Made by a program: the position numbers and the translations under genes
The notes under the pieces: model-generated
Databases searched by the model: none
Seen by the model: the letters and a program-made list of their open reading frames with translations, nothing else
Told to the model about the DNA's origin: nothing
In this document: in pieces, positions 1-64,000 of the stretch
Layout: each line of letters begins with the position of its first letter
Numbering within the stretch: position 1 is the first letter of the stretch
Source of the DNA: an uncultured Verrucomicrobiae bacterium
GTDB taxonomy: Bacteria > Verrucomicrobiota > Verrucomicrobiia > Chthoniobacterales > Chthoniobacteraceae
NCBI GenBank assembly: GCA_963811035.1
Contig: CAWEPO010000004.1
Coordinates: 6,331 to 70,330 of the forward strand
Direction: 5' to 3'
DNA: 64,000 bases

Positions 1-993
1 AGTCGCAGCAGCGCCAGGCCTGGCTGCGGCGCCCGACCCAGTTCGCTCGCCGTGCGATACGCGGCCTCGGCGGCATCGAATTCGCCACGCAGCCTCGAGA
101 TCTCCCCCTGCTGGTAGAACGCCGCGGCGACCGCGGCGGGTTCGGGAGACGTGGCAATCGCTCGGCCGCGAGCTGAGCCTCTTCGATCGCCTCCGGCCAG
201 GCGCCGCGGAGCTGCATGATCTCCGAGCGATGTACGCGACAGTCCCGTGAAGGCTCCGAGCTGCGGCTGCGCATCGCACCAGGTTTCGAGCGCCATCGTC
301 CATTCGCGCGACCGATCGATCGCGTACACGCGCTGGCAGCAGCCGATCACCGTGCAGTAGACGATGCCCGTCACCATCGGGCTCAGCTGTCCCGAGGTCA
401 CGGGAAGCATGGCCTGATCGAGCAGGGCCATCCCGGCTTCGTGCTCGTCGAGCGCGATCAACGTCTGCCCGTGGACGGCGCGGCCGAGGCTCACGAGCTC
501 GGGATCGCCGAAACGTTCGCTGATGGTCACCGCCTCGACCGCGGCGTCGCGGGACGCGGATGCGTCGTTCTTGCGGAAAAGCAGGAAATAGGCCTTGGGC
601 ACAGCAGGTAGCCACGCTCGGCGCAATCGGCGCCATGGCGCTCGACCAGCTGCTCCGCGCGCGCGACCCATGCACCGCCGCGACCCATTTCGCCCAGGTA
701 GAGGAGCCGGAATGCGAGCCGAACCCGCCCGCGCCGCCGCTTCGACGGTCCTTCGCCCCGAGAAGGTCGTGCAGGCGTTCCAGCGCCGCGAAGTGGGCTT
801 CGTGATTCCCCGCGAGTCCGGCGGACCACGCGAGGCGATCGAGGTCGTCGGCACCCAGCGGTTCGATGCGATCGGCGCTCGCCAGCGCCTCCCAGGCATC
901 CTGCCAGGCGTTGCGCTCGTACGCCGTTCGCCCCAGTTCGAGATGCGCGGCCGCGGAGTCGGGCCTGGCTGTGGACTTGGACCGTGAGGACAT
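1..993 (-). pseudogene. TPR-rich LuxR/MalT-type regulator, N-terminal part (C-terminus beyond position 1); frame broken about 4 times
   Basis: ATG at 993. Protein-like text appears in successive minus frames: MSSRSKSTARPDSAAAHLELGRTAYERNAWQDAWEALASADRIEPLGADDLDRLAWSAGLAGNHEAHFAALERLHDL; then LAFRLLYLGEMGRGGAWVARAEQLVERHGADCAERGYLL (frame of ORF 527..829); then KAYFLLFRKNDASASRDAAVEAVTISERFGDPELVSLGRAVHGQTLIALDEHEAGMALLDQAML...VYCTVIGCCQRVYAIDRSREWTMALETWCDAQPQLGAFTG; then RVHRSEIMQLRGAWPEAIEEAQLAAER; then IATSPEPAAVAAAFYQQGEISRLRGEFDAAEAAYRTASELGRAPQPGLALLR. Shifts lie near 740, 600, 245 and 160. The family name is from memory of similar regulators. Confidence 0.45.
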
Positions 994-1054
994 GGGCGCG
1001 AGGGTACTACAGCGAGAATGCCTGGTCCCCCGACAACAACTCCACAGCCCGGAA

Positions 1055-1917
1055 TCAGCCGCGATATCGGCTCATGCGCTGCTGGATCCCCCGCCAGCCG
1101 GCCATCGTTGGCAATGAGCCCCGCCTTGTCCGGTAACGACTTCGCCTGCTGACGAACCGCGGCGATGCGATCCTCCGCGAGCGGATGGCTCGAGAAGAAC
1201 TGTTCGACCGATCCAGGTCGACTCTTCCGTTGCCGCAACAACTCCTCGAACATCTTCGCCATGCCTTCCGGGTCATAGCCGGCCTCGTACATGTACCGCA
1301 CGCCGAGCCGATCCGCCTCCTGCTCGTCGGCACGCGAGAACTTGGCAACCACGCCCGTCGCGGCGATCTGGGTCGCGATCTGCTTGATGGCGGAGGGGTT
1401 GTTGCCGAGCAACAGACCGGCGCCAATGTTGAGACCATAGGTCGTGCTGAGGCGCTCGGTCGCGTGGCGGGAGACCCCGTGCGAAATCTCGTGCGCCATG
1501 ACCCCGGCCAGTTCCGACGTGCTCTTCGCCGCCAGGATCAACCCGGTGTTCACGTAGACATGTCCGCCGGGGATATTGAACGCGTTGATGTCCGGGCTCG
1601 CGACGATGTGGAACTTCCACGGCACGTTCGCCAGCTCCGTCCGGGCGACGATGCGCTGTCCGATTTCGCTCACGTAGGACAGCGCCGCATCGTCGTTCAC
1701 GAGCGTCATCTGGCTCGCGATCTCCTTCTCGAGCTGAGCGCCGAGCTGCCACTCCTCGTCGAGGGAGACCAGATTCAACTGCCCCTTGTTCACTCCCGTC
1801 GCCGCGCAGCCAAGCGTCAACGCGGTGATGGCGAAGAAGGTCAGGACGGTCAGGGGAAAACGCCGGCGGCGGAATAGGTCACGGGACTCGCGGAGCGGTC
1901 GGAAAAGTCGGTTCCAT
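1055..1917 (-). pseudogene. M48-family zinc metalloprotease (probable lipoprotein) with apparent frame disruptions at both ends
   Basis: My own translation of the minus frame gives FRRRRFPLTVLTFFAITALTLGCAATGV (signal/lipobox-like), FNIPGGHVYVNTGLILAAKSTSELAGVMAHEISHGVSRH (HExxH at about 1481-1493), FSRADEQEADRLGVRYMYEAGYDPEGMAKMFEELL and SSHPLAEDRIAAV. This frame has no start near 1877 (the nearest ATG, at 1917, is in another frame). It also has no stop before the window edge. The adjacent frame ends GIQQRMSRYRG* at 1055, which implies a shift near the C5 run at about 1088. Confidence 0.7.
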
Positions 1918-2245
1918 CTGAACCTCGTTCGTGGTCGTGGACGGCCCACGCCTCCGCACGCAATTCGAGAGCCAACAGGGTGCGAACTCGATCATGGAAA
2001 TGGAAAGACGCGTAAGTATCGGCGGATGCGGAGCTACGCCGGAGGATTCAGAGGCTCCGGAGCCTGGTCGATGAGCCGCTGGAGGGCGCGTTGTTCAATT
2101 CGCCGTTCCGTTGCAGCAGGCGGACTCATCCTTCCCCGCTCTCGAACGATACTGGGGGTACAGGCATGATCTGGATTGCGGCGCAGGCAGGGCGTTCGAC
2201 ATTCGACCATTCAGGACACGCACAGCCCCATTGCGGAGCTTTCCA

Positions 2246-2440
2246 ATGCTCGCCCTTCACGCGTACTCGCCTGCCGAGCGACTCGATATTCGGATCCAGG
2301 TCGTCGAACATGGCAACGCCTACTGCCCGGCTTCGGAGTGTCGCTGCCGGCTGATGGTCGAACTCAAGGAAGAACTCGAGGGTCCGGTCGTGGTCGTGGC
2401 CATGTGCCCCGGCTGCGGTGCGCTCGCGACGCAGTTCTGA
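2246..2440 (+). CDS. small Cys-rich hypothetical protein (64 aa; possibly longer upstream)
   Basis: Part of ORF 2111..2440: MLALHAYSPAERLDIRIQVVEHGNAYCPASECRCRLMVELKEELEGPVVVVAMCPGCGALATQF. Third-codon positions are strongly G/C in this frame, and there are two Cys pairs (CxxxxCxC and CxxC). It is convergent with the gene ending at 2443. I recognise no family. Confidence 0.3.
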   Translation: MLALHAYSPAERLDIRIQVVEHGNAYCPASECRCRLMVELKEELEGPVVVVAMCPGCGALATQF

Positions 2441-2442
2441 AA

Positions 2443-3371
2443 CTACCTCTCCCTCGCCTCCCCCACCTCCCGCCCGAGAAAGAAACCGTCGTCGCCCAGC
2501 GCCTGATAGAGCGGCATGAGCACGTAGCCCTCCCCCGGTGCGCGAATCTCGCCGCGCCGGTCCCGCGCGAGGAGCTGCTGCGACGCGATGCGCTGGATGT
2601 TCGCGAACCCGGGCTCCATGCGGAAGTGGTCGGCGGCGGTGATCCCGTGGCGGTGGTGCACGTGGAGCGCGTGCGGCAGATCTCCGCGCGTTCGGGCCAG
2701 GGTGTCTCGTTGGGCTCCCAACTGCGGCACGAGATGAGCCTCGAGCACTCCGGCGGCCACCATCGCGAGCCACGCCACAGCCTCATGATTGCGTTCGGTC
2801 GCAGGGTCGGAATTCTGGCCGCCCTCGACGACGGCGGCGATGCAGCGCGAGCCATAGTAGCCTGCGAGCGTTCCGTGGAGCACGTCGAGCAGGCCGAGCA
2901 CCATCGTCACCGGGAACGCCGCGGCGAACGCGCGTGCTTCGCGCGTGTCGGCGCACAGCGAGAAGGGAATGCCCGCGGCAGACGTGGCGTGAAGGTCGAC
3001 GAGATACACCGGGCCGCGCGCGCTCGCGAACGCGCGCTCGATCCGGTCGGCCAGCTCGAGCTGCTCGCGATCCTCGGCATCGACCGCGCCGGCGTCGCGA
3101 CGCAACGCCGCCAGCCGCTCCATCCGACCATCCGCGGTTCAGGTCGTGGGCAATGAGTCGCTGATTCCGCTCGAGCGCCCCGACATTGCCGGCGAGCATC
3201 AGCACGTCGCCGCGTAGGGACCCGCGCATCGCCTCGAGCGACCGACGCCACGCGACGCAGCGCGTTCACGCCCGACGGCTCGTTGCCGTGCAGCCCGCCG
3301 ATCGCGACGAGCAACGGGCCCGGCTCGTCGCCGGCGAAGCGTGCGATGACGCGGGAAGACTCAGTGGCCAA
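2443..3371 (-). pseudogene. succinylglutamate desuccinylase / aspartoacylase (AstE/AspA, M14-like) family zinc hydrolase, split over 3 frames
   Basis: Segment 3371 to ~3245: MATESSRVIARFAGDEPGPLLVAIGGLHGNEPSGVNALRRVA (HGNE metal motif). Segment ~3245 to ~3125: SLEAMRGSLRGDVLMLAGNVGALERNQRLIAHDLNRGW (frame of ORF 2783..3229). Segment 3123 to 2443: MERLAALRRDAGAVDAEDREQLELADRIERAF...VYLVDLHATSAAGIPFSL...GEGYVLMPLYQALGDDGFFLGRE (ORF 2443..3123). Confidence 0.7.
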
Positions 3372-5281
3372 GCTTTTCCTCGAGCAGCTGGCCGGCGATC
3401 TCGGTGAAGTCGTGCTCGGTCACGATGCCGACGAGCGTCTTGCCCTGCACGACGGGCAGGCAGCCGACGCGGTGCTCGCGCATGATGCCGATGGCGCGCA
3501 TCGTGGTCGTGTCGGGGCCGATCACCACCGGGTCGCGGCGCATGACCTCGCCCACCGGGATCGTCGCGGCCGCGCGTCCCTGCGGTCCGTGCTCCGACAG
3601 CAGCCGCAGCACGCTGCGGTAGGACACGAGGCCCACGAGCCGATGGTCGCGGTCCTCGACCGGCACGTGGCGGACGCGGTGCCACTCCATGAGGTGCGCG
3701 GCCAGCTCGACGGAGTCGTCCTCGTGCACGGTGTAGAGGTCGGTGGTCATGTACTGCTCCACCTTGAGGTAGTTGTTCTTCCAGCCGCCGCCCTCGCTGC
3801 GCGTCGCGGGCTCCCACTGCGACACCGGAATGCCGGCGCGCTGGCGGGCGACGGTCGCCATGGTGAGCGCGTTCAGCCGCTCGCCGAGCGTCCCTTCGTC
3901 CTTCATCGCGGCCAGCGAGAACAGCAGCCACTTGGAGCCGGTGCGACCGCTGCGCACGCGCCGCTCGAGAATGCCGAGGTAGCGCTCGCGATCGGCGGCG
4001 TCGACGCCGGCGGCCTCGAGCCCCGCGTTCGCGATCGGCAGCAGCCGGTCGAGGATGAGCTGCAGCGCCGTGATCTCCTCGCCGTCGAGCCACGTGAAGT
4101 GCGCGGCGAGCCCCTGGCGCGCGGCCGCCACGAAGTTGTGCTTCGCGTGCTCGAACTCCATGTGCTCGGTGACGTCGCCGATCTTCGGCGGCAGCCCGAT
4201 CATGAGCCCGATCCAGAACGCGGCGTTGGCGATCTCGTCGGCGACGCTCGGGCCCGAGGGCAGCACGCGGTTCTCGATGCGCAGGTGCGGCTTGCCGTCG
4301 GTGATGCCGTAGCAGGCGCGGTTCCAGCGATAGACGGTGCCGTTGTGAAGGCGCAGCGCCTTGAGCTGCGGGCACCCGTCCGGCCTCGAGCTCGGCCAGC
4401 GGATCCTCGTCCGCGTCGATGCCGACCAGGGTGCGGAAGCGCGTGACGTCCTCGCGGTAGATCTCGATCACCGAGCCGCGCAGCCAGCGGTCGCCGAACG
4501 TGACGCGCGGGCTCACGTCGCGCTGGTGTTGCGGGCTGCGCGTGTCGACCGCCTGCTGGAACAGCGCGATGCGCGTCTCGGCCCACAGCCGCCGGCCGAA
4601 CAGCAGCGGCGAGTTCGTGGCGGCGGCGAGCGTGCGGGCCCGCCAGCGCCTGGGCCAGGTTGTAGAGCCGCGCGAACTCCTTGGCGCCCGTCTGCAGGTG
4701 CACCTGGAAGCTCGAGTTGCACGCCTCGACCATGACCGAGTCGTGCTTGATGCGCAGCTCGTCGACGCCCTTGATCGCGATCTCGTAGTCGGCGCCGCGC
4801 AGCTCGGTCATCGCCTGGTTGAGCGCTCGGTAGCGCGGGTTCGGCACCATGTTGTCGAGCCCGAGATCGGACTTGCGCAGCGTGGGCAGGATGCCGGTGA
4901 GCACGAAGCCCACGCCGTGCGGTGCTGAGCGCCTTCTCGAGATGGGTCAGTCGCTCGCCGAGCTGCTCTTCCATCTGTCGCAGGCAGCGGCCGCCGAGCC
5001 TCTGCGGATCGAGGTTCAGCTCGAGCTGGAACAGTCCGAGCTCGGTGGTGAAGTGCGGGCTGTTCGCCGCTTCGAGCGCGATGAGCGCGCGCGGGCGCGG
5101 GATGGCCAGCGTCGAGTCGATCAGGAACATCTCCTGCTCGGCGCCGATGCGGCGGACGCCTTCCTCGATCATGCCGGCCGACGAGCATGCGCTCGAGCGC
5201 CTGCAGGTCGCGCAGGATCGCGCGCATGAACTCGCGCCGGCGCTCGCCGCCGAACTCGGTATCGGTCTTCTGCAGTCCCAT
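3361..5281 (-). pseudogene. glutamate-cysteine-ligase family 2 (GCS2) carboxylate-amine ligase with a C-terminal CBS-domain pair, split over 5 frame segments
   Basis: ATG at 5281. Segments in order: MGLQKTDTEFGGERRREFMRAILRDLQALERMLV; MIEEGVRRIGAEQEMFLIDSTL...FTTELGLFQLELNLDP...HLEKALS; GFVLTGILPTLRKSDLGLDNMVPNPRYRALNQAMTELRGADYEIAIKGVDELRIKHDSVMVEACNSSFQVHLQ; ARTLAAATNSPLLFGRRLWAETRIALFQQAVDTR...VTFGDRWL...; LKALRLHNGTVYRWNRACYGITDGKPHLRIENRVLPSGPSVADEIANAAFW. The tail carries the CBS pair: YMTTDLYTVHEDDSVELAAHLMEWHRVRHVPVED...LVGLVS and VMRRDPVVIGPDTTTMRAIGIMREHRVGCLPVVQGKTLVGIVTEHDF. Shifts lie near 5175, 4920, 4640 and 4380. Confidence 0.75.
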
Positions 5282-5295
5282 GGCGGCCGCCTTCC

Positions 5296-6026
5296 CTATC
5301 GCGTGAGCTCGTCGAGGTACTTGGGCAGCATGCGCCGCCACGTCACCCAGTCGTGGTGCCACTCCTTGCCCCACGGGTCGACGCGGTTGGGCACGCCGCG
5401 GCTGCCGAGCACGTGCGCCGCGTTCCACGACTCGCCGATGTCCTCGGCGCGCCCCTCGCCCGATGCGATGATCGCGAAGCGCGTGCGCAGCCGATCGAGC
5501 GTCTCGCCGTTCATCGCCGGCACGAACTGGACGGCGGTCGCGGCGTCGAGGTCGCGCGGTGGTCGGGCCCTTCACGAACCGGGCGATGTCGTAGGTGCCG
5601 CTCATCGCGACCGCGTGCGAGAACACGTCGGGGAAGCGGCACAGCACGGCCAGCGCGTGGAACGCGCCGATCGAGGCGCCGGTGGCGATGACGTCGATCG
5701 CGGGATCCTTGCAGTCGGCACGGATGGCCGGCACCAGCTCGTGGTAGACGAACTCGTGGAAGCGGTTCTGGATCAGACAGCGCTGCTGCGGCGTGCCGCG
5801 GCCTTCGATGAGCCACTGCCCCGCGACGCTGTCGCACGAGTACACCTTCACGCGCCCCGCCTCGAGCAGCGGCTGCGACCGCGTCGAGCATGTGGAAGCG
5901 CTCGACTTCTTCGGCGTCGCCGCCGGCGGTGGGAAACAGCAGCACGGGCTTGCCGAACGTGCCCCAGCGGACGACCTGCACCTCCTGGCCGAGGCGGTCG
6001 GAGTGCCAGCGGGTAGTGAGCTTCAC
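5296..6026 (-). pseudogene. esterase-family alpha/beta hydrolase (putative esterase / esterase D-like), split over 3 frames
   Basis: A GTG at 6026 overlaps the upstream TGA (GTGA). Segments: VKLTTRWHSDRLGQEVQVVRWGTFGKPVLLFPTAGGDAEEVERFHMLDA; QPLLEAGRVKVYSCDSVAGQWL...FHEFVYHELVPAIRADCKDPAIDVIATGASIGAFHALAVLCRFPDVFSHAVAMSGTYDIARFVKGP; LDAATAVQFVPAMNGETLDRLRTRFAIIASGEGRAEDIGESWNAAHVLGSRGVPNRVDPWGKEWHHDWVTWRRMLPKYLDELTR*. Shifts lie near 5880 and 5555. Confidence 0.65.
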
Positions 6027-6777
6027 TTCTTCGTCCTCCGGGCGGACGGCGTGGCCGTCGTCGCAGCCTTCGCGGCCTTCGCCGCGGGAGCGCCGTTGCT
6101 GTTGCATGACGTCGCCACGGGAGCGGCGGCAGACGTCGCACGGGAGCGGCGGCGGGGGTCACCGCGGCAGCCTCCTCGTCGCGCCAGCGCTGGATTCGCG
6201 ACCAGAACAGCTCCGTGAACTCCGCGACTTCGTGCGCGGGGAACAGCGCCTCGACCTTCACGCGTACCGCCTCGCGTGCCGCATCGGTGGCGAAGAACTC
6301 CCACACCACCTCGTCGAGATGCGCGAGGTGCTTGGCACAGAACTCTTCGAACCGCTCGGTGTCGAAGTGCTTCTCGGCGACGGCGGCGGTGGCGCGCAGG
6401 CGCTCGCGGTACGGCAGGTCGGGCTCGGCGGCGTCCCAGAACGGCTGCCAGTCGAGGTTCTGGCGCATGGGCCGCTTGGTCGCGGCGCAGAAGATCGACC
6501 ACTTGAGGTTCGCCTTCACCAGCCACGGGAAGTGGTAGTGGAGCGAAGTGACCTGGGAGTCGGGGCAGGCGTTGGCGAAGTCGATCGGGTGCCACACGCC
6601 GTCGCGCCGCAGCGCCTCGCACGAGTTGAAGTCCCAGCCGAAGAACGCGTTGATGGTGAGCGTCATGTCGCGCATCACCGATTGCTCCTCGGCGGGCAGC
6701 ACGTCGCGATCCATGGTGTAGCGATCGTGCAGCGGCGCGGACGGATCGTAGCGGACGAGCCGCGTCTGCGGTCCGAA
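6023..6777 (-). pseudogene. C-terminal fragment of an ATP-grasp-like protein (N-terminal part absent; one frameshift near 6140); family assignment tentative
   Basis: The frame opens immediately after a stop at 6778..6780. It reads FGPQTRLVRYDPSAPLHDRYTMDRDVLPAEEQSVMRDMTLTINAFFGWDFNSCEALRRDGVWHPIDFANACPDSQVTSLHYHFPWLVKANLKW...FWSRIQRWRDEEAAAVTPAAAPV. The tail continues in the frame that ends ...AAAPVATSCNSNGAPAAKAAKAATTATPSARRTKK* at 6023. The string IDFANACP resembles the terminal hEhNxxP strand of ATP-grasp folds. Confidence 0.4.
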
Positions 6778-6781
6778 TCAA

Positions 6782-7603
6782 TGGCGTGCCCATGACTACC
6801 AATTCCACATCCGAGCGGCGGAGCAGTTTAAACGCTGCGAGCACGTCAGCCAGGCCTTTGCGCTGCGACATGGAACCGGCAAACAAGACGCGCAGCTTGC
6901 CGCCGTCAGGTAAAGGTGCGTGTTCGACCGCAGGTGGAGAACCGAAGGGGGCGACGATGCATTGCTTTGTTTCCCGCAACTCGCGGGGGAGGCTGCGGGC
7001 GACAAACTCGCTCGGGCAGACGACGATGTCTGCCTGCGTAAGCTCCTCAGTTTTGCGTCCGCACTTTTCGGCGGAATCGCGCGTGGCGCCCAGGGTTGGC
7101 TCCCATTCCGGCAGCCGCGCCGCTTCCTCTTGCAACAGGCGTCGCGAGGTTTCCCAATAGGCAATCGGAAGGTTATACGCGGTCCTGATCCCGCGGTCGC
7201 GGGCCGCATGAAAAGTATCCCGTGCGGCATCCTCAAACGCATAGACGCAGCGCACTCCCCCGCCCCGCTCCACGCGCCGCGCCACCGCGCGGTCGAGCGA
7301 ACGGCAGACCGCATCGATGGAAGCAAAACCTTCTTCGTGCCTGGACAAACCACGCCATCCCAAGGCGGAGGAGGCTAGCCGCACGAGCTCGCGCCCCGGA
7401 TGTATATGCAGGCGTGAAAGGTGGATGTCATAGGTTCGCCGGCCCAACTCTTCCTGCCAGCGCCCAGGCAAGTGCCGAAGCCACCTAGAGTCCCGAGGGA
7501 CTGCCAGGCTGGTGTGAAACTCGTAGTTGGCATCGGCGCGTTCGAGGCCGCTCAGCACGGCGCGGGTAAAAGTGTTCCCTGTCGGGTGGCTGATGACGAC
7601 CAT
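6782..7603 (-). pseudogene. GT4-family (Glycos_transf_1) glycosyltransferase, N-terminal 274 aa only; truncated at the block boundary
   Basis: MVVISHPTGNTFTRAVLSGL...YAFEDAARDTFHAARDRGIRTAYNLPIAYWE...ADIVVCPSEFVARSL...GKLRVLFAGSMSQRKGLADVLAAFKLLRRSDVELVVMGTP. After this point the same frame (ORF 6023..7603) turns into Arg/Ala-rich nonsense. The E-x7-E sugar-donor motif of the C-terminal domain is missing. Confidence 0.7.
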
Positions 7604-7615
7604 GAGCGGCGCCGG

Positions 7616-9037
7616 CTAGACCTGCTTGCGACTGGCGTCCGCACTCAGCTTCGCTTTCTCTTCATTGGAGGCGAAAAGGTGCTCCGCATAGCGTGATCGC
7701 GCGCGGACTTTGCCACCTCCACGCGGAGTCGGCAGCGCGGCGGGCGGCGCATCCATCTGGGCGGCGGCCAGACAGAGGCCGCCCCCGAGCGCCGCGAAAC
7801 CAAGGACCGTGGGCTGCCCGAGCTGGCCATTGAGAATGAGCGAACCGGAAGCGCTCAGGATCAGCAGCGGCAGGAAATTATTTGCCTTCAGCGCCCGCCA
7901 GCTCACCTGCGCCAGGTAAATGAACACCGCGGCCCGCCAGAGGATGTAGAGCGGTCCCATCACATAGCCGCTCTCGATAATGAGCCGCTCCCACTCACCT
8001 TCCTCGAAGCCCGCCTTGTTGCCGATCAAGGCCGAGCCCGCCATCGTGCCGGAACCGAGCCCGGCCCCAAAGAAGGTCGAGCGCGACCAGGTGGCCGCGG
8101 GAATGAGATACGCTGAGAAAATGCGTTGCCACAACCCGCTGTGGCCGCCCGCGGTGGCAAAGCGATCGCTCAAATTCTCCACCCCCTGGCGCACCACGCC
8201 GAGCTGCATCACCAGCCCCACCACCGCCACCAGAATCGCCACGACGACGATGGCCCGGCCGAGGACTCGCGTGTCCGCAAAAGAGATGATCACCACCGCG
8301 CTGCAAACCACCATCACCACGAGAACGGCAGACCGGCTCCCGCTCGTGGCGACCGCCGCGACCACGGCCGCCGCCGAGGCCATCAACAGCCACTTCGGAT
8401 AGGTATCCTTTCTTAGTAACCCATTCAGCAAAAACCCAGACACGATCCCGTAAAAGCTCACCACCCCCACGATGAATGAGAAAGTCCCCGAAGCGCGGAC
8501 CTTTCCGCCGGTCGTCTCCAATTGCTTGCCTACACCGCCGGCGCCCGTGTTGAGCATATCCGTGGGAGAGGCCAGGAATTGCATCACGACGAGGACGCTC
8601 ATCGGAAGGGAAACGATCAGCACCCAGCGCCCCAAGCGGACGACATCCTGGTAGTTCAGCACCCTGGGAAGCAGAAAGATGAGCGGGAGATGCAGAAAGT
8701 CGGTCCTCAGTCCAAACAGGTAAACCTTTGGCTCCATTTGATTGGCAAACAATCCAAAGAGACCCACGCCAAAGAGGAGCATCCAAAACCACCCCATGAG
8801 ATTGCCCCCGGGAAAAATGCCGCGTGCCAAGGCAAGTGCATAGATCAGCAGCACCACCGGATCCCTGATGACCAGGAGCGGTGCATTGAGCCCAGGCAAC
8901 AGCCACTTGCGAAAGGCGCCTTCGAAAAGGAGCAGGAAGATATATAGCCAAATCAGGGCCCGGATCGCGCCAGCGTCCTCCGCCCTCTCCACGGGGAGCT
9001 CGCGCTCGAGGCTTCGGTCAGTCAAGGCCAGGGCCAT
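7616..9037 (-). CDS. Wzy_C / O-antigen-ligase-like polytopic membrane protein (ligase, polymerase or O-oligosaccharyltransferase)
   Basis: 473 aa with about 10-12 hydrophobic helices (LIWLYIFLLLFEGAF, VVLLIYALALARGIF, FWMLLFGVGLFGLF, LLMASAAAVVAAVATSGSRSAVLVVMVVCSAVVII, FFGAGLGSGTMAGSALIG, LYILWRAAVFIYLAQV). It also has a large loop and a basic tail. ATG at 9037, 2 nt after the upstream TAA. Confidence 0.7.
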   Translation of the reverse strand: MALALTDRSLERELPVERAEDAGAIRALIWLYIFLLLFEGAFRKWLLPGLNAPLLVIRDPVVLLIYALALARGIFPGGNLMGWFWMLLFGVGLFGLFANQMEPKVYLFGLRTDFLHLPLIFLLPRVLNYQDVVRLGRWVLIVSLPMSVLVVMQFLASPTDMLNTGAGGVGKQLETTGGKVRASGTFSFIVGVVSFYGIVSGFLLNGLLRKDTYPKWLLMASAAAVVAAVATSGSRSAVLVVMVVCSAVVIISFADTRVLGRAIVVVAILVAVVGLVMQLGVVRQGVENLSDRFATAGGHSGLWQRIFSAYLIPAATWSRSTFFGAGLGSGTMAGSALIGNKAGFEEGEWERLIIESGYVMGPLYILWRAAVFIYLAQVSWRALKANNFLPLLILSASGSLILNGQLGQPTVLGFAALGGGLCLAAAQMDAPPAALPTPRGGGKVRARSRYAEHLFASNEEKAKLSADASRKQV

Positions 9038-9039
9038 GG

Positions 9040-9831
9040 TTAGTCACTCTTGCGGAGAATCAGGCGCAGGGTGAGGAACCTTTTCACGAACCAATCTTTC
9101 CAGCCCCCCGCCTCGAGAGAGTACTCGGTGATGTGTGCGCGTTTTCCCAGCAACCGGCGGAGGTCGCCCTGGCGCACGCGGTGGACGGCATCCCGGTCTC
9201 GCCGGAAGGGCAGGTGAAAGACGGCCGGGTCGGAGAACACGGTAAACTGCGGCCGTCCGTTCATCGCCGTTTGCAAATCGCGGATGACGAGGCGGAAGGC
9301 GAGCCACACTTTCTGCACGCGCGACAAGTGACCGACGGAGGGCGGAAGGTAAAACGGCAGCTCATAGCGCGGGCTCTGCATGAGCAAATAGCCGCCCGGC
9401 CGCAAGCGCTGCCAAAGCTCCTGGGTGAATTCGCGCGGCCGGCAGACGTGCTCGTAGACATACGAGTGGAAGATGATGTCCCACGTTCCTTCAAGCTGCT
9501 CGACACTGCCGGTAACGACCACGTCCGACGTGCGGGAAAGAAACTCCGCGCAGCTTTCCACAACATCCTGGGAGGTTAGGTGAATCCCGTCGAGACCGCG
9601 GCTTCGCAAGTCCAGCCCAAACCCAGAGCGCCCCGCGCCCACCTCGAGGATGCGGCACGCTCCGCGCTCGGCTTGGAACTGCTTCGCGATCTCCCGAATC
9701 TCCTGCCACAAGGCGGGATGGTCCGATGGGGTGGCAAAAGCCGGATAATCCGCGGCGGTCCTGTAAAACTCCACGAGTCTGGACTCCAACCGGTGGAGCT
9801 CGTCCCGGTCTCTCACGCCGAGCAGCCTCAC
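9040..9831 (-). CDS. class I SAM-dependent methyltransferase
   Basis: Motif I is RILEVGAGRSGFGLDL, and LRPGGYLLMQSP follows downstream. I chose the GTG at 9831 because it forms a GTGA overlap with the upstream stop (9828..9830). The ORF track extends to 10068, but that stretch overlaps the upstream gene. Confidence 0.7.
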   Translation of the reverse strand: MRLLGVRDRDELHRLESRLVEFYRTAADYPAFATPSDHPALWQEIREIAKQFQAERGACRILEVGAGRSGFGLDLRSRGLDGIHLTSQDVVESCAEFLSRTSDVVVTGSVEQLEGTWDIIFHSYVYEHVCRPREFTQELWQRLRPGGYLLMQSPRYELPFYLPPSVGHLSRVQKVWLAFRLVIRDLQTAMNGRPQFTVFSDPAVFHLPFRRDRDAVHRVRQGDLRRLLGKRAHITEYSLEAGGWKDWFVKRFLTLRLILRKSD

Positions 9832-10841
9832 AACGCAATGCGTCCCTCCAAGACACGCAAATACTCCGCGGCGACTGACTTGGCGGAATGCTTCGCCAAA
9901 TGCGCGGGGGCGGCGGCACGATATGATTCGAGATGGGCCGTCGGGCTCAGCATGTCCGCGAGCCGGTTCGCGAGCATCTCCACATTGCCGCCTGGGAAAG
10001 TAACACCGCATGCCCCGACCGCCTCCGGCAAGCCGCCGGTGTGCGCAGCCACCACGACGCATCCACAAGCAATGCCTTCCAGTGCTACCAAGCCGAACGG
10101 CTCCTGCCAGCGCGACGGGACCACCAGCACGCGGTGGCGATTGAGCAGCGCCACCAACTCCGCGCCGCGCCGAGCCCCGGCGAAATCCACCTGTGCTTCC
10201 AGAGATAGCCGGTCTGCCTCCTGGCGCAACTTTTCCAGTTCCGGTCCGTCACCGATGATGGTAAGCCGGGGCCGCAGCTCGAGCGCCTTCAGCCTAACCA
10301 AGGCCTCCAATAACAAGTCGACGCCTTTATCCGGCACCAATCGGCCGAGGTAAACGACTTCCAGATTCCGCGTGTTCGCTTCATCGCGGCGAAACAACTG
10401 ATCCTGATAGGGATTCCCGATCACCTCCGCTGGTAGCTTCAGATGATCGGCAACGGCTCTGCTTACCGCGATGTTCGAAGCCTTTCGCGCCACATAACGC
10501 TTAAGTTTTTCCCTCCAGCCGGTGCGTCCGTCCACGCGGGTCAGCCAGGTATGATGCGCGATGACCATGGGGCGTGACACCATCAGGAGCGGCCAGGCCG
10601 TTCGGAGCGAGATATTGTTTTGTAACACCACGTCCGACCAACTCACGAGACCGAGCAGGCGGAAGGGGCCTGGCCTTCGCTCAATCTCAAACGGGAACGC
10701 GTCTTGACCGTCTCCCGCAGTCGCGGTCGCCACTTTCACCTGGTGGCCCACCGCGACAAACTCCCGCGCCAGAATGAGACCCACCTCCTCGGTGCCCCCG
10801 ACGCTCGGATGAAACAGATGCGAGCAGAGCAGGATCTTCAT
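9828..10841 (-). CDS. GT4-family glycosyltransferase
   Basis: MKILLCSHLFHPSVGGTEEVGLILAREFVAVGHQV...VYLGRLVPDKGVDLLLEAL...VVPSRWQEPFGLVALEGIACGCVVVAAHTGGLPEAVG (E-x7-E). The ATG at 10841 (aa 190 of ORF 9828..11408) forms an ATGA overlap with the upstream stop. Confidence 0.85.
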   Translation of the reverse strand: MKILLCSHLFHPSVGGTEEVGLILAREFVAVGHQVKVATATAGDGQDAFPFEIERRPGPFRLLGLVSWSDVVLQNNISLRTAWPLLMVSRPMVIAHHTWLTRVDGRTGWREKLKRYVARKASNIAVSRAVADHLKLPAEVIGNPYQDQLFRRDEANTRNLEVVYLGRLVPDKGVDLLLEALVRLKALELRPRLTIIGDGPELEKLRQEADRLSLEAQVDFAGARRGAELVALLNRHRVLVVPSRWQEPFGLVALEGIACGCVVVAAHTGGLPEAVGACGVTFPGGNVEMLANRLADMLSPTAHLESYRAAAPAHLAKHSAKSVAAEYLRVLEGRIAL

Positions 10842-11683
10842 GCCTGCACCGCGGAAGCCGCGCCAAAGCTTTCCCGGAGCGCCGGGAGCGACAAGGCATA
10901 GATGATCTCCCGCCGGCAGTGCGGCTTGGCGGCGGCAGGAAATACCTGGTGCGTACCCCAGCGCAGCAGCGCGGCGGCCAAGTGCTCCGGCGGATAGGCC
11001 TCGCGATGAAACTCGATGGCGAAGGCATCGATCTTCGCCATCTCCGCAGCGCCGAGGCTCTCGACGATCTCCAGCTCGGCACCCTCGCAATCCAACTTGC
11101 AGAGGCGCACTCGCTCGATCTCCTGCTCCCGGAGGATCTGCGGCAGGGTGGTTGCCTCGATTGCCATGGTGTCGCCCTCCGCGAAGCCGAGGCGTTCCGC
11201 GAAAACAGAAGAGGTGGTATTCATCCCTCCACCCAGGCGCGAAGTGCGAAACAGTTTCGCGGGGCCGGCGGCCGCTTTCACGGCCTTCCCGAAAACGGTG
11301 GCGGCGCCGGCCAGGCCGTTTCGCTGGAGGTTTCGCCGCAGGAACTCGAGATTCTCCGAGTCCGGCTCGAAGCTCAGGACCCGGCATTTTCGCCACGCCG
11401 CATAACACGCGAAGAAGCCTTGGTTGCCGCCGACATCCAGCACCACATCGCCCGGCCGCAACTCCAGGCCCGGCACATCATAGTCGCGGTCGAACCAGAC
11501 TTCGCCGAACATCCGGTGCGCGCCCGGCTTGCAATCGAAGGCGATCCCGCTCAGCCGATCGACGACATGAAACTCGTCCAGCGCATCGGCGCGCAACCGC
11601 TGCCAGAGCAGGCCGGCGGGATTGCCATAGTGCCGCCACGCTTGCGCCCACGAGGCGATTCGGGAGACCAGTCGGTTGCTCAT
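10838..11683 (-). CDS. FkbM-family methyltransferase
   Basis: VVLDVGGNQGFFACYAAWRKCRVLSFEPDSENLEFLRRNLQRNGL...CKLDCEGAELEIVESL. The ATG at 11683 shares one base with the upstream TAA (TAATG). An alternative GTG lies at 11704. Confidence 0.8.
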   Translation of the reverse strand: MSNRLVSRIASWAQAWRHYGNPAGLLWQRLRADALDEFHVVDRLSGIAFDCKPGAHRMFGEVWFDRDYDVPGLELRPGDVVLDVGGNQGFFACYAAWRKCRVLSFEPDSENLEFLRRNLQRNGLAGAATVFGKAVKAAAGPAKLFRTSRLGGGMNTTSSVFAERLGFAEGDTMAIEATTLPQILREQEIERVRLCKLDCEGAELEIVESLGAAEMAKIDAFAIEFHREAYPPEHLAAALLRWGTHQVFPAAAKPHCRREIIYALSLPALRESFGAASAVQA

Positions 11684-12837
11684 TACGATCGCGAAGAGGC
11701 GCACAGATCGCCGAGGAATTGCTCGGCCACCCGTTCGAGCGCGTGGCCGTCCGCCGGCTGCCGGGGGACGTTTTGAAAATCGGCGAGGCTGCTCCCGGCG
11801 GCCAGCAGGGGATGCCGTTCCTGCACCCGCCGCATCATCGCATCGCCAAACACCGGCTCGCGGCTGGCCAGCACCGGCAGGCCGTGCTCCATCATCGCCA
11901 CCGCCGCGCCGCTCTTCTCCAGCAAATCCGGCGGCGTCGTCGAGATTCCGAAGTGGCCCGCTTGCAGCCAGCGCGAAACCTCATCGGCCGGCAACGGTCC
12001 CGTCTCCAGAAACTGCAACGTCTCGTCGCTGGTGCTTTGCATTCGCTGCCATGCCTGCCGGCCCGCCTCGCCGAGGTGACCGATGGAAACGATCAAGCCG
12101 CGCTGGCCGCTCTCCGTGAGACGTAAGCGGAGAATCGGCAGCAAAGTCTCCGGGCGCCATTGCGGATAGAGACTGCCGAAAAGACAGAAGATGACGCGCC
12201 CGGCAGCCTCGGGCAGCCCCGCCGCCGCACGCAGCCATCCCGGCCGTTCGTCAATTGGAAACGCAATCACGGGAATATTGGAAAAGAGAGAGAGGCGCCG
12301 CGCGTTCCATCCGCGGCGTTCGAGCGCCTCGAGGTAAGGAGTAGCCTGGGTGTGCAAGACAGCCGGACGCAACCGGCGCACCAAATCGCGGATGATCCAT
12401 CGCTGCATCACCCCATAGATCCGGTCCCGCCAGCGAAGGCCGCGGCCGGCGGACCAAAGCTCGTGAAACATAATCTCCACCGGCGCATTTCCGCACAAAC
12501 CCGACAGCGGCTTGGCGAGCCCAAACGGCAATCCCTTGGAATGGTAGCCATAGGTGACAAACTGCACGCTTATCCAATCGACGCTGGCGGGGCGGAGAAA
12601 TTCCCGTGCCGCGGCGAACCGATCCGGCCAAGGAAGCTTCGCCGGCAATCGCAACTCCGCGACCCCCAAGCTCGAGCTTTCCTTCGGCGCCGCGACATAA
12701 GGATCGTGCAGGGCGATCATGCGGCCACCGCCCTGGAGGAGCGCCACCTGATGCGCGAGCGCCCGCGCGTAATCGCCGACTCCGGTGCGGCCCTGTTCCA
12801 GGCAAGGTGCAATGAATACGCCAGGCATGCATTTCAC
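11683..12837 (-). CDS. GT-B-fold glycosyltransferase-like protein (family uncertain)
   Basis: 384 aa. The N-terminal region has GRTGVGDYARALA. The C-terminal half reads VIFCLFGSLYP...GLIVSIGHLGEAGRQAW...GISTTPPDLLEKSGAAVAMMEHGLPVLASRE, which resembles a degenerate donor-binding domain. GTG start in a GTGA overlap at 12837. Confidence 0.45.
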   Translation of the reverse strand: MKCMPGVFIAPCLEQGRTGVGDYARALAHQVALLQGGGRMIALHDPYVAAPKESSSLGVAELRLPAKLPWPDRFAAAREFLRPASVDWISVQFVTYGYHSKGLPFGLAKPLSGLCGNAPVEIMFHELWSAGRGLRWRDRIYGVMQRWIIRDLVRRLRPAVLHTQATPYLEALERRGWNARRLSLFSNIPVIAFPIDERPGWLRAAAGLPEAAGRVIFCLFGSLYPQWRPETLLPILRLRLTESGQRGLIVSIGHLGEAGRQAWQRMQSTSDETLQFLETGPLPADEVSRWLQAGHFGISTTPPDLLEKSGAAVAMMEHGLPVLASREPVFGDAMMRRVQERHPLLAAGSSLADFQNVPRQPADGHALERVAEQFLGDLCASSRS

Positions 12838-13949
12838 GCGGCGGCCAGCCAGCGGAGGTAGAGAGACTCCAGCGCCGCGACCTGCCGTTCCCAGCTCATC
12901 TCCGCCACGCGCTCCCGACCGCGCACCGCCATCCCGGCCCGCTCGGCTTCATGCTGCAATAAATGCAGCACGGCCGCCGCCATCTTCTCCGCATCTCCAA
13001 AGGGGCACACCATTCCATCGATGCCATTGCGAATGCTTGCTCCGAATCCAGTGGGCGTCACCACCACCGCGCAGCCACACGCCATCGCCTCGGTGGTAGC
13101 CATCCCAAGCCCCTCGTACAGGCTCGGAAATAGCAATACTTTGGAGGTGGAAAGAATCTCTACCATGCGCGTTTCATCCAGCTTGGGATGGATGACCAGG
13201 CGCCGTTGCATCTCCGCCGGAATCTCCTGAAGTATCTTCCGCTCGGCACCCCAGGCCCCCAGGATGTGAAACTCCACGTCCGGGTCCGCCGCCAAAATGT
13301 GCTCGGCTGCGGCCATGAGCGTTTCGGGATCTTTTCGCGTGGTCCAGGTACCTAGATAGATGAACTTGTGCTCCTTCGGCCTGGTCCAATCCGCCTGCAA
13401 GTACGCATCATCCAACCCAGGCGCGACGGCGGCGCAACGCGCGGCGGGAAGCAACCCTCGAGAGGCGAGATGATCGGCATCAACCTGTGCGCCGGAGACG
13501 AAAGCATCGGCCATCGTGAACGCCCACCGATCAGCGCGATCGAGCACCGCGTTGAGCATGGCCTTCGGAATCCTCGAAACGATATTGCCGGATCGTGGAC
13601 TTGCACGCTGACGCTCCGCGGCGCTGGCGAGAAACTCCGGGCCGTGCGCGTGCGCGACCAGGAAAGGCCGGGAGCGACGCCGGCGCAGCCGCCGCGTCAA
13701 CGCACCAAACTCCGATCCGTAGCACTCCACGAGATCATAGGCTCCATCGATGATTCGCCCTTCCAGCCGCAACGCATCCTGCCGAATCTTGAGGCGATTG
13801 GCGCGGGGCCATGGTTCGTGAAATTCCGCCGGCCCAAACACATCGACGTGGTGGCCGAGACGGCGCAGTCCATCGGTCCACGCGATCACCGCTTTGCCGG
13901 AGCCCAGCGCCGGGTCCAACGGCGTGTTTGTGAGGCTGGCGATTCTCAA
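12834..13949 (-). CDS. GT4-family glycosyltransferase
   Basis: (L->M)[37 protein letters not shown]...[16 protein letters not shown]...[42 protein letters not shown] propose the TTG start at 13949, 10 nt after the upstream stop. The ORF-track start at 14126 would overlap the upstream gene by 167 nt. Confidence 0.8.
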
Positions 13950-13959
13950 ACGCGACCGC

Positions 13960-15225
13960 TCAAGGTTGCTGCTTGGAAAGCGCGATCTCGAAGGCCTCGA
14001 GCGTGAGGTCCATGGTGCGCTTCCACGAGAATTGTTTGGCGCGTTCCAAGCCGGCCTCGCGCATCTGCCGCCGCAGCTCCGAGTTGCTGACCACAGACCA
14101 GATGGCGGCGTGCAGCGCCTCCTCATCCCTCGGCGAAACCATCAAGCCAGCGGTCCCGACCACCTCGGGGAGCGAACTCGTGTTCGAGGTAATCACCGGC
14201 GTTCCAGACTGCATGGCCTCGAGCGGAGGAAGCCCGAAACCCTCGTAATGCGCCGGATAGATGAAAGCCTCGGCTCCGGAATAGAGGGCGGCGAGATCGT
14301 CGTTCTCGATCCGGCCGGGAGTGTGAATACGGCTTCGCACGGGACCCGCTCCTTCGATCTCCCGCAGCACGTCGTCGAAATTCCATCCCTTTGCGCCTGC
14401 GAGTACGAGATGGGTCTCGGTCTGCGGATGCGCCGCCAAAAGCTTGGCGAAGCAGCGAATCAGGTGCGCCAGGTTCTTGCGTGGCTCGAGGGTGCAGAGG
14501 CTCAGAAGATAAGGCGCCTCGGGCAGACCATACTTTGTGCAAACCGTTTTGATTCTCGCTTCATCCTGGACGTGGTAAAACTCCGGGCCCGCGGCGAGCG
14601 GGGTGACAAAGACACGCTGCGGATCGATCCCCGTGAACTCGCAGAAGTCTCGCTTGGTTGCTTCGGAAATACACACGGCCCAGTCGCGGCGGCCCCGCAC
14701 ACTTCTCACGACCGCGGCGTGATGTTCCCGCATGAAGTCCGCCGCCTCGCCAAAGAATTCCGGATACTTCACGGGAATCATGTCGAAAATCAGGAGGAAG
14801 CGGGCGCGCGCGCCGTATCTATCCACCTCCGGCAAAGGATAGGTAAATGAGTAGTAGACGTCGCAACCTTTGGAAGGCCGTCGACGAAAGGCGCCCGCAT
14901 GTAATACCTTCCTCGCCACTCGTGCCGGAAGGCTGCGGGCGCCGAAGCGATTGGTCCATCGATCGACCTGCATGCTCATGGAGCTTGGCACAAGAAAGTG
15001 CCAGCTTTTCTCCAAGGCCTGCGACGAGCCCGGCCAGAAATGTTCAAGGGCGCGCCGCGTCTTTGGCTCGGCCAGCGGGTGCGTCTCAGCTAGGAATCGG
15101 GCCTCCTGCCTCTGCGATCTCCTGGCCTCCGCGATCATATTGTGCACCACGCGATAGACACCAGCCATGGCGGCATCGCTGCCATAGGCGAGCCCAAGAG
15201 TCGAAGTCTCATACAGCACTCTCAT
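13960..15225 (-). CDS. GT4-family glycosyltransferase (tandem paralog 1)
   Basis: [26 protein letters not shown]...[21 protein letters not shown]...[41 protein letters not shown] overlap at 15222..15225. Confidence 0.85.
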
Positions 15226-16490
15226 GCTTCACGTGGGCCGGAGAGTGCGGCCTTGAAGGCTTCCAGCGTGCGATCCATGGTCCGCTTCCACGAAAACTGC
15301 TTCGCTCGCACCAAGCCCGCCTGCCGCATTTCCTCCCGCAAAGCTGGCGTACTAAGTACCGACCAGATGGCGGCCTCGAGCGCCTCGGCATCCGTCGGCG
15401 GCACCATGACACCCGCGGTGCCGACGACTTCGGGCAAGGAGCTCGTATTCGAGGTGATCACCGGAGTCCCGCACTGCATCGCCTCAAGCGGCGGCAGGCC
15501 GAAACCTTCGTAAAAAGAGGGGAAGACGAACGCCTCGGCCCCAGAATAGAGAGCTGCCAAGTCGCGGTCCTCGACTCGGCCTGCGGTGTGAACGCGACTC
15601 CGAACCGGGCCCGCGCCTTCAATTTCCTGCAACACCGCGTCGAACTCCCAGCCCTTCGCGCCGGCGAGCACCAGGTGTGCATCCGTCTCGGGATGGGAAT
15701 GCACCAGCCTGGCAAAACAACGGATGAGATGCGCCAGATTTTTGCGGGGTTCCAGAGTGCAAAGGCTCAGAAGATAAGGGGCAGGAGGCAGGTGATACCT
15801 GGCGCGCACCTCCTGGATTGCCTCCTCATCCTTAACCTGGTGAAACTCAGATCCGGCGGCCAGCGGCGTCACAAAGACACGCCGCGGGTCTGTGCCGCTG
15901 AACTCGCAGTAATCGCGCTTGGTAGACTCCGACACACAAACAGCCCAATCGCGCTCGCTGCGGATACTCCGCACCCCGGCCGCGCAATGCTCTCGCATCG
16001 GCTCGGCGGCCTGGCCGAAGAATTCCGGGAACTTCACGGGAATCATGTCGTGGATCAGGAGGAAACGCGCCTTGGCGCCATACATGTCCACCCGCGGCAA
16101 AGGGTAGCTAAATGAATAATAGACATCCCAGCCTTTGGCCGGGCGCCGGCGGAGGGCGGTCGCGTGCATCAATTTCCGAATGGCTCGCGCCGGAAGGCGG
16201 CCGGCGCCGGAACGATTCGCCCATTGCTCTATTCGCATGACCGCGGCGTTGGGCAGCAGAGGGCGCCAACTGCTCTCTAAACTTCGCGATGAGCCGGGCC
16301 AGTAATGCTCTAGCGCGCGGCGCGTCATGGACTCCGCCATCGGATGCGTCTCCGCCAGGAACCTCACCTCCTGGGCCGGTGAGACGAGGGCCTCGGCCAC
16401 CATGCTTTGGATCACCCGATATACTCCTGCCATGGCGGCATCGCTACCAAAAGCGAGGCCCAGAGTTGAGATCTCATACAAGACTCTCAT
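15222..16490 (-). CDS. GT4-family glycosyltransferase (tandem paralog 2)
   Basis: [26 protein letters not shown]...[21 protein letters not shown]...[41 protein letters not shown] overlap at 16487..16490. Confidence 0.85.
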   Translation of the reverse strand: MRVLYEISTLGLAFGSDAAMAGVYRVIQSMVAEALVSPAQEVRFLAETHPMAESMTRRALEHYWPGSSRSLESSWRPLLPNAAVMRIEQWANRSGAGRLPARAIRKLMHATALRRRPAKGWDVYYSFSYPLPRVDMYGAKARFLLIHDMIPVKFPEFFGQAAEPMREHCAAGVRSIRSERDWAVCVSESTKRDYCEFSGTDPRRVFVTPLAAGSEFHQVKDEEAIQEVRARYHLPPAPYLLSLCTLEPRKNLAHLIRCFARLVHSHPETDAHLVLAGAKGWEFDAVLQEIEGAGPVRSRVHTAGRVEDRDLAALYSGAEAFVFPSFYEGFGLPPLEAMQCGTPVITSNTSSLPEVVGTAGVMVPPTDAEALEAAIWSVLSTPALREEMRQAGLVRAKQFSWKRTMDRTLEAFKAALSGPREA

Positions 16491-17446
16491 GCATGCGCCG
16501 TGGTCCTGGCTCGCGCGCGATCGATTCTATTCACCCACCCGGCAAAATACTCCGGCCCTTTCCCCATGAAGAGCGCCCAGAGGTGCAGGACCTGCAAGAG
16601 CGCGTAGATTGGCTGGATACGCAGCATTTCCAAAGGGTAGCGAAGCCAATCGCCCGGCGTCTCCTTCACGAAGGCGCGCAGGTAGTAACGAAGCCAAAAG
16701 GCGGGCATCCGCAGATGGGCGGCGTCCGGGTGGAGGCCAGCATAGATAAGCTCCGACTGCCGCTGCACGAAGAACGTGCGCACTGCGTCGACGCGGCGCC
16801 AGGGATGCACCACGACGGCCTCGGGAACGAAAGGGACCGTGCCGATGCGCGCCTGAATGCGCTTGTGCAATTCCGAATCCTCCATCGCCGCATGGGGAAA
16901 ACGGGTATCGAAGCCGCCGATCTCCTCGAAGAAATCGCGCCGGATGGCAAAATTGCAGGCCCAAAGATGGCCGCCGGCCTCGTTGATCGGCGCCGTCTCC
17001 AGAAACCGTTCACGCTTGCGCGGGGCAATCGTCTTGCCTTCGAGGACGAGCGCTTTTGGAGTGGATTGCAGCGCCCGCGCGTAGGCGGCGAGCCATCCGG
17101 CGGAAGGAAGGCAATCATCATCCAAAAAGACGAGCCATTCGCCAGTTGCATGAGCGGCGCCATGATTGCGATTGGCCGCCGGGCCGTGCTGAGGCCCCTG
17201 GGTCCAGCGAGCCCACGGGAATTGATTCTCGACCAGCCCCTGCGCGCTTGCGTCAGCGCGATCGTCCGTGACGAGGACTTCGTAGGTAAGCGCTCCATCT
17301 GCCGTGGACGCTTCGGCATTAGCGAGGTGCCGCACTTCTTCCTGAGCGCCCGGTACAAGAAGCGTGAGGCACTCTGCGAGAAGGTCCGGCCGACGACAGG
17401 TCGGGATGATGACACTAAAAAGCGGTCGCGCGGCGGAAGTGGTCAT
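16487..17446 (-). CDS. GT2-family glycosyltransferase
   Basis: MTTSAARPLFSVIIPTCRRPDLLAECL...EWLVFLDDDCLP (DxD). The ATG at 17446 (aa 9 of the ORF) forms an ATGA overlap with the upstream stop. Confidence 0.85.
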   Translation of the reverse strand: MTTSAARPLFSVIIPTCRRPDLLAECLTLLVPGAQEEVRHLANAEASTADGALTYEVLVTDDRADASAQGLVENQFPWARWTQGPQHGPAANRNHGAAHATGEWLVFLDDDCLPSAGWLAAYARALQSTPKALVLEGKTIAPRKRERFLETAPINEAGGHLWACNFAIRRDFFEEIGGFDTRFPHAAMEDSELHKRIQARIGTVPFVPEAVVVHPWRRVDAVRTFFVQRQSELIYAGLHPDAAHLRMPAFWLRYYLRAFVKETPGDWLRYPLEMLRIQPIYALLQVLHLWALFMGKGPEYFAGWVNRIDRARARTTAHA

Positions 17447-18438
17447 GCCGCGCGGCGCACGAGGGCACAATTAGCCAGCCGCGGCCGCACATGATAGCGA
17501 AACCACATATGCAGCCATTTCGCCCTTACCAACAACAGCTCGAGCGGCAGATACCCGAGCCGCCGCCAATACCCGGATAGGCGATGCGCGGTTCTTAGCC
17601 ACGGTCGAACGTCACCGGCGATACGGCACCAACTGCTCTCCGTGATCCGAGCCGGCAACTTGACGCCGATCTCGCGCTGGTCGCCGAAGGTGAAGTTGTT
17701 GGCCATATACGAGAGCGCGCGCGCGGTTTGGCGCATCCGGCACTCCGCGGTATAGCTAACCCAAGCCGGCACTCCTCTCCGCCCCAAGTATGTGACGTGA
17801 TAATACTGCTCGGGAGCCATGCGAACGCACGCGCCCTCCACGGGATTAAGAACGAGCGGTGGCGGAGCGAACGACGTGAAAGCCTGCGAGGTTTCGGGCT
17901 CCGGGGCAAGCGGCCCACTCCAGAGCTCACGCAGGTCGGCGGTGAGGCCAAACTGGCAGAGATCGCTCACGTGATAGAGGCAAGGGACCACTGCCGGATG
18001 CAGCGAACCTTGGACGGGTACCAGGATTCGCTCGCGGAAGAGCCGCCAGTTGCGCAGGCGTGGGGCCGAGACTCGATCGATCTCGAGAAAGCCAGCGCCA
18101 GTCAGCGGCGAATCGGTGCGCAACTTGAGCGTATACGGCCGGTCGGCTTTGGCGAGTCCGCGACTGGTGGAGACGAGTTGCCGATTTACATTATTCAACC
18201 GTGTCGGATGGTCGGGGTTTGGAGCAATCGCGCCGGGGTCTGTGCTGAAGACCACTTCATCAGCCGCCAGGCCAGCGACGTTTGCGCCTTCCCATGTAGA
18301 GACGATGATCTGCGCTTCAGGCAGGTATTTGCGCACGGAAAGGATGACGTCGCGGGTGAGAAAGTCGCTTTCCGGATCGGCCGCCGCCCGCACGATCGGC
18401 CCCTGCACAATTACTGATACGTCGCTCGCACGGGTCAT
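17443..18438 (-). CDS. WavE-like LPS/polysaccharide synthesis family protein (paralog 1)
   Basis: MTRASDVSVIVQGPIVRAA...DVILSVRKYLPEAQIIVSTWEGANVAGL...NNVNRQLVSTSRGLAKADRPYTLKLRTDSPL. It is collinear with the product of 23515..24645. ATG at 18438, with an alternative TTG at 18465. The family name is from memory of PF07507-type proteins. Confidence 0.5.
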   Translation of the reverse strand: MTRASDVSVIVQGPIVRAAADPESDFLTRDVILSVRKYLPEAQIIVSTWEGANVAGLAADEVVFSTDPGAIAPNPDHPTRLNNVNRQLVSTSRGLAKADRPYTLKLRTDSPLTGAGFLEIDRVSAPRLRNWRLFRERILVPVQGSLHPAVVPCLYHVSDLCQFGLTADLRELWSGPLAPEPETSQAFTSFAPPPLVLNPVEGACVRMAPEQYYHVTYLGRRGVPAWVSYTAECRMRQTARALSYMANNFTFGDQREIGVKLPARITESSWCRIAGDVRPWLRTAHRLSGYWRRLGYLPLELLLVRAKWLHMWFRYHVRPRLANCALVRRAA

Positions 18439-18465
18439 TGAGCGCAAAATTACGGCCGCCGGCAA

Positions 18466-19524
18466 TCAACTGGACGCCAATGATGCATACGCCTGCAGGT
18501 GCGCCTCGGCTGACCTTGGCCAGCTTAGATATTCCACGGCGAACCCGCGCATATTCCGGGACACCTCCTCCCGATAGCCTTCGCGCGAGAGGTACGTCCC
18601 GACTAATTCCATCATGAGATCGTCCTCGTCGTTGCCCACGACGGGAAAAATGCTGCCGCCGCCATAATCGCGGACTCCGCCGACATCCGTGGTGGCGAGG
18701 GGAAGGCCGCACGCCAGCGCTTCGACGACCGAATTGTTGGCCCCACTGTCGTTCATCGGAAGAAGCATGAGATCGGCTCGTTGATAGATTCGCAACAGCT
18801 CTTCATCGCTAATACCATGATGCCAGCGAATCGAAGGGAGCGCGCGCAACTGCCGCAACTCCGGCGCGCCGGCGGCATGCCTCGGCACCACGAAATCGAA
18901 CTCGATCTCACGGTGACATTCGACCAACCGAAGGACGATGCGGCACAGCATGGGCAAATTCCGCAAGAATTGGCCGGCAAACACTATTCTCGGCGTTCCA
19001 TTCCGAGCCACCTCCGAGGGACGAAAGAAATCGGTATCGACGCCATGAGGCACAAACCTCACCCGCCCGGCCCCCACGTGGCGCTCGAAGAAATCGAGAT
19101 CGCGCCGGTACAAGACGATCGCGGAGGAGAGGCGCTCGAGGTTTCGCACGGCGGGCGCTAGCCAGGCTGAACGCGGGAAGTGCAAGGTGCCTATCACCTT
19201 CTGCGGAAGTTTCGACGCGTCCGGCAGCAGCCAGCCGAAATCTTCGTAGCTCAAGATGTTTCCGATCGCCGGAGAATCCCGGCGCATCCTGGAGGCGAAG
19301 GAAAGTTCCGCGAACGTGAGGCTTTGATCGCGGCTGGGAATTCCTTTGCAGAGCGCATATATTTTGCCGATCGCCCGCCGGGCGGGAGTTCTCTTGTGGT
19401 GAATCACTTCAGTGCGCGGATGGGCTGCACAGAGGATGGCCGGCAGTTGCTCATAATAACCAGAATGTGTTCCATACCATCCAGTCTGCCGGGTGAGCAG
19501 GACCAAGGGAATCGCTGGATTCAC
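18466..19524 (-). CDS. GT4-family glycosyltransferase
   Basis: RIVFAGQFLRNLPMLCRIV...ADLMLLPMNDSGANNSVVEALACGLPLATTDVGGVRDYGG. GTG start in a GTGA overlap at 19521..19524. Confidence 0.8.
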   Translation of the reverse strand: MNPAIPLVLLTRQTGWYGTHSGYYEQLPAILCAAHPRTEVIHHKRTPARRAIGKIYALCKGIPSRDQSLTFAELSFASRMRRDSPAIGNILSYEDFGWLLPDASKLPQKVIGTLHFPRSAWLAPAVRNLERLSSAIVLYRRDLDFFERHVGAGRVRFVPHGVDTDFFRPSEVARNGTPRIVFAGQFLRNLPMLCRIVLRLVECHREIEFDFVVPRHAAGAPELRQLRALPSIRWHHGISDEELLRIYQRADLMLLPMNDSGANNSVVEALACGLPLATTDVGGVRDYGGGSIFPVVGNDEDDLMMELVGTYLSREGYREEVSRNMRGFAVEYLSWPRSAEAHLQAYASLASS

Positions 19525-20744
19525 TGCTTCACCCCGCAGGACTGAGCGTCGTGCATTTCGCGATAGAGCTCCAGGTAACGGCTCCGCATGACGGCTTCGG
19601 AGTAGTGCGCGTGGACACGCTGCCTGGCCGCCGAGGCCAGCCGATGGCGCAAGGCGGAATCCGCCACGGCCTTAGCCAGTACGCAACCTAGCGCCGGACC
19701 GCCGACCTCCTCCGCAAGGAGGCCGTGCTCGCCATCGGTAAACTGCTCAGTCACGCCGTCGGTCGGTGTCGCAACAACACAGCATTCGGCGGCCATGGCT
19801 TCCAGCGTCACGCACGGGAAGTTTTCCCGCTCGGAGGCAAAGAGGAAAATCTCGGCCGTGGCATAGAGAGCGGCGAGCTCGGCACGATCAGCAAGAAAAT
19901 CGTGGGCGCGAGTCTCGAGATGCGGTGGCAATTGTTGCGCGGCCCATTTGGCATGGCCGCCGACGAGCACGATTTGCCAGCCGCAGTTTTCGGGAAGGCA
20001 TTCCAGCGCCTCGCGGACGATGGGAAACCCCTTGTCGGCTATTCTATAATCGCGATTGACGACCAAGATCACCGGCTTTTTCAGTGTGGACTTGGCGGCA
20101 GCAACATTTGGCTCCACTCCATTAGGAATGTGGCGAATGCGCCACTTGCCAAGCTGGGGCAGCCGGCTGGCGGCCTCAAAGGCGGCGCGGGAAGGGACGG
20201 CGACCCAGAGCGGCGCGTCGTAGAGAGGCTGCAATTCGCGATCGAGCGCTTCGAGCTCGGGCACGGTGCGGGGGGCGCGGAGGAGTTGGGGCGCGAGGCC
20301 CCAGGCGGCTTCGTACGGAGTGCCGCGGGCGTCGACGTGGCGCGAGTCCCCCCAATAGCAATGCAGCGTCCAGAGGACCGGCGCCCGCCGGGCCAGGCGG
20401 GCCAAGTCATCAATAGCTGCATAGCCAGTGAAGCTATGCAGATGGAAGAGGCCGCGCCCTGCGCGCACGACTCTCCGGAAGGCGCGACGCTGCGCAGGCG
20501 CCGCGGGCCACAGGCGCTCCACAACGCGGGCGAAGCGCGTATAGCGAAGACGGTCGAGCAGCGCTGGGTAGAGCACGCGCACATTGGCGGTGCGCGGGCG
20601 ATGTTTCCCGAGCGTGCTTAGCACAAAGCGACAATCGTGGCCGGCCTCGCGCAAGCCGCCCGCGATCTGGTGCATCACCGTCTCCGCGCCGCCGAGGCGA
20701 TATTGCGTGTTAATCATCTGCACGTGGAGCTTGGGTTCGCTCAT
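19521..20744 (-). CDS. GT4-family glycosyltransferase
   Basis: MSEPKLHVQMINTQYRLGGAETVMHQIAGGLREAGHD...EIFLFASERENFPCVTLEAMAAECCVVATPTDGVTEQFTDGEHG. The ATG at 20744 (aa 82 of ORF 19521..20987) forms an ATGA overlap. Confidence 0.8.
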   Translation of the reverse strand: MSEPKLHVQMINTQYRLGGAETVMHQIAGGLREAGHDCRFVLSTLGKHRPRTANVRVLYPALLDRLRYTRFARVVERLWPAAPAQRRAFRRVVRAGRGLFHLHSFTGYAAIDDLARLARRAPVLWTLHCYWGDSRHVDARGTPYEAAWGLAPQLLRAPRTVPELEALDRELQPLYDAPLWVAVPSRAAFEAASRLPQLGKWRIRHIPNGVEPNVAAAKSTLKKPVILVVNRDYRIADKGFPIVREALECLPENCGWQIVLVGGHAKWAAQQLPPHLETRAHDFLADRAELAALYATAEIFLFASERENFPCVTLEAMAAECCVVATPTDGVTEQFTDGEHGLLAEEVGGPALGCVLAKAVADSALRHRLASAARQRVHAHYSEAVMRSRYLELYREMHDAQSCGVKQ

Positions 20745-21664
20745 GCGCGGCCGTAGCTCGCGGAAGCGGCGGGTTGGCCGCACCGCGCAAGCGCCTTGAG
20801 CACCAGCCACCATTTTTGCGGGGAGAAAAGATCCAGCCGCAGCGCGCGGCAGAGATAGAGCAGCGCGCGGCGCGGGTCCGTGCACCAGAAATGCATGGCG
20901 GTGCGCAGGGCCAGCGCGGCGGCGCGGCGACGCTTTTGGCGCGTAGGTGCAGGGTAGCTTTTCACATGCCGGCTGATCACGGCCCACTCGCGTTCCAGCA
21001 TCATGCCCGCTTTCGACGAGGCCTGCTCGGAATGCCGGCGGTAGCGCAGGGTGTTCTCCGAAGTCTTAGCCAACTGGAGGCCCGCTTCCACCATGCGCAA
21101 CCAAAGGTCGTAGTCCTCGGCGTGCTGCACTTCGGCGCTCGTGTCGAAGAGGCCCACGCGATCGAGCGCGGCGCGGAGCACGACCACGGACGAGAGGGCG
21201 ATCCGATTCTGCTCGAAGAGACGGGAGCGCCAATCGTCCTGGAGAGTCTGCGTTGGCCACTCCTCCTCGGTTTCGCTGCCATCGAAGAACATCGTGGCGG
21301 ACGAAAAAGAGACATCGGCGCCAGCATCCAGCGCTTCAAGCGCGGCCTCGAGGTGTCGCGGTCGCCAGCAATCATCGTGATCGAGAAAGGCTATGTATGC
21401 TCCCCCGCTGTGCCGGATTCCGGTATTGCGGGCGGCGGAAACGCCTTCGTTTCGCTCATGTTTCACTAGGTCAACGCGATGGCTGCTGTGTTCGCGAGCG
21501 AACTGTTCCACAATGTTCGGCGTATCATCATGGGAGCCGTCTTCCACCGCGAGGACCTCCCAATGTGGATAGATTTGTGCCGCGACGGAAGCGAGCGCCT
21601 GGCCGAGGAAGTTCGCCGCTTGGTAGCAAGGAATCACTACTGAGATGAGAGGCGCCTCGCTCAT
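20741..21664 (-). CDS. GT2-family glycosyltransferase
   Basis: MSEAPLISVVIPCYQAANFLGQALASVAAQIYPHWEVLAVEDGSHDDT...GAYIAFLDHDDCW. The ATG at 21664 forms an ATGA overlap with the upstream stop. Confidence 0.9.
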   Translation of the reverse strand: MSEAPLISVVIPCYQAANFLGQALASVAAQIYPHWEVLAVEDGSHDDTPNIVEQFAREHSSHRVDLVKHERNEGVSAARNTGIRHSGGAYIAFLDHDDCWRPRHLEAALEALDAGADVSFSSATMFFDGSETEEEWPTQTLQDDWRSRLFEQNRIALSSVVVLRAALDRVGLFDTSAEVQHAEDYDLWLRMVEAGLQLAKTSENTLRYRRHSEQASSKAGMMLEREWAVISRHVKSYPAPTRQKRRRAAALALRTAMHFWCTDPRRALLYLCRALRLDLFSPQKWWLVLKALARCGQPAASASYGRA

Positions 21665-22554
21665 AGGCGAATCCACGCCGGCGGAGTAATCTCGGCCATC
21701 TGCTCATTTGCTTGCGGATCGGCCATCCAGCGCTTCGGCGCCACGACGACCTTGGCGGGATGCGTAATGAGCCACGCGGCCCACCAACTGTATGAGCTAT
21801 TGGCAATCACGGCGTGCTGGCACATCGACATCAGACGAAGGTGGTCAGCCGTGGTGGCCGCCGAGTTTTGGCCATCCACGAAGTACACTCCCGGCAAATC
21901 GCAGAGCATTTCCCGGCACCACGCGGGATCGTCTGAAAAGACGGCGAACGCCTGGGTTTCCGTTCGGCTGCGGACCAATTTGGCGGCATCGTGAAAGTAT
22001 TCCCGCGGACAGGCGCCGTGACAGGGGGCGTGGCGCGGATGTTGGACGTAGTCGCCGCGGCGGACGTGGATGAAACACGTTGGCGTTTCCTCGATCCCGC
22101 GAGCGACCGCCGAAGACCTTGGGGAGAGCGGTTCCCGGAAAGCGAAGTCGCGCCGGACCTGTTCGCCATAGGCGGAGAAATAGCGTTCATCCTGCCAATA
22201 GCCGCGGAGGTAGACATCGCCCCGCAGGCGCGGCAAGGGACCGCGCCAGCCGGGACTCTCTTCCTCGACGACGTGCCTGGGATGCAAGGCACGGGAAAGG
22301 CGCTGGCGAAGCCGGTCAGAAAAGGAATGAGTAGGACGCCAGGCGAAATCGTCGCATATGTTGGCGGGGGCCAGTGGGGCCTGCAGATGGAAGGCCGCCA
22401 ACTCATACTCCCGCCGCGTGATTTCATCATTTGCGCCGAGCAACGCGGCATCGAGCAACAGCGTTTTTCCATCGCGCAAAGCGAGCGCGCGGGCGGCGGC
22501 GTACTGAAACATCTGGTTGCCGAGGCCACCATTTAGCGCGGCGATCACCTTCAT
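21661..22554 (-). CDS. GT11-family alpha-1,2-fucosyltransferase
   Basis: MKVIAALNGGLGNQMFQYAAARALA...CFIHVRRGDY...VIANSSYSWWAAWL. These are the three motifs I recognise from GT11 enzymes. The ATG at 22554 forms an ATGA overlap. Confidence 0.85.
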   Translation of the reverse strand: MKVIAALNGGLGNQMFQYAAARALALRDGKTLLLDAALLGANDEITRREYELAAFHLQAPLAPANICDDFAWRPTHSFSDRLRQRLSRALHPRHVVEEESPGWRGPLPRLRGDVYLRGYWQDERYFSAYGEQVRRDFAFREPLSPRSSAVARGIEETPTCFIHVRRGDYVQHPRHAPCHGACPREYFHDAAKLVRSRTETQAFAVFSDDPAWCREMLCDLPGVYFVDGQNSAATTADHLRLMSMCQHAVIANSSYSWWAAWLITHPAKVVVAPKRWMADPQANEQMAEITPPAWIRL

Positions 22555-23507
22555 GGAATCGAGGCGGCGCGGCGCCTGGCGAATAGATAGGCATTTCGCT
22601 CCGGAAGGTTTGTCGTGGAATCGAACCACTCGAAGGATTCATTCCGCGACGCGCGAAGTGTCGAGAAGAACTGGACGTTATCAAAACCATCAAAGCTGTC
22701 TTGATAGGCGAGGAGCAGGGCCACGGATCGCTCAAGAATAGGGAGCAATTCTTCACGGACGGCGAGCGGGCACTCGCTGAGAGACCAAGTGGCGAGGAAG
22801 AGGATCGTCGTCTTTGGCTCGAGCTGAGTGAGACGGGCGAGCAGCGTTTGAGCGCTGGTGAAGGTTAGGACGCCGGCGCCGTGGCCCTCCTCAGGAGAGC
22901 GCCGCGCAGAAATGCCGATTCCATTGAGATAGAATCGCTGGAGCGCGGAGAAGTGAGGCAGGTCGAGGATATAGTATTCGCCGGTGAATCCCGACTGGCG
23001 CGCGGTGCGGCACATGCAGCCGTAGCCGCCGCCAAACTCGATGACGGCGTCGAAGCCGGTGAGTGTGAGGCCGGTGCGGGATTCGAATTCACAGAGATGG
23101 TGCGCCATGTGGATGGCATTGTCGCTGGTGCCGGGGAGGTGGCGCGACGGCAGCGGCGCGCCGAGCGAATGCTCCCGCAGCGCCGGCTGCCAGCGCTGGG
23201 CGAAGTCGGGGCGCTCTCGCAGCCGCGCGGCCTGCGCCGCCGACCAAGGCGCGTCATGGACGAACATCGTGTAAAGGATCTCCGGCCAGCGGAGAAAAAG
23301 GCAGGGATTCTCCTGCTCGATGCGGCGGCAGATTGATTGGGCAGTGTCGTTCCAGAAGGCGCCCGTGCCCCTCGCGCCAGGGTCGGAGGCAAGGCGCTCG
23401 ACTTCCTCGCGAAGCTCGAGGATCTCGCGCCGGTAACGCCCGCGCATGATAGCCCCCCGGACAGTGAGCGCAATGCGAGCCTTGGCGGCACGAAGAACAT
23501 GGAGCAT
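22551..23507 (-). CDS. SAM-dependent methyltransferase (sugar O-methyltransferase-like)
   Basis: 318 aa with DAVIEFGGGYGCMCRTARQSGFTGEYYILDLP (Gly-rich motif I followed by an acidic residue). Operon context supports the call. ATG at 23507. Confidence 0.6.
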   Translation of the reverse strand: MLHVLRAAKARIALTVRGAIMRGRYRREILELREEVERLASDPGARGTGAFWNDTAQSICRRIEQENPCLFLRWPEILYTMFVHDAPWSAAQAARLRERPDFAQRWQPALREHSLGAPLPSRHLPGTSDNAIHMAHHLCEFESRTGLTLTGFDAVIEFGGGYGCMCRTARQSGFTGEYYILDLPHFSALQRFYLNGIGISARRSPEEGHGAGVLTFTSAQTLLARLTQLEPKTTILFLATWSLSECPLAVREELLPILERSVALLLAYQDSFDGFDNVQFFSTLRASRNESFEWFDSTTNLPERNAYLFARRRAASIP

Positions 23508-23514
23508 CGGAGGG

Positions 23515-24645
23515 CTAAAGCGGCACCGGGCTATTCCAGTCGAGCTTGGTCGCAGACTCGGCTAGATCGCTCGGGACCCAGGCTCCCGATTTCAGCGTGA
23601 GCCAATCGGCGAAAGAGATCTCCTGGCCGGTATTCTCGCCGCGGTAATCGAGCCGCCGAAACTCACGGTGCAGGTCATACTTCTGCCAATAGAGATCCAG
23701 CGACTGCGCATCGACGATGCAGAAGTGCTCCGCCAGCGCGCGCCAACTGTCGGCCACGGTCCAAGCCAACGGGCGGCCGATCGACTCGAGATAGTTCGCT
23801 TCCAGATACACTTCGCAGAGCCTAAGCTCGGCATGGGCGCCGAAGGGCGCGTCGGGGGCAGCTTCCCGCGGGTCCAGGGGACAGGCCCAGTAGCGCTCCA
23901 AGTCCTCGGTGGCGCCGAAAAGGAATAAGTCGGAGAGGCCATAGCGGCGATACTTCAAAGTATTGAGGCCGAGGCCGGCGATCCGCCGGCGCTGATGTTC
24001 GACCTGGCCAAGCGGAAACGCGAGGAGCAGACTATGCAGGAACGCCAGCGCATTCGGGTTATACATCCGCAGGTCGGTCCTGGACTTCACCGCATACTCG
24101 ACCCCCAACTCCGCGCATTTGGCGAGTCCGGCGCGCGTGGAAACGATCTGCCGATTGATATTCGAGGGCCCAGGATTCGCCGGCGCATCCTTGATGACCA
24201 AGATAGCGCCCGCCGCCTCACAGGCCCGCAGCGCCTCCGGTGGCTCGTCACTCCAAGTCGAGAGGATCACCGGCTGATCCGAAAAATGGCGCCGGTAGAG
24301 CTTGATCGTCTCAAGCGTAAAGTCATCCGGCAGCAGCAACGGCCCCTGCAGGATGATGCCAGTCCGCGGATAGGTGAGCCAGCGCGAGGGAGGCGTCTCG
24401 ACGGCGCCGGCCGAGCGGGGCCGCAGGTGGAAAGTCATGAAGCTTTCCTCGACGGCGCCGATCGCCTGCGCCAGTTCCAGACCGCCCTCGCGTTCCCTCG
24501 TACCCGGAAAGCGCGCCGAAAGGATGCGCAGGGCCTCCTGCTTGGGCAGCGCGCGCAAGATCGCCCGCCAGGGCGCCCCGGCCCAGAGGGGCTTCGGCAG
24601 ATATTTGATCGCGAGGCGCCATAGCAGGTGTGGCGGAGCAGGCAT
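23515..24645 (-). CDS. WavE-like LPS/polysaccharide synthesis family protein (paralog 2)
   Basis: RTGIILQGPLLLPDDFTLETIKLYRRHFSDQPVILSTWSDEPPEAL...SNINRQIVSTRAGLAKCAELGVEYAVKSRTDLRM. It is collinear with the product of 17443..18438. Confidence 0.5.
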   Translation of the reverse strand: MPAPPHLLWRLAIKYLPKPLWAGAPWRAILRALPKQEALRILSARFPGTREREGGLELAQAIGAVEESFMTFHLRPRSAGAVETPPSRWLTYPRTGIILQGPLLLPDDFTLETIKLYRRHFSDQPVILSTWSDEPPEALRACEAAGAILVIKDAPANPGPSNINRQIVSTRAGLAKCAELGVEYAVKSRTDLRMYNPNALAFLHSLLLAFPLGQVEHQRRRIAGLGLNTLKYRRYGLSDLFLFGATEDLERYWACPLDPREAAPDAPFGAHAELRLCEVYLEANYLESIGRPLAWTVADSWRALAEHFCIVDAQSLDLYWQKYDLHREFRRLDYRGENTGQEISFADWLTLKSGAWVPSDLAESATKLDWNSPVPL

Positions 24646-24648
24646 CGG

Positions 24649-25353
24649 CTACGAAGCGGTGGCGCGCCGGAAAAAGAGGTTTTCCTCGTTCTGCTGGGAC
24701 TCGGTCTTCCATACCTCGAACCCATGGCCGGCGAGGAAATCGAGCATCTCCTCCCGACAGTGCTGGTTCTTGTAGAGCATTACCTCCCGATCTGCCGGCA
24801 CCTCTACCACCCCGCTACGCACACGCGAAATCTCATCGCCGAGCGAGCGCAGCACGCTGAGGTCGGTGCCTTGCGTATCAATGTGCAAGTAATCGATCGA
24901 GGAAATGCCGTTGGTGCGTACAAAGTCGTCGAGTCGGATAACCTCTACCTCGATGCGTTGGGTAACGACGAAATCATCGCGGCCAGGCCACGTGCGCTCC
25001 AGCCCTTCCGAGAACTCCAGGAGGGAGCTGCAACCCCAATCGGCCTGGCCGGCCACATTGAACGTCGCGGTCCCGGTGCATTCGCCGACAGCCTTCGGGA
25101 TCAAGTGGAAGTTGGAATGTCGCCCGTAGCGAGACTGCATCTGCCTCACTAACTCGGGGGTGGGCTCAAATGCATACACGTGAATCCAACGAGGGCCGTG
25201 AATGAGCGGCTCAAAGGTGGAACCATCATTGGCGCCGACGTCGAAAACGGTCGCGCGCTGCCACGGCTCCACCCCGAACTTATTCAACTCGTAGCGCAGC
25301 ATGCGCCAGCGATTGCGCAGATTGAGGTAGCGATCATGCAAGGGAAGCTTCAT
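24649..25353 (-). CDS. FkbM-family methyltransferase
   Basis: VFDVGANDGSTFEPLIHGPRWIHVYAFEPTPELVRQM...IDYLHIDTQGTDLSVLRSLG. The ATG at 25353 (aa 21 of ORF 24649..25413) forms an ATGA overlap with the wzt stop. Confidence 0.85.
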   Translation of the reverse strand: MKLPLHDRYLNLRNRWRMLRYELNKFGVEPWQRATVFDVGANDGSTFEPLIHGPRWIHVYAFEPTPELVRQMQSRYGRHSNFHLIPKAVGECTGTATFNVAGQADWGCSSLLEFSEGLERTWPGRDDFVVTQRIEVEVIRLDDFVRTNGISSIDYLHIDTQGTDLSVLRSLGDEISRVRSGVVEVPADREVMLYKNQHCREEMLDFLAGHGFEVWKTESQQNEENLFFRRATAS

Positions 25354-26609
25354 CGACCTGAATAACTCAAATCTCCCGCAGGCTCGGCAGAGCGTTTTTT
25401 GACGACCGTCCACTGTTGGGAAGGAATTACCACGCCGATACTCCGATTCGCCTCAAGCTGGAAGAACCGGTCGCTCCCAAGCTGTCTTTCGACGGAGAAC
25501 TGCAGCACCCGGGAATGCTCCTCCAGCCATCCGACCATCGGATCACAAACGAAGACATCGATCTCATAAGCCCCCAGCGCGAGATTCAAGGGCCCAATCA
25601 CGCACCGAACTACTTCGCTCGTCGCGGGTATCTCGATGGACTGAAAGTACGCGGAGCCTCCGAAGGCGAAGGCCTCGTCGTTATGCCGGAGGATGAAATC
25701 GATGCCGATATTATCCGGCCTCGGCCTCTCGGATAGGTGGACGTCGAATTTGATGTTCCAGCCTTCCGTGGAGAAGTCAGGCGCCATGGAAACCATGTCG
25801 ACTTTGCTGACAATACCGCTCCTCTCCTCCCGGAGGGAACGTTGCAGGTTAATGCTGGAATCAAGATAAGTTTGCACGACCGTGGAGGTATCTCCCTCGC
25901 TCGTTAAACGGCCCTTGTCGATGAGGACGGCCCGTTGACAGAGAGAACAGACGGCGGCCATGTTGTGGCTCACGAAGAGGACGGTGCGCCCGGCGCGGTG
26001 CGAAATTTCGCGCATTTTGCCGAGGCATTTTTTCTGGAATTGGACGTCACCGACGGCGAGCACTTCGTCGACGATCAGGATTTCCGGCTCGAGGTGGGCG
26101 GCCACGGCGAAGGCGAGGCGCACGTACATGCCGCTGGAGTAACGTTTGACGGGCGTATCGATGAATTGCTCCACCTCGGCAAAGGCGATGATTTCATCGA
26201 ACTGGCGGGTGATCTCGGCGCGTTTCATGCCGAGGATGGCGCCGTTCAGGTAAATGTTTTCGCGGCCGGTGAGGTCGGGATGAAAACCGGTACCGACTTC
26301 GAGCAGGCTCGCCACACGGCCGCGGAGGAGGACTTCGCCGTCCGTCGGCTCGGTGATGCGCGAGAGGATTTTCAGCAGGGTGCTTTTGCCGGCGCCGTTG
26401 CGGCCGATGATGCCGACGACTTCGCCGGGCGCGACGGTGAAGGAGACGTCGCGCAGCGCCCAAAACTCCTCGGGGGGAACACGCTGGGCGTGGCCGGTGA
26501 GCCGGTGCCAGCAGCGCTCGAGGTCATCGCGCAAGCGCGTGGCGCCGATGACGCCCAACTGGTAGCGCTTGGAGAGGCCTTGCACCTCGATCATCGGCAG
26601 CCCGCTCAT
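25350..26609 (-). CDS. wzt: polysaccharide ABC exporter ATP-binding protein (Wzt/TagH type) with a C-terminal extension of about 170 aa
   Basis: MSGLPMIEVQGLSKRY... Walker A is GIIGRNGAGKSTL, the signature is YSSGMYVRLAFA and Walker B is EILIVDEVLAVGD. A non-NBD tail follows: ...DMVSMAPDFSTEGWNIKFDVHLSE...IDFILRHNDEAFAFGG...YEIDVFVCD...LQFSVE. The ATG at 26609 (aa 101 of ORF 25350..26909) forms an ATGA overlap with the wzm stop. Confidence 0.9.
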   Translation of the reverse strand: MSGLPMIEVQGLSKRYQLGVIGATRLRDDLERCWHRLTGHAQRVPPEEFWALRDVSFTVAPGEVVGIIGRNGAGKSTLLKILSRITEPTDGEVLLRGRVASLLEVGTGFHPDLTGRENIYLNGAILGMKRAEITRQFDEIIAFAEVEQFIDTPVKRYSSGMYVRLAFAVAAHLEPEILIVDEVLAVGDVQFQKKCLGKMREISHRAGRTVLFVSHNMAAVCSLCQRAVLIDKGRLTSEGDTSTVVQTYLDSSINLQRSLREERSGIVSKVDMVSMAPDFSTEGWNIKFDVHLSERPRPDNIGIDFILRHNDEAFAFGGSAYFQSIEIPATSEVVRCVIGPLNLALGAYEIDVFVCDPMVGWLEEHSRVLQFSVERQLGSDRFFQLEANRSIGVVIPSQQWTVVKKRSAEPAGDLSYSGR

Positions 26610-27466
26610 GCGATATCGACGAAGGTGCGCTCCATCTTGCTGAAAGCGGCAAGCCCGGTGATAAGAAAGACCAGCGTGATCGCTAGCGAAGTAGCTACCA
26701 GACTGAGGGTAACCGTTCCGGAGCCGAGGATGGCCAGCCGGAGCGCCTCCAGCGGGGCGGTCACGGGGTTGAGGGCGACAAGCCAGCGCCATTTTTCCGG
26801 CACGCCGGAGAGCGGATAGATGACCGGCGCGGCGTACATGGCGAGCTGGACAAAAAGCGCGGAGAGCTGGGCGAGATCGCGATACTTGGCGGTGAGGGCG
26901 CTCATCCAAAGGCCAAGCCCGGAAGCGATCGCGGCGAGATGGAGAACGATCAACGGCAGGGCGAGGATCGCCGGGGTGATGCCGAAGCTGGCGCCGTGGC
27001 CGGCGAATTTATAGGATAGATAAAAGACGATGAGCGTCGCGAACTGAATGATAAAGGTGAATCCGTTCGAAGCCACCGCGCCAAGCGGAACGATCAGCCG
27101 CGGAAAATAGACTTTGCTGAAGATGTGCTGGTTCGCGCTCAGGGCGGAGGCGGTGGAAGTGAAGCACGCCGAGAAGTAGTTCCAGCCCACCTGGTTGCAA
27201 AAATAGAAGAGGATGGGTGGAAGACCGCCGGTGGGAATCTTCGCGATGCCCCCGAAGACGATCGCGAAGATGACGGTCGTCAGCAAGGGCTGGAGAATGA
27301 ACCAGAGCGGGCCGAGGACGGTTTGCTGATAACGGGCGAGGAAATCGCGCCGGACCATGAGAAACAGGAGGTCGCGGTATTCCCAAAGCTCGCGCCAATC
27401 GATGCGAAACCACCCGCGGGTGGGGCGGATGCGAAGCTCGTAGCCGGAGAGGGCGGAGGTTTCCAT
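26606..27466 (-). CDS. wzm: polysaccharide ABC exporter permease (ABC-2 / Wzm type)
   Basis: METSALSGYELRIRPTRGWFRIDWRELWEYRDLLFLMVRRDFLARYQQTVLGPLWFILQPLLTTVIFAIVFG...KVYFPRLIVPL, with six hydrophobic segments. An alternative ATG at 27520 would overlap the upstream gene by 35 nt. Confidence 0.9.
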   Translation of the reverse strand: METSALSGYELRIRPTRGWFRIDWRELWEYRDLLFLMVRRDFLARYQQTVLGPLWFILQPLLTTVIFAIVFGGIAKIPTGGLPPILFYFCNQVGWNYFSACFTSTASALSANQHIFSKVYFPRLIVPLGAVASNGFTFIIQFATLIVFYLSYKFAGHGASFGITPAILALPLIVLHLAAIASGLGLWMSALTAKYRDLAQLSALFVQLAMYAAPVIYPLSGVPEKWRWLVALNPVTAPLEALRLAILGSGTVTLSLVATSLAITLVFLITGLAAFSKMERTFVDIA

Positions 27467-27485
27467 GGTGTGGCTCTGCGCGAAA

Positions 27486-28262
27486 TCAGAAGTCCCGGTG
27501 AATGCGCCAGTCTCTGTCATCCTCGCCGGCCTTGCGCAGAAACACGAGATTGCCGATCTGATAATCCTGCCATGGATGCAGGAAGGCCGGGCGAAAGATT
27601 AACTCCGCGCGGGGAATCATGGCGCAGAGCTGCCGAATCATCTTCTTGACGAGCGATCGCGGACTCGAGTTAGGCCGCCGGCGAGTCTCGGGCCGAGGAG
27701 GATCTAGCAACACATAACTGCGATTGGCCAGAATGTAGCGAATGAGCGACTGCTGCGCGGGCATCCACATATCGTGGAAGGCAATCACCCCGCCCATGGC
27801 TAGTTTCTTGTCGGTGAGGACAAACTCGGAAAGGGTCAGGTCGAAGAGATGCGAGGCGTCGATGAAGGCAAACTCGAGCCCAGGCAGATGGGGGATGACT
27901 TCCTCGGCAAATTTGCGGTGGAAGGTCATTCGATGGGCCAGGCCAGCCCGCCGCACCATCTCGAGCCCGGAGTCGCCGTACTTCTCCTGGAATGGGTCCA
28001 GAATGTGGTGATGGCCGGCGCCATTCTCCTCCAGCGCCTGCAAGATCGCCTGCGCGGAAACGCCTTGGGCGAATCCAATCTCAAGACTGGTTTCCGGCTT
28101 TAGCCGGCGGACGACTTGGTAAAGCTGGAGGGCTTCCTCCTCGGAAACATTTGACTCCAGCGGCACTTCGCGGCCGCCGGCCTCGAAAGCTTTCCGCTGC
28201 GCAAAAGCCTCGCGCAGGCTGGGCGCCAGGACCTCCTGGCCAGACATGGAGCAGGCGGACAT
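27486..28262 (-). CDS. class I SAM-dependent methyltransferase (O-methyltransferase family 3 / Methyltransf_24-like)
   Basis: SLEIGFAQGVSAQAILQAL...LEFAFIDASHLFDLTLSEFVLTDKKLAMGGVIAFHDMW. This is the typical fold-I layout, and operon context supports the call. Confidence 0.6.
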   Translation of the reverse strand: MSACSMSGQEVLAPSLREAFAQRKAFEAGGREVPLESNVSEEEALQLYQVVRRLKPETSLEIGFAQGVSAQAILQALEENGAGHHHILDPFQEKYGDSGLEMVRRAGLAHRMTFHRKFAEEVIPHLPGLEFAFIDASHLFDLTLSEFVLTDKKLAMGGVIAFHDMWMPAQQSLIRYILANRSYVLLDPPRPETRRRPNSSPRSLVKKMIRQLCAMIPRAELIFRPAFLHPWQDYQIGNLVFLRKAGEDDRDWRIHRDF

Positions 28263-28277
28263 AGCTATCGGGCAGAA

Positions 28278-29261
28278 TCAGGCGCGCTCGAGCTCGCGGG
28301 CGGTGAGGCGCCGGATGATCTCCTCGAACGGGACGCTATTTTCCCAGCCGAGGATGCGCTTGGCTTTGCCTGGATTGCCGCAGGCGTGGCCGTGCTCCAC
28401 GGTCGTGAGGAGTCCGGAATCGTATTCCACCCAGTCCCCCCAATCGAGGCCGACATAGCTAAAGGCGACTTCGAGAATTTCCTTCACGGAATGGACGCGG
28501 CCGGTGGCGAGGATGAAATCGTCCACGGGATCGGCCTGCAGCATCATCCACATGCCGCGCACGTAATCCGGCGCCCAGCCCCAGTCGCGTTTGCCTTCGA
28601 TGTTGCCGAGCTTCACTTTTTCCCGGGCGCCTTTTTTGATGCGGGCGGCGGCGCGCGCGATCTTCATGGTGACGAAGCCTTCGCTGCGGCGCTCGGACTC
28701 GTGGTTATAGAGAATGGCGGAGCAGGTTTGCAGCCCGTAGGCGATGCGGTAGATGCGGCACATCTGGTGTGAGAAGGCCTTGGCCGCGCCGTACGGCGTG
28801 GTGGGATTGATGGGCGTGGCTTCATCCTGCGGCGAATGCACCGGCGACCCGAAAATTTCGCTGCTGGCGGCGTAGAGAAATTTTGGCGGATCCGGCAAAT
28901 CGCGGATGATCTCGAGCAGGCGCAGGGTGCCCATGCCGATGGAATCGACGGTGGTCTCGGGAAGCTCGAGCGAGAGGCGCGGGCTGGATTGGCCGGCGAG
29001 GTGATACATCTCGTGCGGCTGCGCCTTGGCGATCAGGCGGCGCAGGTGCGTGGCATCCTCGAAGGCGCCGGTGTGGAGGAAGAGGCGGCGATCGAGCAGC
29101 TCGGGATTTGAAGCGAGGTGCCGGATATTGCCTTCATGCAGCGACGAAGGCCGATGCACGAGGCCATGCACGATGTACCCTTTTTCGAGCAGGAGCTCGC
29201 AAAGGTAGGAGCCATCCTGACCGGTGACGCCGGTGATGAAAGCGCGCGGGGCGTCAGACAT
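28278..29261 (-). CDS. gmd: GDP-mannose 4,6-dehydratase
   Basis: AFITGVTGQDGSYLCELLLEKGYIVHGL...PYGAAKAFSHQMCRIYRIAYGLQ...ILYNHESERRSEGFVTMKI...LGNIEGKRDWGWAPDYVRGMWMMLQ. These are the hallmark Gmd SDR motifs. Confidence 0.92.
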   Translation of the reverse strand: MSDAPRAFITGVTGQDGSYLCELLLEKGYIVHGLVHRPSSLHEGNIRHLASNPELLDRRLFLHTGAFEDATHLRRLIAKAQPHEMYHLAGQSSPRLSLELPETTVDSIGMGTLRLLEIIRDLPDPPKFLYAASSEIFGSPVHSPQDEATPINPTTPYGAAKAFSHQMCRIYRIAYGLQTCSAILYNHESERRSEGFVTMKIARAAARIKKGAREKVKLGNIEGKRDWGWAPDYVRGMWMMLQADPVDDFILATGRVHSVKEILEVAFSYVGLDWGDWVEYDSGLLTTVEHGHACGNPGKAKRILGWENSVPFEEIIRRLTARELERA

Positions 29262-29525
29262 TCGCGAACTGGATCACGTCAAGCAAGCTGCCGCCCTTGG
29301 TGAATGCGGGGGCGCAAACACCTTGGCGCGAGGTGGCAGCATGAAGTTCGCAAGCTCGGAGGGAGGCGCGGACAAATTTCATGTAAGGCGGAGTTGCAGG
29401 CCCTGCAAGGACTGCCGGGGAAGGTGGCGCAATTTGAAACGGGAACGTCTCACCAGCGCGAAGATGGACGGGCACGTACGCTTGGGCGAAGGACGGTCAA
29501 CTTACGCCGCTTCCCGCGGAATCGA

Positions 29526-32500
29526 TCAGCTCTTGCGGCGGCGGCGGAAGGCGCCGAGGAGGAGGGCGCCGGTGGCGAGGAGGGCGGTGGAGGCGGGCTC
29601 GGGGACGGCGGCGAGCGGGAGGCCGCCGGTGTAGCTGTCGCCGAATTGGGCCTGGCGGGAGCCGAGGAGCTCGGGCGAGAGCGGGGCGCCGGTCTGGAAG
29701 GCGTAGGCGGTGTCGATCAGCGAGTAGTCCATGCCGTCGATCGCGTTGTCGTAGTTGAAGTCGCCGTTGAGCCAGTTGATCGCGGGATCGTTGAGCGGGT
29801 CGGTGTCGTGGAGCAGGTTGTAGGCGCTGTCGATGCGGGTGTAGTCCGCGCCGGTGACGGTGCCGTCGAGGTTGGTGTCGCCGTAGTAGGTGTAGCGGAC
29901 GAGGATCGAGTTCAGGCCCGGATTGCGGCCCCCCATGAACGGGTTGCTGCCGTCGTAAATGGCCGTGCCGCCGAGGTTGTTGTTCAGGATGCCGATGGCG
30001 GTGATGTACTGCGCATCGGACGCGGCGGCGGAGCTCCGGAGGCCGGGGCCGTCCCAGAGGCCGGTGTTGTAGGCGCTGGTGATCGAGGCATCGAGCGAGG
30101 CGAAGACGCTGCCGCCGCCGTCAACGACGAGGGCGTTGTTGGTGAGGTCGAGGGTCGCCGCGGAGTCGAGGGTGAGGGCGCCGGTGCTGAGGACTTTGTT
30201 GCCGCCGGCGGTGATGGTGACATTGGCGCCCGCGGCGACGCTGAGCGAGAGGAGGCGGTGGTTCGGGTTGGCGGCGGTGGTGTCCCCGGCCCCGAAGTTG
30301 ACCGTGCCGGCGGCGACGCTGGCGTTGAGCGTGTTCGTGCCGGTGGCGCCGGTGAGGGTGAGCGCGCCGGCGCCGGTCTTGGTGAGCGTGCCGCTCGCGG
30401 AGGCGGCGATGGGGCCGGCGATGCTGAGGGTGACGCCGCTGTTGGTCTCGATCCCGCCGCCGAGGGTGGTGACGGTGACGCCGCGATTGGCGCTGAGCCC
30501 GAAGGTGGCCGTGGCGCGGAGTTTGCCGCTGTTGAGCGTGAGGCTCGTGGCGGTGGGCGAGGCCGGCGTGGCGCCGAGGTTCGCTTCGATCGAAGCGCGG
30601 ACTTCGCCGCCATCGATGGAGGTGAGGCCGGTGTAAGTGTTCGTGCCGCTGAGGACCAGCGCGCCGGGGCCGGTCTTGGTGACGTTGCCGCCGCTGACCA
30701 CGCCGGACGCGGTGAGGACGTTCGCGCCCGTCACGTCAAAGGTGCCGGTGCCGGTGATCGCGATGGTGCGGTTCGCGCCGAGATCGACGGCGGCGCCGGT
30801 GTTGCGCAGCGTGGCGTCGGTGATCGCGATGGTGTTGGTGGCCGAGCCGTCGCCGAGATTGTTGCTGGCGCCGATGCTGACGAGGCCCGCGCCGATGGTG
30901 GTGGCGCCGCTGTAGGTGTTTGCGCCGCTGAGGACCGCCGTGCCGCTGCCGGCCTTGGTGAAGGCGCCGCCGCTGATCACGCCGGGGAGGGTGAGGACAT
31001 TCGCGCCGGTCGATTCGATGGTGCCGGTGCCGGTGATCGCGATGGTGCGGTTCGCGCCGAGATCGACGGCGGCGCCGGTGTTGCGCAGCGTGGCGTTGGT
31101 GATGGCGAGCGTGTTGGTGGCCGAGGCGTTGCCGAGGTTGTTGCTCGCGCCGATGCTCACCACGCCGCCGGTGATGATGGTCGCGCCGCTGTAAGTGTTC
31201 GGGCCGCTGAGCACCAGGGTGCCGCCGCCGGTCTTGGAGAGCGCCTTCGCGCCGCCGACCGCGCCGGAGAGCGTGAGGCCGTGCGTATTGGCGACGGAGA
31301 CGGTGGTGTCGCTCGCCATCTGCACCGGCGCGCTGATCGTGTGATTGCCGGCGGTGTTGGTGATCGTCGCGGCGCTTGCGCCGTTGTCGAGGGTGAGCGT
31401 GCCGCCGCTGCCCTGCGCGAGGGTGAAGGTGTTGGCGGCGTTGTTGAAGGTGACCGCGCTGACCACCGGGCTGACGCCATTGAGGGAGACCACGGTGTTG
31501 CTGGTGATGCCGCTCGAGAAGAGCGCGGTGTCGCCCGCGATGCCGGCGAGGCCGGGGGTGCCGGCGAGCACGGAGGAGAGCGTGTCTTTCCAGTTGCTGT
31601 GGTTGTCCCAGTTCGCGCTGCCCGTGTTGTTCCACTGGGCCTTGCCGGAGTAAACATCGGCGCTGTAGGCGATGCTCACCGGCGCGTAGGCGCTCTCGTT
31701 GAGCAGGCCGGCGCCGCCATTTTCCAGCGTGGTGACGCCGACGGTGATCGCGCCGCTGATCGGGCCGGGCGTGCTGAACGCGCCGCTGAAGTTGCGGGTG
31801 CCGGTCTGCGGCGACGCGCTGCCATCGAGATCGGTGGCGCTGCCGGTGACGGTGATGCCGTTGGAGGTGGAGCCGGTCGCGGCGACGCGCGTGCTGGTGG
31901 TGGCCGCGACGAGGCCGGTGCTGCTGAAGGCGTTCGTGCTGCCGCTCACCGAGGCGCCCTGGTGGACGAGGCCGATGCTGGTCGTGGCGGGATTGGTGAT
32001 GGTGCGGGCGTTCACCGCGGTGCCGCTGAAGGTGACGCTGGCGGCATTGGTGACCGCGCCGGCGAGCTCGTCGGTGGCGTTCAGATTGAAGGTGCCGCCG
32101 ATCGCGTTGCCGGCCGTGCCGGTGACGGTGCCGCCGATCGCGCGGGTGATGTTGTTGCTCGCGGCGCTGCCGTCGATGGAGGTCGGGCCACCGCTGAGGG
32201 TGAGCCCGTTGATCGCGCTGCCGCTGTAGGCGAGGAGCGTGGAATCGGTGGTGACGTTGTGCAGGCCGGCAGTGGTGATCACCGCGTTCTGCGCGGAGAG
32301 CGCATTGCCGATCACGAGGCGGCCGAAGGCGAGCGTGCCCGGGTTCGTGAACGCGCGCTGGTTCACACCGTTCACGGTGTAAGCGACGCTGGCGGCGTTG
32401 GTGACGGCGCCGGCGAGCTCATCGGTGGCGTTCAGGTTGAAGGTGCCGGTGAGCGTGCCGGCGGTGCCGGTGAGCGTGCCATTGATGTTGCGGACGATGT

Positions 32501-35500
32501 TGTCGCTCGAGTTCGTGCCCAGGATCTGGTTCGGTCCGCCGCTGAGCGTGAGGCCATTGATGGCGCTGCCGGCGTAAGCGGCGAGCGTCGAATCGGTGGT
32601 GGTGGCGTGCAGGCCGCTCGTGGTGATCGTGGCGTTCTGGTTGATCGTGGCGCCGAGGAGCTTGCGGCCGAGGTCGACCGTGCCGGGGCCGGTGAAGAGG
32701 CGCTGCGCGACCTGGTTCACCGTGAAGCTGACGGCGGCGGCGTTGGTGACCGCGCCGGCGAGCTCATCGGTGGCGTTCAGGTTGAACGTCCCATTGATCA
32801 CGCCGGTGCCGCTGAAGGTGCCGCTGATCGTGCGGCTGATGTTATCGCTCGCGTTCGTGCCATTGATGAAGCTCGGGCCGCCGGTGAGGGTGAGGCCGTT
32901 GATCGTGCTGCCGGCGTAAGCGAGGAGCGTCGAATCGGTGGTGGTGAGGTGCAGCCCGCTGGTCGTGATGATGACGTTCTGGCTGAGCGTGGCGCCATTG
33001 AGCACGCGGCCGAAATCGACGGTGGCCGGGTTGGTGAAGAGGCGCTGATTGACGCCGTTCACCGTGTAGCTGACCGACGCGGCATTCGTGAGGACGCCCG
33101 CGATTTCATCGGTCTCGTTCAAATTGAACGTGCCGGTGAGGATGCCCGCGGTGCCGGTGAGATTGCCGCTGACGGTGCGGTTGATGTTGTCGCTGGCATT
33201 GGCGCCGTTGATCACGGACGGGCCGCCGGTGAGCGTGAGCCCATTGATCGCGCTGCCGCTGTACGCGGCCAGCGTGCTGTCGCTGGTGGTGGCGTGCAGG
33301 CCGGAGGTGGTGATGGTGGCGCCCTGGCTGAGCGCGCTGCCGAGCAGGACGCGGCCGAAATCGATCTGGCCGGGGCTGGTGAAGGCGCGCTTGTTGATCG
33401 CGGTGCCGGTGTACGAGACGCTCGCGGCATTCGTGACTGCGCCGGCGAGCTCATCGGTCGCGTTCAGATTGAAGGTGCCGCTGACGGTGCTGCCCGCCGT
33501 GCCGGTGAGCGTGCCGTTGATGTTGCGGACGATGTTATCGCTGGCGTTGGCGCCGAGGATCGAGGTGGGGCCGCCGCTCAGGGTGAGGCCATTGCTCGTC
33601 CCGCCCGCGTAAGCGGCCAGCGTGGAATCCGTGGTGGTGGCGTGCAGGCCCGAGGTGGTGATCGTGGCGTTCTGATTGACCGCGAAGCCGATCAGGCGGC
33701 GGCCAAGATCGATCGTGGCCGGGCTGGTGAAGAGCCGCTGGTTCACGCCGTTGACCGTGTAGCTGATGCTCGCGGCATTCGTGACCGAGCCGGCCAGCTC
33801 ATCGGTGGCGTTCATATTGAACGTGCCGGTGAGCGTGCCCGCCGTGCCGGCGAGCGTGCCGGTGATGGTGCGGCCAATGTTATTCGAGGCGATGCTGCCA
33901 TCGACGAAGTTCGGCCCGCCGCTGAGCGTGAGGCCGTTGATCGCGCTGCCGCCGTAGGCGAGCAGCGTCGAATCGGTGGTATCGGCGTGCAGGCCCGAAG
34001 TGGTGATCGTGGCCGCCTGATTGAACGTAGTGCCGAGGAGCACGCGGCCGAGATCGACCGTGGCCGGGCTGCCGAAGGTGCGCTGGTTCACCTGGTTCAC
34101 CGTGAACTGCACCGCCGCCGCGTTCGTGACCGCGCCAGCCAGCTCATCGGTGGCATTCAGGTTGAACGTGCCATTGATGACGCCGGTGCCGCTGAAGGTG
34201 CCGCTGATCGTGCGGTTGATCGTGTCGTTCGCATTCGTGCCGAGGATCGCATCCGGCCCGCCGGTGAGCGTAAGACCGTTGATCGCGCTGCCGCCGTAGG
34301 CCAGCAGCGTGGAATCGGTGGTGGTGGCGTGCAGCCCGCTGGTGGTGATCATCACCCCCTGGCTGAGCACGGCGCCATTGAGCACCCGGCCGAAATTGAC
34401 GATGCCGGGATTCGTGAAGAGACGCTGGTTCACGCCATTCGCCGTGAAGCTCACGCTGGCGGCGTTGGAAACCGCACCCGCAAGCTCGTCGGTGGCGTTG
34501 AGATTGAACGTGCCGGAGAGCGTGCCCGCGGTGCCGGCCAGCGTGCCGGTGATGCTGCGGAGGATGTTGTCGCTGGCGTTCGTGCCGAGGATGGCGTCAG
34601 GCCCGCCGCTGAGCGTAAGGCCATTGATCGCGCCGCCCGCATAGGCCGCGAGCGTGGAATCGGTGGTGACCGCGTGCAGGCCGGCGGTGGTGATCGTCGC
34701 GGAATGATTGAACGTGGTGCCGAGCAGGACGCGGCCGAGATCCACGGTGCCGGGACTGCCAAAGAGTCGCTGGTTGAGCGCGTCGACGGTGTAGCTGACG
34801 CTCGCGGCATTCGTGACCCCGCCGGCAAGCTCATCCGTGGCGTTCAGGTTGAACGTGCCGGTGAGCGTGCCCGCGGTGCCGCTGAGGGTGCCGCTGATCG
34901 CGCGGACGATGTTGTCGCTGGAATTGCTGCCGTCGATAAACGCATCCGCGCCGGTAAGGGTAAGCCCGTTGATCGCGCTGCCGCCGTAAGCGAGGAGCGT
35001 GGAATCGGTGGTGACGTTGTGCAGGCCGGCCGTGGTGATGGTGGCGTTTTGGCTGAGCGTGCTGCCGAGGAGGCGGCGACCGAGGCTGACCGTGCCGGGG
35101 CTGGTGAAGGTGCGCTGATTGACCGGGTTGCCGGTGACATTGACCGTGAGCGTGCCAAGGCTGCCGGCGCCGAGGATGCTGGCGTCATCGGCGAAGGTGA
35201 AGGTCTGGCCGCCTGTAAACACGCCCGCGGTGGCGGTGTTGAGGCTGTAGTTGTAGAGCGAGCCGTCGCCGCTGGCCACGACGCCGGTGCTGTTTGCGCC
35301 GCCGCCGGTGAAGCCGGAGGGCAGAGCGCCCGCGGTCCAGGTGATGCCGCCGGTGTTCGCCACCGGAGTGCCGAAGGTGTCGTTGCTGATGGTGACGCCC
35401 TGCGCGGCGGGCGAGGAGCCGACGAGCACGCGGCCGAAGTCGAGCGTGGAGGTGGGCAGCTTGGTGGGCGTGCCGTGGCGGAAGACGTTCACGGTGCCGT

Positions 35501-38500
35501 TGATCGTGGCCGCGGTCGTGACCGAACCAAGGTCGGTGTTCGTCACGGCCCAAGTCTGCGCGCCGAGCGAGGCGCCGGTCTGGATGGTGCCGGTGACCGC
35601 CTGCGGAGTGCCGACGACGACCGCCGTGCCGTTGGCGGGGGTGAAGGAATCCACCGTGAGGCTCCCCGTCGAGGAGAGACCCACGAGCAGATCAATCGAC
35701 TGCGTGGGCGCCGTATTGGTGAGCGTCCCGGTGAGCGGCACGCCGGTATTGACGAAGGCATTCACCGTCGCCGCGCTGGTGCGGGCGAACGACTGATCGG
35801 CCAGGTGCTGGAGCGCGACTTCATTCGCGAAATAGGTGACCGCGTAGTTCGCCGGGAGCGTGCCGTTGGTGAACGTGCCGGTGCGGGTGCCGGTGAAGGA
35901 GAGGACGGTGTATTTGCCCTGATCCGGAGCGGAGATGGAGTTGAAGCTGATCGTGCCGCCGGTGAGATTTACGTTGGCATTGGCGCCGGTGAGGGCGACC
36001 AGGTCGACGTTGTTCGCGCCTGCGCCGACATCGGCGAGGTAAGAGCCGGCGACCGTGAGAGCGGTGGTGTTGGCCGCGCCAATCGTGAGCGTGCCGACGG
36101 TGCCCGCGGTGGCGACCGAGCCAGGCGAGAGGAAGGTGCCGCTATTGATGGTCACCGCGGCGGCATTGCTGCCGTTGCCGCCGAGGGTGCTGCCGCTGGC
36201 AGCGAGGGTGACCACGGTGCCGGTGGCGCCGTTGTTCGTGCCGTTGAGGAGCAGCGTGCCGAGATTGACGTTGGTCTGACCGGTGTAGCTGTTCGTGCCC
36301 GCAAGGATGAGGGTGCCGGCCGTGGTCTTCGAGATCGCGGCGCCACTATTAATCTGGGCGACATTCCGAAGCGTGCCGGAGGCGAAGGTGAGGCTGGTGA
36401 GATTGCTGCCGGCGACGGCGCCGCCGATGCGATTGCCGCCCATCTCGAGGGTGCCGCCGTTGAGATTGAGGACGGCGGTGCTGGTGCCGGTGGCGGTGCC
36501 GCGAATGATATCGCCGGCGACGGTGAGCGATCCGCCGGTCACATTGATCGTGCCGTTCGCGGTGCCGGCCGCGACCGTGGCCTGGCCGAGACGGATGGAA
36601 TTGCCGCCATTCGCGCCAATGGTGACGGTGGAGCCAGCGACGTTCAACGTGCCGGAGCTGGAGCCGTTGTTGGAGGCGTTCACGCCCAACTGGACGGGGT
36701 TCGCAACTGCGTTCACCGTCACGGTGCCGCCCTGGAAATTCAGGGTGCCCGCGTTGGCACCGCCAGTCGTAGCGGAGCCTTTGTTTCCCGCGGTGATCTC
36801 ATTCACGTCGACCGTCCCGGTATCGAAGCTGAAGGTACCGGTCGCGCTGCCGGTGTTCGCTCCCGTCCGGCCCGCAACGACCAAGGTGCCGAGGCGGAGG
36901 TCTGCATTATGGCCAAGCGTGTCGAAGAGGCCGACGAAGCTGCCGCCGGTGGCGGCGACCGAGCTGACCACGTTCATATCCGCGCGGCCGTTCACGGGAT
37001 CCGCGGCGCTGCGGATAACGAGCGAACCCGTGGCGCCATCGAAGTTCAGGGTGCCGCCGGAGCGGCCGGGGCCAGTGCTGTTCGATCCGACGTTGATGGT
37101 GTTTGCGTTGAGCGTATTCACGCCGCCGCCGAGGCGTAGCGTGTGAGTCACGCTTTGAGTCGCGGCATCGCCAATCCCGAGCGTGCCCGCTGTGATGGTG
37201 CTGGTGGCCGGCAAGCGGAGCGTGGAGGCGCCGACCGCGCCTGCATTACCGCCGGCGTTGTTGTCGCCCACGCGGAAGGTGCCCGTGGTGCCGAGGCTCG
37301 CGGTAAGGGCGGAGAGTCCGGTCAGATTTGCGGTCGCTGCGTCCGCATTCGTCGCGCCCGTGGCGCCGCCAACGATGAAGGTGCCACCGGAACTGATTTG
37401 GGCGAGCGTGCCGCCACCGGTAAAGTTCACGTTCGTGATATCTGCGGCGGACGTGTTCGAGCCTAGCGTGACATTGCCGTTGACGGTCAGCGTTTTGCCG
37501 GAGCCGATCTTGATCTCGTTAGTGACCGCGTTGGTATTCGACGCAACGGTGAGGCTGCCAACGGTCTGGCTAAAGTTGGTGGCGTCGAGGATACCGCCCG
37601 TCGCGAGCGTGGTGTTGGAGGTGCCAACGGTGAGCGCGGTGGTGATCGGCAGCGTGTTGTCGGCGCCGATGGTGAGGGTGCCGGCGACGACTTGGGTGGC
37701 GCCGGTGTAAAGATTGGCGCCGGTGAGAGTGAAGTTGCCCGTGCCGACCTTCACGAGGGTGAGGGCTTGGGCGGCATTGGCGATGACGCCGTCGAAGGTG
37801 CTCGTGGCGGCGGTTGCATTGTCATTGGCGGCGATGCCGCCGACCGTGAGCGTGGCCACGGCCGTGCCCGCGTTGGTGATCAAACCGGTGCCGGCGATCT
37901 GCTGGCTGATCTGCCCGACGTTGGTCGTCGTGATGCCGTTGAGGTCGTAGACCGCGCCGGCGTTCACCGTGAGCAAGCTGGAATTCGGGAGCGCGTTGGT
38001 GACGCCGTTCTTCAGGACGCCGCCGGAAACAGTGATGGGCGCGGCGTTGAAATTGGCGTTCGTATTGGCGAAGGAGACGGTGAGCGCGCCCGGCCCGGCC
38101 TTGATCAAGCCGCCGGCGGAAGTGCTGCTGAGCGCGCCGCTGAGGGTGCCGGTGACGGCGGGACTGGTGACGGTGATCGTGCGGGCGACCGCGCCGAGAT
38201 TGACCGTGCCGGCGAGGTTCAGATTGTTCGTACTGACGGTGCCGCCGAAGGTGAAGTCGCGGTTCACGACGACCGGGATGGCGTTCGTCGTGAGGCCGGC
38301 GCTGCCCGCCATGATGGTGAGCGGCACGGTGTTCGCGGTGGTGGCGTCGCCGATGGTGAAGGTGCCGGCGACGGTGCCGAGCGCGGCGGCGTTGTTGAGG
38401 ATGAGCGAGCCGTTGGTCAGCTTCACGCCGGTGGTGAAGGTGTTCGCGCCGGAGAGCGCGAGGACGCCATTGCCGGTCTTTTCGATCTGGCCGCCGGCGG

Positions 38501-41500
38501 CGGAGATGATGCCGGAGATGTTCAGGTCGGGAGCAACCTTCGAGAGTAGGTTCGTGGTGACGCTGATCACCGGGGCGGCGTTCGTAAGGTTCAGCGAGCC
38601 GGTGCCGCCGATCGTGGCGACGGAGCCGATATTGTCGCTCGAAGCGCTAATCGGAACCGCGGCGCCGAGGCGGAGGACGCCGGTGGCAACGCCAGGGAGG
38701 ACGATGCTCGGGTTGGCGGTGCCGCCGTTGTTGTTGAAGGTGAGGCTATTGAGGTCGTAGCTCGTCGAGGCGGTGGTGAGGCCCGCGAGGGTGAACGTGC
38801 CGCCGCCGTTGACGGTCACGTTCGCGGTGGGCGACATCTGCAGGTTCGCCGTCGCGGTCGTGTTGACGGTGCCGCCGTTGTTGATCGTGAGGTCGCCGGG
38901 AAGGACGACCGAATTCGCGACCGAGCCAGCCATGGTGACGGTTCCGGAATTCACGACCGTGCCGCCGCTGTACAGATTGGCGGCGGAGAGCGTGAGCGGG
39001 GCGTTCCCCGTGCCGGACTTCACGAGCGTGACCGCCCCCCCAGCGTTGTTCGCGATGACCGCGGAGACCGTCATCGCGTTGGTGGTGTTGTTCAGGGCGA
39101 AGAAGAGTTCGCCACCCACACCCGCGGCGCCGGCGGTCAGGGCGCCGTTGGTGATGCTGGTATTCGCCAGGTTCGCGCTGCTGCGCATGATGCCGCCGGC
39201 CGTGACCGCAAGGATGCCGCCATTCAGATCGAGCGTCGCGCCCGTGGTGCCGGTGGGCGCAATTTGCAGCGAATTAACCGTATTCCCCCCGGTGGCGAGC
39301 TGAACGGCCGTGGCGGAGTTGACCTGCACGCTGTAGTTGCCAGTGGCGGTGGTGGCGGCGCCCTGCAGACCGGTCGCGGTGATGTTCGTGTACGCCGTGG
39401 AGTTCAGCGGGACGATGCCGGCCGCAGTGAAGGTCACAGTGGGCGCGCCGCTCGCGGTCGCATTCTGCGAAATGGTGAACGCGGTGCCGCTGGTAATCGC
39501 GGTGATGAACGAGCCCGCCGGGATGCCGGTGCCGCTGACCGGCTGTCCGACAACCATCTGCGCGGTGTTGCCCGCGGTGAGGGTGACCGCGTTGGTATTC
39601 ACGACGGTGGTGGCGGCGAGCGATTGCGCCGCGGCGTTGGTGGCCCAGCTATCGCTCGCGGCGGCGGTGGCGCCCGCGGTGGCCCAGCCACCGAGGATGT
39701 TGCCGGTGAGCGCCGGGACGTTGGTCAGGAAGATCTGGCCGGCGCCGGGGAGGGTCGAGCCGAGGCCCGCGGCATTGAAGACGGCGGCAGCGCCGGAGCT
39801 GCGGGTGATCGTGCCGATGGTGAGGGCAGCGGTACCATTCGTGGCGACGGCGGGCGGGGTGACGGTGACCGTATTCAGGCCCTGGAGCAGGCTGACGCCG
39901 GCACCGGTGGAACCGATGGTCGTGTTGGTATTGGCCTGGTTGGCGCCGGTGAGGGCGATCGTGCCGCCGTTCAGATTCAGCAGGGCGCCCGCGGCGATGC
40001 GGGCGTTGTTGTTGGCCAGGCCGTTGTTGACCAGGTTCAGCGCGCCGCCATTCAAGTTGATGGTGGTGCTGGCGAGGGTGCCGCTGTCCTGCAGCGTGAG
40101 GCCGGTGCCCTGAATGGTCGTGGTGCCGGTGTAGGTGTTCGCGCCGGTGAGGACGAGCGTGCTGGCGCCGGCCTTGTAGAAGTTGAGCGCGCCGCCGATC
40201 GAGCCAGCGAAGGTGGAGCCGGTCGCGGTGCTGCTGATCAGGTTCGCCGCGGCAGTGCTGGTGATCGTGCCGCCAGTGCCGCCGAGGGCGTTGTTGTTGC
40301 TGATCGCGGCGACGACCTGGTCCTGGCCGTTGAGGTCGAGGGTGCCGCCGTTGATCGCCACGGCTTGGGCGGTCGCCGCGGTATTCGAGACGGCGATGGC
40401 GAGCGTGTTGGCGGCGCCGGTGTTCAAATTCAGCGTGCCGCCGTTCACGGTGGTGGTACCGGTGTAGTACGCCGGGAAGTTCACGTTGAGCGTGCCGGGG
40501 TCGGCCTTCGTGAGGCCGCCGGTAGTGCCGGTGAGGAAGCCGTTGAGGTCGAGCACGGTGGCGGCGCCGACCGTGTGGAAATGGTACTGAACATTGCCGG
40601 TCGTGGTGAGCGACCCGACGTTCAACGCGGTGCTGGTATTCGCGAAGACGCCGCCGGTGGTGAGCGTGAGGCTATTGAGCGCGGCACCCGCATTGTAGCG
40701 CTGGAGCACGCCGCCCTGGATCGACTGGCCCGCGCCATTCGAGCTGATGCCGTTGGCGGTGATGAGCGAGAGGCTGTTTGCGGAGGTCGTGGTCGCGGCG
40801 GCGTTCGTGTAGGTCTGCGGCGCGGCGAAGTTGCCGAAGTTCGTGGTCGCACTCGTGGCGAGCGTCGTGGCGAGCTCGGCCGTGGTAAGCGGGCGGAAGC
40901 CGCCGGTGACGGAATCCTTGGTCAGGAACCCGGTCGGAGCACCGCCGGCGGTGTTGGCGCCGAGGATGTCGGAGCGGATGGAATTGGTGACGCCGCCGTT
41001 GGCATTGGTGGCGCCGTTGACGCCGCCGCCCTGGCCGGCGAGGAAGTTCGCCGTCGTGGCGGTGAACGTCGCGTTGCCCGCTCCTGCGGCGAGGTTGAGG
41101 TTATCGCCCGAGAGCACGGCGCTGCCGCCCGTGGCCTGGGCGGCCAGCGTGGTGACCGCGAAAGCGGTGCCGAGGCCGCCCGCACCGGTGAGCGCAATCA
41201 CACCGCCGCCATTGCTGATGGTGAGCGTGCCGATGGTCTCGCTGACCGCGGCCGAGCCGTTGCCGTTCATGGCCAACGTGCCGCCGCTGATGGTGACGTT
41301 CTTGGTCGCGCCGCCGAGGCGGTTGTTGAGGCCCGTGCCGCTGTTGTCGAGCGACAGCGTGCCGCCGGAGTTGAGCGTGTCGGTGCCGAAGAGCATCTGG
41401 CCGGCCGCGCTAAGGATCACGCTGCCTTGATTGACGGCGAGGGTGCCGGTCGAGGTGTTGGTGTTCGTGAGGTTGAGCGAACCGGTGCCGATCTTCGCGA

Positions 41501-44500
41501 GGTTCAGCGCGTTCGTGCCCTGCGCGAGGATGCCGGCGAAAGTGCTGCTCGCATTCCCGAGGCCGACCGTCAGGGCCGCCGCCGCGCCGGAGTTCGTCAC
41601 GAGCCCGCCGAGCAGGGCGGTCTCGCCGGAGAGCGAGCCGATGGTGGTGGCGAGGCCGGCGATATCGAACGTGCCAGTGCTGCCGACGACCAACGCGGTG
41701 GTGAGCGGCAGCGCATTGGCGACCGTGTTCATCTGGAGCAGGCCGGCGCTCACGGTGGTGCCGCCGGTGTAAATGTTGCCGGCGTTCGCGATGCGCAGGA
41801 TGCCGTCGCCGGCTTTGCTGAGGCCGCCGTTGGCGATCTGGCCGCCGAGCGTGGAGATGTTCAGCGGGCTGGTGACCGTGACCGTGCGGGTCGCCCCGCC
41901 GAGGTTGGTCACGCCGTTGAGCGTCACGCCATTGACCGCGAGCGGGCCGCCGAAGGTGAAGTTGCCGTTGACGTTGACGTTGTTCGCGATCGCGCGCACG
42001 GCGGTGCCTGATTGCAGCGTCGTGTTCGCGGCAATCGAGAGAGCGCCGATGCCCAGCGGACCGGTGCTGGTGGAAATGAGCGGGCTGCCGGCAGTGCTCG
42101 GCGTGCTGGCGGCATCGAGAATCAGGGTGCCACCATTGAGCGCGAGGCCCGTCGTCCAGTTGCTGCTGGCGCTATTGAGCACCAGCGAGCCGGCGCCAGT
42201 CTTGCTGACCGCGTTGGTATTGCCGGCGTTCTGCGTGATCGCCGCGCTGATGATCAGGCCCATCGGCGAGAGGCCGGTGACGTTGATCACCGGGCTGGCA
42301 TTGCTGAACTCGAGCGAGGCGAACTGCGTCGCCGAGGTGAAGGTACCGCTGATCGCCGGCGTGGTCGCGTAGTTGTCGTTGACCGCGGTGATGGCGGCCG
42401 CGCCGGAGAGGATGACCTTGCTGACCTGGCCCGCGGCCGGGGCGCCGAGCGCGAGGGCGGGAGTGGTCGTGCCGCCGTTGTTGTTGAAGGCGACGCTGGC
42501 GAGCGTGTTGGTGATCGTGGTGGCGGGCGCGACGGCGGTGTAGTTCGGGAACGTGAGCGAGCCGCTGCCGTTGATCGTGACGGCGGTGGCCGGGGCGATG
42601 AGGCCGAAGTTGGCGGTGCCGCCGAAGTTCACCGCGCCGCCATTGATCGTGAGCCCGCCGGCGGAGGGAACGACCACCTGACCGGGACCGGCCGGAGTGA
42701 GTGTGAGGGTGGCGCCGTTATTGACCACGGTGCCGCCGGTGTAGTTATTGCCCGGAGTGCCGATGACGATCTGGTTCGTGGCCAGCGCCGCGGTGGTGGC
42801 GGCGGAAATCGTAACCGTGGTGCCGACGATGTTCGTGATGGTCGCACCTGCAGGCATGCCCGCGACCGTGCCGAAAAGGGGCTGCCCGATGTACATCGTT
42901 GCCGCCTGCGCCGCCGTGACGCCGGTGAGCGTGGTCGCGCCGGAAGCGGCAGTAACGCCGGCCAGCGTGGTAGCGCCAGTCGAGCCGAAGGTGAGGAAGT
43001 CGTTTGCGCTCGTGGTGGCGGCGTTCGAAAGGACGATGGTGGTGGTGCCGCCGCCGCTGACGATCGTCGTATTCGCCGGAATGCCAGGTCCGCTCACGCT
43101 CTGACCATCGAAGGTCCCGGTGCCGGAGCCGAGGGTCACGGTGGTGGTGCCGTTGGTCGTGGCCGCTTTGGGGAGCGTGGAAGTGCCGTCCGTTAGCACG
43201 ATCGTGCTGCCACCGGTGCCGGCGGAGAAGACCGCCTTGTTGGCGCCGGTGATGCGGCTGTTGATCGTCCAGGTGTTCTGATTGTTGAAGAGAAAGAGCT
43301 CGGCTGCGGGCGAGGTCAGGCGGCCGTAATCGATGTTCTGCCCCGCGGCGCTGGTGACGTTGCCGGTGTGAAGGAAGCCGCCGGTGGTCAGCGTCAGCGT
43401 GTCGGAGAATAGCGTGTAGGTCAGGTTGTTGCCGGCGGTCGTGACGGTATGGTTGAACGAGTTGAGGCTCGTGGCGCCGCTGACGTTGGTGTTGAAGTTG
43501 CCGGTCGCCTTCGTGTTCGCGGTAGCCGCACTCGTGATATTGCCCGCGGCCGTGATGGTGGTGGTGTAGTCCGCGAAGCCGGAGCCGAGGTCGCCCAGGA
43601 GCCCGACGCCGACCGCGCCGCTGGCGGAGGGCGTGGTGAGGTAGGTGAGGAAGTCCGTGCCATTGCCGATCGCCCATCCGCCAATCAGGTTCTGAGTAAC
43701 CGCCGGCGGAGTTGAGAAGGTCAACTGCGGGCTCTGGCCGGCCGTGAGCGCCGTGCCGCGGCCGATCTGGCCGGTGCCGGTGGTGATATTCAGCATGGCG
43801 CCAGAGCCCGCGGTGCGCGCGAGCGTGGTGCCGGAAAGATTGACGCTGCCGCCGATACCAGGCTGCGCCTGGATGGCGATCAGGTTCTGCCCGCCCGCGA
43901 GGGTGAGCGCGCCGATGTTCGTGACCGTCTCGCCCTCAAGGCGCGGCGTGACGGAGAGGGTGCCGCCGGTGAGATTGATGGCCGAGCCGCCGGTGCGCGA
44001 CGCAATGTGCGAGAGGCTGCTGTTGACGAGGCTCAACGTGGCGAAGTTCGCATTGATCGCGCCGCCGCCGGTGAGCGCGCCGTTATCCTGGAGGACGAGC
44101 GAGCCGCCGCGGATGTTCGTCGCGCCGGTGTAGGGGCTGGCGCTGGTGAGCGTGAAGGCGTTCGCGCCGGATTTGTCGAGGCTGAGATTGTTGCCGCCGG
44201 TGCCGCCGATGATCCCGGCAAAGGTGGTCACCGGGTTGTTCGTAAAGAGCGTGGCGGGCGTGGCGCTGGTATTGACCAGCGAGCCGGCGTTGGCGGCGAA
44301 GTTCGCGCCGCTGGTATTGGTCAGGCGGGCGACGGCCTGGCTGTTGCCGTTCAGGTCGAGCGTGCCGCTGTTGATGATCAAGTCCTGCACCGTGGCCGTG
44401 GTGGCGGTGGGCACGACGAGCAGCGTGTTGGCGCCGGCGCCGAGCTTCACGGTGCCTTCGTTCACGAAGAAGTTGGTCGCGACGAGGCTCTTCTGGTTCA

Positions 44501-47500
44501 GGTTGAGCGTGCCCGGGCCGTCCTTGACGATCGAAGCGCCGCCCGCGCCGGTGATGTAGGCCGTGCTGGTGAGATCGCCGAGCGCGTGCAGGTAGAGCGC
44601 GCTGACGCCGGCCGTCGAAATGGCGCCGCCGGTGAGACCGAGGTTGCCCGTCTTCGCCAGCAACGCCGCGCTGCTGGTGCCCGTGCTGAGGGTGAGCGTA
44701 TTGATCGCACCCGCCGCATTGAAGAGCGGCCCGGCGAGCCCGCCGGAGAGCGACGTGACGCCACCGCCGCTGGAAAGCGTCAGGCTGTTCAGCGCGGTGC
44801 CGGCATACATCCCGACCGCGGTGGAAACGTCCGCGTTCGCGGTCGTCGCCGCATTCGAGGTCACGCCGCCAGTCGCCGCGAAGATCGCCGGCGCCGCATT
44901 GCCAAGATAGACGGCGCTCGCGGTATTCGGATTGAAGTAGCCGAGCGCGGTGTCGGCGGAGGTGAGCAGGCGGAACCCATTCGCGTCGCTGGTGACGAGG
45001 CCGACGCCGGAGGAATCGATGCCGATGAAGTCGGGCCGGATATTCGCGACCACGTTGGTCGTCGTGGCGATGACGTTCACGCGGCCGGAGGCAGCCGTGC
45101 CGCCGCCGAGTTGGCCGGAGCCCGCGTTGAGGGTGAGCGAGCCGCGATTGGTGGTGCTGGAAGCGGCCACGCTCGCCATCGAGATCGTCGTCGGCGCCGT
45201 GCCGGCGGTGAGCGTCCACTGGCTGGACCCTTCCAGGTTCGTGACCGTATTCAGCGCTTCCGTGACGCTGCTGGCGCCGCCGAGGAAATTGAGCGTGCCG
45301 CCGCGCATGCTGATCGCGCGATCCGGCGTGGCCGCGCCGATGCTGGTGGTGCCGCCGAGGCGGTTGGAGAGGGCGTTCGTGCTATTATCGAGCGTGAGCG
45401 TGCCGCCTTCCGAGAGGATGGTGGTGATGAAGCCGTTGCGCGCCGTCGCGCTGTCGAGCGTCACGGTGCCGTTCGCGACCTGCAAGGTTCCGACGATGGA
45501 CGCGGAGTTATCTGCGCCCAGATTCCAGTTGCCCGTGCCGATCTTGGTCACATTCAAGATGCCGCTGGTGTAGTCGCTGGTGATCGTGCCGGTGAAGGAG
45601 GTGTTGGCAACGTTGTCCGAGCCGGTGACGAGCGTGCCCGCCGTGTTGAAGCTGAAGTTCTTGATCGTGCCGGAGCCGACGACGGAGCCGATTTGGGTGT
45701 TCGTCTGGCCGCGCAGATCGAGAATGGCGCCGCTGGTCAGATTCACCTGCGCGTTCGCGAAGTTCGAGCCGCCGCCGGTGTTCGGCCCGAGGACGATCGT
45801 GCCGTCGTTGACGTTGATCGTGGTAACGCTGGTGCTGACGCCGCCGAGTTGGAGCACGCCGGCGCCGGTTTTGTTGATGGTCGCGCCGCCGAAGATATTG
45901 GCATTCAGGGCGAGGCCGATCTGGCCGTTGCCGTTCACCGCGGTACCGCCCACGGTGGCGACATTGATGCCGATGGTGCTCGGCAGGCTGACGTTGCCGG
46001 CCAGGACCGGGACCACGCCGACGTTGGAGAGGTTCGTCGCGGAGATGGAGCCGCCACTGGCGATCGTGAGCGTGCCCGCGCCGGTCTGCACGAGCGGACC
46101 TTGGTTGGCATTGCTGCCGCCTTGCGAATTGAAGGCGAGGTTCGCGATGGTGTCGTTGAAGCCGTTGAGATCGAGCTGGGAGGTGCCGCGGACGGTAACG
46201 GTGGCGGCGTCCGCGATCTGATTGGCTGCCTGGAGCCGGACCGCCGCATTCGCGATCAGGTTCGAGTCGGTGCCGTTGATGGTGCCGCCGTTGATGATGA
46301 GATTGCCGGTGATCGCGTTCGCCGTGGTCGACGGCACGAAATTCGTCGTGGCATTCACGGGCGGGGCGCCCAGATTGACGATCACGCCATTCGCGTAGGC
46401 GCTGCCCACGTAGCTGTTGGCGTTGTTCAGCGTGATGACCTGGCCACCGGTCAGGGACATGGAATCCATGACCAGGTTCAGGGTGCCGGTGATGTCGGAA
46501 TTGACGATCAGGCCGTTGGCAGAGCCGCTGTGGAGGAAGAGTTCGCTCCCACCAGAGGTTAGCTTGCCGCGCACCGCGGTGCTGCCGATCGTGCGCGCAT
46601 TGGCATCCGTGCCCGCAATGACGCCGCCGCTCGTGACGGTGAGCGTATCGGTGGCAGTCGGGAAGGCGACGGTGACGGCGGCGCCGTTCATGGTCAGCGA
46701 ATTGATGGTCTGATTGCCCGCGACCGGGACGATGGTGCCGTTGGCCCCAAGGCGCAGGTTGCTGGCGCCGAGCGAGGTGGCGAAGCTGGTGGTCTGCTGA
46801 ACCAGGTTGAGCGGGCGGAAGCCGGCGTTCACGTCGTAGGTGACGAAGTCGGCGTTGGAGTTGGCGGTCGTCCCATTGGAGGTGATCGCGGTGAGCCAGC
46901 CGCCGACGATGCCGTTGGTGTTCGTAGTAAGGCTGCCGGCGGCGGCGGTCAGGAACGGGTTGTCGCCGAAGACGCCGTTGCCGCTGGTGAAGGTGAGCGT
47001 TGAACCCGTCGAGCGGTTAAACGTGCCGCCAAGGTGAATGGTGGACACACCGAAGTTCGCCGCGCCACCCGCGGACTGCCGGATCAGCGCATTGCCGCCG
47101 GCGAGGCTGATATCGCCGAGCGTGACGAGGCTGTTCGTGCCGGCCCGGCTGAGCACCTCGAAGGCGCCGCCGTCGAACGTGATGGGGACGTTGCTGGCGA
47201 TGCGGCTGGCCAGCGCCTGGAGGCCGGTGTCGTTCCACTGGAGCACTGCGTTGTTCAGGAAGATGCCCGAGGTGCCGGAGAGACGGCCCTGGTCGATCAA
47301 CTGCGTCAGGCCGCCCATCAGCGTGGTGGTGCCGGTGTAGCTGTTATTGTCGGTGAGCGGCCAGGTCGCGGCGCCGCTGCCGCCGCTGCGAAGGAGGTTT
47401 AGATTGCCTTGAATTTGACCGGAGAAGACGAGGCCGCTGGTCTGAAGGGCGTGGAAGTCGACCGGCGTCCCGATCGCGGTATTCGTGACGATGCCGCCCG

Positions 47501-50500
47501 CACCCGGCAGCGTGGAGCCGACGACCAACTGCGAGACGGTCTGGCTATGGCCGTTGAGATCGAGGGTGGCGCCGGCGTTGATCACCAAGGGGTCGGCGCT
47601 CAGCGTAGCCACGACGGCGTTGATGGCCGGCGCAGCGGCGGCGCGATAGAAGAGCGCGTTGTCCGGCGCGTTTGTGCCGAACTTCACCAGGCCCATATTA
47701 AGCCGGGTCTGTCCCGTGTAGCTATTGCCGGTCGGTGAATTGAGGATCAGCGTGCCTTCGCCGCTTTTTGTGAGGCCGGCGGTGGGAGGCGTCAGCGGGC
47801 CGCCGATCGCCGGATCGATCGTCAAGGTCGTACTGCTGCCGTTCGTGTGGATGATGATGTTGTTCGCCGTGGTGGCGCTCAGGAAGCCCGTGCCCGTGAT
47901 CGCTGCGCTGTCTTTGGCCAGGATGCCGCCGCTATCGACTACCAGGTTGCGATTGCCGCTAATCCCAAGGCTGCCGCCGGTCTCGAACATCAGCGAGTTG
48001 ACCGTCGTCGTCGTAAAAGTCGTCGCGCCCGTCGCGCTGACGGTTACCGCTGCGGCGTTAATCCGGTTGTTGTTGGCCGCCGCGACCGTTGCACCGGCCG
48101 CCGGCGTGCTCATTTCCGTGGTGGTATTGAGCGGACGGATACCGGCGGTCGCATCGGCGGTGGCGAACGTCGCCGCGGCGCTGGTGCCGTTGCCCGTCGC
48201 GGATGGATCCGCGATGACCCACGGGATGATGCGAATATTCGCGCCGGTCGTCGCCGTCGTCCCCGAGAAGAGCGCCGTTGGCAAGTTGCCAAGGATGACA
48301 TTAGTATTGCCCGCGGCGGGAGCAGCGGAGCCCAAGTTCGTACCGCGGATCAGGGCCGTCCCTAGATTCGCGCGCTGAAGCGTGCCGTTCGTGGTCGTGC
48401 CCGAGGTGCTGATGCGGATGTTCTGGCCTGCGTTCGTCAGCGTAATGACGTTGTAGGCATTGTTGATGAGGATGTTGCCTTCGGCCACCAGCGCTTCGTT
48501 CACGGCCGTCGTGGCGTGGCCGATCAAATTTAGATGCGCGCCGGTCATGGTCACCGGCCGGGTGCCGAGACGCGAGATGCCGCTCGCCGTGTTGTCGAGC
48601 GTGAGTGTATTGACCGGAAGCCCGCCGGAGACGAGTCCCTGGCCGAGGGTGACGGTGCCGGCATTCCCGAGCGTGCCCGCACCACTCGCCACGATGCTGC
48701 CTTGGAAAAGCGTGGTGGCCGAGTAACTGTTCGCCGCGGTCAGCGTCAGGGTATTGGAACCGACCTTGGTGAGGGTGAAAGCGCCGCCCACCGGGCCGCC
48801 GAAAGCGAGATTGCCGCCCGCCAAACCGCCGCTGACCGAGTTGATCCAGTCAGAACCGACGCTGGTGTTCGCGCCGAGCGTGATGGCGCCGCCGAGCGTG
48901 GAGGTGCCTGCGGCGGTGTTGATCAGCGCGCCGAGCGTGTTGCGAGTCGGGACGTTGGCACGGCCCACACCGCTGATGGTGAACGGCTCGGAGTTGCTGA
49001 TGCCGTTGGTGTCGAGCACGGCCCCAGAGGCGATGGTGGTGCTGGTGGCCGTGGCGCCGAGCGCACCGGCGTGGCCGAGCTTCAGGGTGCCGAGGCTGAT
49101 GGTGACCGGCCCGAGTAGCGTTGCGGTGTTATCCGCGGTGAGGTTGAGGGTGTTGGTGCCCTGTTTGGTGAGGGTCAAGCCGGCGGCGGAATTGATCACG
49201 CCGAGCGTGAGGTCGCCGTAGCCGCCGACCGAGGCGCTGCTGCCGAGGGTCAGCGCATTGGCGAGGCTGGCGGCCGAAGCGCTGCTATTCCAGAGCGCGG
49301 CGCTGGAGCCCGCGGCCAAGGGAGCGGCGCCGGCGCCATTGATCGTGATGTTGCCGGTGACGGCCGTCTGACCGTTGAGATCCAGCATCGCGCCGGTGAG
49401 GTGGGTGAGCGTGACGTTGGCGGCGCCGCTCGCGGTGGCATTCGCCGACAGCGTGTACGTGGTGGCGTCGACGATATTGGCAATGTAAGCGCCCGCCGGG
49501 ATGCCGGTGCCGGTGACCAGCATGCCTTTTTGCAGCGCGGCGGTGCTGGTCACGGTGATCGTGGGGCTGCCGCTGACGGTGGTCGAGGTCGCGAGCGCCG
49601 TTCCCGCGCCGTTGTTGGCGACGGTGGTCTGGCCGGTGGGCAGCGCGCCGGGGCTGTTCAACTGCACGAAGCCGCTCTGGATCACCAGATCACCCGTGAA
49701 GGTCGAAGGCCCGGTGTAGACGCCTCCCAGGACCAGGGTGCCGCTGCCGGCCTTGATGAGCGCGTTGCTCGCGCCCGGGCCGCTGACGAGACCCGTGCCG
49801 CTTTGCGTGATCGGTCCGATGAGATTCAACACACCCGCGCCTTGCGTGGCGGTATTGCCGGTGTTGATGACCACGCCGCTGCCAATGACGCTGCTGCCGC
49901 CGGCGGCAAAGAAGCCGGTGCCGAAGCTGCCGGTCGTGCCATTGACGACGGTGAGCGCGGAGTTGTTGTCGAGCGTGAGGGTGCGGGTCTCTTTGATCAC
50001 GGCGCCGAACTGCGAGCCGAAGGTATCGATGGTCGCCGTATTTGGCGCCGCGGCGGTGCCGGCCGCGAGGGTGTAGTCGTTATCGATGATCGCCGCGCCC
50101 GCGTAGGCATTGGCCAGAGTGGGCGCCGCGGTGTTCTTGTAGAGGCGGGTGGGCGAAATCGTGGTGAAGCTGCCGCCCGTGTCGCTGCCCGAATAAAGCA
50201 CGCGCATGGCGCCGGTGCTGCCGCCGTTATACCCCTTGTAGACGATGGAGTGCAGGCCGGGCGTGAGATTCACCGTGACCGCACCGAGATCGGTGAGCGC
50301 GTGGCCGGTGGTGAGGGTGGCGGGATCGGTGATGATCGCGTTCCCATCGATGTACAGCACCATGCTGTCGTCGGCGCCGGCGCGGAAGGTGTAATTGCCG
50401 CCGCCGGTGACTTCGAGGAAGCCGTTGTAGACCGCCTCGCTCGTGCCCATGCTCGCGTTGGTCGCTTCCGCACGATTGCCGTAGACGCCGTCGTTCAGGC

Positions 50501-53500
50501 GATTGGCGGCAAAGCCGGAGCCGCTGAAGCCGATGCCAGCCACGGTCGAGTTGAGAATGGTAACGCCCGCCGGAGTGGCGGCGAGGCTCGAGAAGGCCGC
50601 ATTCAGGCCACCGCTGGTGTATCCCGCCGTGCCGGTGAGGAAGGCGTTCGTCAGCACCGCATTCTGGATGCCGAGCGGATACGAGCCGCTGAGCGTGATT
50701 GTCGGCGTATCGAGGACCGTCGTGGTGCCGATGGTCACCAGATCCGGGAAGACGAGCGAGCCCTGGCCGACGTTGATCGGCTTGTCCCCCGAATAACCGA
50801 AGATGACCACCGTGGTGCCCAGCGCGGGGTTGATCTGCGGCACCGGCCCGCCCACCGTGTCGCCGGCGACATTCACCAAGCGCAGGAGATAATTGTTCGC
50901 GCTGGAGACGTTCAGCGTCTGCCCGCCGTTCAACGTGAGGCTCCCGACCTCGATGGTGTTCGCCGTGTTCGCGCCGTTGTTGCCGACGTGCAGGTTGGCG
51001 ACGGAAAGAGCGCCATTGACGACGATATTGTTGGCGTAGGTGATGACGCCGCTGTTGCCGGTGCCGTTATTCTGCAGCGAAAGCATGCCGCCGCTGCCGA
51101 TGGTGGCGTCGGACCCGGCGAAGACCGGGGCGGTGCTGCCGGCGTTCAAGCCGGCGAGTGTGAGGATGCCCGCGTTGACGGTGACGCCGCCGGTGAAGCT
51201 GTTGTTGCTGCCGAGGAGCAGCGTGCCAAGGCCCTCCTTCGTGAGCCCAAAGGTGTTGCCGCCGTCGTCGATGAGGCCGTTCAAAGTCAGCACGGCCTGC
51301 GGCGTCTCGACGGTGATGGTCGTATTCGCGCCGAGGACCGTGGCGCCATTCAGCGTCAGGTTGTTCGTGCCGCGGAAGGTGAGGCTGCTGCCGAGGGTGT
51401 AATCGTTGTTCAGCGTATTAGCCGCCGCGCTGGAAGTGAGGAAAGTGCCGTTCGCCAAGGTGAGCGAGCCGGTGCCGATCGGGCCATTGACGAACGGATC
51501 GGCCACGCCGGTGCTCGCGTTGCGCGACGTCACATTCGTGCTGCCGCCCACCGCGAGGCCGCCGGTTTGCACATTCACGCCACCGGTGAAGATGCTCGCG
51601 CCGCCGAGTTGGAGGAGGCCGTCGCCCGCCTTGATCACCGCGAAGGCGCCGCCGATCGGCGCGGTGATATTCAAGCTCGGGGTGATGTTCGCGACGGTGC
51701 TGTTGCCGTTCACCGTCACGGGATTCACGGTGAACGTACGGTCGGCGCCATTCAGATCGACCGCCACGCCGCCGGTGCCGGCGCCCGAGATCGAGGCGAT
51801 GGTGCCGGCATTGCTCGAGCTGGCGGTGATGTTGCCGTTGAGCGTGAGGATGCCCGCGCCGGTGGTGACTTGGGGCGCGGTGCCGCCGTTGTTGTTGAAA
51901 GTCAGCCCGGCGAGGGTCTGGTTGAAGCCGTTGAGGCTGAGGGTGGCCTGGCCATTGAGGATCGGCGTGATGTCGAAGTCGATCTGGTTGGCCGCCTGGA
52001 GGCGGACGTTCCCCGCATTGACGACCAAGGAGCTCGCCAGCGTATTGGCCTGCGGGATCGCGGCGGAGGTCACGCCGCCGTCGGCGCCCGCCACGCTCAA
52101 GTCGAGAATGCCGGTGCCGAAGGTCACGCCACCGTTGATGGTGGTGCCGCCCGAATAGCTGTTGAGGCCATTCGTGAGCACCAGCGGCCCGGTGCTGAGT
52201 GAGCTGTAAACCAGCCGCGTGCGGCCGACGCCGTTGTCCACGATGCGCGAATTGATCGTGGTGGTATTGGCGCTGAAGTTGAAGAGATAGAGATCGGAGA
52301 CGCCCGCGGCCGCACCGCCCGCGGTCAAACGCCCGCTGTCCAGCGTGGCGCCGATGGTGGTGTTGAACGCGGCGCTCTTCAGCAAGGTGCCGGCGGTGAG
52401 GTTGAGCACATCCGTGGCGGCGGTGAAGTTGACGGCGCTGGTCGCCCCGGGAACGAGGTTGAGCGCGTTGATGCTCAGGCCGCCGGCGGGCAGCGCGGTG
52501 GTGGTGGCGGTGAGGCGGTAGTTGCCGGCGGGGTTGCTCGTCAGCGGGAGCACGGACCCATCGTAGCCTTGGTATCCCGCCGCGTTCAGGCCCGCCAGGC
52601 CTCCTGTCGCATTGCCCGCGCTCGGGGCGACATAACTCACGAATTCGTTGCCCTGGGTGATCGCCCAGGGGATTATCCCATTCACCAGGAGGCTCGAGCC
52701 ATTGGCAATCACCAGGCGCGAGCTGTTGCCCATCTGGCCATTGGCGGTGTTGACGTTGAGCGTGGCGCTATCGCTGCGGGTGAGATTTCCCAGCGAGAGC
52801 ACCGCCGAGCGAACCGTTCCATTGGCGGCGACGGCGGGGGCGATATGGCTAAGCCCCTGCGCCAGCAGCACATCGCCCAGCGTTTCCGAGGTATTGGTCG
52901 CGTCGCGGCCGGCGAGCGTGATAGTGCCGCCGCGCAAGGTGAAGCTCGCGCCGTCGTTCACGCGGTCGGCCATGGCGATCGTGCCGGCGTCGGTGAGCGC
53001 GAGAGCGCCATAGTTGAGGTCGATCGCCCCAAGGCCGGAAAGCTGGCCGGCATCCTGCAAGGTCAGCGTGGCGCCATTGATCAACGTGCCGCCGGTGTAC
53101 GAGTTGTCGTAGTTGAAGGTGAGGTTGGCGGCGCCGGTCTTGTTGTAGAAGACGCCGCCGGTGATCCGGCCGCCCCAGGTGCTGGCCGCATTGGCCGTGA
53201 TGAAAGTGGCCGGGGCCACGGAGGTGATGGTGCCGCCCCCGCCGATCGCCGCATTCGAGGAGGGCGTGCGCAGGTCGCCCACCATTTGCGAGTTGCCGTT
53301 CAGGTCGAGCGTGGCTCCGAAGCCGATGGAGAAATGCTGGCCGGCGGTGCCGCCTTGCACGCCCTGCCAGAGGGTATTCTCGCCACCGGCGAGGGTCGTG
53401 GTTCCGCCGAGGATGGTGAAGTAATTCGCGCCCGCGTTGAAATACTGCTTCGTGTTGAGGTTGAGATTGCCGCCGAGGCCCTGCGTCACGTTCGCGGTAT

Positions 53501-56500
53501 TGGCGAAGGCGCCGTTCACGTTCAGCGTGGACCCGGTGTCCACCAGCAGGGCGCCCTCCGTGGTGGCCGCGATCGTGGTGCCGAAGCTCATCACGCTGCC
53601 CGCGCTCCCGAGGGAGCTCGTCCCACCGCCGGTGACGAGGATATTGCCGGTGCCGATGGCCAACTGATTGCCGCCGGTGGCGCCGAAGGTGACATCCGTG
53701 CCGGGGCCGGTGATCTTCAGCGCATTGATGCCGCGCAGGTTCAGGCCGGAGATCACCTGGTCGCCCGAGATGCCGAAGGTCACGGTGCTCGTGGTCGTCG
53801 GCGTCGGCGGCGCATTGGTCGTGATCTGGTAGTTATCGATCACGTTGCCGAGCCCGGCGTTCGGCGTGCTGACGATCGCCGTCTGGTATCCGCTGAAGGC
53901 CTGGATATTCCCCGTGGCGCCGGTGCCGTTGTACGTGGCGAAGTTCGTCCCCGAGGCATCGATCACCACCGCGCGCGGGATGATGCTATTCGTAAGGGTC
54001 GGCCCCGCCGTGAAGATGATGCGATTGGTCGTCGCATTGTAAGTCTCGTTGCTGGCGAAAGTGAGCACGGAACCGCCGCCGACCACGTTGGTGGTGAGGG
54101 CGCCGAAGGTGAGCGTGGCATTCGCCGGTGTGACGCCGGGATTGCTCAGCGTGATGGTGCTGGCGCCATGGGCGGAGTTCAGCGTGCCGAGAGTTTCCGA
54201 GGAGACGGCTCCTCCATTCGCGGTGTAGGTGAAATTGCCGCCCTGGATGGTGATTGCGCGGGTGCTGCCGAGACGGTTCGGCACCGCGGTGGTGGTGTCG
54301 TTCACCGCCAGCGTGCCATTGCCGCCGAGGGTGATGGCACCCGTGCCGCCCACGCTGCCGACGCCGCCCACGCCCACGGTGAGCGTGCCACGATTGACGG
54401 TGAGGGCGCCGGTCAGGGAGGGATTCGCCACGCCGATATTGAGGGCGCCGGCATTCGACGCGGTCGGTCGCGCCAGGGCCAGTGCCAGGTTGGCGCCGGA
54501 GGCCGTCGTGGTGAGATTGATCGTGCCGGCGCCGACGAAGTTGATCGTGGAGGCCGCGTTCGAGCTGAGTCCTCCGGAGAGCGTCAGCGTTCCAGCGTCG
54601 GCGCCGATATAAGTGACGACACCATTCGCCGTCAGCAAAGAGCTGACACTGTTCGCGCCAGCGAGGCTGCGCAATGCTCCCGCCTGATTAAACCCGGACT
54701 GGCTGCCGAAAATGAGAGGCTCCGCCAGGGAGATTCCGCCCTCGAGGGTGAGCGCCGCGTTCGCGCCCGCGACGCCGGCCGAAATGGTGGTGGCACCGGC
54801 GGTGGTGCCCAGCGCGCCGCCATGGCTCGAGGCGTCCAGCTTCACCACGCCACCCCGGATAAAGAGCGCACCCGTCCAAGCGGTGTTGCTGGCGTTTGCT
54901 CCGAACTGCACGGTGCCGAGGTCCTGGATCTCCAGATCGGCTTGGGCGATGGACGTATCGAACGCATTGTCCAGGGTCAGCGTCTTGCCCTCCGAAACCT
55001 GGAGCACCTTGATATTCGCCGCCGTGGCATTGCCGAACTGGAGGCGCGGATCGCTGGTGCCGAGCGTGAGGTTATCCGTCACGCGCAAGATGGAGCCGGT
55101 GGCCGCGCTCGGATTGAGCCGAATGAAACCGACATTGCCCAGCGCCTCGCGGCTGCCGACCGCCAACACGCCCAGCGTGACATCGACCACCGAGCCGCTC
55201 CCGCCGAAGCTGTTGGCGCCGGCGCCGGTGGCGTTGTTGCCGAGCACCAGCGTGCCGACGCCGGCCTTCGTGAAGGTGACCACCCCGGCGCCCGTCGGGC
55301 CGCCGGTGACCTGGCCCGTGAGCGAGAGCGCCTGCACGGTGTTCGAATTGCTGGCCCCGGCAATGGTAAAGAGCGCGGGCGCCGCCGTGCTGAGCGCGAC
55401 ACTGTTCGGCGCCACCAGGCCGTAGCCATTGGCGGCGGTCAGGTTGATGCCGTTCAAGAGGTTCCCAAAGCTGCTCGGGGAGAGCTGCTTGTTCACCGCC
55501 TGGTTCCAGAGCACCGTCTGCCCCGCGCGGCCGATCGTCAGGACCGGCACCGTCGCGTCGAGCGTGATGGCCCCGAGGGAAACCACCTGCGGCGTCACGT
55601 CGCCATTTCCATCGTGGAAGAGCGAAGTGGTGGTGCTGTCATTGATCGTGATCGCCGCCGTGGAGCTGATCCCGGTCAGGTTGATGTTGAGATTGCCGAG
55701 GCCGGTCTTGGTGAGCGACGTGGCGCCGCTCAGGCCGGTGATCGGGCCGACCAGCGAGGCGGTCAGCGCCGGGTTGAGCACGGCAATATTCAGCGCTCCC
55801 GTGGGCACGCTCAGGGCGCCGTTCAGGGTGAGGGTGGCGCCCGTAAGCCCGGTGCTGTCGAAAATCGGATTGCCCGCGAAACTCACCGGATTGGCCAGGG
55901 TGATCGAAGCGTTGTTGACCATCAGCTTCGTCCCGGACGCCATGCTGACGGAACCCGTACCGACGGGTCCATTGGTGATCGCCGTGACGGCAGAGCCGGT
56001 GCCTCCCCCCACCGTGGTGGTCGGGTTGCTGTTCACCGTGGAAACGATCAGGCCACCGTCCGTCCCGCCGACACTGACGCCACCCGCGAAGGTATTGGCG
56101 CCGCTGAGGAGCAGCAGGCCGTTGCCGGTCTTGCTGAGGCTGGTGTTGGCGCCGGCGCCCGCCACGATGGAGGCGATCGTGAGGCTGGGGGTGATGTTAT
56201 TGTAAGTGAAGCCGGCCGCCTGGATCGCGCCGACATCGATGATATTCGCGCCGTTGCTGAGAGTCAGCGTGCCGCCGGTCACCGTGTTCACGCCCGCGGC
56301 GTTGCTGGTGGTGGCGGAGATCGGGCTGGGGCTGGTGAGGGTGAGCGCCGTGCCGACGTTCACCGTCGGATTGTTGGCCTCACCGCCGTTGTTGTTGAAG
56401 GTCAGGCTGCCGAGCGAGTTGGTGCCGACCAAGGTCAGCGTGGCGCGGCCATTCAGCGTCACGTCCGTGCCGGCGGCGATCTGGCCCTGGTTGGTGAACA

Positions 56501-59500
56501 TCGTCACCGTGGCGCCCGTGCCCTGGACGCCGCCATTGATGACGAGTCCGCCGGCCGCGGGAATCACCACGTCGTTCACGTTCGTTCCACGCAGCTCCAG
56601 GATGCCCTGGTTCACGATGGTGCCGCCGCTGTACAGGTTCTGCGCGGTGAGCGCGAGGACGCCCGCGCCGGACTTGATGAACTGCACCGAGTTCCCCGCG
56701 CCGTTGTTGCTGATGACCGAATTGATCGTCATCACCGTCGCGCCGCTGGTGTTTGAGGCGTTGTAAACGATCAGCTCGCGCGTGCCGCTGGTCTCCGTGC
56801 CGCCGGCGGTGAGGATGCCGCGGAGGGCGGCGGTGCCGATGCTGGTGGCGTTGTTGTTCGCGCTGCGCAGGAGGCCGCCCTGCTGGAGGTTCAGGATATC
56901 GCCCGCGTTGGTGAAGGTGATGTCGTTCGTGAACGCGCCGGCGATCCGCAGCATGCCCGTCGTCGTGGTGCCGCTGAGCAGGTTCGTGGTCGCGGCGGCG
57001 GCCAGCAGATTGGTAATGTTGCCGGGGGCGAAGGTGGCATCGTAACCGACGAAGCCCGGGGTGCCGACCGCGCCCGCGCCCTGGGCCACATTGTATCCGG
57101 CGAAATCGGTCGAGCCGGCGATGGCCCACGCGCCGAGGGCGTTGTTCGTCCCGTTGGCCAGGCCCGAAGTGGCGAAAATGCGCGGATTCGCGCCGCCCGC
57201 CCCAAGGGTGCCGCCGCCGCTGACGAAATTCACCGTCGCGCCCGGCGTGCGGGCAAAGCTGGCAAAAGTGAGGTCGCCGGTGGCGTACTGGCCGGTGGCG
57301 TTGCCGTTCGCGCCCACGGTGATCGTATTGGCGCCCTGCGCCGCCGAGAGCGCGCCGAGGCTCTCGGAAGAGAAGGTGCTCGCCCGGCCCGTGAAGGTGA
57401 TGCTGCCGCCGCGCAGCGTGAGCGGCGCCGCATCATTCACGCGATCGTTGATGTTCGTCTGCAGGTTGACGTTGTTGTCGATCGTCAGGTTCGCGTAGTT
57501 CAGCGTGATCGCCGAGGTATTCAGCAGCGTGGCGCTGTCGCGAAGGGTGAGGGCGCCCCCCATCATGACGGTGGGGCCGGAGTACGCGAGCGGGCTTTCC
57601 ACGGTGAGCGTGCTGCCGCCAACGCGCGCCAAGCCGCCGGTGCCGGTGATCGCCCCGGCAAAGGTGCCGTTGCCGCCCATGTTCGTCACCAGCAGGCCGG
57701 CGCCGAGATTGATCGTGCCGCCGCTGCCGGGATTGGTACCGCCGCTCAGCGTGCCGGTGTGCTGCACGTTGCCGTTCAGGTTCAGCGTTGCGCCATTGTT
57801 CACCGTCAGCGCCTGGCCGGGGAACAGGGTGTTGTTGCCGAAGGTCAGGTCGGTCGTGCCTTTATTGAACGTGGTCGTGCCCGAGTAGAATTGCTGGCCG
57901 GAGAGAGTGAGCGAACCGGGCAGGTTCTTGTTCAGGCCGGTGGTGCCGGTGAAGGCGCCGCTCACCGTCAATGAGGCGCCGCTGCCGATGTGCAGCGCGC
58001 CTTCCGCGCCCAGCGCGATGCGCGGCACGCTGAGCGTGCTGCTGCCACCCACGGCAAAAATGCCGCCCGAGGTGAGGGTGAGCGTGCTGTCGAACCCGCC
58101 CGCGCTGCCTACCGTGGCGGTATCGAGCTTCAGCGCGTTCAGCGTCCGGCCCGTGATGATATCCGCATTGGCGGTGATGCTCATCGTATCGGTGCTCAGC
58201 GCGCCGATCAGGTTGTTGGTCACGTTGTAGCCGCTGAACGCCGCGATGCCATTGGCGCCGTAGGTGGCGAAATCCGTCCCGTTTACCGCCGCGCGAGCGA
58301 GGATGCCGCCGGTCACGGGAGACAAAACCGGCGGCGTGGAGAAGATGACGCGGTTGGTCGCGGTCCCGAGGGCCACGTTCGAGGTGTAGTTGATGAACCC
58401 GCCGGTGTTGATCGCCTGCGTGGTGAAATTGAGCTGCGTGGTGCCGCCGTTGTTCGTCAGGTTGATCGAGGACTCGCCCGAATTCGCCGTGAGCGTGTTG
58501 CCCGCGGTGCCTTCGGTGGAGCCGGGGGTGCCGCCGCCGAGGCCGATAAAGTTGAACGTCGCGCCATTCAGGACGAGCGGCTTGTTGCCCAGGCGGTCGA
58601 CCGGCGTGGGATTGCCGCCGGTATTGTCGAGCGTGAGGCTGGCCCCGTGGTTCACGGTGATGCTCGCGGTGGCGTTGCCGGCAATGCGGCCGCTGCCGCT
58701 CAAGGTCGTCGCGCCACCGCTGAGGACGGTCGCGCCGGTGTAGGTGTTGTCGGCGGTGAGGGTCAGGGTGCCGGAGCCGAGATAGTTCACGACGCCCGCG
58801 CCGGCGGGGCCGGCCGCGCCATTGACGATCGCGCCGCTGATGATGGTGTTGCCGGAGCCGGCCAGGTTCAGCGTGCCGATGCCGGTGCCCGCGTTCATGA
58901 GGGTAACCCCGCCGGTAACAGTGAGAGTGTTAGCGCCCGAAAGGTTGTTGAAGAAGGAACGAGCCTGGTTGGGATTGGTGCCGCTCGCGGTGATGACCAG
59001 CGTGCCGACGCTCACCGAGTTCGCGCCGGTGAGCGTCGCAAAGGCCGAGTTCGCCGAGTTGGTGCCGTTGCCGGTGAGCGAGAGGGTGGAGATGGCATTG
59101 CCGCCGGTGAACGCCGTGTTCGCCTGGAACACGCCGCCGAGCATGCTGAGGGTACCGGTGCCAGAAAGGGGGTTGGAGTTCGCGATCAGCGTGCCCTGGG
59201 TGATCGTCGTCCCGGCATTCGCCGTAGTTTGCGTGCCGCTAAAGGTGACCGTGCCCGAAGTATTCAGCGCGAGGATCATCGCGCCGGTGCCGGTCGTATT
59301 GGTCAGGCTGCCAGTGATGACCGTGTTCCCGGGGCCGGCGATCGTGAAGGCGCGCGCATTGGTGGTGTCGATGTTGTTCAGGTTGCCGTTAATCGTCAGC
59401 ACCGCGGGCGACACGATGCTATTGACGATCGTCGCGTTGCCGCCCGTGGTCAGGTCCACCACGCCGTTGAGCGTGATGGCATTCGTCCCGGTAAAAACAC

Positions 59501-62500
59501 CCGACTGCCCCTGCGAAATGCGAACCTGGTTACCGATGATCAGACCGCCGGGATTCATTGCGTAGATGCCGGCATTGCCGAGATCGAGCCTTCCCGTGCT
59601 GATGGCGGTTCCCGAAGTGCCGGTGGTCGCTCCGGCGATGCCGAGAAAGCCGCCGCCGATTACGGTGGTCACGCCGGTGTACGTATTCGCGCCCGAAAGT
59701 ATCCAGGTGCCGCCACCGCTTCCCTTGGTGACACTCAACGCGCCGCCGTTATCGGCGAGCACGGCCTTCATTTCGTTGGCGTCATTGCTGAAGCCATCCA
59801 GGGTCAGCGTCTTCGCGCCCGCCGTCGAGTTGACGAAGTTATTGATGACGAGCGCGCCGCTGCCGCTGGAGTCGATCGTAGAGGAGGCCGCCAGGTTGAT
59901 CTGCCGCTGCACATTCTCGCCCGAGCCGACATAAAAAAGATTGCCAGCGTTCAGCGTCAAAATGCCCGCGCCGTTGCCGAATGCGCTGGCCGCGGTCGAA
60001 CCGCCGCCGATTGAGCTCACCACGACGTTGCCCGCCGAGAGAGTCGTATTGCCCGCGTAGGTATTTGCGCCGGTGAGATAAAGCAGACCGCCGCCGGTTT
60101 TCGTAAGCCCGCTGCCCGTGCTGCCGCTGATCACGCCCGAGACCGTCGCGAAATCCATGAAGGTGCTGGTATTGTCATCCACCTGGATGGTGCGAACGGC
60201 GCCGTTCAAGTTGATCGGGTTCACCACTTCGGTATCGAAGAGCGCCGTCGTCGAGTTCAGGATCAAGGCGCCGGTGCCATTGCCGATGCCGCCGCTGCCC
60301 CAGGTCTGTGTCGCGCCAGCGCCGCCAAAATTCACCGTCAGCTTGGAATTGGCAGCGGCAAAGCCACCCGCGGTATTGGCCACCCAGCCCACCTGCCCCG
60401 CGCCAGTGCCAATGGGACGGATGAAGGTCCCGGAAGTCTCCAGAATGCCGCCGCCCAAGACCAGGTTGCTGGCCGAGGAGAGGCCCAGCCCATCGACCGC
60501 GCGCAAGGTGCCGGCCGTGATCGTGGTGGGGCCGGAATAGGTATTCGCGGTCGCAGGATTCAAGATCCACAAACCGCCGGTCAATTTAGTGACCGACAGC
60601 GCTTCGTTCGCGTTGGGATTGTTCTTGAGGCGGATGCGCAGCTCGTTGTCGCCGGCCGAATCGCCATCCAGCGTCAGCGTGCGGATGCCGGCCCCGCTGA
60701 AGACCACATCGGCCGTGTTGTTGAAGATGAGGGCCGCGCTGTTGGCGGCGCGGACGGCGATATTGTTGCCGTAGCTGCCAAAGGAGGCGATGCTCGCGTT
60801 GCCAGCCAGCGTGAAGAGTCGATCGATGCTGACCGAAGGCGTCTGCGTGGCGACCACCGCGCCGCCGGCATTGGTGCCGACATAACGGAGCGCGCCGCCA
60901 TTGAAGACGAGGCTCGCGGCATTCGTCGCATCGCTGGTGGCATCCCCGCGTCCGATGCCGCTGGCCGTCCCGATGTTAGCCAGCGTGGTCACATCGAGGT
61001 TCCCCGCGTTGAGCTGAGTAACCCCCGAGTAGGTGTGAGAGCCGGAGAAGGCGATCGTCCCCGTGCCGGCTTTAGTCAGCCCGATTTTCGCAGTCGCGCC
61101 ATCCTGGATCAAGCCGGCGAAATGACCCGCGCCGGTCGCGCCGCCGATCTGCAGGGTAGCAGTGCCCGAAGCTGCTGAGTTGGTGATCAGGCCAGGGCCG
61201 GTCAGCGCATTAATTTGATTGGTCCCCGTCAGCGAAACACCGTTCATATCGAACGTCGTGCCCTGACGCAGGATGAGATTCGCGGAAGCGCCCAAGGTGC
61301 CGGTGCCAGCCAACTGCAAGGTGCCGGCGTTGACCGTCGTCGTCCCGGTGTAGGCGTTCGCTCCGCTCACGATGAGGGTGCCGGTGCCGGATTTAGTCAG
61401 CGAACCCGCGCCGCCGCTCATCACCGCGCTGACGGTCAGCGCGTTGGCCGGCGTGGTGCCATTGATGGTAATGATCACTTCGGACGCCGAGGCGCCCAAC
61501 GTGTTCGCAGCGGTGCCATTGTTTTGAATGGTTGCAGCGCCAGTGGAGTTATCGAATAGGATGCCGCCGCTCGTGATCGTCTGGATGCCGGCCAGCGTGA
61601 TGGTCTGCGCATTCGCCATCTTGAGCGAATTGATCGACTGCGCGGCGAGGTTGGCGCCGGGGGTCGCGGTGCTCTGATAGTTGGTGGTCGCCACGCCGCC
61701 AGTGGTCGGCAACGTCGCCTGCCCGGTCAGTGCGGTCGCCGTGCCGCCCGCACCGACACTCGCGGCGAAATCCGTGCCGGCAGAGCCGAAGGTGGCGTAG
61801 CCGCCGAGGATGCCGTTGGCGCCGGCGGCGGCGGTAAAGGTGATGGAAGTGCCGGCGCCAGGATTCAAGTTGAGGGCCGCGCCCGCGCCGCGAGTGCCGA
61901 GCGAGGCGAAGTTCAGCGTCGGCACGCCGCTATTGGCAGTGACCTTCACGGAACCAGCCCCGGCAGTCGGGGTCAACGCCCCTACCTGCTCGATGAGCGT
62001 GGCACCCGCCGCGGAACCTTGATACTCGAAGATACCGCCCGCCGCGCCGTCGTTGTTCACCGGGTCCGTCGCAAAGGTGATCGCCGCCGTGTTGCCGATC
62101 AGGTTGGAGCCGTTGCCGGAATTGGCGGTGGGGCGGAACTGCATCGTGCCGCCAGCGACGTTGACACCACCAGTGAAACCGGTGCCGATCGCGCCGAAAG
62201 TGATCCCAGCGTTGGCGGCAATCGAAGTGCCGCCGATGTTGGCGCTCAAGGTGATCGTATTGGTCGCCGCATCGATCGCCGTAATGATGGTGCCGTTAGC
62301 GGGACCATTCGTCGGTGTGGCGGAAATCGTCTGGCCCAAAACGAGGCCCGCGACGCTGCTGAGCACCATCTGGTTGAGGTTCGCGGAGCCGGTCGTGACG
62401 GTGATGCCTGAGGAGGCCGCGGCGTAGTTCGCGGCAGTCGGAACATACAGCCAGGTGTTGCTCCCAATCTTCGTCAGAGAAGTCGTTGGGGTGGAGCTAT

Positions 62501-64000
62501 CCTGAATGACGCCGCGGATTTCATTGATCGTGCCGCTGGGGCTGCTGCCACCCAAGACGAACGTTTTCGCACCCGCGCCGGACGCACCGACGTTGCTGGT
62601 GAAGACCAGCGGAGTCGCGCCGGTTTCGTTCGCGAGCAGGATGGCGTTCACGCCGGTCGTGCCCGCGAGGTTCAGCACTTTGGCCGTGGTCTCGCCGGGG
62701 CCGTTATAGCTCAGGGTGCCCGCCACCGTCGTAGCGCCAAGACTCACCATGCCTGCATTGGCGCCAGTCCCGGTTACGGCATTATTGAGCGAACCCATGC
62801 CATTGATCACCAAGGTGCCCGCATTGACGTTCGTTGAGCCTCGGAACGTGGACGCCGTCCCCTCAATCGTCGCCGTGCCGGTGCCGGCTTTCGTGAAGAC
62901 GTGACCGCGGCTGGCGGCATTGATAATGCTGCCCGTTACCCGAATTTCACCCGTGGCAGTGAGGGTGAACGTGCGCAGGCCCGCGTTCTCAGACGACCGC
63001 CAGATGTCCCCCGTAAACGTCGCCAGACCACTGGAGGTATTGGCAATAGTAAGGGCCGCGATCTGCGTGCTGATACCCGCCGGGTTGAACGATGTGAAGC
63101 TGGCCCCGAAACCATTCCGGCCCGCGATAATCAAACCCTCGTTGGCCGCTGCGCCAGGCACGCCCGACAAGGTGCCGAAAGTGACGGTCTGGTTGATCGC
63201 GCTGGAGCCGCCGCTGACCCCGCGATCGACGAAGAGGGTCAGGCTGCCGGTCGTGTTGTCCGTGAGGCTGACATTTTTCCCTGCAAAACTCGCGGGCGCA
63301 TCGGTGCGGATTTCGAAAACACCGGTGCTGCCGCGGATGACACTGGCCGAAGTGCCGATGCCCAATTGCGCGCCATTGGAAAGGCGGATGGTGCCGGAAT
63401 CAGCACGGATATCGCCGATGTACGTGCTGTTATTGTTATTCAGGACCAGCGTGTTATTCAAGCCGCCTCGCGAAGACTTGTTAATGCCGGAGGTGCCGCT
63501 GACGCCGCCGATGAGCGTGCCATCGACGATGATATTGCCGGGACCGCCCGTGATGAAGAAACGCTGATCGTTCGCGGCAAAGAGGCTGCCCGTGCTGCTG
63601 ATCGTCATGTTGCCGGCCGCGGAGCCGATGCGCGCCTCGCCGATGCCGCTGTTGGCGATGAATCGCCCGGTGTACGTGTTGTTGCCGATGTTCAGGAAGG
63701 AGACGCCGACGGTGTTCGGGCCGCGACCGGCGACGTTGATATCCCTAGTGAAGGTGATGCCCGAGGTCCCGCCCTGTACCACCAACATGCCACCGGGGAT
63801 GCCCTGTGTGCCGGCGATGCCATTGATGAAGATCGGGGAGGTGCCGGCGCCCAGTTGCCCCACATTGCTCACGACCAGCGTGCCGGCGTTGATGTTGGTC
63901 TGGCCCGAGTAGCTGTTGGTATTGTTCGTCAGCGTGAGCACGCCGCCGCCATTGAGGCTAAGATTGCCAGTGCCCGTAATCTGCCCGGCGAAGGTGGTGC
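29526..64000 (-). CDS. giant PEP-CTERM-anchored beta-helical repeat protein (autotransporter-associated beta-strand repeat type), more than 11,471 aa, 5' end outside the window
   Basis: A single open frame runs from the TGA at 29526..29528 to the window edge. The listed M at 63941 is an internal GTG, and upstream codons still read ..TTFAGQITGTGNLSLNGGG. There are hundreds of ~30-aa units of the form G.G.L.L.G.N.YTG.T.I..GTL. Embedded PA14-like and Ig-like modules are present. There is no C-terminal beta-barrel, and the protein ends in a PEP-CTERM signal. Confidence 0.9.
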   Translation of the reverse strand, partial: TTFAGQITGTGNLSLNGGGVLTLTNNTNSYSGQTNINAGTLVVSNVGQLGAGTSPIFINGIAGTQGIPGGMLVVQGGTSGITFTRDINVAGRGPNTVGVSFLNIGNNTYTGRFIANSGIGEARIGSAAGNMTISSTGSLFAANDQRFFITGGPGNIIVDGTLIGGVSGTSGINKSSRGGLNNTLVLNNNNSTYIGDIRADSGTIRLSNGAQLGIGTSASVIRGSTGVFEIRTDAPASFAGKNVSLTDNTTGSLTLFVDRGVSGGSSAINQTVTFGTLSGVPGAAANEGLIIAGRNGFGASFTSFNPAGISTQIAALTIANTSSGLATFTGDIWRSSENAGLRTFTLTATGEIRVTGSIINAASRGHVFTKAGTGTATIEGTASTFRGSTNVNAGTLVINGMGSLNNAVTGTGANAGMVSLGATTVAGTLSYNGPGETTAKVLNLAGTTGVNAILLANETGATPLVFTSNVGASGAGAKTFVLGGSSPSGTINEIRGVIQDSSTPTTSLTKIGSNTWLYVPTAANYAAASSGITVTTGSANLNQMVLSSVAGLVLGQTISATPTNGPANGTIITAIDAATNTITLSANIGGTSIAANAGITFGAIGTGFTGGVNVAGGTMQFRPTANSGNGSNLIGNTAAITFATDPVNNDGAAGGIFEYQGSAAGATLIEQVGALTPTAGAGSVKVTANSGVPTLNFASLGTRGAGAALNLNPGAGTSITFTAAAGANGILGGYATFGSAGTDFAASVGAGGTATALTGQATLPTTGGVATTNYQSTATPGANLAAQSINSLKMANAQTITLAGIQTITSGGILFDNSTGAATIQNNGTAANTLGASASEVIITINGTTPANALTVSAVMSGGAGSLTKSGTGTLIVSGANAYTGTTTVNAGTLQLAGTGTLGASANLILRQGTTFDMNGVSLTGTNQINALTGPGLITNSAASGTATLQIGGATGAGHFAGLIQDGATAKIGLTKAGTGTIAFSGSHTYSGVTQLNAGNLDVTTLANIGTASGIGRGDATSDATNAASLVFNGGALRYVGTNAGGAVVATQTPSVSIDRLFTLAGNASIASFGSYGNNIAVRAANSAALIFNNTADVVFSGAGIRTLTLDGDSAGDNELRIRLKNNPNANEALSVTKLTGGLWILNPATANTYSGPTTITAGTLRAVDGLGLSSASNLVLGGGILETSGTFIRPIGTGAGQVGWVANTAGGFAAANSKLTVNFGGAGATQTWGSGGIGNGTGALILNSTTALFDTEVVNPINLNGAVRTIQVDDNTSTFMDFATVSGVISGSTGSGLTKTGGGLLYLTGANTYAGNTTLSAGNVVVSSIGGGSTAASAFGNGAGILTLNAGNLFYVGSGENVQRQINLAASSTIDSSGSGALVINNFVNSTAGAKTLTLDGFSNDANEMKAVLADNGGALSVTKGSGGGTWILSGANTYTGVTTVIGGGFLGIAGATTGTSGTAISTGRLDLGNAGIYAMNPGGLIIGNQVRISQGQSGVFTGTNAITLNGVVDLTTGGNATIVNSIVSPAVLTINGNLNNIDTTNARAFTIAGPGNTVITGSLTNTTGTGAMILALNTSGTVTFSGTQTTANAGTTITQGTLIANSNPLSGTGTLSMLGGVFQANTAFTGGNAISTLSLTGNGTNSANSAFATLTGANSVSVGTLVITASGTNPNQARSFFNNLSGANTLTVTGGVTLMNAGTGIGTLNLAGSGNTIISGAIVNGAAGPAGAGVVNYLGSGTLTLTADNTYTGATVLSGGATTLSGSGRIAGNATASITVNHGASLTLDNTGGNPTPVDRLGNKPLVLNGATFNFIGLGGGTPGSTEGTAGNTLTANSGESSINLTNNGGTTQLNFTTQAINTGGFINYTSNVALGTATNRVIFSTPPVLSPVTGGILARAAVNGTDFATYGANGIAAFSGYNVTNNLIGALSTDTMSITANADIITGRTLNALKLDTATVGSAGGFDSTLTLTSGGIFAVGGSSTLSVPRIALGAEGALHIGSGASLTVSGAFTGTTGLNKNLPGSLTLSGQQFYSGTTTFNKGTTDLTFGNNTLFPGQALTVNNGATLNLNGNVQHTGTLSGGTNPGSGGTINLGAGLLVTNMGGNGTFAGAITGTGGLARVGGSTLTVESPLAYSGPTVMMGGALTLRDSATLLNTSAITLNYANLTIDNNVNLQTNINDRVNDAAPLTLRGGSITFTGRASTFSSESLGALSAAQGANTITVGANGNATGQYATGDLTFASFARTPGATVNFVSGGGTLGAGGANPRIFATSGLANGTNNALGAWAIAGSTDFAGYNVAQGAGAVGTPGFVGYDATFAPGNITNLLAAAATTNLLSGTTTTGMLRIAGAFTNDITFTNAGDILNLQQGGLLRSANNNATSIGTAALRGILTAGGTETSGTRELIVYNASNTSGATVMTINSVISNNGAGNSVQFIKSGAGVLALTAQNLYSGGTIVNQGILELRGTNVNDVVIPAAGGLVINGGVQGTGATVTMFTNQGQIAAGTDVTLNGRATLTLVGTNSLGSLTFNNNGGEANNPTVNVGTALTLTSPSPISATTSNAAGVNTVTGGTLTLSNGANIIDVGAIQAAGFTYNNITPSLTIASIVAGAGANTSLSKTGNGLLLLSGANTFAGGVSVGGTDGGLIVSTVNSNPTTTVGGGTGSAVTAITNGPVGTGSVSMASGTKLMVNNASITLANPVSFAGNPIFDSTGLTGATLTLNGALSVPTGALNIAVLNPALTASLVGPITGLSGATSLTKTGLGNLNINLTGISSTAAITINDSTTTSLFHDGNGDVTPQVVSLGAITLDATVPVLTIGRAGQTVLWNQAVNKQLSPSSFGNLLNGINLTAANGYGLVAPNSVALSTAAPALFTIAGASNSNTVQALSLTGQVTGGPTGAGVVTFTKAGVGTLVLGNNATGAGANSFGGSGSVVDVTLGVLAVGSREALGNVGFIRLNPSAATGSILRVTDNLTLGTSDPRLQFGNATAANIKVLQVSEGKTLTLDNAFDTSIAQADLEIQDLGTVQFGANASNTAWTGALFIRGGVVKLDASSHGGALGTTAGATTISAGVAGANAALTLEGGISLAEPLIFGSQSGFNQAGALRSLAGANSVSSLLTANGVVTYIGADAGTLTLSGGLSSNAASTINFVGAGTINLTTTASGANLALALARPTASNAGALNIGVANPSLTGALTVNRGTLTVGVGGVGSVGGTGAITLGGNGTLAVNDTTTAVPNRLGSTRAITIQGGNFTYTANGGAVSSETLGTLNSAHGASTITLSNPGVTPANATLTFGALTTNVVGGGSVLTFASNETYNATTNRIIFTAGPTLTNSIIPRAVVIDASGTNFATYNGTGATGNIQAFSGYQTAIVSTPNAGLGNVIDNYQITTNAPPTPTTTSTVTFGISGDQVISGLNLRGINALKITGPGTDVTFGATGGNQLAIGTGNILVTGGGTSSLGSAGSVMSFGTTIAATTEGALLVDTGSTLNVNGAFANTANVTQGLGGNLNLNTKQYFNAGANYFTILGGTTTLAGGENTLWQGVQGGTAGQHFSIGFGATLDLNGNSQMVGDLRTPSSNAAIGGGGTITSVAPATFITANAASTWGGRITGGVFYNKTGAANLTFNYDNSYTGGTLINGATLTLQDAGQLSGLGAIDLNYGALALTDAGTIAMADRVNDGASFTLRGGTITLAGRDATNTSETLGDVLLAQGLSHIAPAVAANGTVRSAVLSLGNLTRSDSATLNVNTANGQMGNSSRLVIANGSSLLVNGIIPWAITQGNEFVSYVAPSAGNATGGLAGLNAAGYQGYDGSVLPLTSNPAGNYRLTATTTALPAGGLSINALNLVPGATSAVNFTAATDVLNLTAGTLLKSAAFNTTIGATLDSGRLTAGGAAAGVSDLYLFNFSANTTTINSRIVDNGVGRTRLVYSSLSTGPLVLTNGLNSYSGGTTINGGVTFGTGILDLSVAGADGGVTSAAIPQANTLASSLVVNAGNVRLQAANQIDFDITPILNGQATLSLNGFNQTLAGLTFNNNGGTAPQVTTGAGILTLNGNITASSSNAGTIASISGAGTGGVAVDLNGADRTFTVNPVTVNGNSTVANITPSLNITAPIGGAFAVIKAGDGLLQLGGASIFTGGVNVQTGGLAVGGSTNVTSRNASTGVADPFVNGPIGTGSLTLANGTFLTSSAAANTLNNDYTLGSSLTFRGTNNLTLNGATVLGANTTITVETPQAVLTLNGLIDDGGNTFGLTKEGLGTLLLGSNNSFTGGVTVNAGILTLAGLNAGSTAPVFAGSDATIGSGGMLSLQNNGTGNSGVITYANNIVVNGALSVANLHVGNNGANTANTIEVGSLTLNGGQTLNVSSANNYLLRLVNVAGDTVGGPVPQINPALGTTVVIFGYSGDKPINVGQGSLVFPDLVTIGTTTVLDTPTITLSGSYPLGIQNAVLTNAFLTGTAGYTSGGLNAAFSSLAATPAGVTILNSTVAGIGFSGSGFAANRLNDGVYGNRAEATNASMGTSEAVYNGFLEVTGGGNYTFRAGADDSMVLYIDGNAIITDPATLTTGHALTDLGAVTVNLTPGLHSIVYKGYNGGSTGAMRVLYSGSDTGGSFTTISPTRLYKNTAAPTLANAYAGAAIIDNDYTLAAGTAAAPNTATIDTFGSQFGAVIKETRTLTLDNNSALTVVNGTTGSFGTGFFAAGGSSVIGSGVVINTGNTATQGAGVLNLIGPITQSGTGLVSGPGASNALIKAGSGTLVLGGVYTGPSTFTGDLVIQSGFVQLNSPGALPTGQTTVANNGAGTALATSTTVSGSPTITVTSTAALQKGMLVTGTGIPAGAYIANIVDATTYTLSANATASGAANVTLTHLTGAMLDLNGQTAVTGNITINGAGAAPLAAGSSAALWNSSASAASLANALTLGSSASVGGYGDLTLGVINSAAGLTLTKQGTNTLNLTADNTATLLGPVTISLGTLKLGHAGALGATATSTTIASGAVLDTNGISNSEPFTISGVGRANVPTRNTLGALINTAAGTSTLGGAITLGANTSVGSDWINSVSGGLAGGNLAFGGPVGGAFTLTKVGSNTLTLTAANSYSATTLFQGSIVASGAGTLGNAGTVTLGQGLVSGGLPVNTLTLDNTASGISRLGTRPVTMTGAHLNLIGHATTAVNEALVAEGNILINNAYNVITLTNAGQNIRISTSGTTTNGTLQRANLGTALIRGTNLGSAAPAAGNTNVILGNLPTALFSGTTATTGANIRIIPWVIADPSATGNGTSAAATFATADATAGIRPLNTTTEMSTPAAGATVAAANNNRINAAAVTVSATGATTFTTTTVNSLMFETGGSLGISGNRNLVVDSGGILAKDSAAITGTGFLSATTANNIIIHTNGSSTTLTIDPAIGGPLTPPTAGLTKSGEGTLILNSPTGNSYTGQTRLNMGLVKFGTNAPDNALFYRAAAAPAINAVVATLSADPLVINAGATLDLNGHSQTVSQLVVGSTLPGAGGIVTNTAIGTPVDFHALQTSGLVFSGQIQGNLNLLRSGGSGAATWPLTDNNSYTGTTTLMGGLTQLIDQGRLSGTSGIFLNNAVLQWNDTGLQALASRIASNVPITFDGGAFEVLSRAGTNSLVTLGDISLAGGNALIRQSAGGAANFGVSTIHLGGTFNRSTGSTLTFTSGNGVFGDNPFLTAAAGSLTTNTNGIVGGWLTAITSNGTTANSNADFVTYDVNAGFRPLNLVQQTTSFATSLGASNLRLGANGTIVPVAGNQTINSLTMNGAAVTVAFPTATDTLTVTSGGVIAGTDANARTIGSTAVRGKLTSGGSELFLHSGSANGLIVNSDITGTLNLVMDSMSLTGGQVITLNNANSYVGSAYANGVIVNLGAPPVNATTNFVPSTTANAITGNLIINGGTINGTDSNLIANAAVRLQAANQIADAATVTVRGTSQLDLNGFNDTIANLAFNSQGGSNANQGPLVQTGAGTLTIASGGSISATNLSNVGVVPVLAGNVSLPSTIGINVATVGGTAVNGNGQIGLALNANIFGGATINKTGAGVLQLGGVSTSVTTINVNDGTIVLGPNTGGGSNFANAQVNLTSGAILDLRGQTNTQIGSVVGSGTIKNFSFNTAGTLVTGSDNVANTSFTGTITSDYTSGILNVTKIGTGNWNLGADNSASIVGTLQVANGTVTLDSATARNGFITTILSEGGTLTLDNSTNALSNRLGGTTSIGAATPDRAISMRGGTLNFLGGASSVTEALNTVTNLEGSSQWTLTAGTAPTTISMASVAASSTTNRGSLTLNAGSGQLGGGTAASGRVNVIATTTNVVANIRPDFIGIDSSGVGLVTSDANGFRLLTSADTALGYFNPNTASAVYLGNAAPAIFAATGGVTSNAATTANADVSTAVGMYAGTALNSLTLSSGGGVTSLSGGLAGPLFNAAGAINTLTLSTGTSSAALLAKTGNLGLTGGAISTAGVSALYLHALGDLTSTAYITGAGGASIVKDGPGTLNLNQKSLVATNFFVNEGTVKLGAGANTLLVVPTATTATVQDLIINSGTLDLNGNSQAVARLTNTSGANFAANAGSLVNTSATPATLFTNNPVTTFAGIIGGTGGNNLSLDKSGANAFTLTSASPYTGATNIRGGSLVLQDNGALTGGGAINANFATLSLVNSSLSHIASRTGGSAINLTGGTLSVTPRLEGETVTNIGALTLAGGQNLIAIQAQPGIGGSVNLSGTTLARTAGSGAMLNITTGTGQIGRGTALTAGQSPQLTFSTPPAVTQNLIGGWAIGNGTDFLTYLTTPSASGAVGVGLLGDLGSGFADYTTTITAAGNITSAATANTKATGNFNTNVSGATSLNSFNHTVTTAGNNLTYTLFSDTLTLTTGGFLHTGNVTSAAGQNIDYGRLTSPAAELFLFNNQNTWTINSRITGANKAVFSAGTGGSTIVLTDGTSTLPKAATTNGTTTVTLGSGTGTFDGQSVSGPGIPANTTIVSGGGTTTIVLSNAATTSANDFLTFGSTGATTLAGVTAASGATTLTGVTAAQAATMYIGQPLFGTVAGMPAGATITNIVGTTVTISAATTAALATNQIVIGTPGNNYTGGTVVNNGATLTLTPAGPGQVVVPSAGGLTINGGAVNFGGTANFGLIAPATAVTINGSGSLTFPNYTAVAPATTITNTLASVAFNNNGGTTTPALALGAPAAGQVSKVILSGAAAITAVNDNYATTPAISGTFTSATQFASLEFSNASPVINVTGLSPMGLIISAAITQNAGNTNAVSKTGAGSLVLNSASSNWTTGLALNGGTLILDAASTPSTAGSPLISTSTGPLGIGALSIAANTTLQSGTAVRAIANNVNVNGNFTFGGPLAVNGVTLNGVTNLGGATRTVTVTSPLNISTLGGQIANGGLSKAGDGILRIANAGNIYTGGTTVSAGLLQMNTVANALPLTTALVVGSTGTFDIAGLATTIGSLSGETALLGGLVTNSGAAAALTVGLGNASSTFAGILAQGTNALNLAKIGTGSLNLTNTNTSTGTLAVNQGSVILSAAGQMLFGTDTLNSGGTLSLDNSGTGLNNRLGGATKNVTISGGTLAMNGNGSAAVSETIGTLTISNGGGVIALTGAGGLGTAFAVTTLAAQATGGSAVLSGDNLNLAAGAGNATFTATTANFLAGQGGGVNGATNANGGVTNSIRSDILGANTAGGAPTGFLTKDSVTGGFRPLTTAELATTLATSATTNFGNFAAPQTYTNAAATTTSANSLSLITANGISSNGAGQSIQGGVLQRYNAGAALNSLTLTTGGVFANTSTALNVGSLTTTGNVQYHFHTVGAATVLDLNGFLTGTTGGLTKADPGTLNVNFPAYYTGTTTVNGGTLNLNTGAANTLAIAVSNTAATAQAVAINGGTLDLNGQDQVVAAISNNNALGGTGGTITSTAAANLISSTATGSTFAGSIGGALNFYKAGASTLVLTGANTYTGTTTIQGTGLTLQDSGTLASTTINLNGGALNLVNNGLANNNARIAAGALLNLNGGTIALTGANQANTNTTIGSTGAGVSLLQGLNTVTVTPPAVATNGTAALTIGTITRSSGAAAVFNAAGLGSTLPGAGQIFLTNVPALTGNILGGWATAGATAAASDSWATNAAAQSLAATTVVNTNAVTLTAGNTAQMVVGQPVSGTGIPAGSFITAITSGTAFTISQNATASGAPTVTFTAAGIVPLNSTAYTNITATGLQGAATTATGNYSVQVNSATAVQLATGGNTVNSLQIAPTGTTGATLDLNGGILAVTAGGIMRSSANLANTSITNGALTAGAAGVGGELFFALNNTTNAMTVSAVIANNAGGAVTLVKSGTGNAPLTLSAANLYSGGTVVNSGTVTMAGSVANSVVLPGDLTINNGGTVNTTATANLQMSPTANVTVNGGGTFTLAGLTTASTSYDLNSLTFNNNGGTANPSIVLPGVATGVLRLGAAVPISASSDNIGSVATIGGTGSLNLTNAAPVISVTTNLLSKVAPDLNISGIISAAGGQIEKTGNGVLALSGANTFTTGVKLTNGSLILNNAAALGTVAGTFTIGDATTANTVPLTIMAGSAGLTTNAIPVVVNRDFTFGGTVSTNNLNLAGTVNLGAVARTITVTSPAVTGTLSGALSSTSAGGLIKAGPGALTVSFANTNANFNAAPITVSGGVLKNGVTNALPNSSLLTVNAGAVYDLNGITTTNVGQISQQIAGTGLITNAGTAVATLTVGGIAANDNATAATSTFDGVIANAAQALTLVKVGTGNFTLTGANLYTGATQVVAGTLTIGADNTLPITTALTVGTSNTTLATGGILDATNFSQTVGSLTVASNTNAVTNEIKIGSGKTLTVNGNVTLGSNTSAADITNVNFTGGGTLAQISSGGTFIVGGATGATNADAATANLTGLSALTASLGTTGTFRVGDNNAGGNAGAVGASTLRLPATSTITAGTLGIGDAATQSVTHTLRLGGGVNTLNANTINVGSNSTGPGRSGGTLNFDGATGSLVIRSAADPVNGRADMNVVSSVAATGGSFVGLFDTLGHNADLRLGTLVVAGRTGANTGSATGTFSFDTGTVDVNEITAGNKGSATTGGANAGTLNFQGGTVTVNAVANPVQLGVNASNNGSSSGTLNVAGSTVTIGANGGNSIRLGQATVAAGTANGTINVTGGSLTVAGDIIRGTATGTSTAVLNLNGGTLEMGGNRIGGAVAGSNLTSLTFASGTLRNVAQINSGAAISKTTAGTLILAGTNSYTGQTNVNLGTLLLNGTNNGATGTVVTLAASGSTLGGNGSNAAAVTINSGTFLSPGSVATAGTVGTLTIGAANTTALTVAGSYLADVGAGANNVDLVALTGANANVNLTGGTISFNSISAPDQGKYTVLSFTGTRTGTFTNGTLPANYAVTYFANEVALQHLADQSFARTSAATVNAFVNTGVPLTGTLTNTAPTQSIDLLVGLSSTGSLTVDSFTPANGTAVVVGTPQAVTGTIQTGASLGAQTWAVTNTDLGSVTTAATINGTVNVFRHGTPTKLPTSTLDFGRVLVGSSPAAQGVTISNDTFGTPVANTGGITWTAGALPSGFTGGGANSTGVVASGDGSLYNYSLNTATAGVFTGGQTFTFADDASILGAGSLGTLTVNVTGNPVNQRTFTSPGTVSLGRRLLGSTLSQNATITTAGLHNVTTDSTLLAYGGSAINGLTLTGADAFIDGSNSSDNIVRAISGTLSGTAGTLTGTFNLNATDELAGGVTNAASVSYTVDALNQRLFGSPGTVDLGRVLLGTTFNHSATITTAGLHAVTTDSTLAAYAGGAINGLTLSGGPDAILGTNASDNILRSITGTLAGTAGTLSGTFNLNATDELAGAVSNAASVSFTANGVNQRLFTNPGIVNFGRVLNGAVLSQGVMITTSGLHATTTDSTLLAYGGSAINGLTLTGGPDAILGTNANDTINRTISGTFSGTGVINGTFNLNATDELAGAVTNAAAVQFTVNQVNQRTFGSPATVDLGRVLLGTTFNQAATITTSGLHADTTDSTLLAYGGSAINGLTLSGGPNFVDGSIASNNIGRTITGTLAGTAGTLTGTFNMNATDELAGSVTNAASISYTVNGVNQRLFTSPATIDLGRRLIGFAVNQNATITTSGLHATTTDSTLAAYAGGTSNGLTLSGGPTSILGANASDNIVRNINGTLTGTAGSTVSGTFNLNATDELAGAVTNAASVSYTGTAINKRAFTSPGQIDFGRVLLGSALSQGATITTSGLHATTSDSTLAAYSGSAINGLTLTGGPSVINGANASDNINRTVSGNLTGTAGILTGTFNLNETDEIAGVLTNAASVSYTVNGVNQRLFTNPATVDFGRVLNGATLSQNVIITTSGLHLTTTDSTLLAYAGSTINGLTLTGGPSFINGTNASDNISRTISGTFSGTGVINGTFNLNATDELAGAVTNAAAVSFTVNQVAQRLFTGPGTVDLGRKLLGATINQNATITTSGLHATTTDSTLAAYAGSAINGLTLSGGPNQILGTNSSDNIVRNINGTLTGTAGTLTGTFNLNATDELAGAVTNAASVAYTVNGVNQRAFTNPGTLAFGRLVIGNALSAQNAVITTAGLHNVTTDSTLLAYSGSAINGLTLSGGPTSIDGSAASNNITRAIGGTVTGTAGNAIGGTFNLNATDELAGAVTNAASVTFSGTAVNARTITNPATTSIGLVHQGASVSGSTNAFSSTGLVAATTSTRVAATGSTSNGITVTGSATDLDGSASPQTGTRNFSGAFSTPGPISGAITVGVTTLENGGAGLLNESAYAPVSIAYSADVYSGKAQWNNTGSANWDNHSNWKDTLSSVLAGTPGLAGIAGDTALFSSGITSNTVVSLNGVSPVVSAVTFNNAANTFTLAQGSGGTLTLDNGASAATITNTAGNHTISAPVQMASDTTVSVANTHGLTLSGAVGGAKALSKTGGGTLVLSGPNTYSGATIITGGVVSIGASNNLGNASATNTLAITNATLRNTGAAVDLGANRTIAITGTGTIESTGANVLTLPGVISGGAFTKAGSGTAVLSGANTYSGATTIGAGLVSIGASNNLGDGSATNTIAITDATLRNTGAAVDLGANRTIAITGTGTFDVTGANVLTASGVVSGGNVTKTGPGALVLSGTNTYTGLTSIDGGEVRASIEANLGATPASPTATSLTLNSGKLRATATFGLSANRGVTVTTLGGGIETNSGVTLSIAGPIAASASGTLTKTGAGALTLTGATGTNTLNASVAAGTVNFGAGDTTAANPNHRLLSLSVAAGANVTITAGGNKVLSTGALTLDSAATLDLTNNALVVDGGGSVFASLDASITSAYNTGLWDGPGLRSSAAASDAQYITAIGILNNNLGGTAIYDGSNPFMGGRNPGLNSILVRYTYYGDTNLDGTVTGADYTRIDSAYNLLHDTDPLNDPAINWLNGDFNYDNAIDGMDYSLIDTAYAFQTGAPLSPELLGSRQAQFGDSYTGGLPLAAVPEPASTALLATGALLLGAFRRRRKS
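29529..29612 (-). other. PEP-CTERM sorting signal (C-terminus of the giant protein)
   Basis: LAAVPEPASTALLATGALLLGAFRRRRKS*: a VPEP motif, a hydrophobic span of about 17 aa and an Arg-rich tail. VPEP is encoded at 29595..29606. Confidence 0.85.
29697..29879 (-). other. dockerin-like pair of EF-hand-type Ca-binding loops
   Basis: DTNLDGTVTGADYTRIDSAY ... DFNYDNAIDGMDYSLIDTAYAF. There are two D-x-N/D-x-D-G/N-x-[VI]-x-x-x-D-[Y] loops, each followed by a short helix and spaced about 40 aa apart, as in type I dockerins. Confidence 0.55.
30637..31194 (-). repeat. in-frame tandem duplication, 2 x 279 nt (93 aa), inside the giant gene
   Basis: LSGPNTYSGATIITGGVVSIGASNNLGNASATNTLAITNATLRNTGAAVDLGANRTIAITGTGTIESTGANVLTLPGVISGG versus LSGANTYSGATTIGAGLVSIGASNNLGDGSATNTIAITDATLRNTGAAVDLGANRTIAITGTGTFDVTGANVLTASGVVSGG. 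Nucleotides 30741..30817 and 31020..31096 are identical (77 nt, offset 279). The plus-strand shadow ORFs 30637..30915 and 30916..31194 mirror the duplication. Confidence 0.85.
32013..35120 (-). repeat. nine in-frame tandem repeats of ~345 nt (114-117 aa), Ig-like/beta-sandwich units, inside the giant gene
   Basis: Unit starts (first base of the N/A codon of NQR[LTA]F, NKRAF or AQRLF) fall at 35120, 34775, 34430, 34088, 33743, 33395, 33050, 32708 and 32363. Unit consensus: NQRLFTSPGTVDLGRVLLGT..NQSATITTSGLHATTTDSTLAAYAGSAINGLTLSGGP..ILGTNASDNI.R.I.GTL.GTAGTLTGTFNLNATDELAGAVTNAASVSYTVNGV. A degenerate 10th unit spans 32012 to ~31660, and two divergent units lie upstream at ~35830-35121. Confidence 0.9.
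50136..50640 (-). other. PA14-like carbohydrate-binding domain embedded in the giant protein (about aa 4430-4600 of the windowed ORF)
   Basis: ...GFSGSGFAANRLNDGVYGNRAEATNASMGTSEAVYNGFLEVTGGGNYTFRAGADDSMVLYIDGNAIITDPATLTTGHALTDLGAVTVNLTPGLHSIVYKGYNGGSTGAMRVLYSGSDTGGSFTTISPTRLYK. The core Y.G.l.v...G.YtF....DD...lyidG followed by G.h.i.v.y......a.l.l.w matches my memory of PA14. Confidence 0.7.

What the first reader, a model, noticed from the sequence alone, without database searches (positions are those of the whole stretch)
6782..64000. Giant PEP-CTERM protein directly upstream of a 22-gene methylated-glycan operon: candidate dedicated surface glyco-adhesin system
Seen directly: the ORF of more than 11,471 aa ends at 29526, and gmd starts 264 nt downstream on the same strand. 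Behind gmd sit 21 further tightly coupled genes: the Wzm/Wzt exporter, 5 methyltransferases, about 11 glycosyltransferases, 2 WavE-like proteins and a Wzy_C ligase-like protein.

Established: PEP-CTERM proteins are described as cargo of exosortases and as co-occurring with exopolysaccharide loci (the Haft et al. description of the PEP-CTERM/EpsH system).

Inference: the operon builds a deoxyhexose-containing, heavily O-methylated glycan. That glycan is either attached to the Thr/Ser/Asn-rich giant protein or forms the matrix in which the protein is anchored. The pairing of a single enormous cargo gene with an ABC-transporter-type glycan pathway and a ligase-like enzyme is not a textbook arrangement.

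Not seen in the window: an exosortase, a priming phosphoglycosyltransferase (WbaP/WecA type), or Wza/Wzc-type export proteins.
Basis: partly seen in the sequence, partly recalled or inferred. Interest (0 to 1): 0.8.

Follow-up and report, generated by a model that had tools for sequence, protein, structure and literature searches.

The report
Giant surface protein beside glycan genes
A huge PEP-CTERM-tagged surface protein gene really does sit next to a long sugar-polymer operon, and its sorting enzyme lies just past a break in the window, but relatives do not keep the two together, so this is an ordinary exosortase/polysaccharide locus and not a dedicated glyco-adhesin machine.

Summary
A minus-strand ORF of more than 11,490 aa (PATR repeats, dockerin-like module, PEP-CTERM tail) ends at 29526. 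gmd starts 264 nt downstream and heads 22 tightly overlapping genes.

Corrections:
- The "Wzy_C" protein (7616-9037) has no direct Pfam or NCBIfam hit. It is WaaL/Wzy-like only through family members and predicted fold.
- The last glycosyltransferase is cut mid-domain at about 6777 by a junction.

A contig from an independent assembly is identical up to that point. It continues with three GT4s, two acetyltransferases, Wza, a Wzc-type kinase, an exosortase with EpsI domain and a TPR protein. The "missing" exosortase and exporters therefore exist in this strain.

The giant-gene/operon pairing is not conserved:
- The closest giant-gene ortholog (70% identity) is followed by small PEP-CTERM genes.
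- The closest Wzt orthologs (3) and gmd homologs (3 contexts; upstream visible 1.1-2.8 kb) have no PATR or PEP-CTERM gene in the upstream DNA available.

The front module (gmd, Wzm, Wzt with a carbohydrate-binding domain, FkbM, WavE) matches textbook O-antigen pathways that depend on an ABC transporter.

Best reading: a Haft-type exosortase/exopolysaccharide locus in a probable Verrucomicrobiota genome, with one giant cargo next to it. Covalent glycosylation is untested. It is a new member of a known kind and of low to moderate interest.

The parts
29526..64000 (-). 3' part (at least 11,490 codons) of a giant PATR-repeat surface protein gene. The N-terminus lies beyond the window.
   Evidence: Open frame to the window edge. 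PF12951 PATR in at least 24 stretches. GC3 0.88. Internal repeats 30-40% identical.
29535..29609 (-). PEP-CTERM sorting signal (VPEP, hydrophobic helix, RRRRKS, stop).
   Evidence: TIGR02595 23.7 bits against cut-off 16. PF07589 20.6 against 20.7. It is the only PEP-CTERM-type ORF end in the window.
29715..29885 (-). Dockerin-type-I-like (EF-hand-like) module just before the sorting signal.
   Evidence: PF00404 E 3.7e-4, 21.1 bits against cut-off 22.9. The same module is annotated in many homologs.
32033..35117 (-). Tandem array inside the giant gene: 345-nt (115-aa) unit, 8.9 copies, 74% matches.
   Evidence: Protein self-comparison gives 60-72% identity.
29262..29525 (-). 264-nt spacer between the giant gene's stop codon and gmd.
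   Evidence: No sigma-70-like promoter or intrinsic terminator by consensus scan. No Rfam match. The independent contig L001 spans it and the last 24 nt of the giant ORF.
28278..29261 (-). gmd, GDP-mannose 4,6-dehydratase family.
   Evidence: PF16363 E 4e-104. TIGR01472 342 bits, below the equivalog cut-off of 415.
27486..28247 (-). Class I SAM methyltransferase (Methyltransf_24).
   Evidence: PF13578 E 1e-18. Start taken from the gene call on L001.
26606..27520 (-). Wzm, ABC-2 permease.
   Evidence: PF01061 E 3e-21.
25350..26609 (-). Wzt: ATPase plus a C-terminal all-beta carbohydrate-binding-type domain.
   Evidence: PF00005. AF2 model has an all-beta C-terminus, residues 267-403. Foldseek top hits are full-length A. 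aeolicus WzmWzt with its carbohydrate-binding domain: 8DL0, 7K2T, 8DKU, about 390 aligned columns, E about 1e-33. There is no direct PF14524 hit.
24649..25353 (-). FkbM-family methyltransferase 1.
   Evidence: PF05050 E 2e-21. Conserved directly after Wzt in 3 of 3 orthologous loci.
23515..24645 (-). WavE-like protein 1.
   Evidence: PF07507 E 8e-14.
22551..23507 (-). Unassigned protein, possibly a sugar O-methyltransferase.
   Evidence: TIGR04371 23.3 bits, below cut-off 44. PF13489 E 0.04.
21661..22554 (-). GT11 (alpha-1,2-fucosyltransferase family) glycosyltransferase.
   Evidence: PF01531 E 3e-32.
20741..21664 (-). GT2 glycosyltransferase.
   Evidence: PF00535 E 7e-35.
19521..20744 (-). 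GT4 glycosyltransferase.
   Evidence: PF00534 E 2e-19.
18466..19524 (-). GT4 glycosyltransferase.
   Evidence: PF13692 E 5e-13.
17443..18465 (-). WavE-like protein 2.
   Evidence: PF07507 E 7.5e-50.
16487..17446 (-). GT2 glycosyltransferase.
   Evidence: PF00535 E 1e-16.
13960..16490 (-). Two tandem paralogous GT4 genes (15222-16490 and 13960-15225), 73% identical.
   Evidence: PF00534 E 5e-32 and 6e-31. Identity.
12834..13949 (-). GT4 glycosyltransferase.
   Evidence: PF13692 E 4e-25.
11683..12837 (-). Unassigned protein, weakly GT-B-like. Conserved in relatives' loci.
   Evidence: PF13579 E 0.14 only. 32-34% identical homologs in L026 and L028.
10838..11683 (-). FkbM-family methyltransferase 2.
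   Evidence: PF05050 E 7e-14.
9828..10841 (-). GT4 glycosyltransferase.
   Evidence: PF00534 E 1e-33.
9040..9831 (-). SAM methyltransferase (Methyltransf_11/23).
   Evidence: Gene call on L002.
7616..9037 (-). Polytopic membrane protein (473 aa) of a large uncharacterised family. A divergent WaaL/Wzy-type (Wzy_C superfamily) candidate ligase or polymerase.
   Evidence: No direct Pfam, NCBIfam or PDB sequence hit. 12 of 38 family members hit PF04932, best E 1.5e-8. AF2 pLDDT 87. Best PDB fold match is WaaL 7TPG, E 1.2e-3, TM 0.45-0.50, followed by FtsW.
6777..7603 (-). 5' two-thirds of a GT4 gene, cut at a sequence junction. The full 406-aa gene is present in contig L002.
6770..6780 (.). Breakpoint. 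Identity with the independent contig L002 ends after ...GGCACGCCATTGAT (about window 6777). To its left a 5'-truncated unrelated gene begins.

Best explanation
The window shows one end of a large cell-surface locus in a probable Verrucomicrobiota bacterium. The phylum is inferred from homolog labels only.

It has four parts:
1. A giant gene for a beta-helical PATR-repeat surface protein. Its PEP-CTERM tail marks it as exosortase cargo.
2. An O-antigen-type module that depends on an ABC transporter. gmd supplies a GDP-6-deoxyhexose precursor. GT11, GT2, GT4 and WavE enzymes build the chain on a lipid carrier in the cytoplasm. Methyltransferases decorate the chain and probably cap it. Wzm/Wzt exports it, with the C-terminal carbohydrate-binding domain of Wzt recognising the capped end.
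3. A second conserved module: GT4, a WaaL/Wzy-like membrane protein, GT4, an acetyltransferase and GT4.
4. In the native sequence, which is lost from the window at the ~6777 junction, this module runs on into Wza, a Wzc-type tyrosine kinase, an exosortase-EpsI protein and a TPR protein.

The functional link between protein and glycan is most likely the one Haft et al. proposed for PEP-CTERM/EpsH systems. The protein is processed by the exosortase and deployed together with the surface polysaccharide or matrix. This is not a conserved one-to-one "glyco-adhesin" machine.

Shown here: gene content, domain and fold assignments, the exosortase continuation, and the lack of conserved adjacency.
Inferred: sugar identity, capping, the sorting step, and co-deployment.
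For: - PEP-CTERM and PATR assignments.
- Tight operon with 4-nt overlaps.
- Wzm and Wzt, with a fold match to full-length WzmWzt including its carbohydrate-binding domain.
- The core Wzm-Wzt-FkbM, with a WavE gene downstream, is conserved in 3 of 3 closest orthologous loci that lack any giant gene.
- The membrane protein is WaaL/Wzy-like by family and fold. It sits in a module conserved in L026, L028, L034 and L035.
- Contig L002 is identical to window 10122..6777. It continues to Wza, Wzc (TIGR01007 148 bits against cut-off 108) and an exosortase (TIGR04178 48 bits against cut-off 23; ACSG, NIVR and HDPAG motifs) with an EpsI domain.
- A Wza ortholog (70% identical) also follows the module in relative L034.
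- Haft 2006 describes this PEP-CTERM/EpsH/exopolysaccharide co-occurrence (PMC1569441).
Against: - The exosortase, Wza and Wzc are not in the window itself. If the ~6777 junction is a real deletion, this genome could lack them.
- No priming glycosyltransferase, no Wzx flippase, and no Fcl/Rmd-type reductase to partner gmd was found. The pathway is therefore incomplete as seen.
- The exosortase scores below the XrtA cut-off (111 against 208).
- The number of PEP-CTERM proteins in the genome is unknown, so a single-cargo exosortase cannot be excluded.
- Transcriptional coupling across the 264-nt spacer is untested.
Confidence: 0.6

Rival explanations
1. Dedicated glyco-adhesin system. The methylated glycan is built on undecaprenyl phosphate and flipped by Wzm/Wzt. 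It is then covalently joined to the giant protein. The joining step is either O-glycosylation by the WaaL/PglL-like membrane protein or exosortase transpeptidation onto the glycan, by analogy with sortase and lipid II or with T9SS PorU and A-LPS.
For: - Same-strand adjacency with a 264-nt gap and no detectable terminator.
- A Wzy_C-superfamily protein lies in the operon.
- An exosortase lies at the end of the same gene array in the same strain.
- The protein is 15.5% Thr, 8.4% Ser and 9.5% Asn.
- Haft 2006 raised glycosylation as a possibility.
Against: - The adjacency is not conserved in the closest giant-gene ortholog. It is also absent from 3 Wzt contexts and 3 gmd contexts and from 23 loci with distant C-terminal homologs.
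- The WaaL-like gene belongs to a separate conserved module that occurs in relatives without Wzm/Wzt or a giant gene nearby.
- The composition is typical of PATR passengers.
- Nothing distinguishes an oligosaccharyltransferase from a ligase or a polymerase here.
Confidence: 0.12
2. Functionally unrelated neighbours. The operon simply makes the LPS O-antigen, which the WaaL-like protein ligates to lipid A-core. The giant protein is one of many PEP-CTERM proteins that happens to lie upstream. The exosortase, Wza and Wzc serve a different exopolysaccharide.
For: - The Wzm-Wzt-FkbM module, with a WavE gene downstream, recurs in relatives beside housekeeping or LPS-type genes, including a WecA-like gene in L033, with no PEP-CTERM gene.
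- Related genomes carry many paralogous PATR/dockerin/PEP-CTERM genes at scattered loci.
Against: - One uninterrupted, overlapping gene array links the ABC module to Wza, Wzc and the exosortase in this strain.
- PEP-CTERM genes are statistically associated with exopolysaccharide loci (PMC1569441).
Confidence: 0.23
3. Part of the picture is an assembly artefact. The source is a metagenome-type contig with at least one suspect join, so the juxtaposition of the giant gene with the operon could also be chimeric.
For: - The junction at about 6777 truncates two genes. The 6.8 kb to its left shows rotating coding phase and partial domains, which looks like multiple frameshifts.
Against: - The independent short-read contig L001 is 100% identical over window 29550..26397. 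It includes the spacer and the last 24 nt (RRRRKS, stop) of the giant ORF.
- A 34.5-kb frame stays open with no frameshift.
Confidence: 0.05

Closest known systems
PEP-CTERM/EpsH (exosortase) exopolysaccharide-associated protein-sorting system (Haft et al. 2006, PMC1569441)
   Same: - C-terminal PEP motif, helix and basic tail on a Thr/Ser/Asn-rich secreted protein.
- In the same strain, an exosortase with Cys/Arg/His motifs and an EpsI domain lies in a locus with a Wza-like exporter, a Wzc-like tyrosine kinase, a TPR protein and many GT4s and acetyltransferases.
   Different: - The exosortase scores below the XrtA cut-off (111 against 208), so it is an unclassified type.
- No PrsK/PrsR was seen.
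- The locus also contains a complete Wzm/Wzt ABC-exporter module.
- The cargo is exceptionally large and lies on the same strand directly upstream. Haft described PEP-CTERM genes as mostly isolated single-gene units.
O-antigen pathways that depend on an ABC transporter and recognise a terminal cap (E. coli O9a WbdD/Wzt; A. aeolicus WzmWzt, PMC9445017; Pseudomonas common polysaccharide antigen locus with gmd/rmd, wzm, wzt and a methyltransferase, PMC7820976)
   Same: - gmd at the head of the cluster.
- Wzm, and Wzt with an extra C-terminal beta domain that superposes on the A. aeolicus carbohydrate-binding domain.
- Methyltransferases immediately next to the transporter.
- Many GT4 and GT2 genes.
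- A WaaL-like membrane protein.
   Different: - No Pfam Wzt_C hit.
- No WbdD-like terminator with kinase and coiled coil was identified.
- No rmd, fcl or wecA in view.
- Five methyltransferase-like genes and two WavE genes are more than in the model loci.
WaaL O-antigen ligase / Wzy polymerase / PglL O-oligosaccharyltransferase (Wzy_C, PF04932; WaaL structure 7TPG)
   Same: - Polytopic membrane protein.
- Best PDB fold match is WaaL.
- A third of family members reach PF04932.
   Different: - The window protein has no significant sequence match to any curated model or solved structure.
- TM-score is only 0.45-0.50.
- Ligase, polymerase and oligosaccharyltransferase roles cannot be told apart.
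Giant PATR ("autotransporter-associated beta-strand repeat") proteins of PVC bacteria, and giant bacterial adhesins in general (bioRxiv 10.1101/2023.11.21.568195)
   Same: - More than 10,000 aa.
- Divergent beta-strand repeats.
- Dockerin-like module.
- Presumed surface or adhesive role.
   Different: - No autotransporter beta-barrel. The protein ends in PEP-CTERM instead.
- Its full length is unknown.

Membership tests
PEP-CTERM protein (exosortase cargo) | PEP motif, transmembrane helix and basic cluster at the extreme C-terminus, matching the curated model. | tested here: met
   TIGR02595 23.7 bits against cut-off 16. VPEP...RRRRKS* ends the ORF. Pfam PF07589 is 0.1 bit below its cut-off.
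PEP-CTERM protein (exosortase cargo) | N-terminal signal peptide. | not testable with these tools
   The N-terminus lies outside the window.
PEP-CTERM protein (exosortase cargo) | An exosortase encoded in the same genome. | tested here: met
   It is not in the window. Contig L002, identical over 3.35 kb, carries a 519-aa exosortase-EpsI gene about 7.6 kb beyond the stop codon of 7616-9037. Same-genome status is inferred from sequence identity.
Classical autotransporter (type Va) | C-terminal beta-barrel translocator domain. | tested here: not met
   The last 1000 aa contain PATR, dockerin-like and PEP-CTERM matches only.
XrtA/EpsH-type exopolysaccharide locus (Haft 2006) | Exosortase with conserved Cys, NxxR and HxxxG, reaching the XrtA model cut-off. 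| tested here: inconclusive
   The motifs are present. The family signature TIGR04178 scores 48.3 against cut-off 23. XrtA scores 111.5 against 208 and XrtD 100.6 against 400. It is an exosortase, but not XrtA in the strict sense.
XrtA/EpsH-type exopolysaccharide locus (Haft 2006) | Associated Wza-type exporter, chain-length/tyrosine-kinase protein, TPR protein PrsT and regulators PrsK/PrsR. | tested here: inconclusive
   The tyrosine autokinase domain TIGR01007 scores 148 against cut-off 108. The Wza-like protein (TIGR03027, 64.8 against 180) and the TPR protein (PrsT, 23.8 against 312) are below cut-off. PrsK/PrsR were not seen in the 12.5 kb available.
O-polysaccharide pathway that depends on an ABC transporter (Wzm/Wzt) | ABC-2 permease plus ATPase. 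| tested here: met
   PF01061 and PF00005. Foldseek to WzmWzt structures gives E about 1e-33.
O-polysaccharide pathway that depends on an ABC transporter (Wzm/Wzt) | Wzt C-terminal carbohydrate-binding domain that reads a chain-terminating modification. | tested here: inconclusive
   There is no PF14524 hit. The predicted all-beta domain aligns over the full length with A. aeolicus Wzt including its carbohydrate-binding domain. Homologs about 52% identical carry PF14524. Ligand specificity was not tested.
O-polysaccharide pathway that depends on an ABC transporter (Wzm/Wzt) | Priming enzyme (WecA/WbaP type) and ligation to lipid A-core by WaaL. | tested here: not met
   There is no PF00953 or PF02397-type gene in the window or in L002. 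It may be encoded elsewhere, as is usual for wecA.
Wzy_C superfamily (WaaL / Wzy / PglL) | Significant match to PF04932 or to a solved member. | tested here: inconclusive
   Direct searches found nothing. 12 of 38 family members match PF04932. The best fold hit is WaaL 7TPG, E 1.2e-3, TM 0.45-0.50.
Bacterial O-linked protein glycosylation (PglL/PilO type) | Demonstrated or signature-supported oligosaccharyltransferase, plus a glycosylated acceptor protein. | not testable with these tools
   No sequence signature separates oligosaccharyltransferases from ligases here. Glycoproteomics is needed.

The most novel reading that the evidence does not exclude
The methyl-capped glycan exported by the ABC transporter is the covalent acceptor or anchor for the giant PEP-CTERM protein. 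The join would be made either by the exosortase acting as a transpeptidase or by the divergent WaaL-like protein acting as an O-oligosaccharyltransferase. That would give the first defined chemical end-product of exosortase sorting. It would be a Gram-negative counterpart of the sortase/lipid II and T9SS/A-LPS systems.
Probability: 0.1. Interest if true: 0.75.

Novelty: new member of a known kind. Interest (0 to 1): 0.3.

Why it matters
The biochemical fate of PEP-CTERM proteins after exosortase processing is still unknown. A locus that places a single, easily tracked giant cargo, a complete glycan pathway, Wza/Wzc and the exosortase in one gene array would be a convenient genetic handle, if the organism or the locus could be brought into culture or expressed elsewhere.

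As it stands, the finding mainly extends the known link between PEP-CTERM proteins and exopolysaccharide loci to an uncultured, probably Verrucomicrobiota, lineage. It also documents a large uncharacterised WaaL/Wzy-like membrane-protein family (662 hits). In addition, it flags a probable misjoin or deletion in the source contig that hides the exosortase end of the locus.

Tried and rejected
- **High-GC shadow ORF for the giant gene: rejected.** GC3 is 0.88, there are PATR hits, and a 70% ortholog exists. The long plus-strand ORFs (for example 29304-37139) are the shadows.
- **Direct assignment of 7616-9037:** Pfam at E<=1, NCBIfam and a PDB profile search all returned nothing. Only a family-wide Pfam scan and a fold search gave a signal.
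- **Source genome:** look-ups report a 1.31-Mb contig but do not return it. I therefore could not count PEP-CTERM genes, find the priming glycosyltransferase, or see the giant gene's 5' end.
- **Genome-collection scan with the giant C-terminus:** best hit only 40% identical. These are paralogous modules, not orthologs.
- **Protein search with the giant C-terminus:** it listed only proteins of 700 aa or less, so full-length orthologs could not be assessed.
- **Look-up of the chimeric ORF 6023-7603**, to see whether the junction exists in other assemblies: not on record.
- **Spacer 29262-29525:** the promoter/terminator scan and Rfam found nothing. A sigma-54-like GG...GC element there has the wrong spacing by my own reading.
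- **GC3 as evidence that the left flank is from another organism: not decisive.** The left flank is 0.92-0.97, the giant gene 0.88 and the operon 0.70-0.81.
- **Pfam on left-flank fragments:** only partial or weak hits. The frameshift claim there rests mainly on the rotating coding phase.
Full report
**1. The observation**

Every gene of interest is on the minus strand. The giant frame runs from the window edge (no stop in frame up to base 63998) to a stop codon at 29526. That gives at least 11,490 codons, with the N-terminus outside the window.

It is genuine coding sequence:
- Third-position GC is 0.88.
- Pfam finds at least 24 PATR (PF12951) stretches.
- Internal repeats are divergent at 30-40% identity, apart from a 345-nt unit repeated 8.9 times at 32033-35117.
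- A fragment 70% identical exists in a JGI metagenome.

The C-terminus has a dockerin-like module, slightly below the Pfam cut-off. It ends in VPEPASTALLATGALLLGAFRRRRKS*. This passes NCBIfam TIGR02595 (23.7 bits against 16) and misses Pfam PF07589 by 0.1 bit.

gmd starts exactly 264 nt downstream. Behind it lie 21 more genes. Their spacing ranges from -35 to +30 nt, and 11 junctions are 4-nt start/stop overlaps.

The gene order is:
gmd, Methyltransf_24, Wzm, Wzt, FkbM, WavE-like, an unassigned protein (weak sugar O-methyltransferase signal), GT11, GT2, GT4, GT4, WavE, GT2, GT4, GT4 (these two are 73% identical tandem paralogs), GT4, an unassigned weakly GT-B-like protein, FkbM, GT4, Methyltransf_11/23, a 473-aa membrane protein, and a GT4.

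**2. Two corrections**

*The membrane protein.* The "Wzy_C ligase-like" protein (7616-9037) has no Pfam, NCBIfam or PDB sequence match of its own. It belongs to a large unannotated family with 662 hits. The few source-labelled members carry Verrucomicrobiota or Opitutae names.
- 12 of 38 members reach PF04932.
- A confident AF2 model (pLDDT 87) has WaaL (7TPG) as its best PDB match. That match is weak (E 1.2e-3, TM 0.45-0.50), and FtsW follows it.
- The protein is WaaL/Wzy-like. Ligase, polymerase and oligosaccharyltransferase roles cannot be separated.

*The junction.* The final GT4 is cut after about 274 of 406 residues.
- A Logan contig from run ERR11593400 (L002) is identical to window 10122..6777 and then diverges abruptly.
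- On the window side, a 5'-truncated unrelated gene begins.
- The 6.8 kb to the left shows a coding phase that rotates 1>2>0>1>2>0>1 every 300-900 nt, and only partial domain hits. That pattern suggests several same-direction frameshifts.
- The junction is therefore a misjoin, a poor-quality stretch, or a real deletion in the source contig (1.31 Mb, metagenome-type).

**3. What lies beyond the junction**

L002 continues with the following genes:
- the full GT4, a further GT4, a 222-aa acetyltransferase-like protein, another GT4, and a WcaF-type acetyltransferase;
- a Wza-like exporter;
- a 698-aa Wzc-type tyrosine autokinase (TIGR01007, 148 bits against cut-off 108);
- a 519-aa exosortase with an EpsI domain. 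It passes the signature TIGR04178 (48 against 23) and carries the ACSG, NIVR and HDPAG motifs. Its best typed model is XrtA, but below cut-off (111 against 208);
- a TPR protein.

The priming glycosyltransferase is the exception.

**4. Is the pairing conserved?**

It is not, in any test I could run.

| Test | Result |
|---|---|
| Closest ortholog of the giant C-terminus (70% aa identity) | Followed by a 240-aa PEP-CTERM protein and the start of another PATR-like gene |
| 23 genome loci with 33-47% identical C-terminal modules (multiple paralogs per genome in Tepidisphaeraceae, Phycisphaerales and Verrucomicrobiae MAGs) | None has the operon |
| Three closest full-length Wzt orthologs (63, 58, 51%) | Conserved core Wzm-Wzt-FkbM with a WavE gene downstream. 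No PATR or PEP-CTERM gene within 10 kb upstream. |
| Closest gmd homologs (84, 79, 72%) | No giant-gene tail in the 1.1-2.8 kb visible upstream |
| Membrane-protein module in four relatives | GT4, membrane protein, GT4, acetyltransferase, GT4 is conserved. One relative (L034) has a 70%-identical Wza after it. Three have no exosortase within 10 kb. |

The window's array is thus a concatenation of at least two independently conserved modules. The giant gene's position next to it is lineage-specific.

**5. Mechanism**

The front module matches the scheme that depends on an ABC transporter and recognises a terminal cap. The Wzt model has an all-beta C-terminal domain. It superposes over its full length on A. 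aeolicus Wzt with its carbohydrate-binding domain. An FkbM methyltransferase is always next to Wzt. The model systems are described in PMC9445017 and PMC3482155. The Pseudomonas common polysaccharide antigen locus (PMC7820976) combines rhamnose-biosynthesis genes with wzm, wzt and a methyltransferase.

gmd together with GT11 suggests a fucose-type 6-deoxyhexose. No Fcl/Rmd-type reductase is in view, so this is an inference.

The giant protein is most plausibly exosortase cargo deployed with the polysaccharide, as Haft et al. proposed. Covalent attachment is possible but has no specific support.

**6. Verdict**

The exosortase/exopolysaccharide link is supported. The "dedicated" and "non-textbook" claims are not.
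- This is a new member of a known kind. Proteins above 10,000 aa are rare but documented (bioRxiv 10.1101/2023.11.21.568195).
- Interest is 0.3. The covalent-anchor reading keeps about 10% probability and would be important if true.

Noticed in passing
window 6770-6780: Abrupt breakpoint. The window is identical to the independent contig L002 down to about 6777 and then unrelated. It truncates a GT4 gene on one side and an unannotated gene on the other. It is a probable misjoin or deletion in the source contig, and it removes the Wza/Wzc/exosortase end of the locus from view.
   Followed up: partly
window 1-6776: The left flank has GC3 of 0.92-1.0, and the phase of maximal GC3 rotates 1>2>0>1>2>0>1 every 300-900 nt. 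The ORFs are fragments: a partial Esterase hit covering profile positions 92-160 of 251, a CBS pair, and a weak AstE/AspA signal. This looks like several same-direction frameshifts, either sequencing errors or pseudogenes. In contrast, the next 57 kb are free of frameshifts.
   Followed up: partly
window 32033-35117 and 30614-31237: Tandem arrays inside the giant gene: a 345-nt (115-aa) unit in 8.9 copies at 74% matches, and a 279-nt unit in 2.2 copies at 84%. The rest of the protein has only divergent repeats at 30-40% identity.
   Followed up: yes
window 13960-16490: Two adjacent GT4 genes are 73% identical at the protein level, which indicates a recent tandem duplication within the operon.
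   Followed up: yes
window 7616-9037 and loci L026, L028, L034, L035: The 473-aa membrane protein represents a large family (662 hits) with no curated model. It is always embedded in a module of GT4, membrane protein, GT4, a 222-aa acetyltransferase-like protein and GT4. No Wzx-type flippase is visible within 10 kb in any of these loci.
   Followed up: partly
L031, L033 (upstream of Wzm): In relatives, the gene just before Wzm is a fusion of about 1000 aa joining asparagine synthase (GATase/Asn_synthase) to GT4. It is absent from the window's operon.
   Followed up: no
L030 1776-2873: The closest ortholog of the giant gene's 3' end is followed by a small (240 aa) PEP-CTERM protein and another gene with a signal peptide and a PATR-like start. 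PEP-CTERM genes therefore cluster in that relative.
   Followed up: partly
L038, L040, L042: The nearest gmd homologs (about 72% identity) are each followed directly by a second gmd-like SDR paralog (46-50% identical). The window's gmd has no such partner, and no Fcl/Rmd-type reductase is in view.
   Followed up: no
window about 50325-50470 (residues 4509-4557 of the giant ORF): Weak PA14-domain match (E 6e-4, 20 bits against cut-off 24) inside the giant protein. Residues 10001-10490 of the ORF were never scanned against Pfam.
   Followed up: no
window 29304-37139, 39264-42011, 52569-56756 (+ strand): Very long plus-strand ORFs (up to 2611 aa) overlap the giant gene. They are shadow frames of the high-GC coding strand and not genes.
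   Followed up: yes

Follow-up and report, generated by a model that had tools for sequence, protein, structure and literature searches.

A reading frame of at least 34.5 kb encodes an unusually large PEP-CTERM protein, probably a rod-shaped adhesin or fibre on the surface of a PVC-group bacterium

Substrates of the PEP-CTERM/exosortase system are abundant in environmental and gut bacteria of the PVC group and are, to our knowledge, almost uncharacterised experimentally. Members that carry PATR repeats (TIGR02601/PF12951) together with the sorting signal (TIGR02595) are known in Verrucomicrobium, Akkermansia, the Chthoniobacterales and the Tepidisphaeraceae. PEP-CTERM proteins have been described as possessing a signal peptide, as being connected with the exosortase EpsH and with exopolysaccharide, and as occurring in many copies in Verrucomicrobium; glycosylation and incorporation into exopolysaccharide have been proposed for them as well (PMC1569441, PMC4960237). 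PATR units are also found in the passengers of type 5a autotransporters, such as pertactin, Ag43, Hap, IgA1 protease and the ShdA-like adhesins. In a survey of giant proteins, the Verrucomicrobiota and Planctomycetota were reported to have products of at least 10,000 aa frequently, and the public proteins that reach 10,624 aa or more numbered 7,478 (West-Roberts et al. 2023, bioRxiv 10.1101/2023.11.21.568195).

A stretch of DNA of 64 kb (the window) was analysed here, more than half of which is occupied by a single open reading frame (Table 1). The frame represents a single real gene, at least 34.5 kb long, with a product of ~1.1 MDa, and the protein is an unusually large member of a known, little-studied family. 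Its sequence features indicate that it is probably an exosortase-sorted, rod-shaped surface adhesin or fibre. With the PATR-bearing PEP-CTERM substrates it has in common the repeat family, the N-terminal module and a Cys-poor, low-charge composition rich in Thr, Gly, Ala and Asn, and seven homologues (P0018, P0036, P0041, P0043, P0046, P0050 and P0051) show the same dockerin-like and PEP-CTERM ending. It differs from them by the presence of a PA14 insert and a ten-copy Ig-like array in one chain, and by a length 4 to 10 times that of the retrieved members (0.65-3.6 kaa), the database used listing nothing above ~2.6 kaa. The initial annotation had stated that few such proteins are this long, which holds among the relatives retrieved and has to be qualified in view of the survey cited above.

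Type 5a passengers resemble the giant protein in PATR units, scarce Cys, a right-handed beta-helix rod and an adhesin-type role, the last two being predicted for the giant protein, and they are the top Foldseek neighbours of its solenoid, though weak ones; the giant protein is ~10 times longer, however, and carries a PEP-CTERM signal instead of a C-terminal barrel. The giants of West-Roberts et al. (2023) resemble it in belonging to the PVC superphylum, in exceeding 10,000 aa, in combining beta-helix with dockerin-type modules and in their proposed surface or cell-adhesion function. Those of the Omnitrophota reach 30-85 kaa, contain antiparallel beta-helices, SecA-like and enzymatic domains and have been linked to predation (West-Roberts et al. 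2023), whereas none of these features was detected in the giant protein.

Table 1. Features of the giant gene and of its downstream region (coordinates in the 64-kb window; residues of the visible product)
Feature	Coordinates	Strand	Residues	Description and basis
Giant ORF	29526..63998	-		11,490 sense codons (29529-63998) plus stop (29526-29528); 5' end truncated at the window edge
N-terminus-proximal module	62655..63995	-	2-448	Homology to three signal-peptide-bearing N-terminal fragments
Main beta-solenoid body	35145..63998	-	1-9618	35 of the 39 PATR-like units; 74% match to modelled segment
Single PA14 domain inserted in the rod	50184..50681	-	~4440-4605	PF07691 and PDB 6qdi match
Ten tandem 115-aa Ig-like beta-sandwich domains, ASH/PapD type	31698..35144	-	9619-10767	HMM, tandem repeat finder, AlphaFold2, Foldseek
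Four C-terminal PATR modules, 93-aa period	30345..31241	-	10920-11218	Within the confidently modelled beta-solenoid
Dockerin-like module	29688..29903	-	11366-11437	Two DxNxDGxxxxxD-type Ca-binding loops, GDTNLDGTVTGADY and GDFNYDNAIDGMDY
PEP-CTERM sorting signal	29529..29606	-		VPEP, 16-residue hydrophobic helix and RRRRKS at the extreme C-terminus
Glycan-biosynthesis cluster, co-directional	6023..29261	-		~20 genes, starting 264 nt downstream of the giant gene

The frame had been annotated, with no strand given, as open to the window edge over 11,471 codons. It is open to that edge on the minus strand over all 11,490 codons, and the lower figure results when counting of this frame starts at the first GTG within the window (63941). 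The visible product has a mass of 1,116 kDa and a pI of 5.1. From the gene's own position-specific base frequencies ~56 stops would be expected in this number of codons and none was observed, so that the openness of the frame is not due to chance. The HMM-recognisable repeat units, the first at aa 12 and the last ending at aa 11,218, all fall in this frame, and the minus-strand frame is therefore the coding one. The long plus-strand ORFs, which reach 2,611 aa, are without exception antisense shadows in codon alignment and arise because the third codon position is 62.5% C. No long near-identical DNA repeats are present in the gene, and repeat collapse is thus unlikely; repetition is highest in a tandem array with a 345-nt unit, whose copies are 60-84% identical. 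The strong purifying selection that had been postulated was supported as to selection and not as to strength, which is moderate where measured: dN/dS between the Ig-domain copies ranged from 0.2 to 0.74 with a median of 0.43.

At the truncated end, aa 2-448 align uniquely, with 35-40% identity, to residues 259-687 of P0257, 131-577 of P0258 and 148-575 of P0259, three N-terminal fragments whose signal peptides end in an AxA motif. The offsets of these alignments suggest that the part outside the window, with the signal peptide, amounts to ~130-260 aa; the true protein is thus larger than what is visible, as had been noted, but probably only by this small portion. We infer a full-length product of ~11.6-11.75 kaa, and the homologues suggest that it begins with a signal peptide. 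A protein search with aa 1-600 recovered the N-terminal homologues and no 100%-identical fragments, aa 1-1000 had no relatives in the metagenome search, and an exact 50-mer from the window edge matched no genome or metagenome contig.

By computational count the visible protein contains 0 Cys in 11,490 residues, in line with the reading by eye, and the few charged residues remarked upon in the initial annotation amount to 6.1% (D+E+K+R). The corresponding values for 21 neighbouring genes are 1.62% Cys and 23% charged residues. In 120 pooled homologues Cys was at 0.097%, ~40% of them had no Cys at all and charged residues made up 4-12%. The absence of Cys and the low charge are thus properties of the whole family and not peculiar to the giant gene.

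AlphaFold2 modelling covered two slices amounting to ~950 aa, and the C-terminal one supports the beta-helical nature proposed for the protein. Residues 281-860 of the C-terminal slice were predicted to form a beta-solenoid with a pLDDT of 70-90 and a regular short-strand pattern, and all 43 Foldseek neighbours of this model are right-handed beta-helix proteins, including IgA1 protease, Ag43, Hap and phage tailspikes, with weak matches (best E = 0.37). At E <= 1e-10 the modelled segment is resembled by 74% of aa 1-9618 and by 0% of the Ig array; in the control, a locally shuffled sequence yielded 37 HSPs versus 1,020 for the real one. Some interior blocks, for example aa 2650-3620 and aa 3500-4000, have no direct match to the modelled segment. 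A transitive paralogy coverage of 97.8% was rejected as over-inclusive, as three composition-driven HSPs had drawn in the Ig array, and the one-step coverage was used. The model and these matches point to a beta-solenoid of the right-handed type over most of the chain, with degenerate coils punctuated by PATR units.

These units were detected in all four slices of the protein by PF12951 (53-107 bits, cutoff 27; 24 significant stretches), and TIGR02601 gave 27 stretches at 61-120 bits (cutoff 19.85). Our own iterated HMM found 39 PATR-like units covering ~1,080 aa, or 9.4% of the protein, those in aa 1-9618 being spaced by 100-1,000 aa. The view that PATR repeats dominate the sequence is correct in that they are the only recurrent named family, and overstated in that the 39 or so units represent roughly 9% of the chain. 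The main body goes back to ancient duplications of collinear segments, 0.7-1.3 kaa in length and 30-37% identical. When a regular super-repeat period was sought, only the 115-aa array was periodic, the remainder consisting of irregular ancient segmental duplications.

The PA14 stretch is the sole interior part without paralogues elsewhere in the giant protein. The initial annotation had named PF07691 as a family to be searched for, and one such domain was found, with a borderline score of 24.7 bits (cutoff 24) for the isolated 176-aa segment, covering profile positions 33-84 only, and of 20.5 bits in a long slice. The segment also matched a PA14 protein in the PDB (6qdi) with E = 0.0019. The domain is a putative carbohydrate-binding beta-barrel. 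Its presence in the chain, like the Ig-like array and the dockerin-like module, had escaped the initial annotation.

Copies 1-9 of the Ig-like array, which corresponds to the 345-nt tandem array at the DNA level, are ~61-76% identical to each other, and copy 10 is more divergent. A pair of these domains modelled from a dedicated two-domain alignment reached a pLDDT of 93.7; in the C-terminal slice model the domains had a pLDDT <50, because few alignment rows covered them. The Foldseek search with the pair returned 60 matches at E <= 1e-3, to HYDIN/ASH, PapD/FimC and RbmA domains. The ASH, PapD-like and HYDIN Ig domains have the same fold, with E = 1.6e-7 to ciliary central-apparatus ASH-domain proteins and a target-normalised TM-score of 0.62 between the HYDIN PapD-like domain 2e6j and the 115-aa repeat. 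Unlike the fold comparison, the ASH, PapD and choice-of-anchor D sequence models barely detect the repeat: no Pfam family matched it, ASH (PF15780; 15.3 bits, E = 0.024) and PapD-like (PF14874; 13.6 bits) stayed below their cutoff of 27, and NF012200 choice-of-anchor D was weak (21.4 bits, cutoff 45). The modelled resemblance of the array to ASH/PapD is thus at the fold level only, and strong there. The sequence family of the domain is very small, with 138 members among 1.84 billion representative proteins.

The C-terminus reads VPEPASTALLATGALLLGAFRRRRKS and is followed by the stop. It was recognised by TIGR02595 with 25.8 bits (cutoff 16) and by PF07589 with 20.0 bits, just under the cutoff of 20.7, and no PF03797 barrel was found in any slice of the giant protein (E <= 0.01). 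The earlier proposals that the protein ends in a PEP-CTERM signal rather than a beta-barrel, and that it is not a classical autotransporter, are therefore both upheld. The double loop preceding this signal resembles a dockerin and would be a putative Ca-binding module. PF00404 (type I dockerin) scored 20.5 bits in the giant protein, under its cutoff of 22.9; the block is kept in homologues, with precomputed PF00404 matches in P0018, P0036, P0041 and P0050, and some of the homologues sharing it are annotated with both PF00404 and PF07589.

The cluster downstream of the giant gene codes for a GDP-mannose 4,6-dehydratase (gmd), methyltransferases, an ABC-2 permease and ATPase of the Wzm/Wzt type, two WavE proteins and GT11, GT2 and many GT4 glycosyltransferases, and neither a promoter-like nor a terminator-like site was found in the gap between the two. 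No exosortase or other sorting gene was found in the 64-kb window, including its ORFs without Pfam matches.

The whole is best explained, and likely so in our judgement, by a giant protein that a PVC-group bacterium secretes to its cell surface, a beta-solenoid rod sorted by an exosortase. The N-terminal Sec signal would direct export of the unfolded chain, and the lack of Cys and the very low charge would fit a chain that crosses the envelope unfolded and folds outside, by analogy with autotransporter passengers. The C-terminal helix and basic cluster would retain the protein in the inner membrane until an exosortase of the EpsH/Xrt family, presumably encoded elsewhere in the genome, cuts at the PEP motif and releases it to the outer surface or the exopolysaccharide layer. 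The mature protein may project as a fibre ~0.2 um long, as estimated from ~9,450 solenoid residues, with 22-30 residues and 0.48 nm per coil, plus the ten Ig domains. The Ig array and the dockerin-like module would lie nearest the cell, and the PA14 domain and the rod surface could mediate adhesion to carbohydrates or surfaces. The gene may have grown by old segmental duplications (30-37% identity), with the Ig array expanding more recently.

The same architecture might serve another role, either as a heavily glycosylated matrix protein of the exopolysaccharide layer, modified via the downstream cluster, or as a cellulosome-like scaffold docked by the dockerin-like module to a cohesin partner. 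This is suggested by a Ser+Thr content of 24%, by the same-strand glycan genes with no terminator-like site before them, by the proposed glycosylation of PEP-CTERM proteins and their incorporation into exopolysaccharide (PMC4960237, PMC1569441), and by the conservation of the dockerin-like block across homologues. We consider it unlikely, however, as the cluster resembles a standard ABC-transporter-dependent polysaccharide/O-antigen pathway (gmd, Wzm/Wzt-like, GT11), for which a protein substrate is not required, N-x-S/T sequons show no enrichment (254 expected, 240 observed), no cohesin was identified and the PF00404 score is under the cutoff. A different secretion route, in which the protein would be a TpsA-like two-partner or type 1 substrate, or a split autotransporter with a separate barrel, and its PEP-CTERM-like tail would be incidental, is highly improbable. 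A PF03797 barrel does terminate many of the homologues that carry these repeats and the best structural neighbours, though weak, are type 5 passengers, but all three PEP-CTERM elements stand at the extreme C-terminus and pass the TIGR02595 cutoff, no TPS domain, RTX repeats or barrel was detected in the 11,490 aa, the immediate neighbour genes include no TpsB, Omp85 or type 1 components, and the dockerin-like plus PEP-CTERM ending is common to numerous relatives.

Very little credence can be given to the idea that the 34.5-kb frame is an artefact of joined or mis-phased repeats, or a decaying, unexpressed gene kept open by its codon composition. The length of the antisense ORFs indicates that composition alone can hold frames open, a related locus (L002) has a collinear homologue split over three frames, and a 3.1-kb short-read contig of the same organism ends ~25 nt into the gene from its 3' end. 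These observations are outweighed by the absence of the expected sense-frame stops, by family-specific HMM matches that stay in a single frame between aa 12 and aa 11,490, by the lack of long near-identical DNA repeats able to cause collapse, by the dN/dS values of the Ig copies and by a source contig of 1.31 Mb.

Returning to the exosortase-sorted surface rod, there is a slim chance that the giant protein and the neighbouring cluster form one functional unit, in which the ~0.2 um rod would be decorated by, or covalently joined to, the neighbouring polysaccharide, and the Ig array would be an extensible stalk of variable copy number. If true, the cell would have a protein-glycan surface coat of a type that lacks an experimental description so far. 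The gene reveals no new mechanism or new kind of system and would be a useful test case, as it shows that sizes above 1.1 MDa, encoded in a single intact frame, occur in the PEP-CTERM family. The order of its modules, from the predicted signal peptide through the beta-solenoid rod, PA14 domain, Ig stalk and dockerin-like module to the PEP-CTERM signal, leads to testable predictions on which end faces the cell. As nothing above ~2.6-3.2 kaa is listed in the protein databases used, giants of this kind are invisible to routine homology searches.

The attribution to PVC-type surface proteins made in the initial annotation agrees with the distribution of relatives, since 25 of the 26 related loci found in species-representative genomes belong to Verrucomicrobiota, Planctomycetota or Kiritimatiellia MAGs. 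The homologues bear names such as 'autotransporter-associated beta strand protein', 'fibronectin-binding autotransporter adhesin' and 'T5SS/PEP-CTERM-associated repeat protein'.

The frame of the giant gene is open on the minus strand from 63998 to 29529 (11,490 codons, stop codon at 29526-29528) and its 5' end extends beyond the window edge. The initial annotation had described an open frame of more than 34.4 kb, which was confirmed; its 11,471 codons result from counting this frame from the first GTG inside the window. From position-specific base frequencies, approximately 56 stops would be expected in the sense frame, against none seen, and family-specific HMM matches are confined to one frame, from aa 12 of the visible protein to the last residue. 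The ORF is therefore real and continuous. Codon position 3 is 62.5% C and 2.1% A, which causes a strong GC skew over the gene. It also explains the long ORFs on the opposite strand, as the 62.5% of sense codons ending in C give antisense codons that begin with G and are never stops. All of these long plus-strand ORFs (679-2,611 aa) are antisense shadows in exact codon alignment with the gene, which gene callers may mis-annotate.

A computed count gave zero Cys for the translation and 6.1% charged residues (D+E+K+R), in line with the lack of Cys and scarcity of charge claimed in the initial annotation; the corresponding values for the 21 neighbouring genes are 1.62% Cys and 23% charged residues. 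The protein is richest in T (15.5%), G (15.4%), A (13.3%), L (9.6%), N (9.5%) and S (8.4%). Since 120 homologues contain 0.097% Cys and 4-12% charged residues, and about 40% of them lack Cys, this striking composition is a family trait. The pooled family rate predicts approximately 11 Cys for a protein of this size, so their absence is at the low end rather than a separate phenomenon.

Features of the giant gene, its surroundings and a related locus (aa, residues of the visible protein; other positions are those of the window unless a contig is named)
Feature	Location	Strand	Basis or remark
Shadow ORF	29304-37136	+	codon-aligned with sense codons
Shadow ORF	38550-42008	+	codon-aligned with sense codons
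Shadow ORF	43716-46559	+	codon-aligned with sense codons
Shadow ORF	49119-52199	+	codon-aligned with sense codons
Shadow ORF	52203-56753	+	codon-aligned with sense codons
Shadow ORF	57975-60011	+	codon-aligned with sense codons
Collinear duplication pair	aa 3106-4384 with 6089-7413		internal matches
Collinear duplication pair	aa 6008-6992 with 7376-8385		internal matches
Collinear duplication pair	aa 7005-7993 with 8250-9276		internal matches
PA14 domain	~aa 4440-4605	-	PF07691 score and 6qdi match
Ten tandem 115-aa Ig-like domains (ASH/PapD fold)	aa 9619-10767 (31698-35144)	-	repeat analysis, AlphaFold2, Foldseek
Dockerin-like module	aa 11366-11437	-	two dockerin-type Ca-binding loops
PEP-CTERM signal	last 26 residues: VPEPASTALLATGALLLGAFRRRRKS	-	TIGR02595
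Glycan-biosynthesis cluster, ~20 co-directional genes	6023-29261	-	begins 264 nt downstream of the giant gene
Collinear homologue	L002 1-16396 (ENA ERZ25039492 contig_4662)		45-54% identity to aa 9222-10988

The models of the autotransporter-associated beta-strand repeat (PATR), PF12951 and TIGR02601, scored above their cutoffs in every slice of the protein, but the significant stretches number just 24-27. With an HMM built iteratively from the protein's own sequence, 39 PATR-like units of ~29 aa were recognised, 93-1,000 aa apart. The earlier view that PATR units dominate the protein is thus overstated as far as recognisable units are concerned, which make up just 9.4% of the length; the remainder is nevertheless related repeat sequence. 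Internal matches at 25-40% identity, 28-64 in every 300-aa slice, form long collinear ancient duplications, and 1,020 internal HSPs were found at E <= 1e-10 versus 37 in a locally shuffled control. The last 951 aa were modelled with AlphaFold2 from a 12-row alignment of trimmed homologues, and residues 281-860 of this slice showed a regular short-strand beta-solenoid pattern (pLDDT 70-90). Foldseek gave no significant match of the solenoid model in the PDB (best E = 0.37); the weak neighbours were all beta-helix proteins (43/43), including IgA1 protease, Ag43, Hap, IcsA, SepA, Hbp, TibA, phage tailspikes and pectate lyases. Direct matches to the modelled segment at E <= 1e-10 cover 74% of aa 1-9618. 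Most of the chain is thus probably a beta-solenoid rod, as judged from modelling of its C-terminal part.

Three modules were missing from the initial list: the Ig-like array, the PA14 domain and the dockerin-like module. No match to the modelled solenoid segment was found anywhere in the Ig array, in which copies 1-9 share ~61-76% mutual identity and copy 10 is more divergent. An AlphaFold2 model of two adjoining domains, based on an alignment of 24 copies (pLDDT 93.7), consists of two beta-sandwiches and gave 60 Foldseek matches in the PDB at E <= 1e-3, led by ciliary central-apparatus ASH-domain proteins, the HYDIN PapD-like domain (2e6j), PapD, FimC and RbmA. A Pfam search with the domain gave no significant model (ASH, E = 0.024), and NCBIfam choice-of-anchor D matched weakly. 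The domain-pair profile matched 138 proteins among 1.84 billion representatives, and the domain is also present in seven of the retrieved homologues (P0001, P0007, P0009, P0012, P0024, P0027 and P0040); it is a small, uncurated domain family. The PA14 segment is the sole interior stretch without paralogues. In isolation it scored 24.7 bits with PF07691 (cutoff 24), and it matches 6qdi, a PA14-domain protein of solved structure, at E = 0.0019, and anthrax protective antigen more weakly.

At the C-terminus, the dockerin-like module scored 20.5 bits with PF00404, under the cutoff of 22.9, and the block is conserved in homologues with a recorded PF00404 hit. The PEP-CTERM ending had been recognised in the initial annotation and scored 25.8 bits with TIGR02595 (cutoff 16). 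With this ending, and no autotransporter barrel in a Pfam search of the slices, the protein is indeed not a classical autotransporter. With aa 1-600 as the query, three N-terminal fragments were retrieved (P0257, P0258 and P0259), all beginning with a signal-peptide-like sequence ending in AxA, followed by (F/L)YW(D/S). They align uniquely to aa 2-448 at 35-40% identity from their own residues 259, 131 and 148, respectively. Therefore, only ~130-260 residues are probably missing, for an estimated full length of ~11.6-11.75 kaa.

Assembly collapse in the gene is unlikely: DNA-level analysis found no long near-identical repeats in it, and its most repetitive DNA is a 345-nt tandem array with copies 60-84% identical; there is also a 279-nt repeat, with 84% matches. 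The window comes from a contig of 1,313,253 bp. A short-read contig (L001, Logan ERR11593400, 3,154 bp, corresponding to 26.3-29.55 kb) carries a gmd gene identical to that of the window and stops ~25 nt inside the giant gene, at its 3' end. That run thus contains the same organism, but its short reads did not yield an assembled giant gene. Strong purifying selection had been proposed. Selection on the Ig-domain copies, where it was measured, is purifying and of moderate strength (pairwise dN/dS 0.20-0.74, median 0.43), values possibly overestimated as strong codon bias probably lowers dS between copies. The unbroken frame argues for maintenance along the entire length.

The closest retrieved proteins bear the names 'autotransporter-associated beta strand', 'fibronectin-binding autotransporter adhesin' or 'T5SS/PEP-CTERM-associated repeat protein'; a barrel forms the C-terminus of some and PEP-CTERM that of many, and several have the complete dockerin-like and PEP-CTERM ending. 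The repeat family, the PEP-CTERM ending, their combination and the dockerin-like tail are thus known from annotation, whereas the size for this family, the module order and the rare Ig-like domain without a Pfam model are new. Among species-representative genomes, 25 of the 26 related loci come from Planctomycetota-Verrucomicrobiota (PVC) MAGs (Verrucomicrobiae, Akkermansiaceae, Chthoniobacteraceae, Tepidisphaeraceae, Phycisphaerales and Kiritimatiellia), all with <= 47% identity. The statement that few such proteins are this long agrees with the ORFs of these loci (0.65-3.6 kaa within the DNA retrieved), but proteins of at least 10,000 aa are reported to be common among Verrucomicrobiota and Planctomycetota, with 7,478 public proteins of at least 10,624 aa overall (West-Roberts et al. 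2023, bioRxiv 10.1101/2023.11.21.568195). Length comparisons based on the collections searched are biased, since very long proteins seem to be left out of them or cut short: none returned was longer than ~2.6 kaa (word-indexed database) or 3.2 kaa (representative library), and the giant protein had no self-hit. The homologue on the metagenome contig L002 is spread over seven called ORFs (366-2,131 aa) in three reading frames, and its Ig-like array seems to be longer. It is probably a second giant gene of the family, broken either by sequencing (indel) errors or by decay (pseudogenisation).

Autotransporter passengers are an established precedent for chains that stay unfolded and disulfide-free until outside the cell, and the lack of Cys and low charge of the giant protein would, by analogy, fit such a chain. 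PEP-CTERM proteins carry a signal peptide at their N-terminus and are limited to bacteria that have an outer membrane, genes for exopolysaccharide and an exosortase (EpsH); 65 are known in Verrucomicrobium and 23 in Akkermansia, nine of the latter seen by mass spectrometry (PMC1569441, PMC4960237). In the proposed route, the C-terminal helix holds the protein until cleavage at the PEP motif and transfer to the surface or exopolysaccharide layer, possibly preceded by glycosylation (PMC1569441, PMC4960237). The giant chain would probably be exported by Sec, processed by an exosortase whose gene lies elsewhere in the genome and displayed as a rod of ~0.2 um. The dockerin-like module and Ig stalk would then be closest to the cell, leaving the PA14 domain and rod surface free to bind carbohydrates or other surfaces.

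The adjacent cluster encodes a GDP-mannose 4,6-dehydratase, several methyltransferases (Methyltransf_24, FkbM, NanM-like), an ABC-2 permease and ATPase (Wzm/Wzt type), two WavE proteins and glycosyltransferases of families GT11 (fucosyltransferases), GT2 and GT4 (at least seven). Its gene content resembles that of an ABC-transporter-dependent polysaccharide or O-antigen locus. The location beside the giant gene is in keeping with the known PEP-CTERM-exopolysaccharide association, without implying a direct functional link. Among four further minus-strand ORFs (3-1991, 3266-4516, 7616-9037 and 11683-12837), three of 384-473 aa, inside or beside the cluster, had no Pfam or NCBIfam match, and an M48-family peptidase runs off the left window edge.
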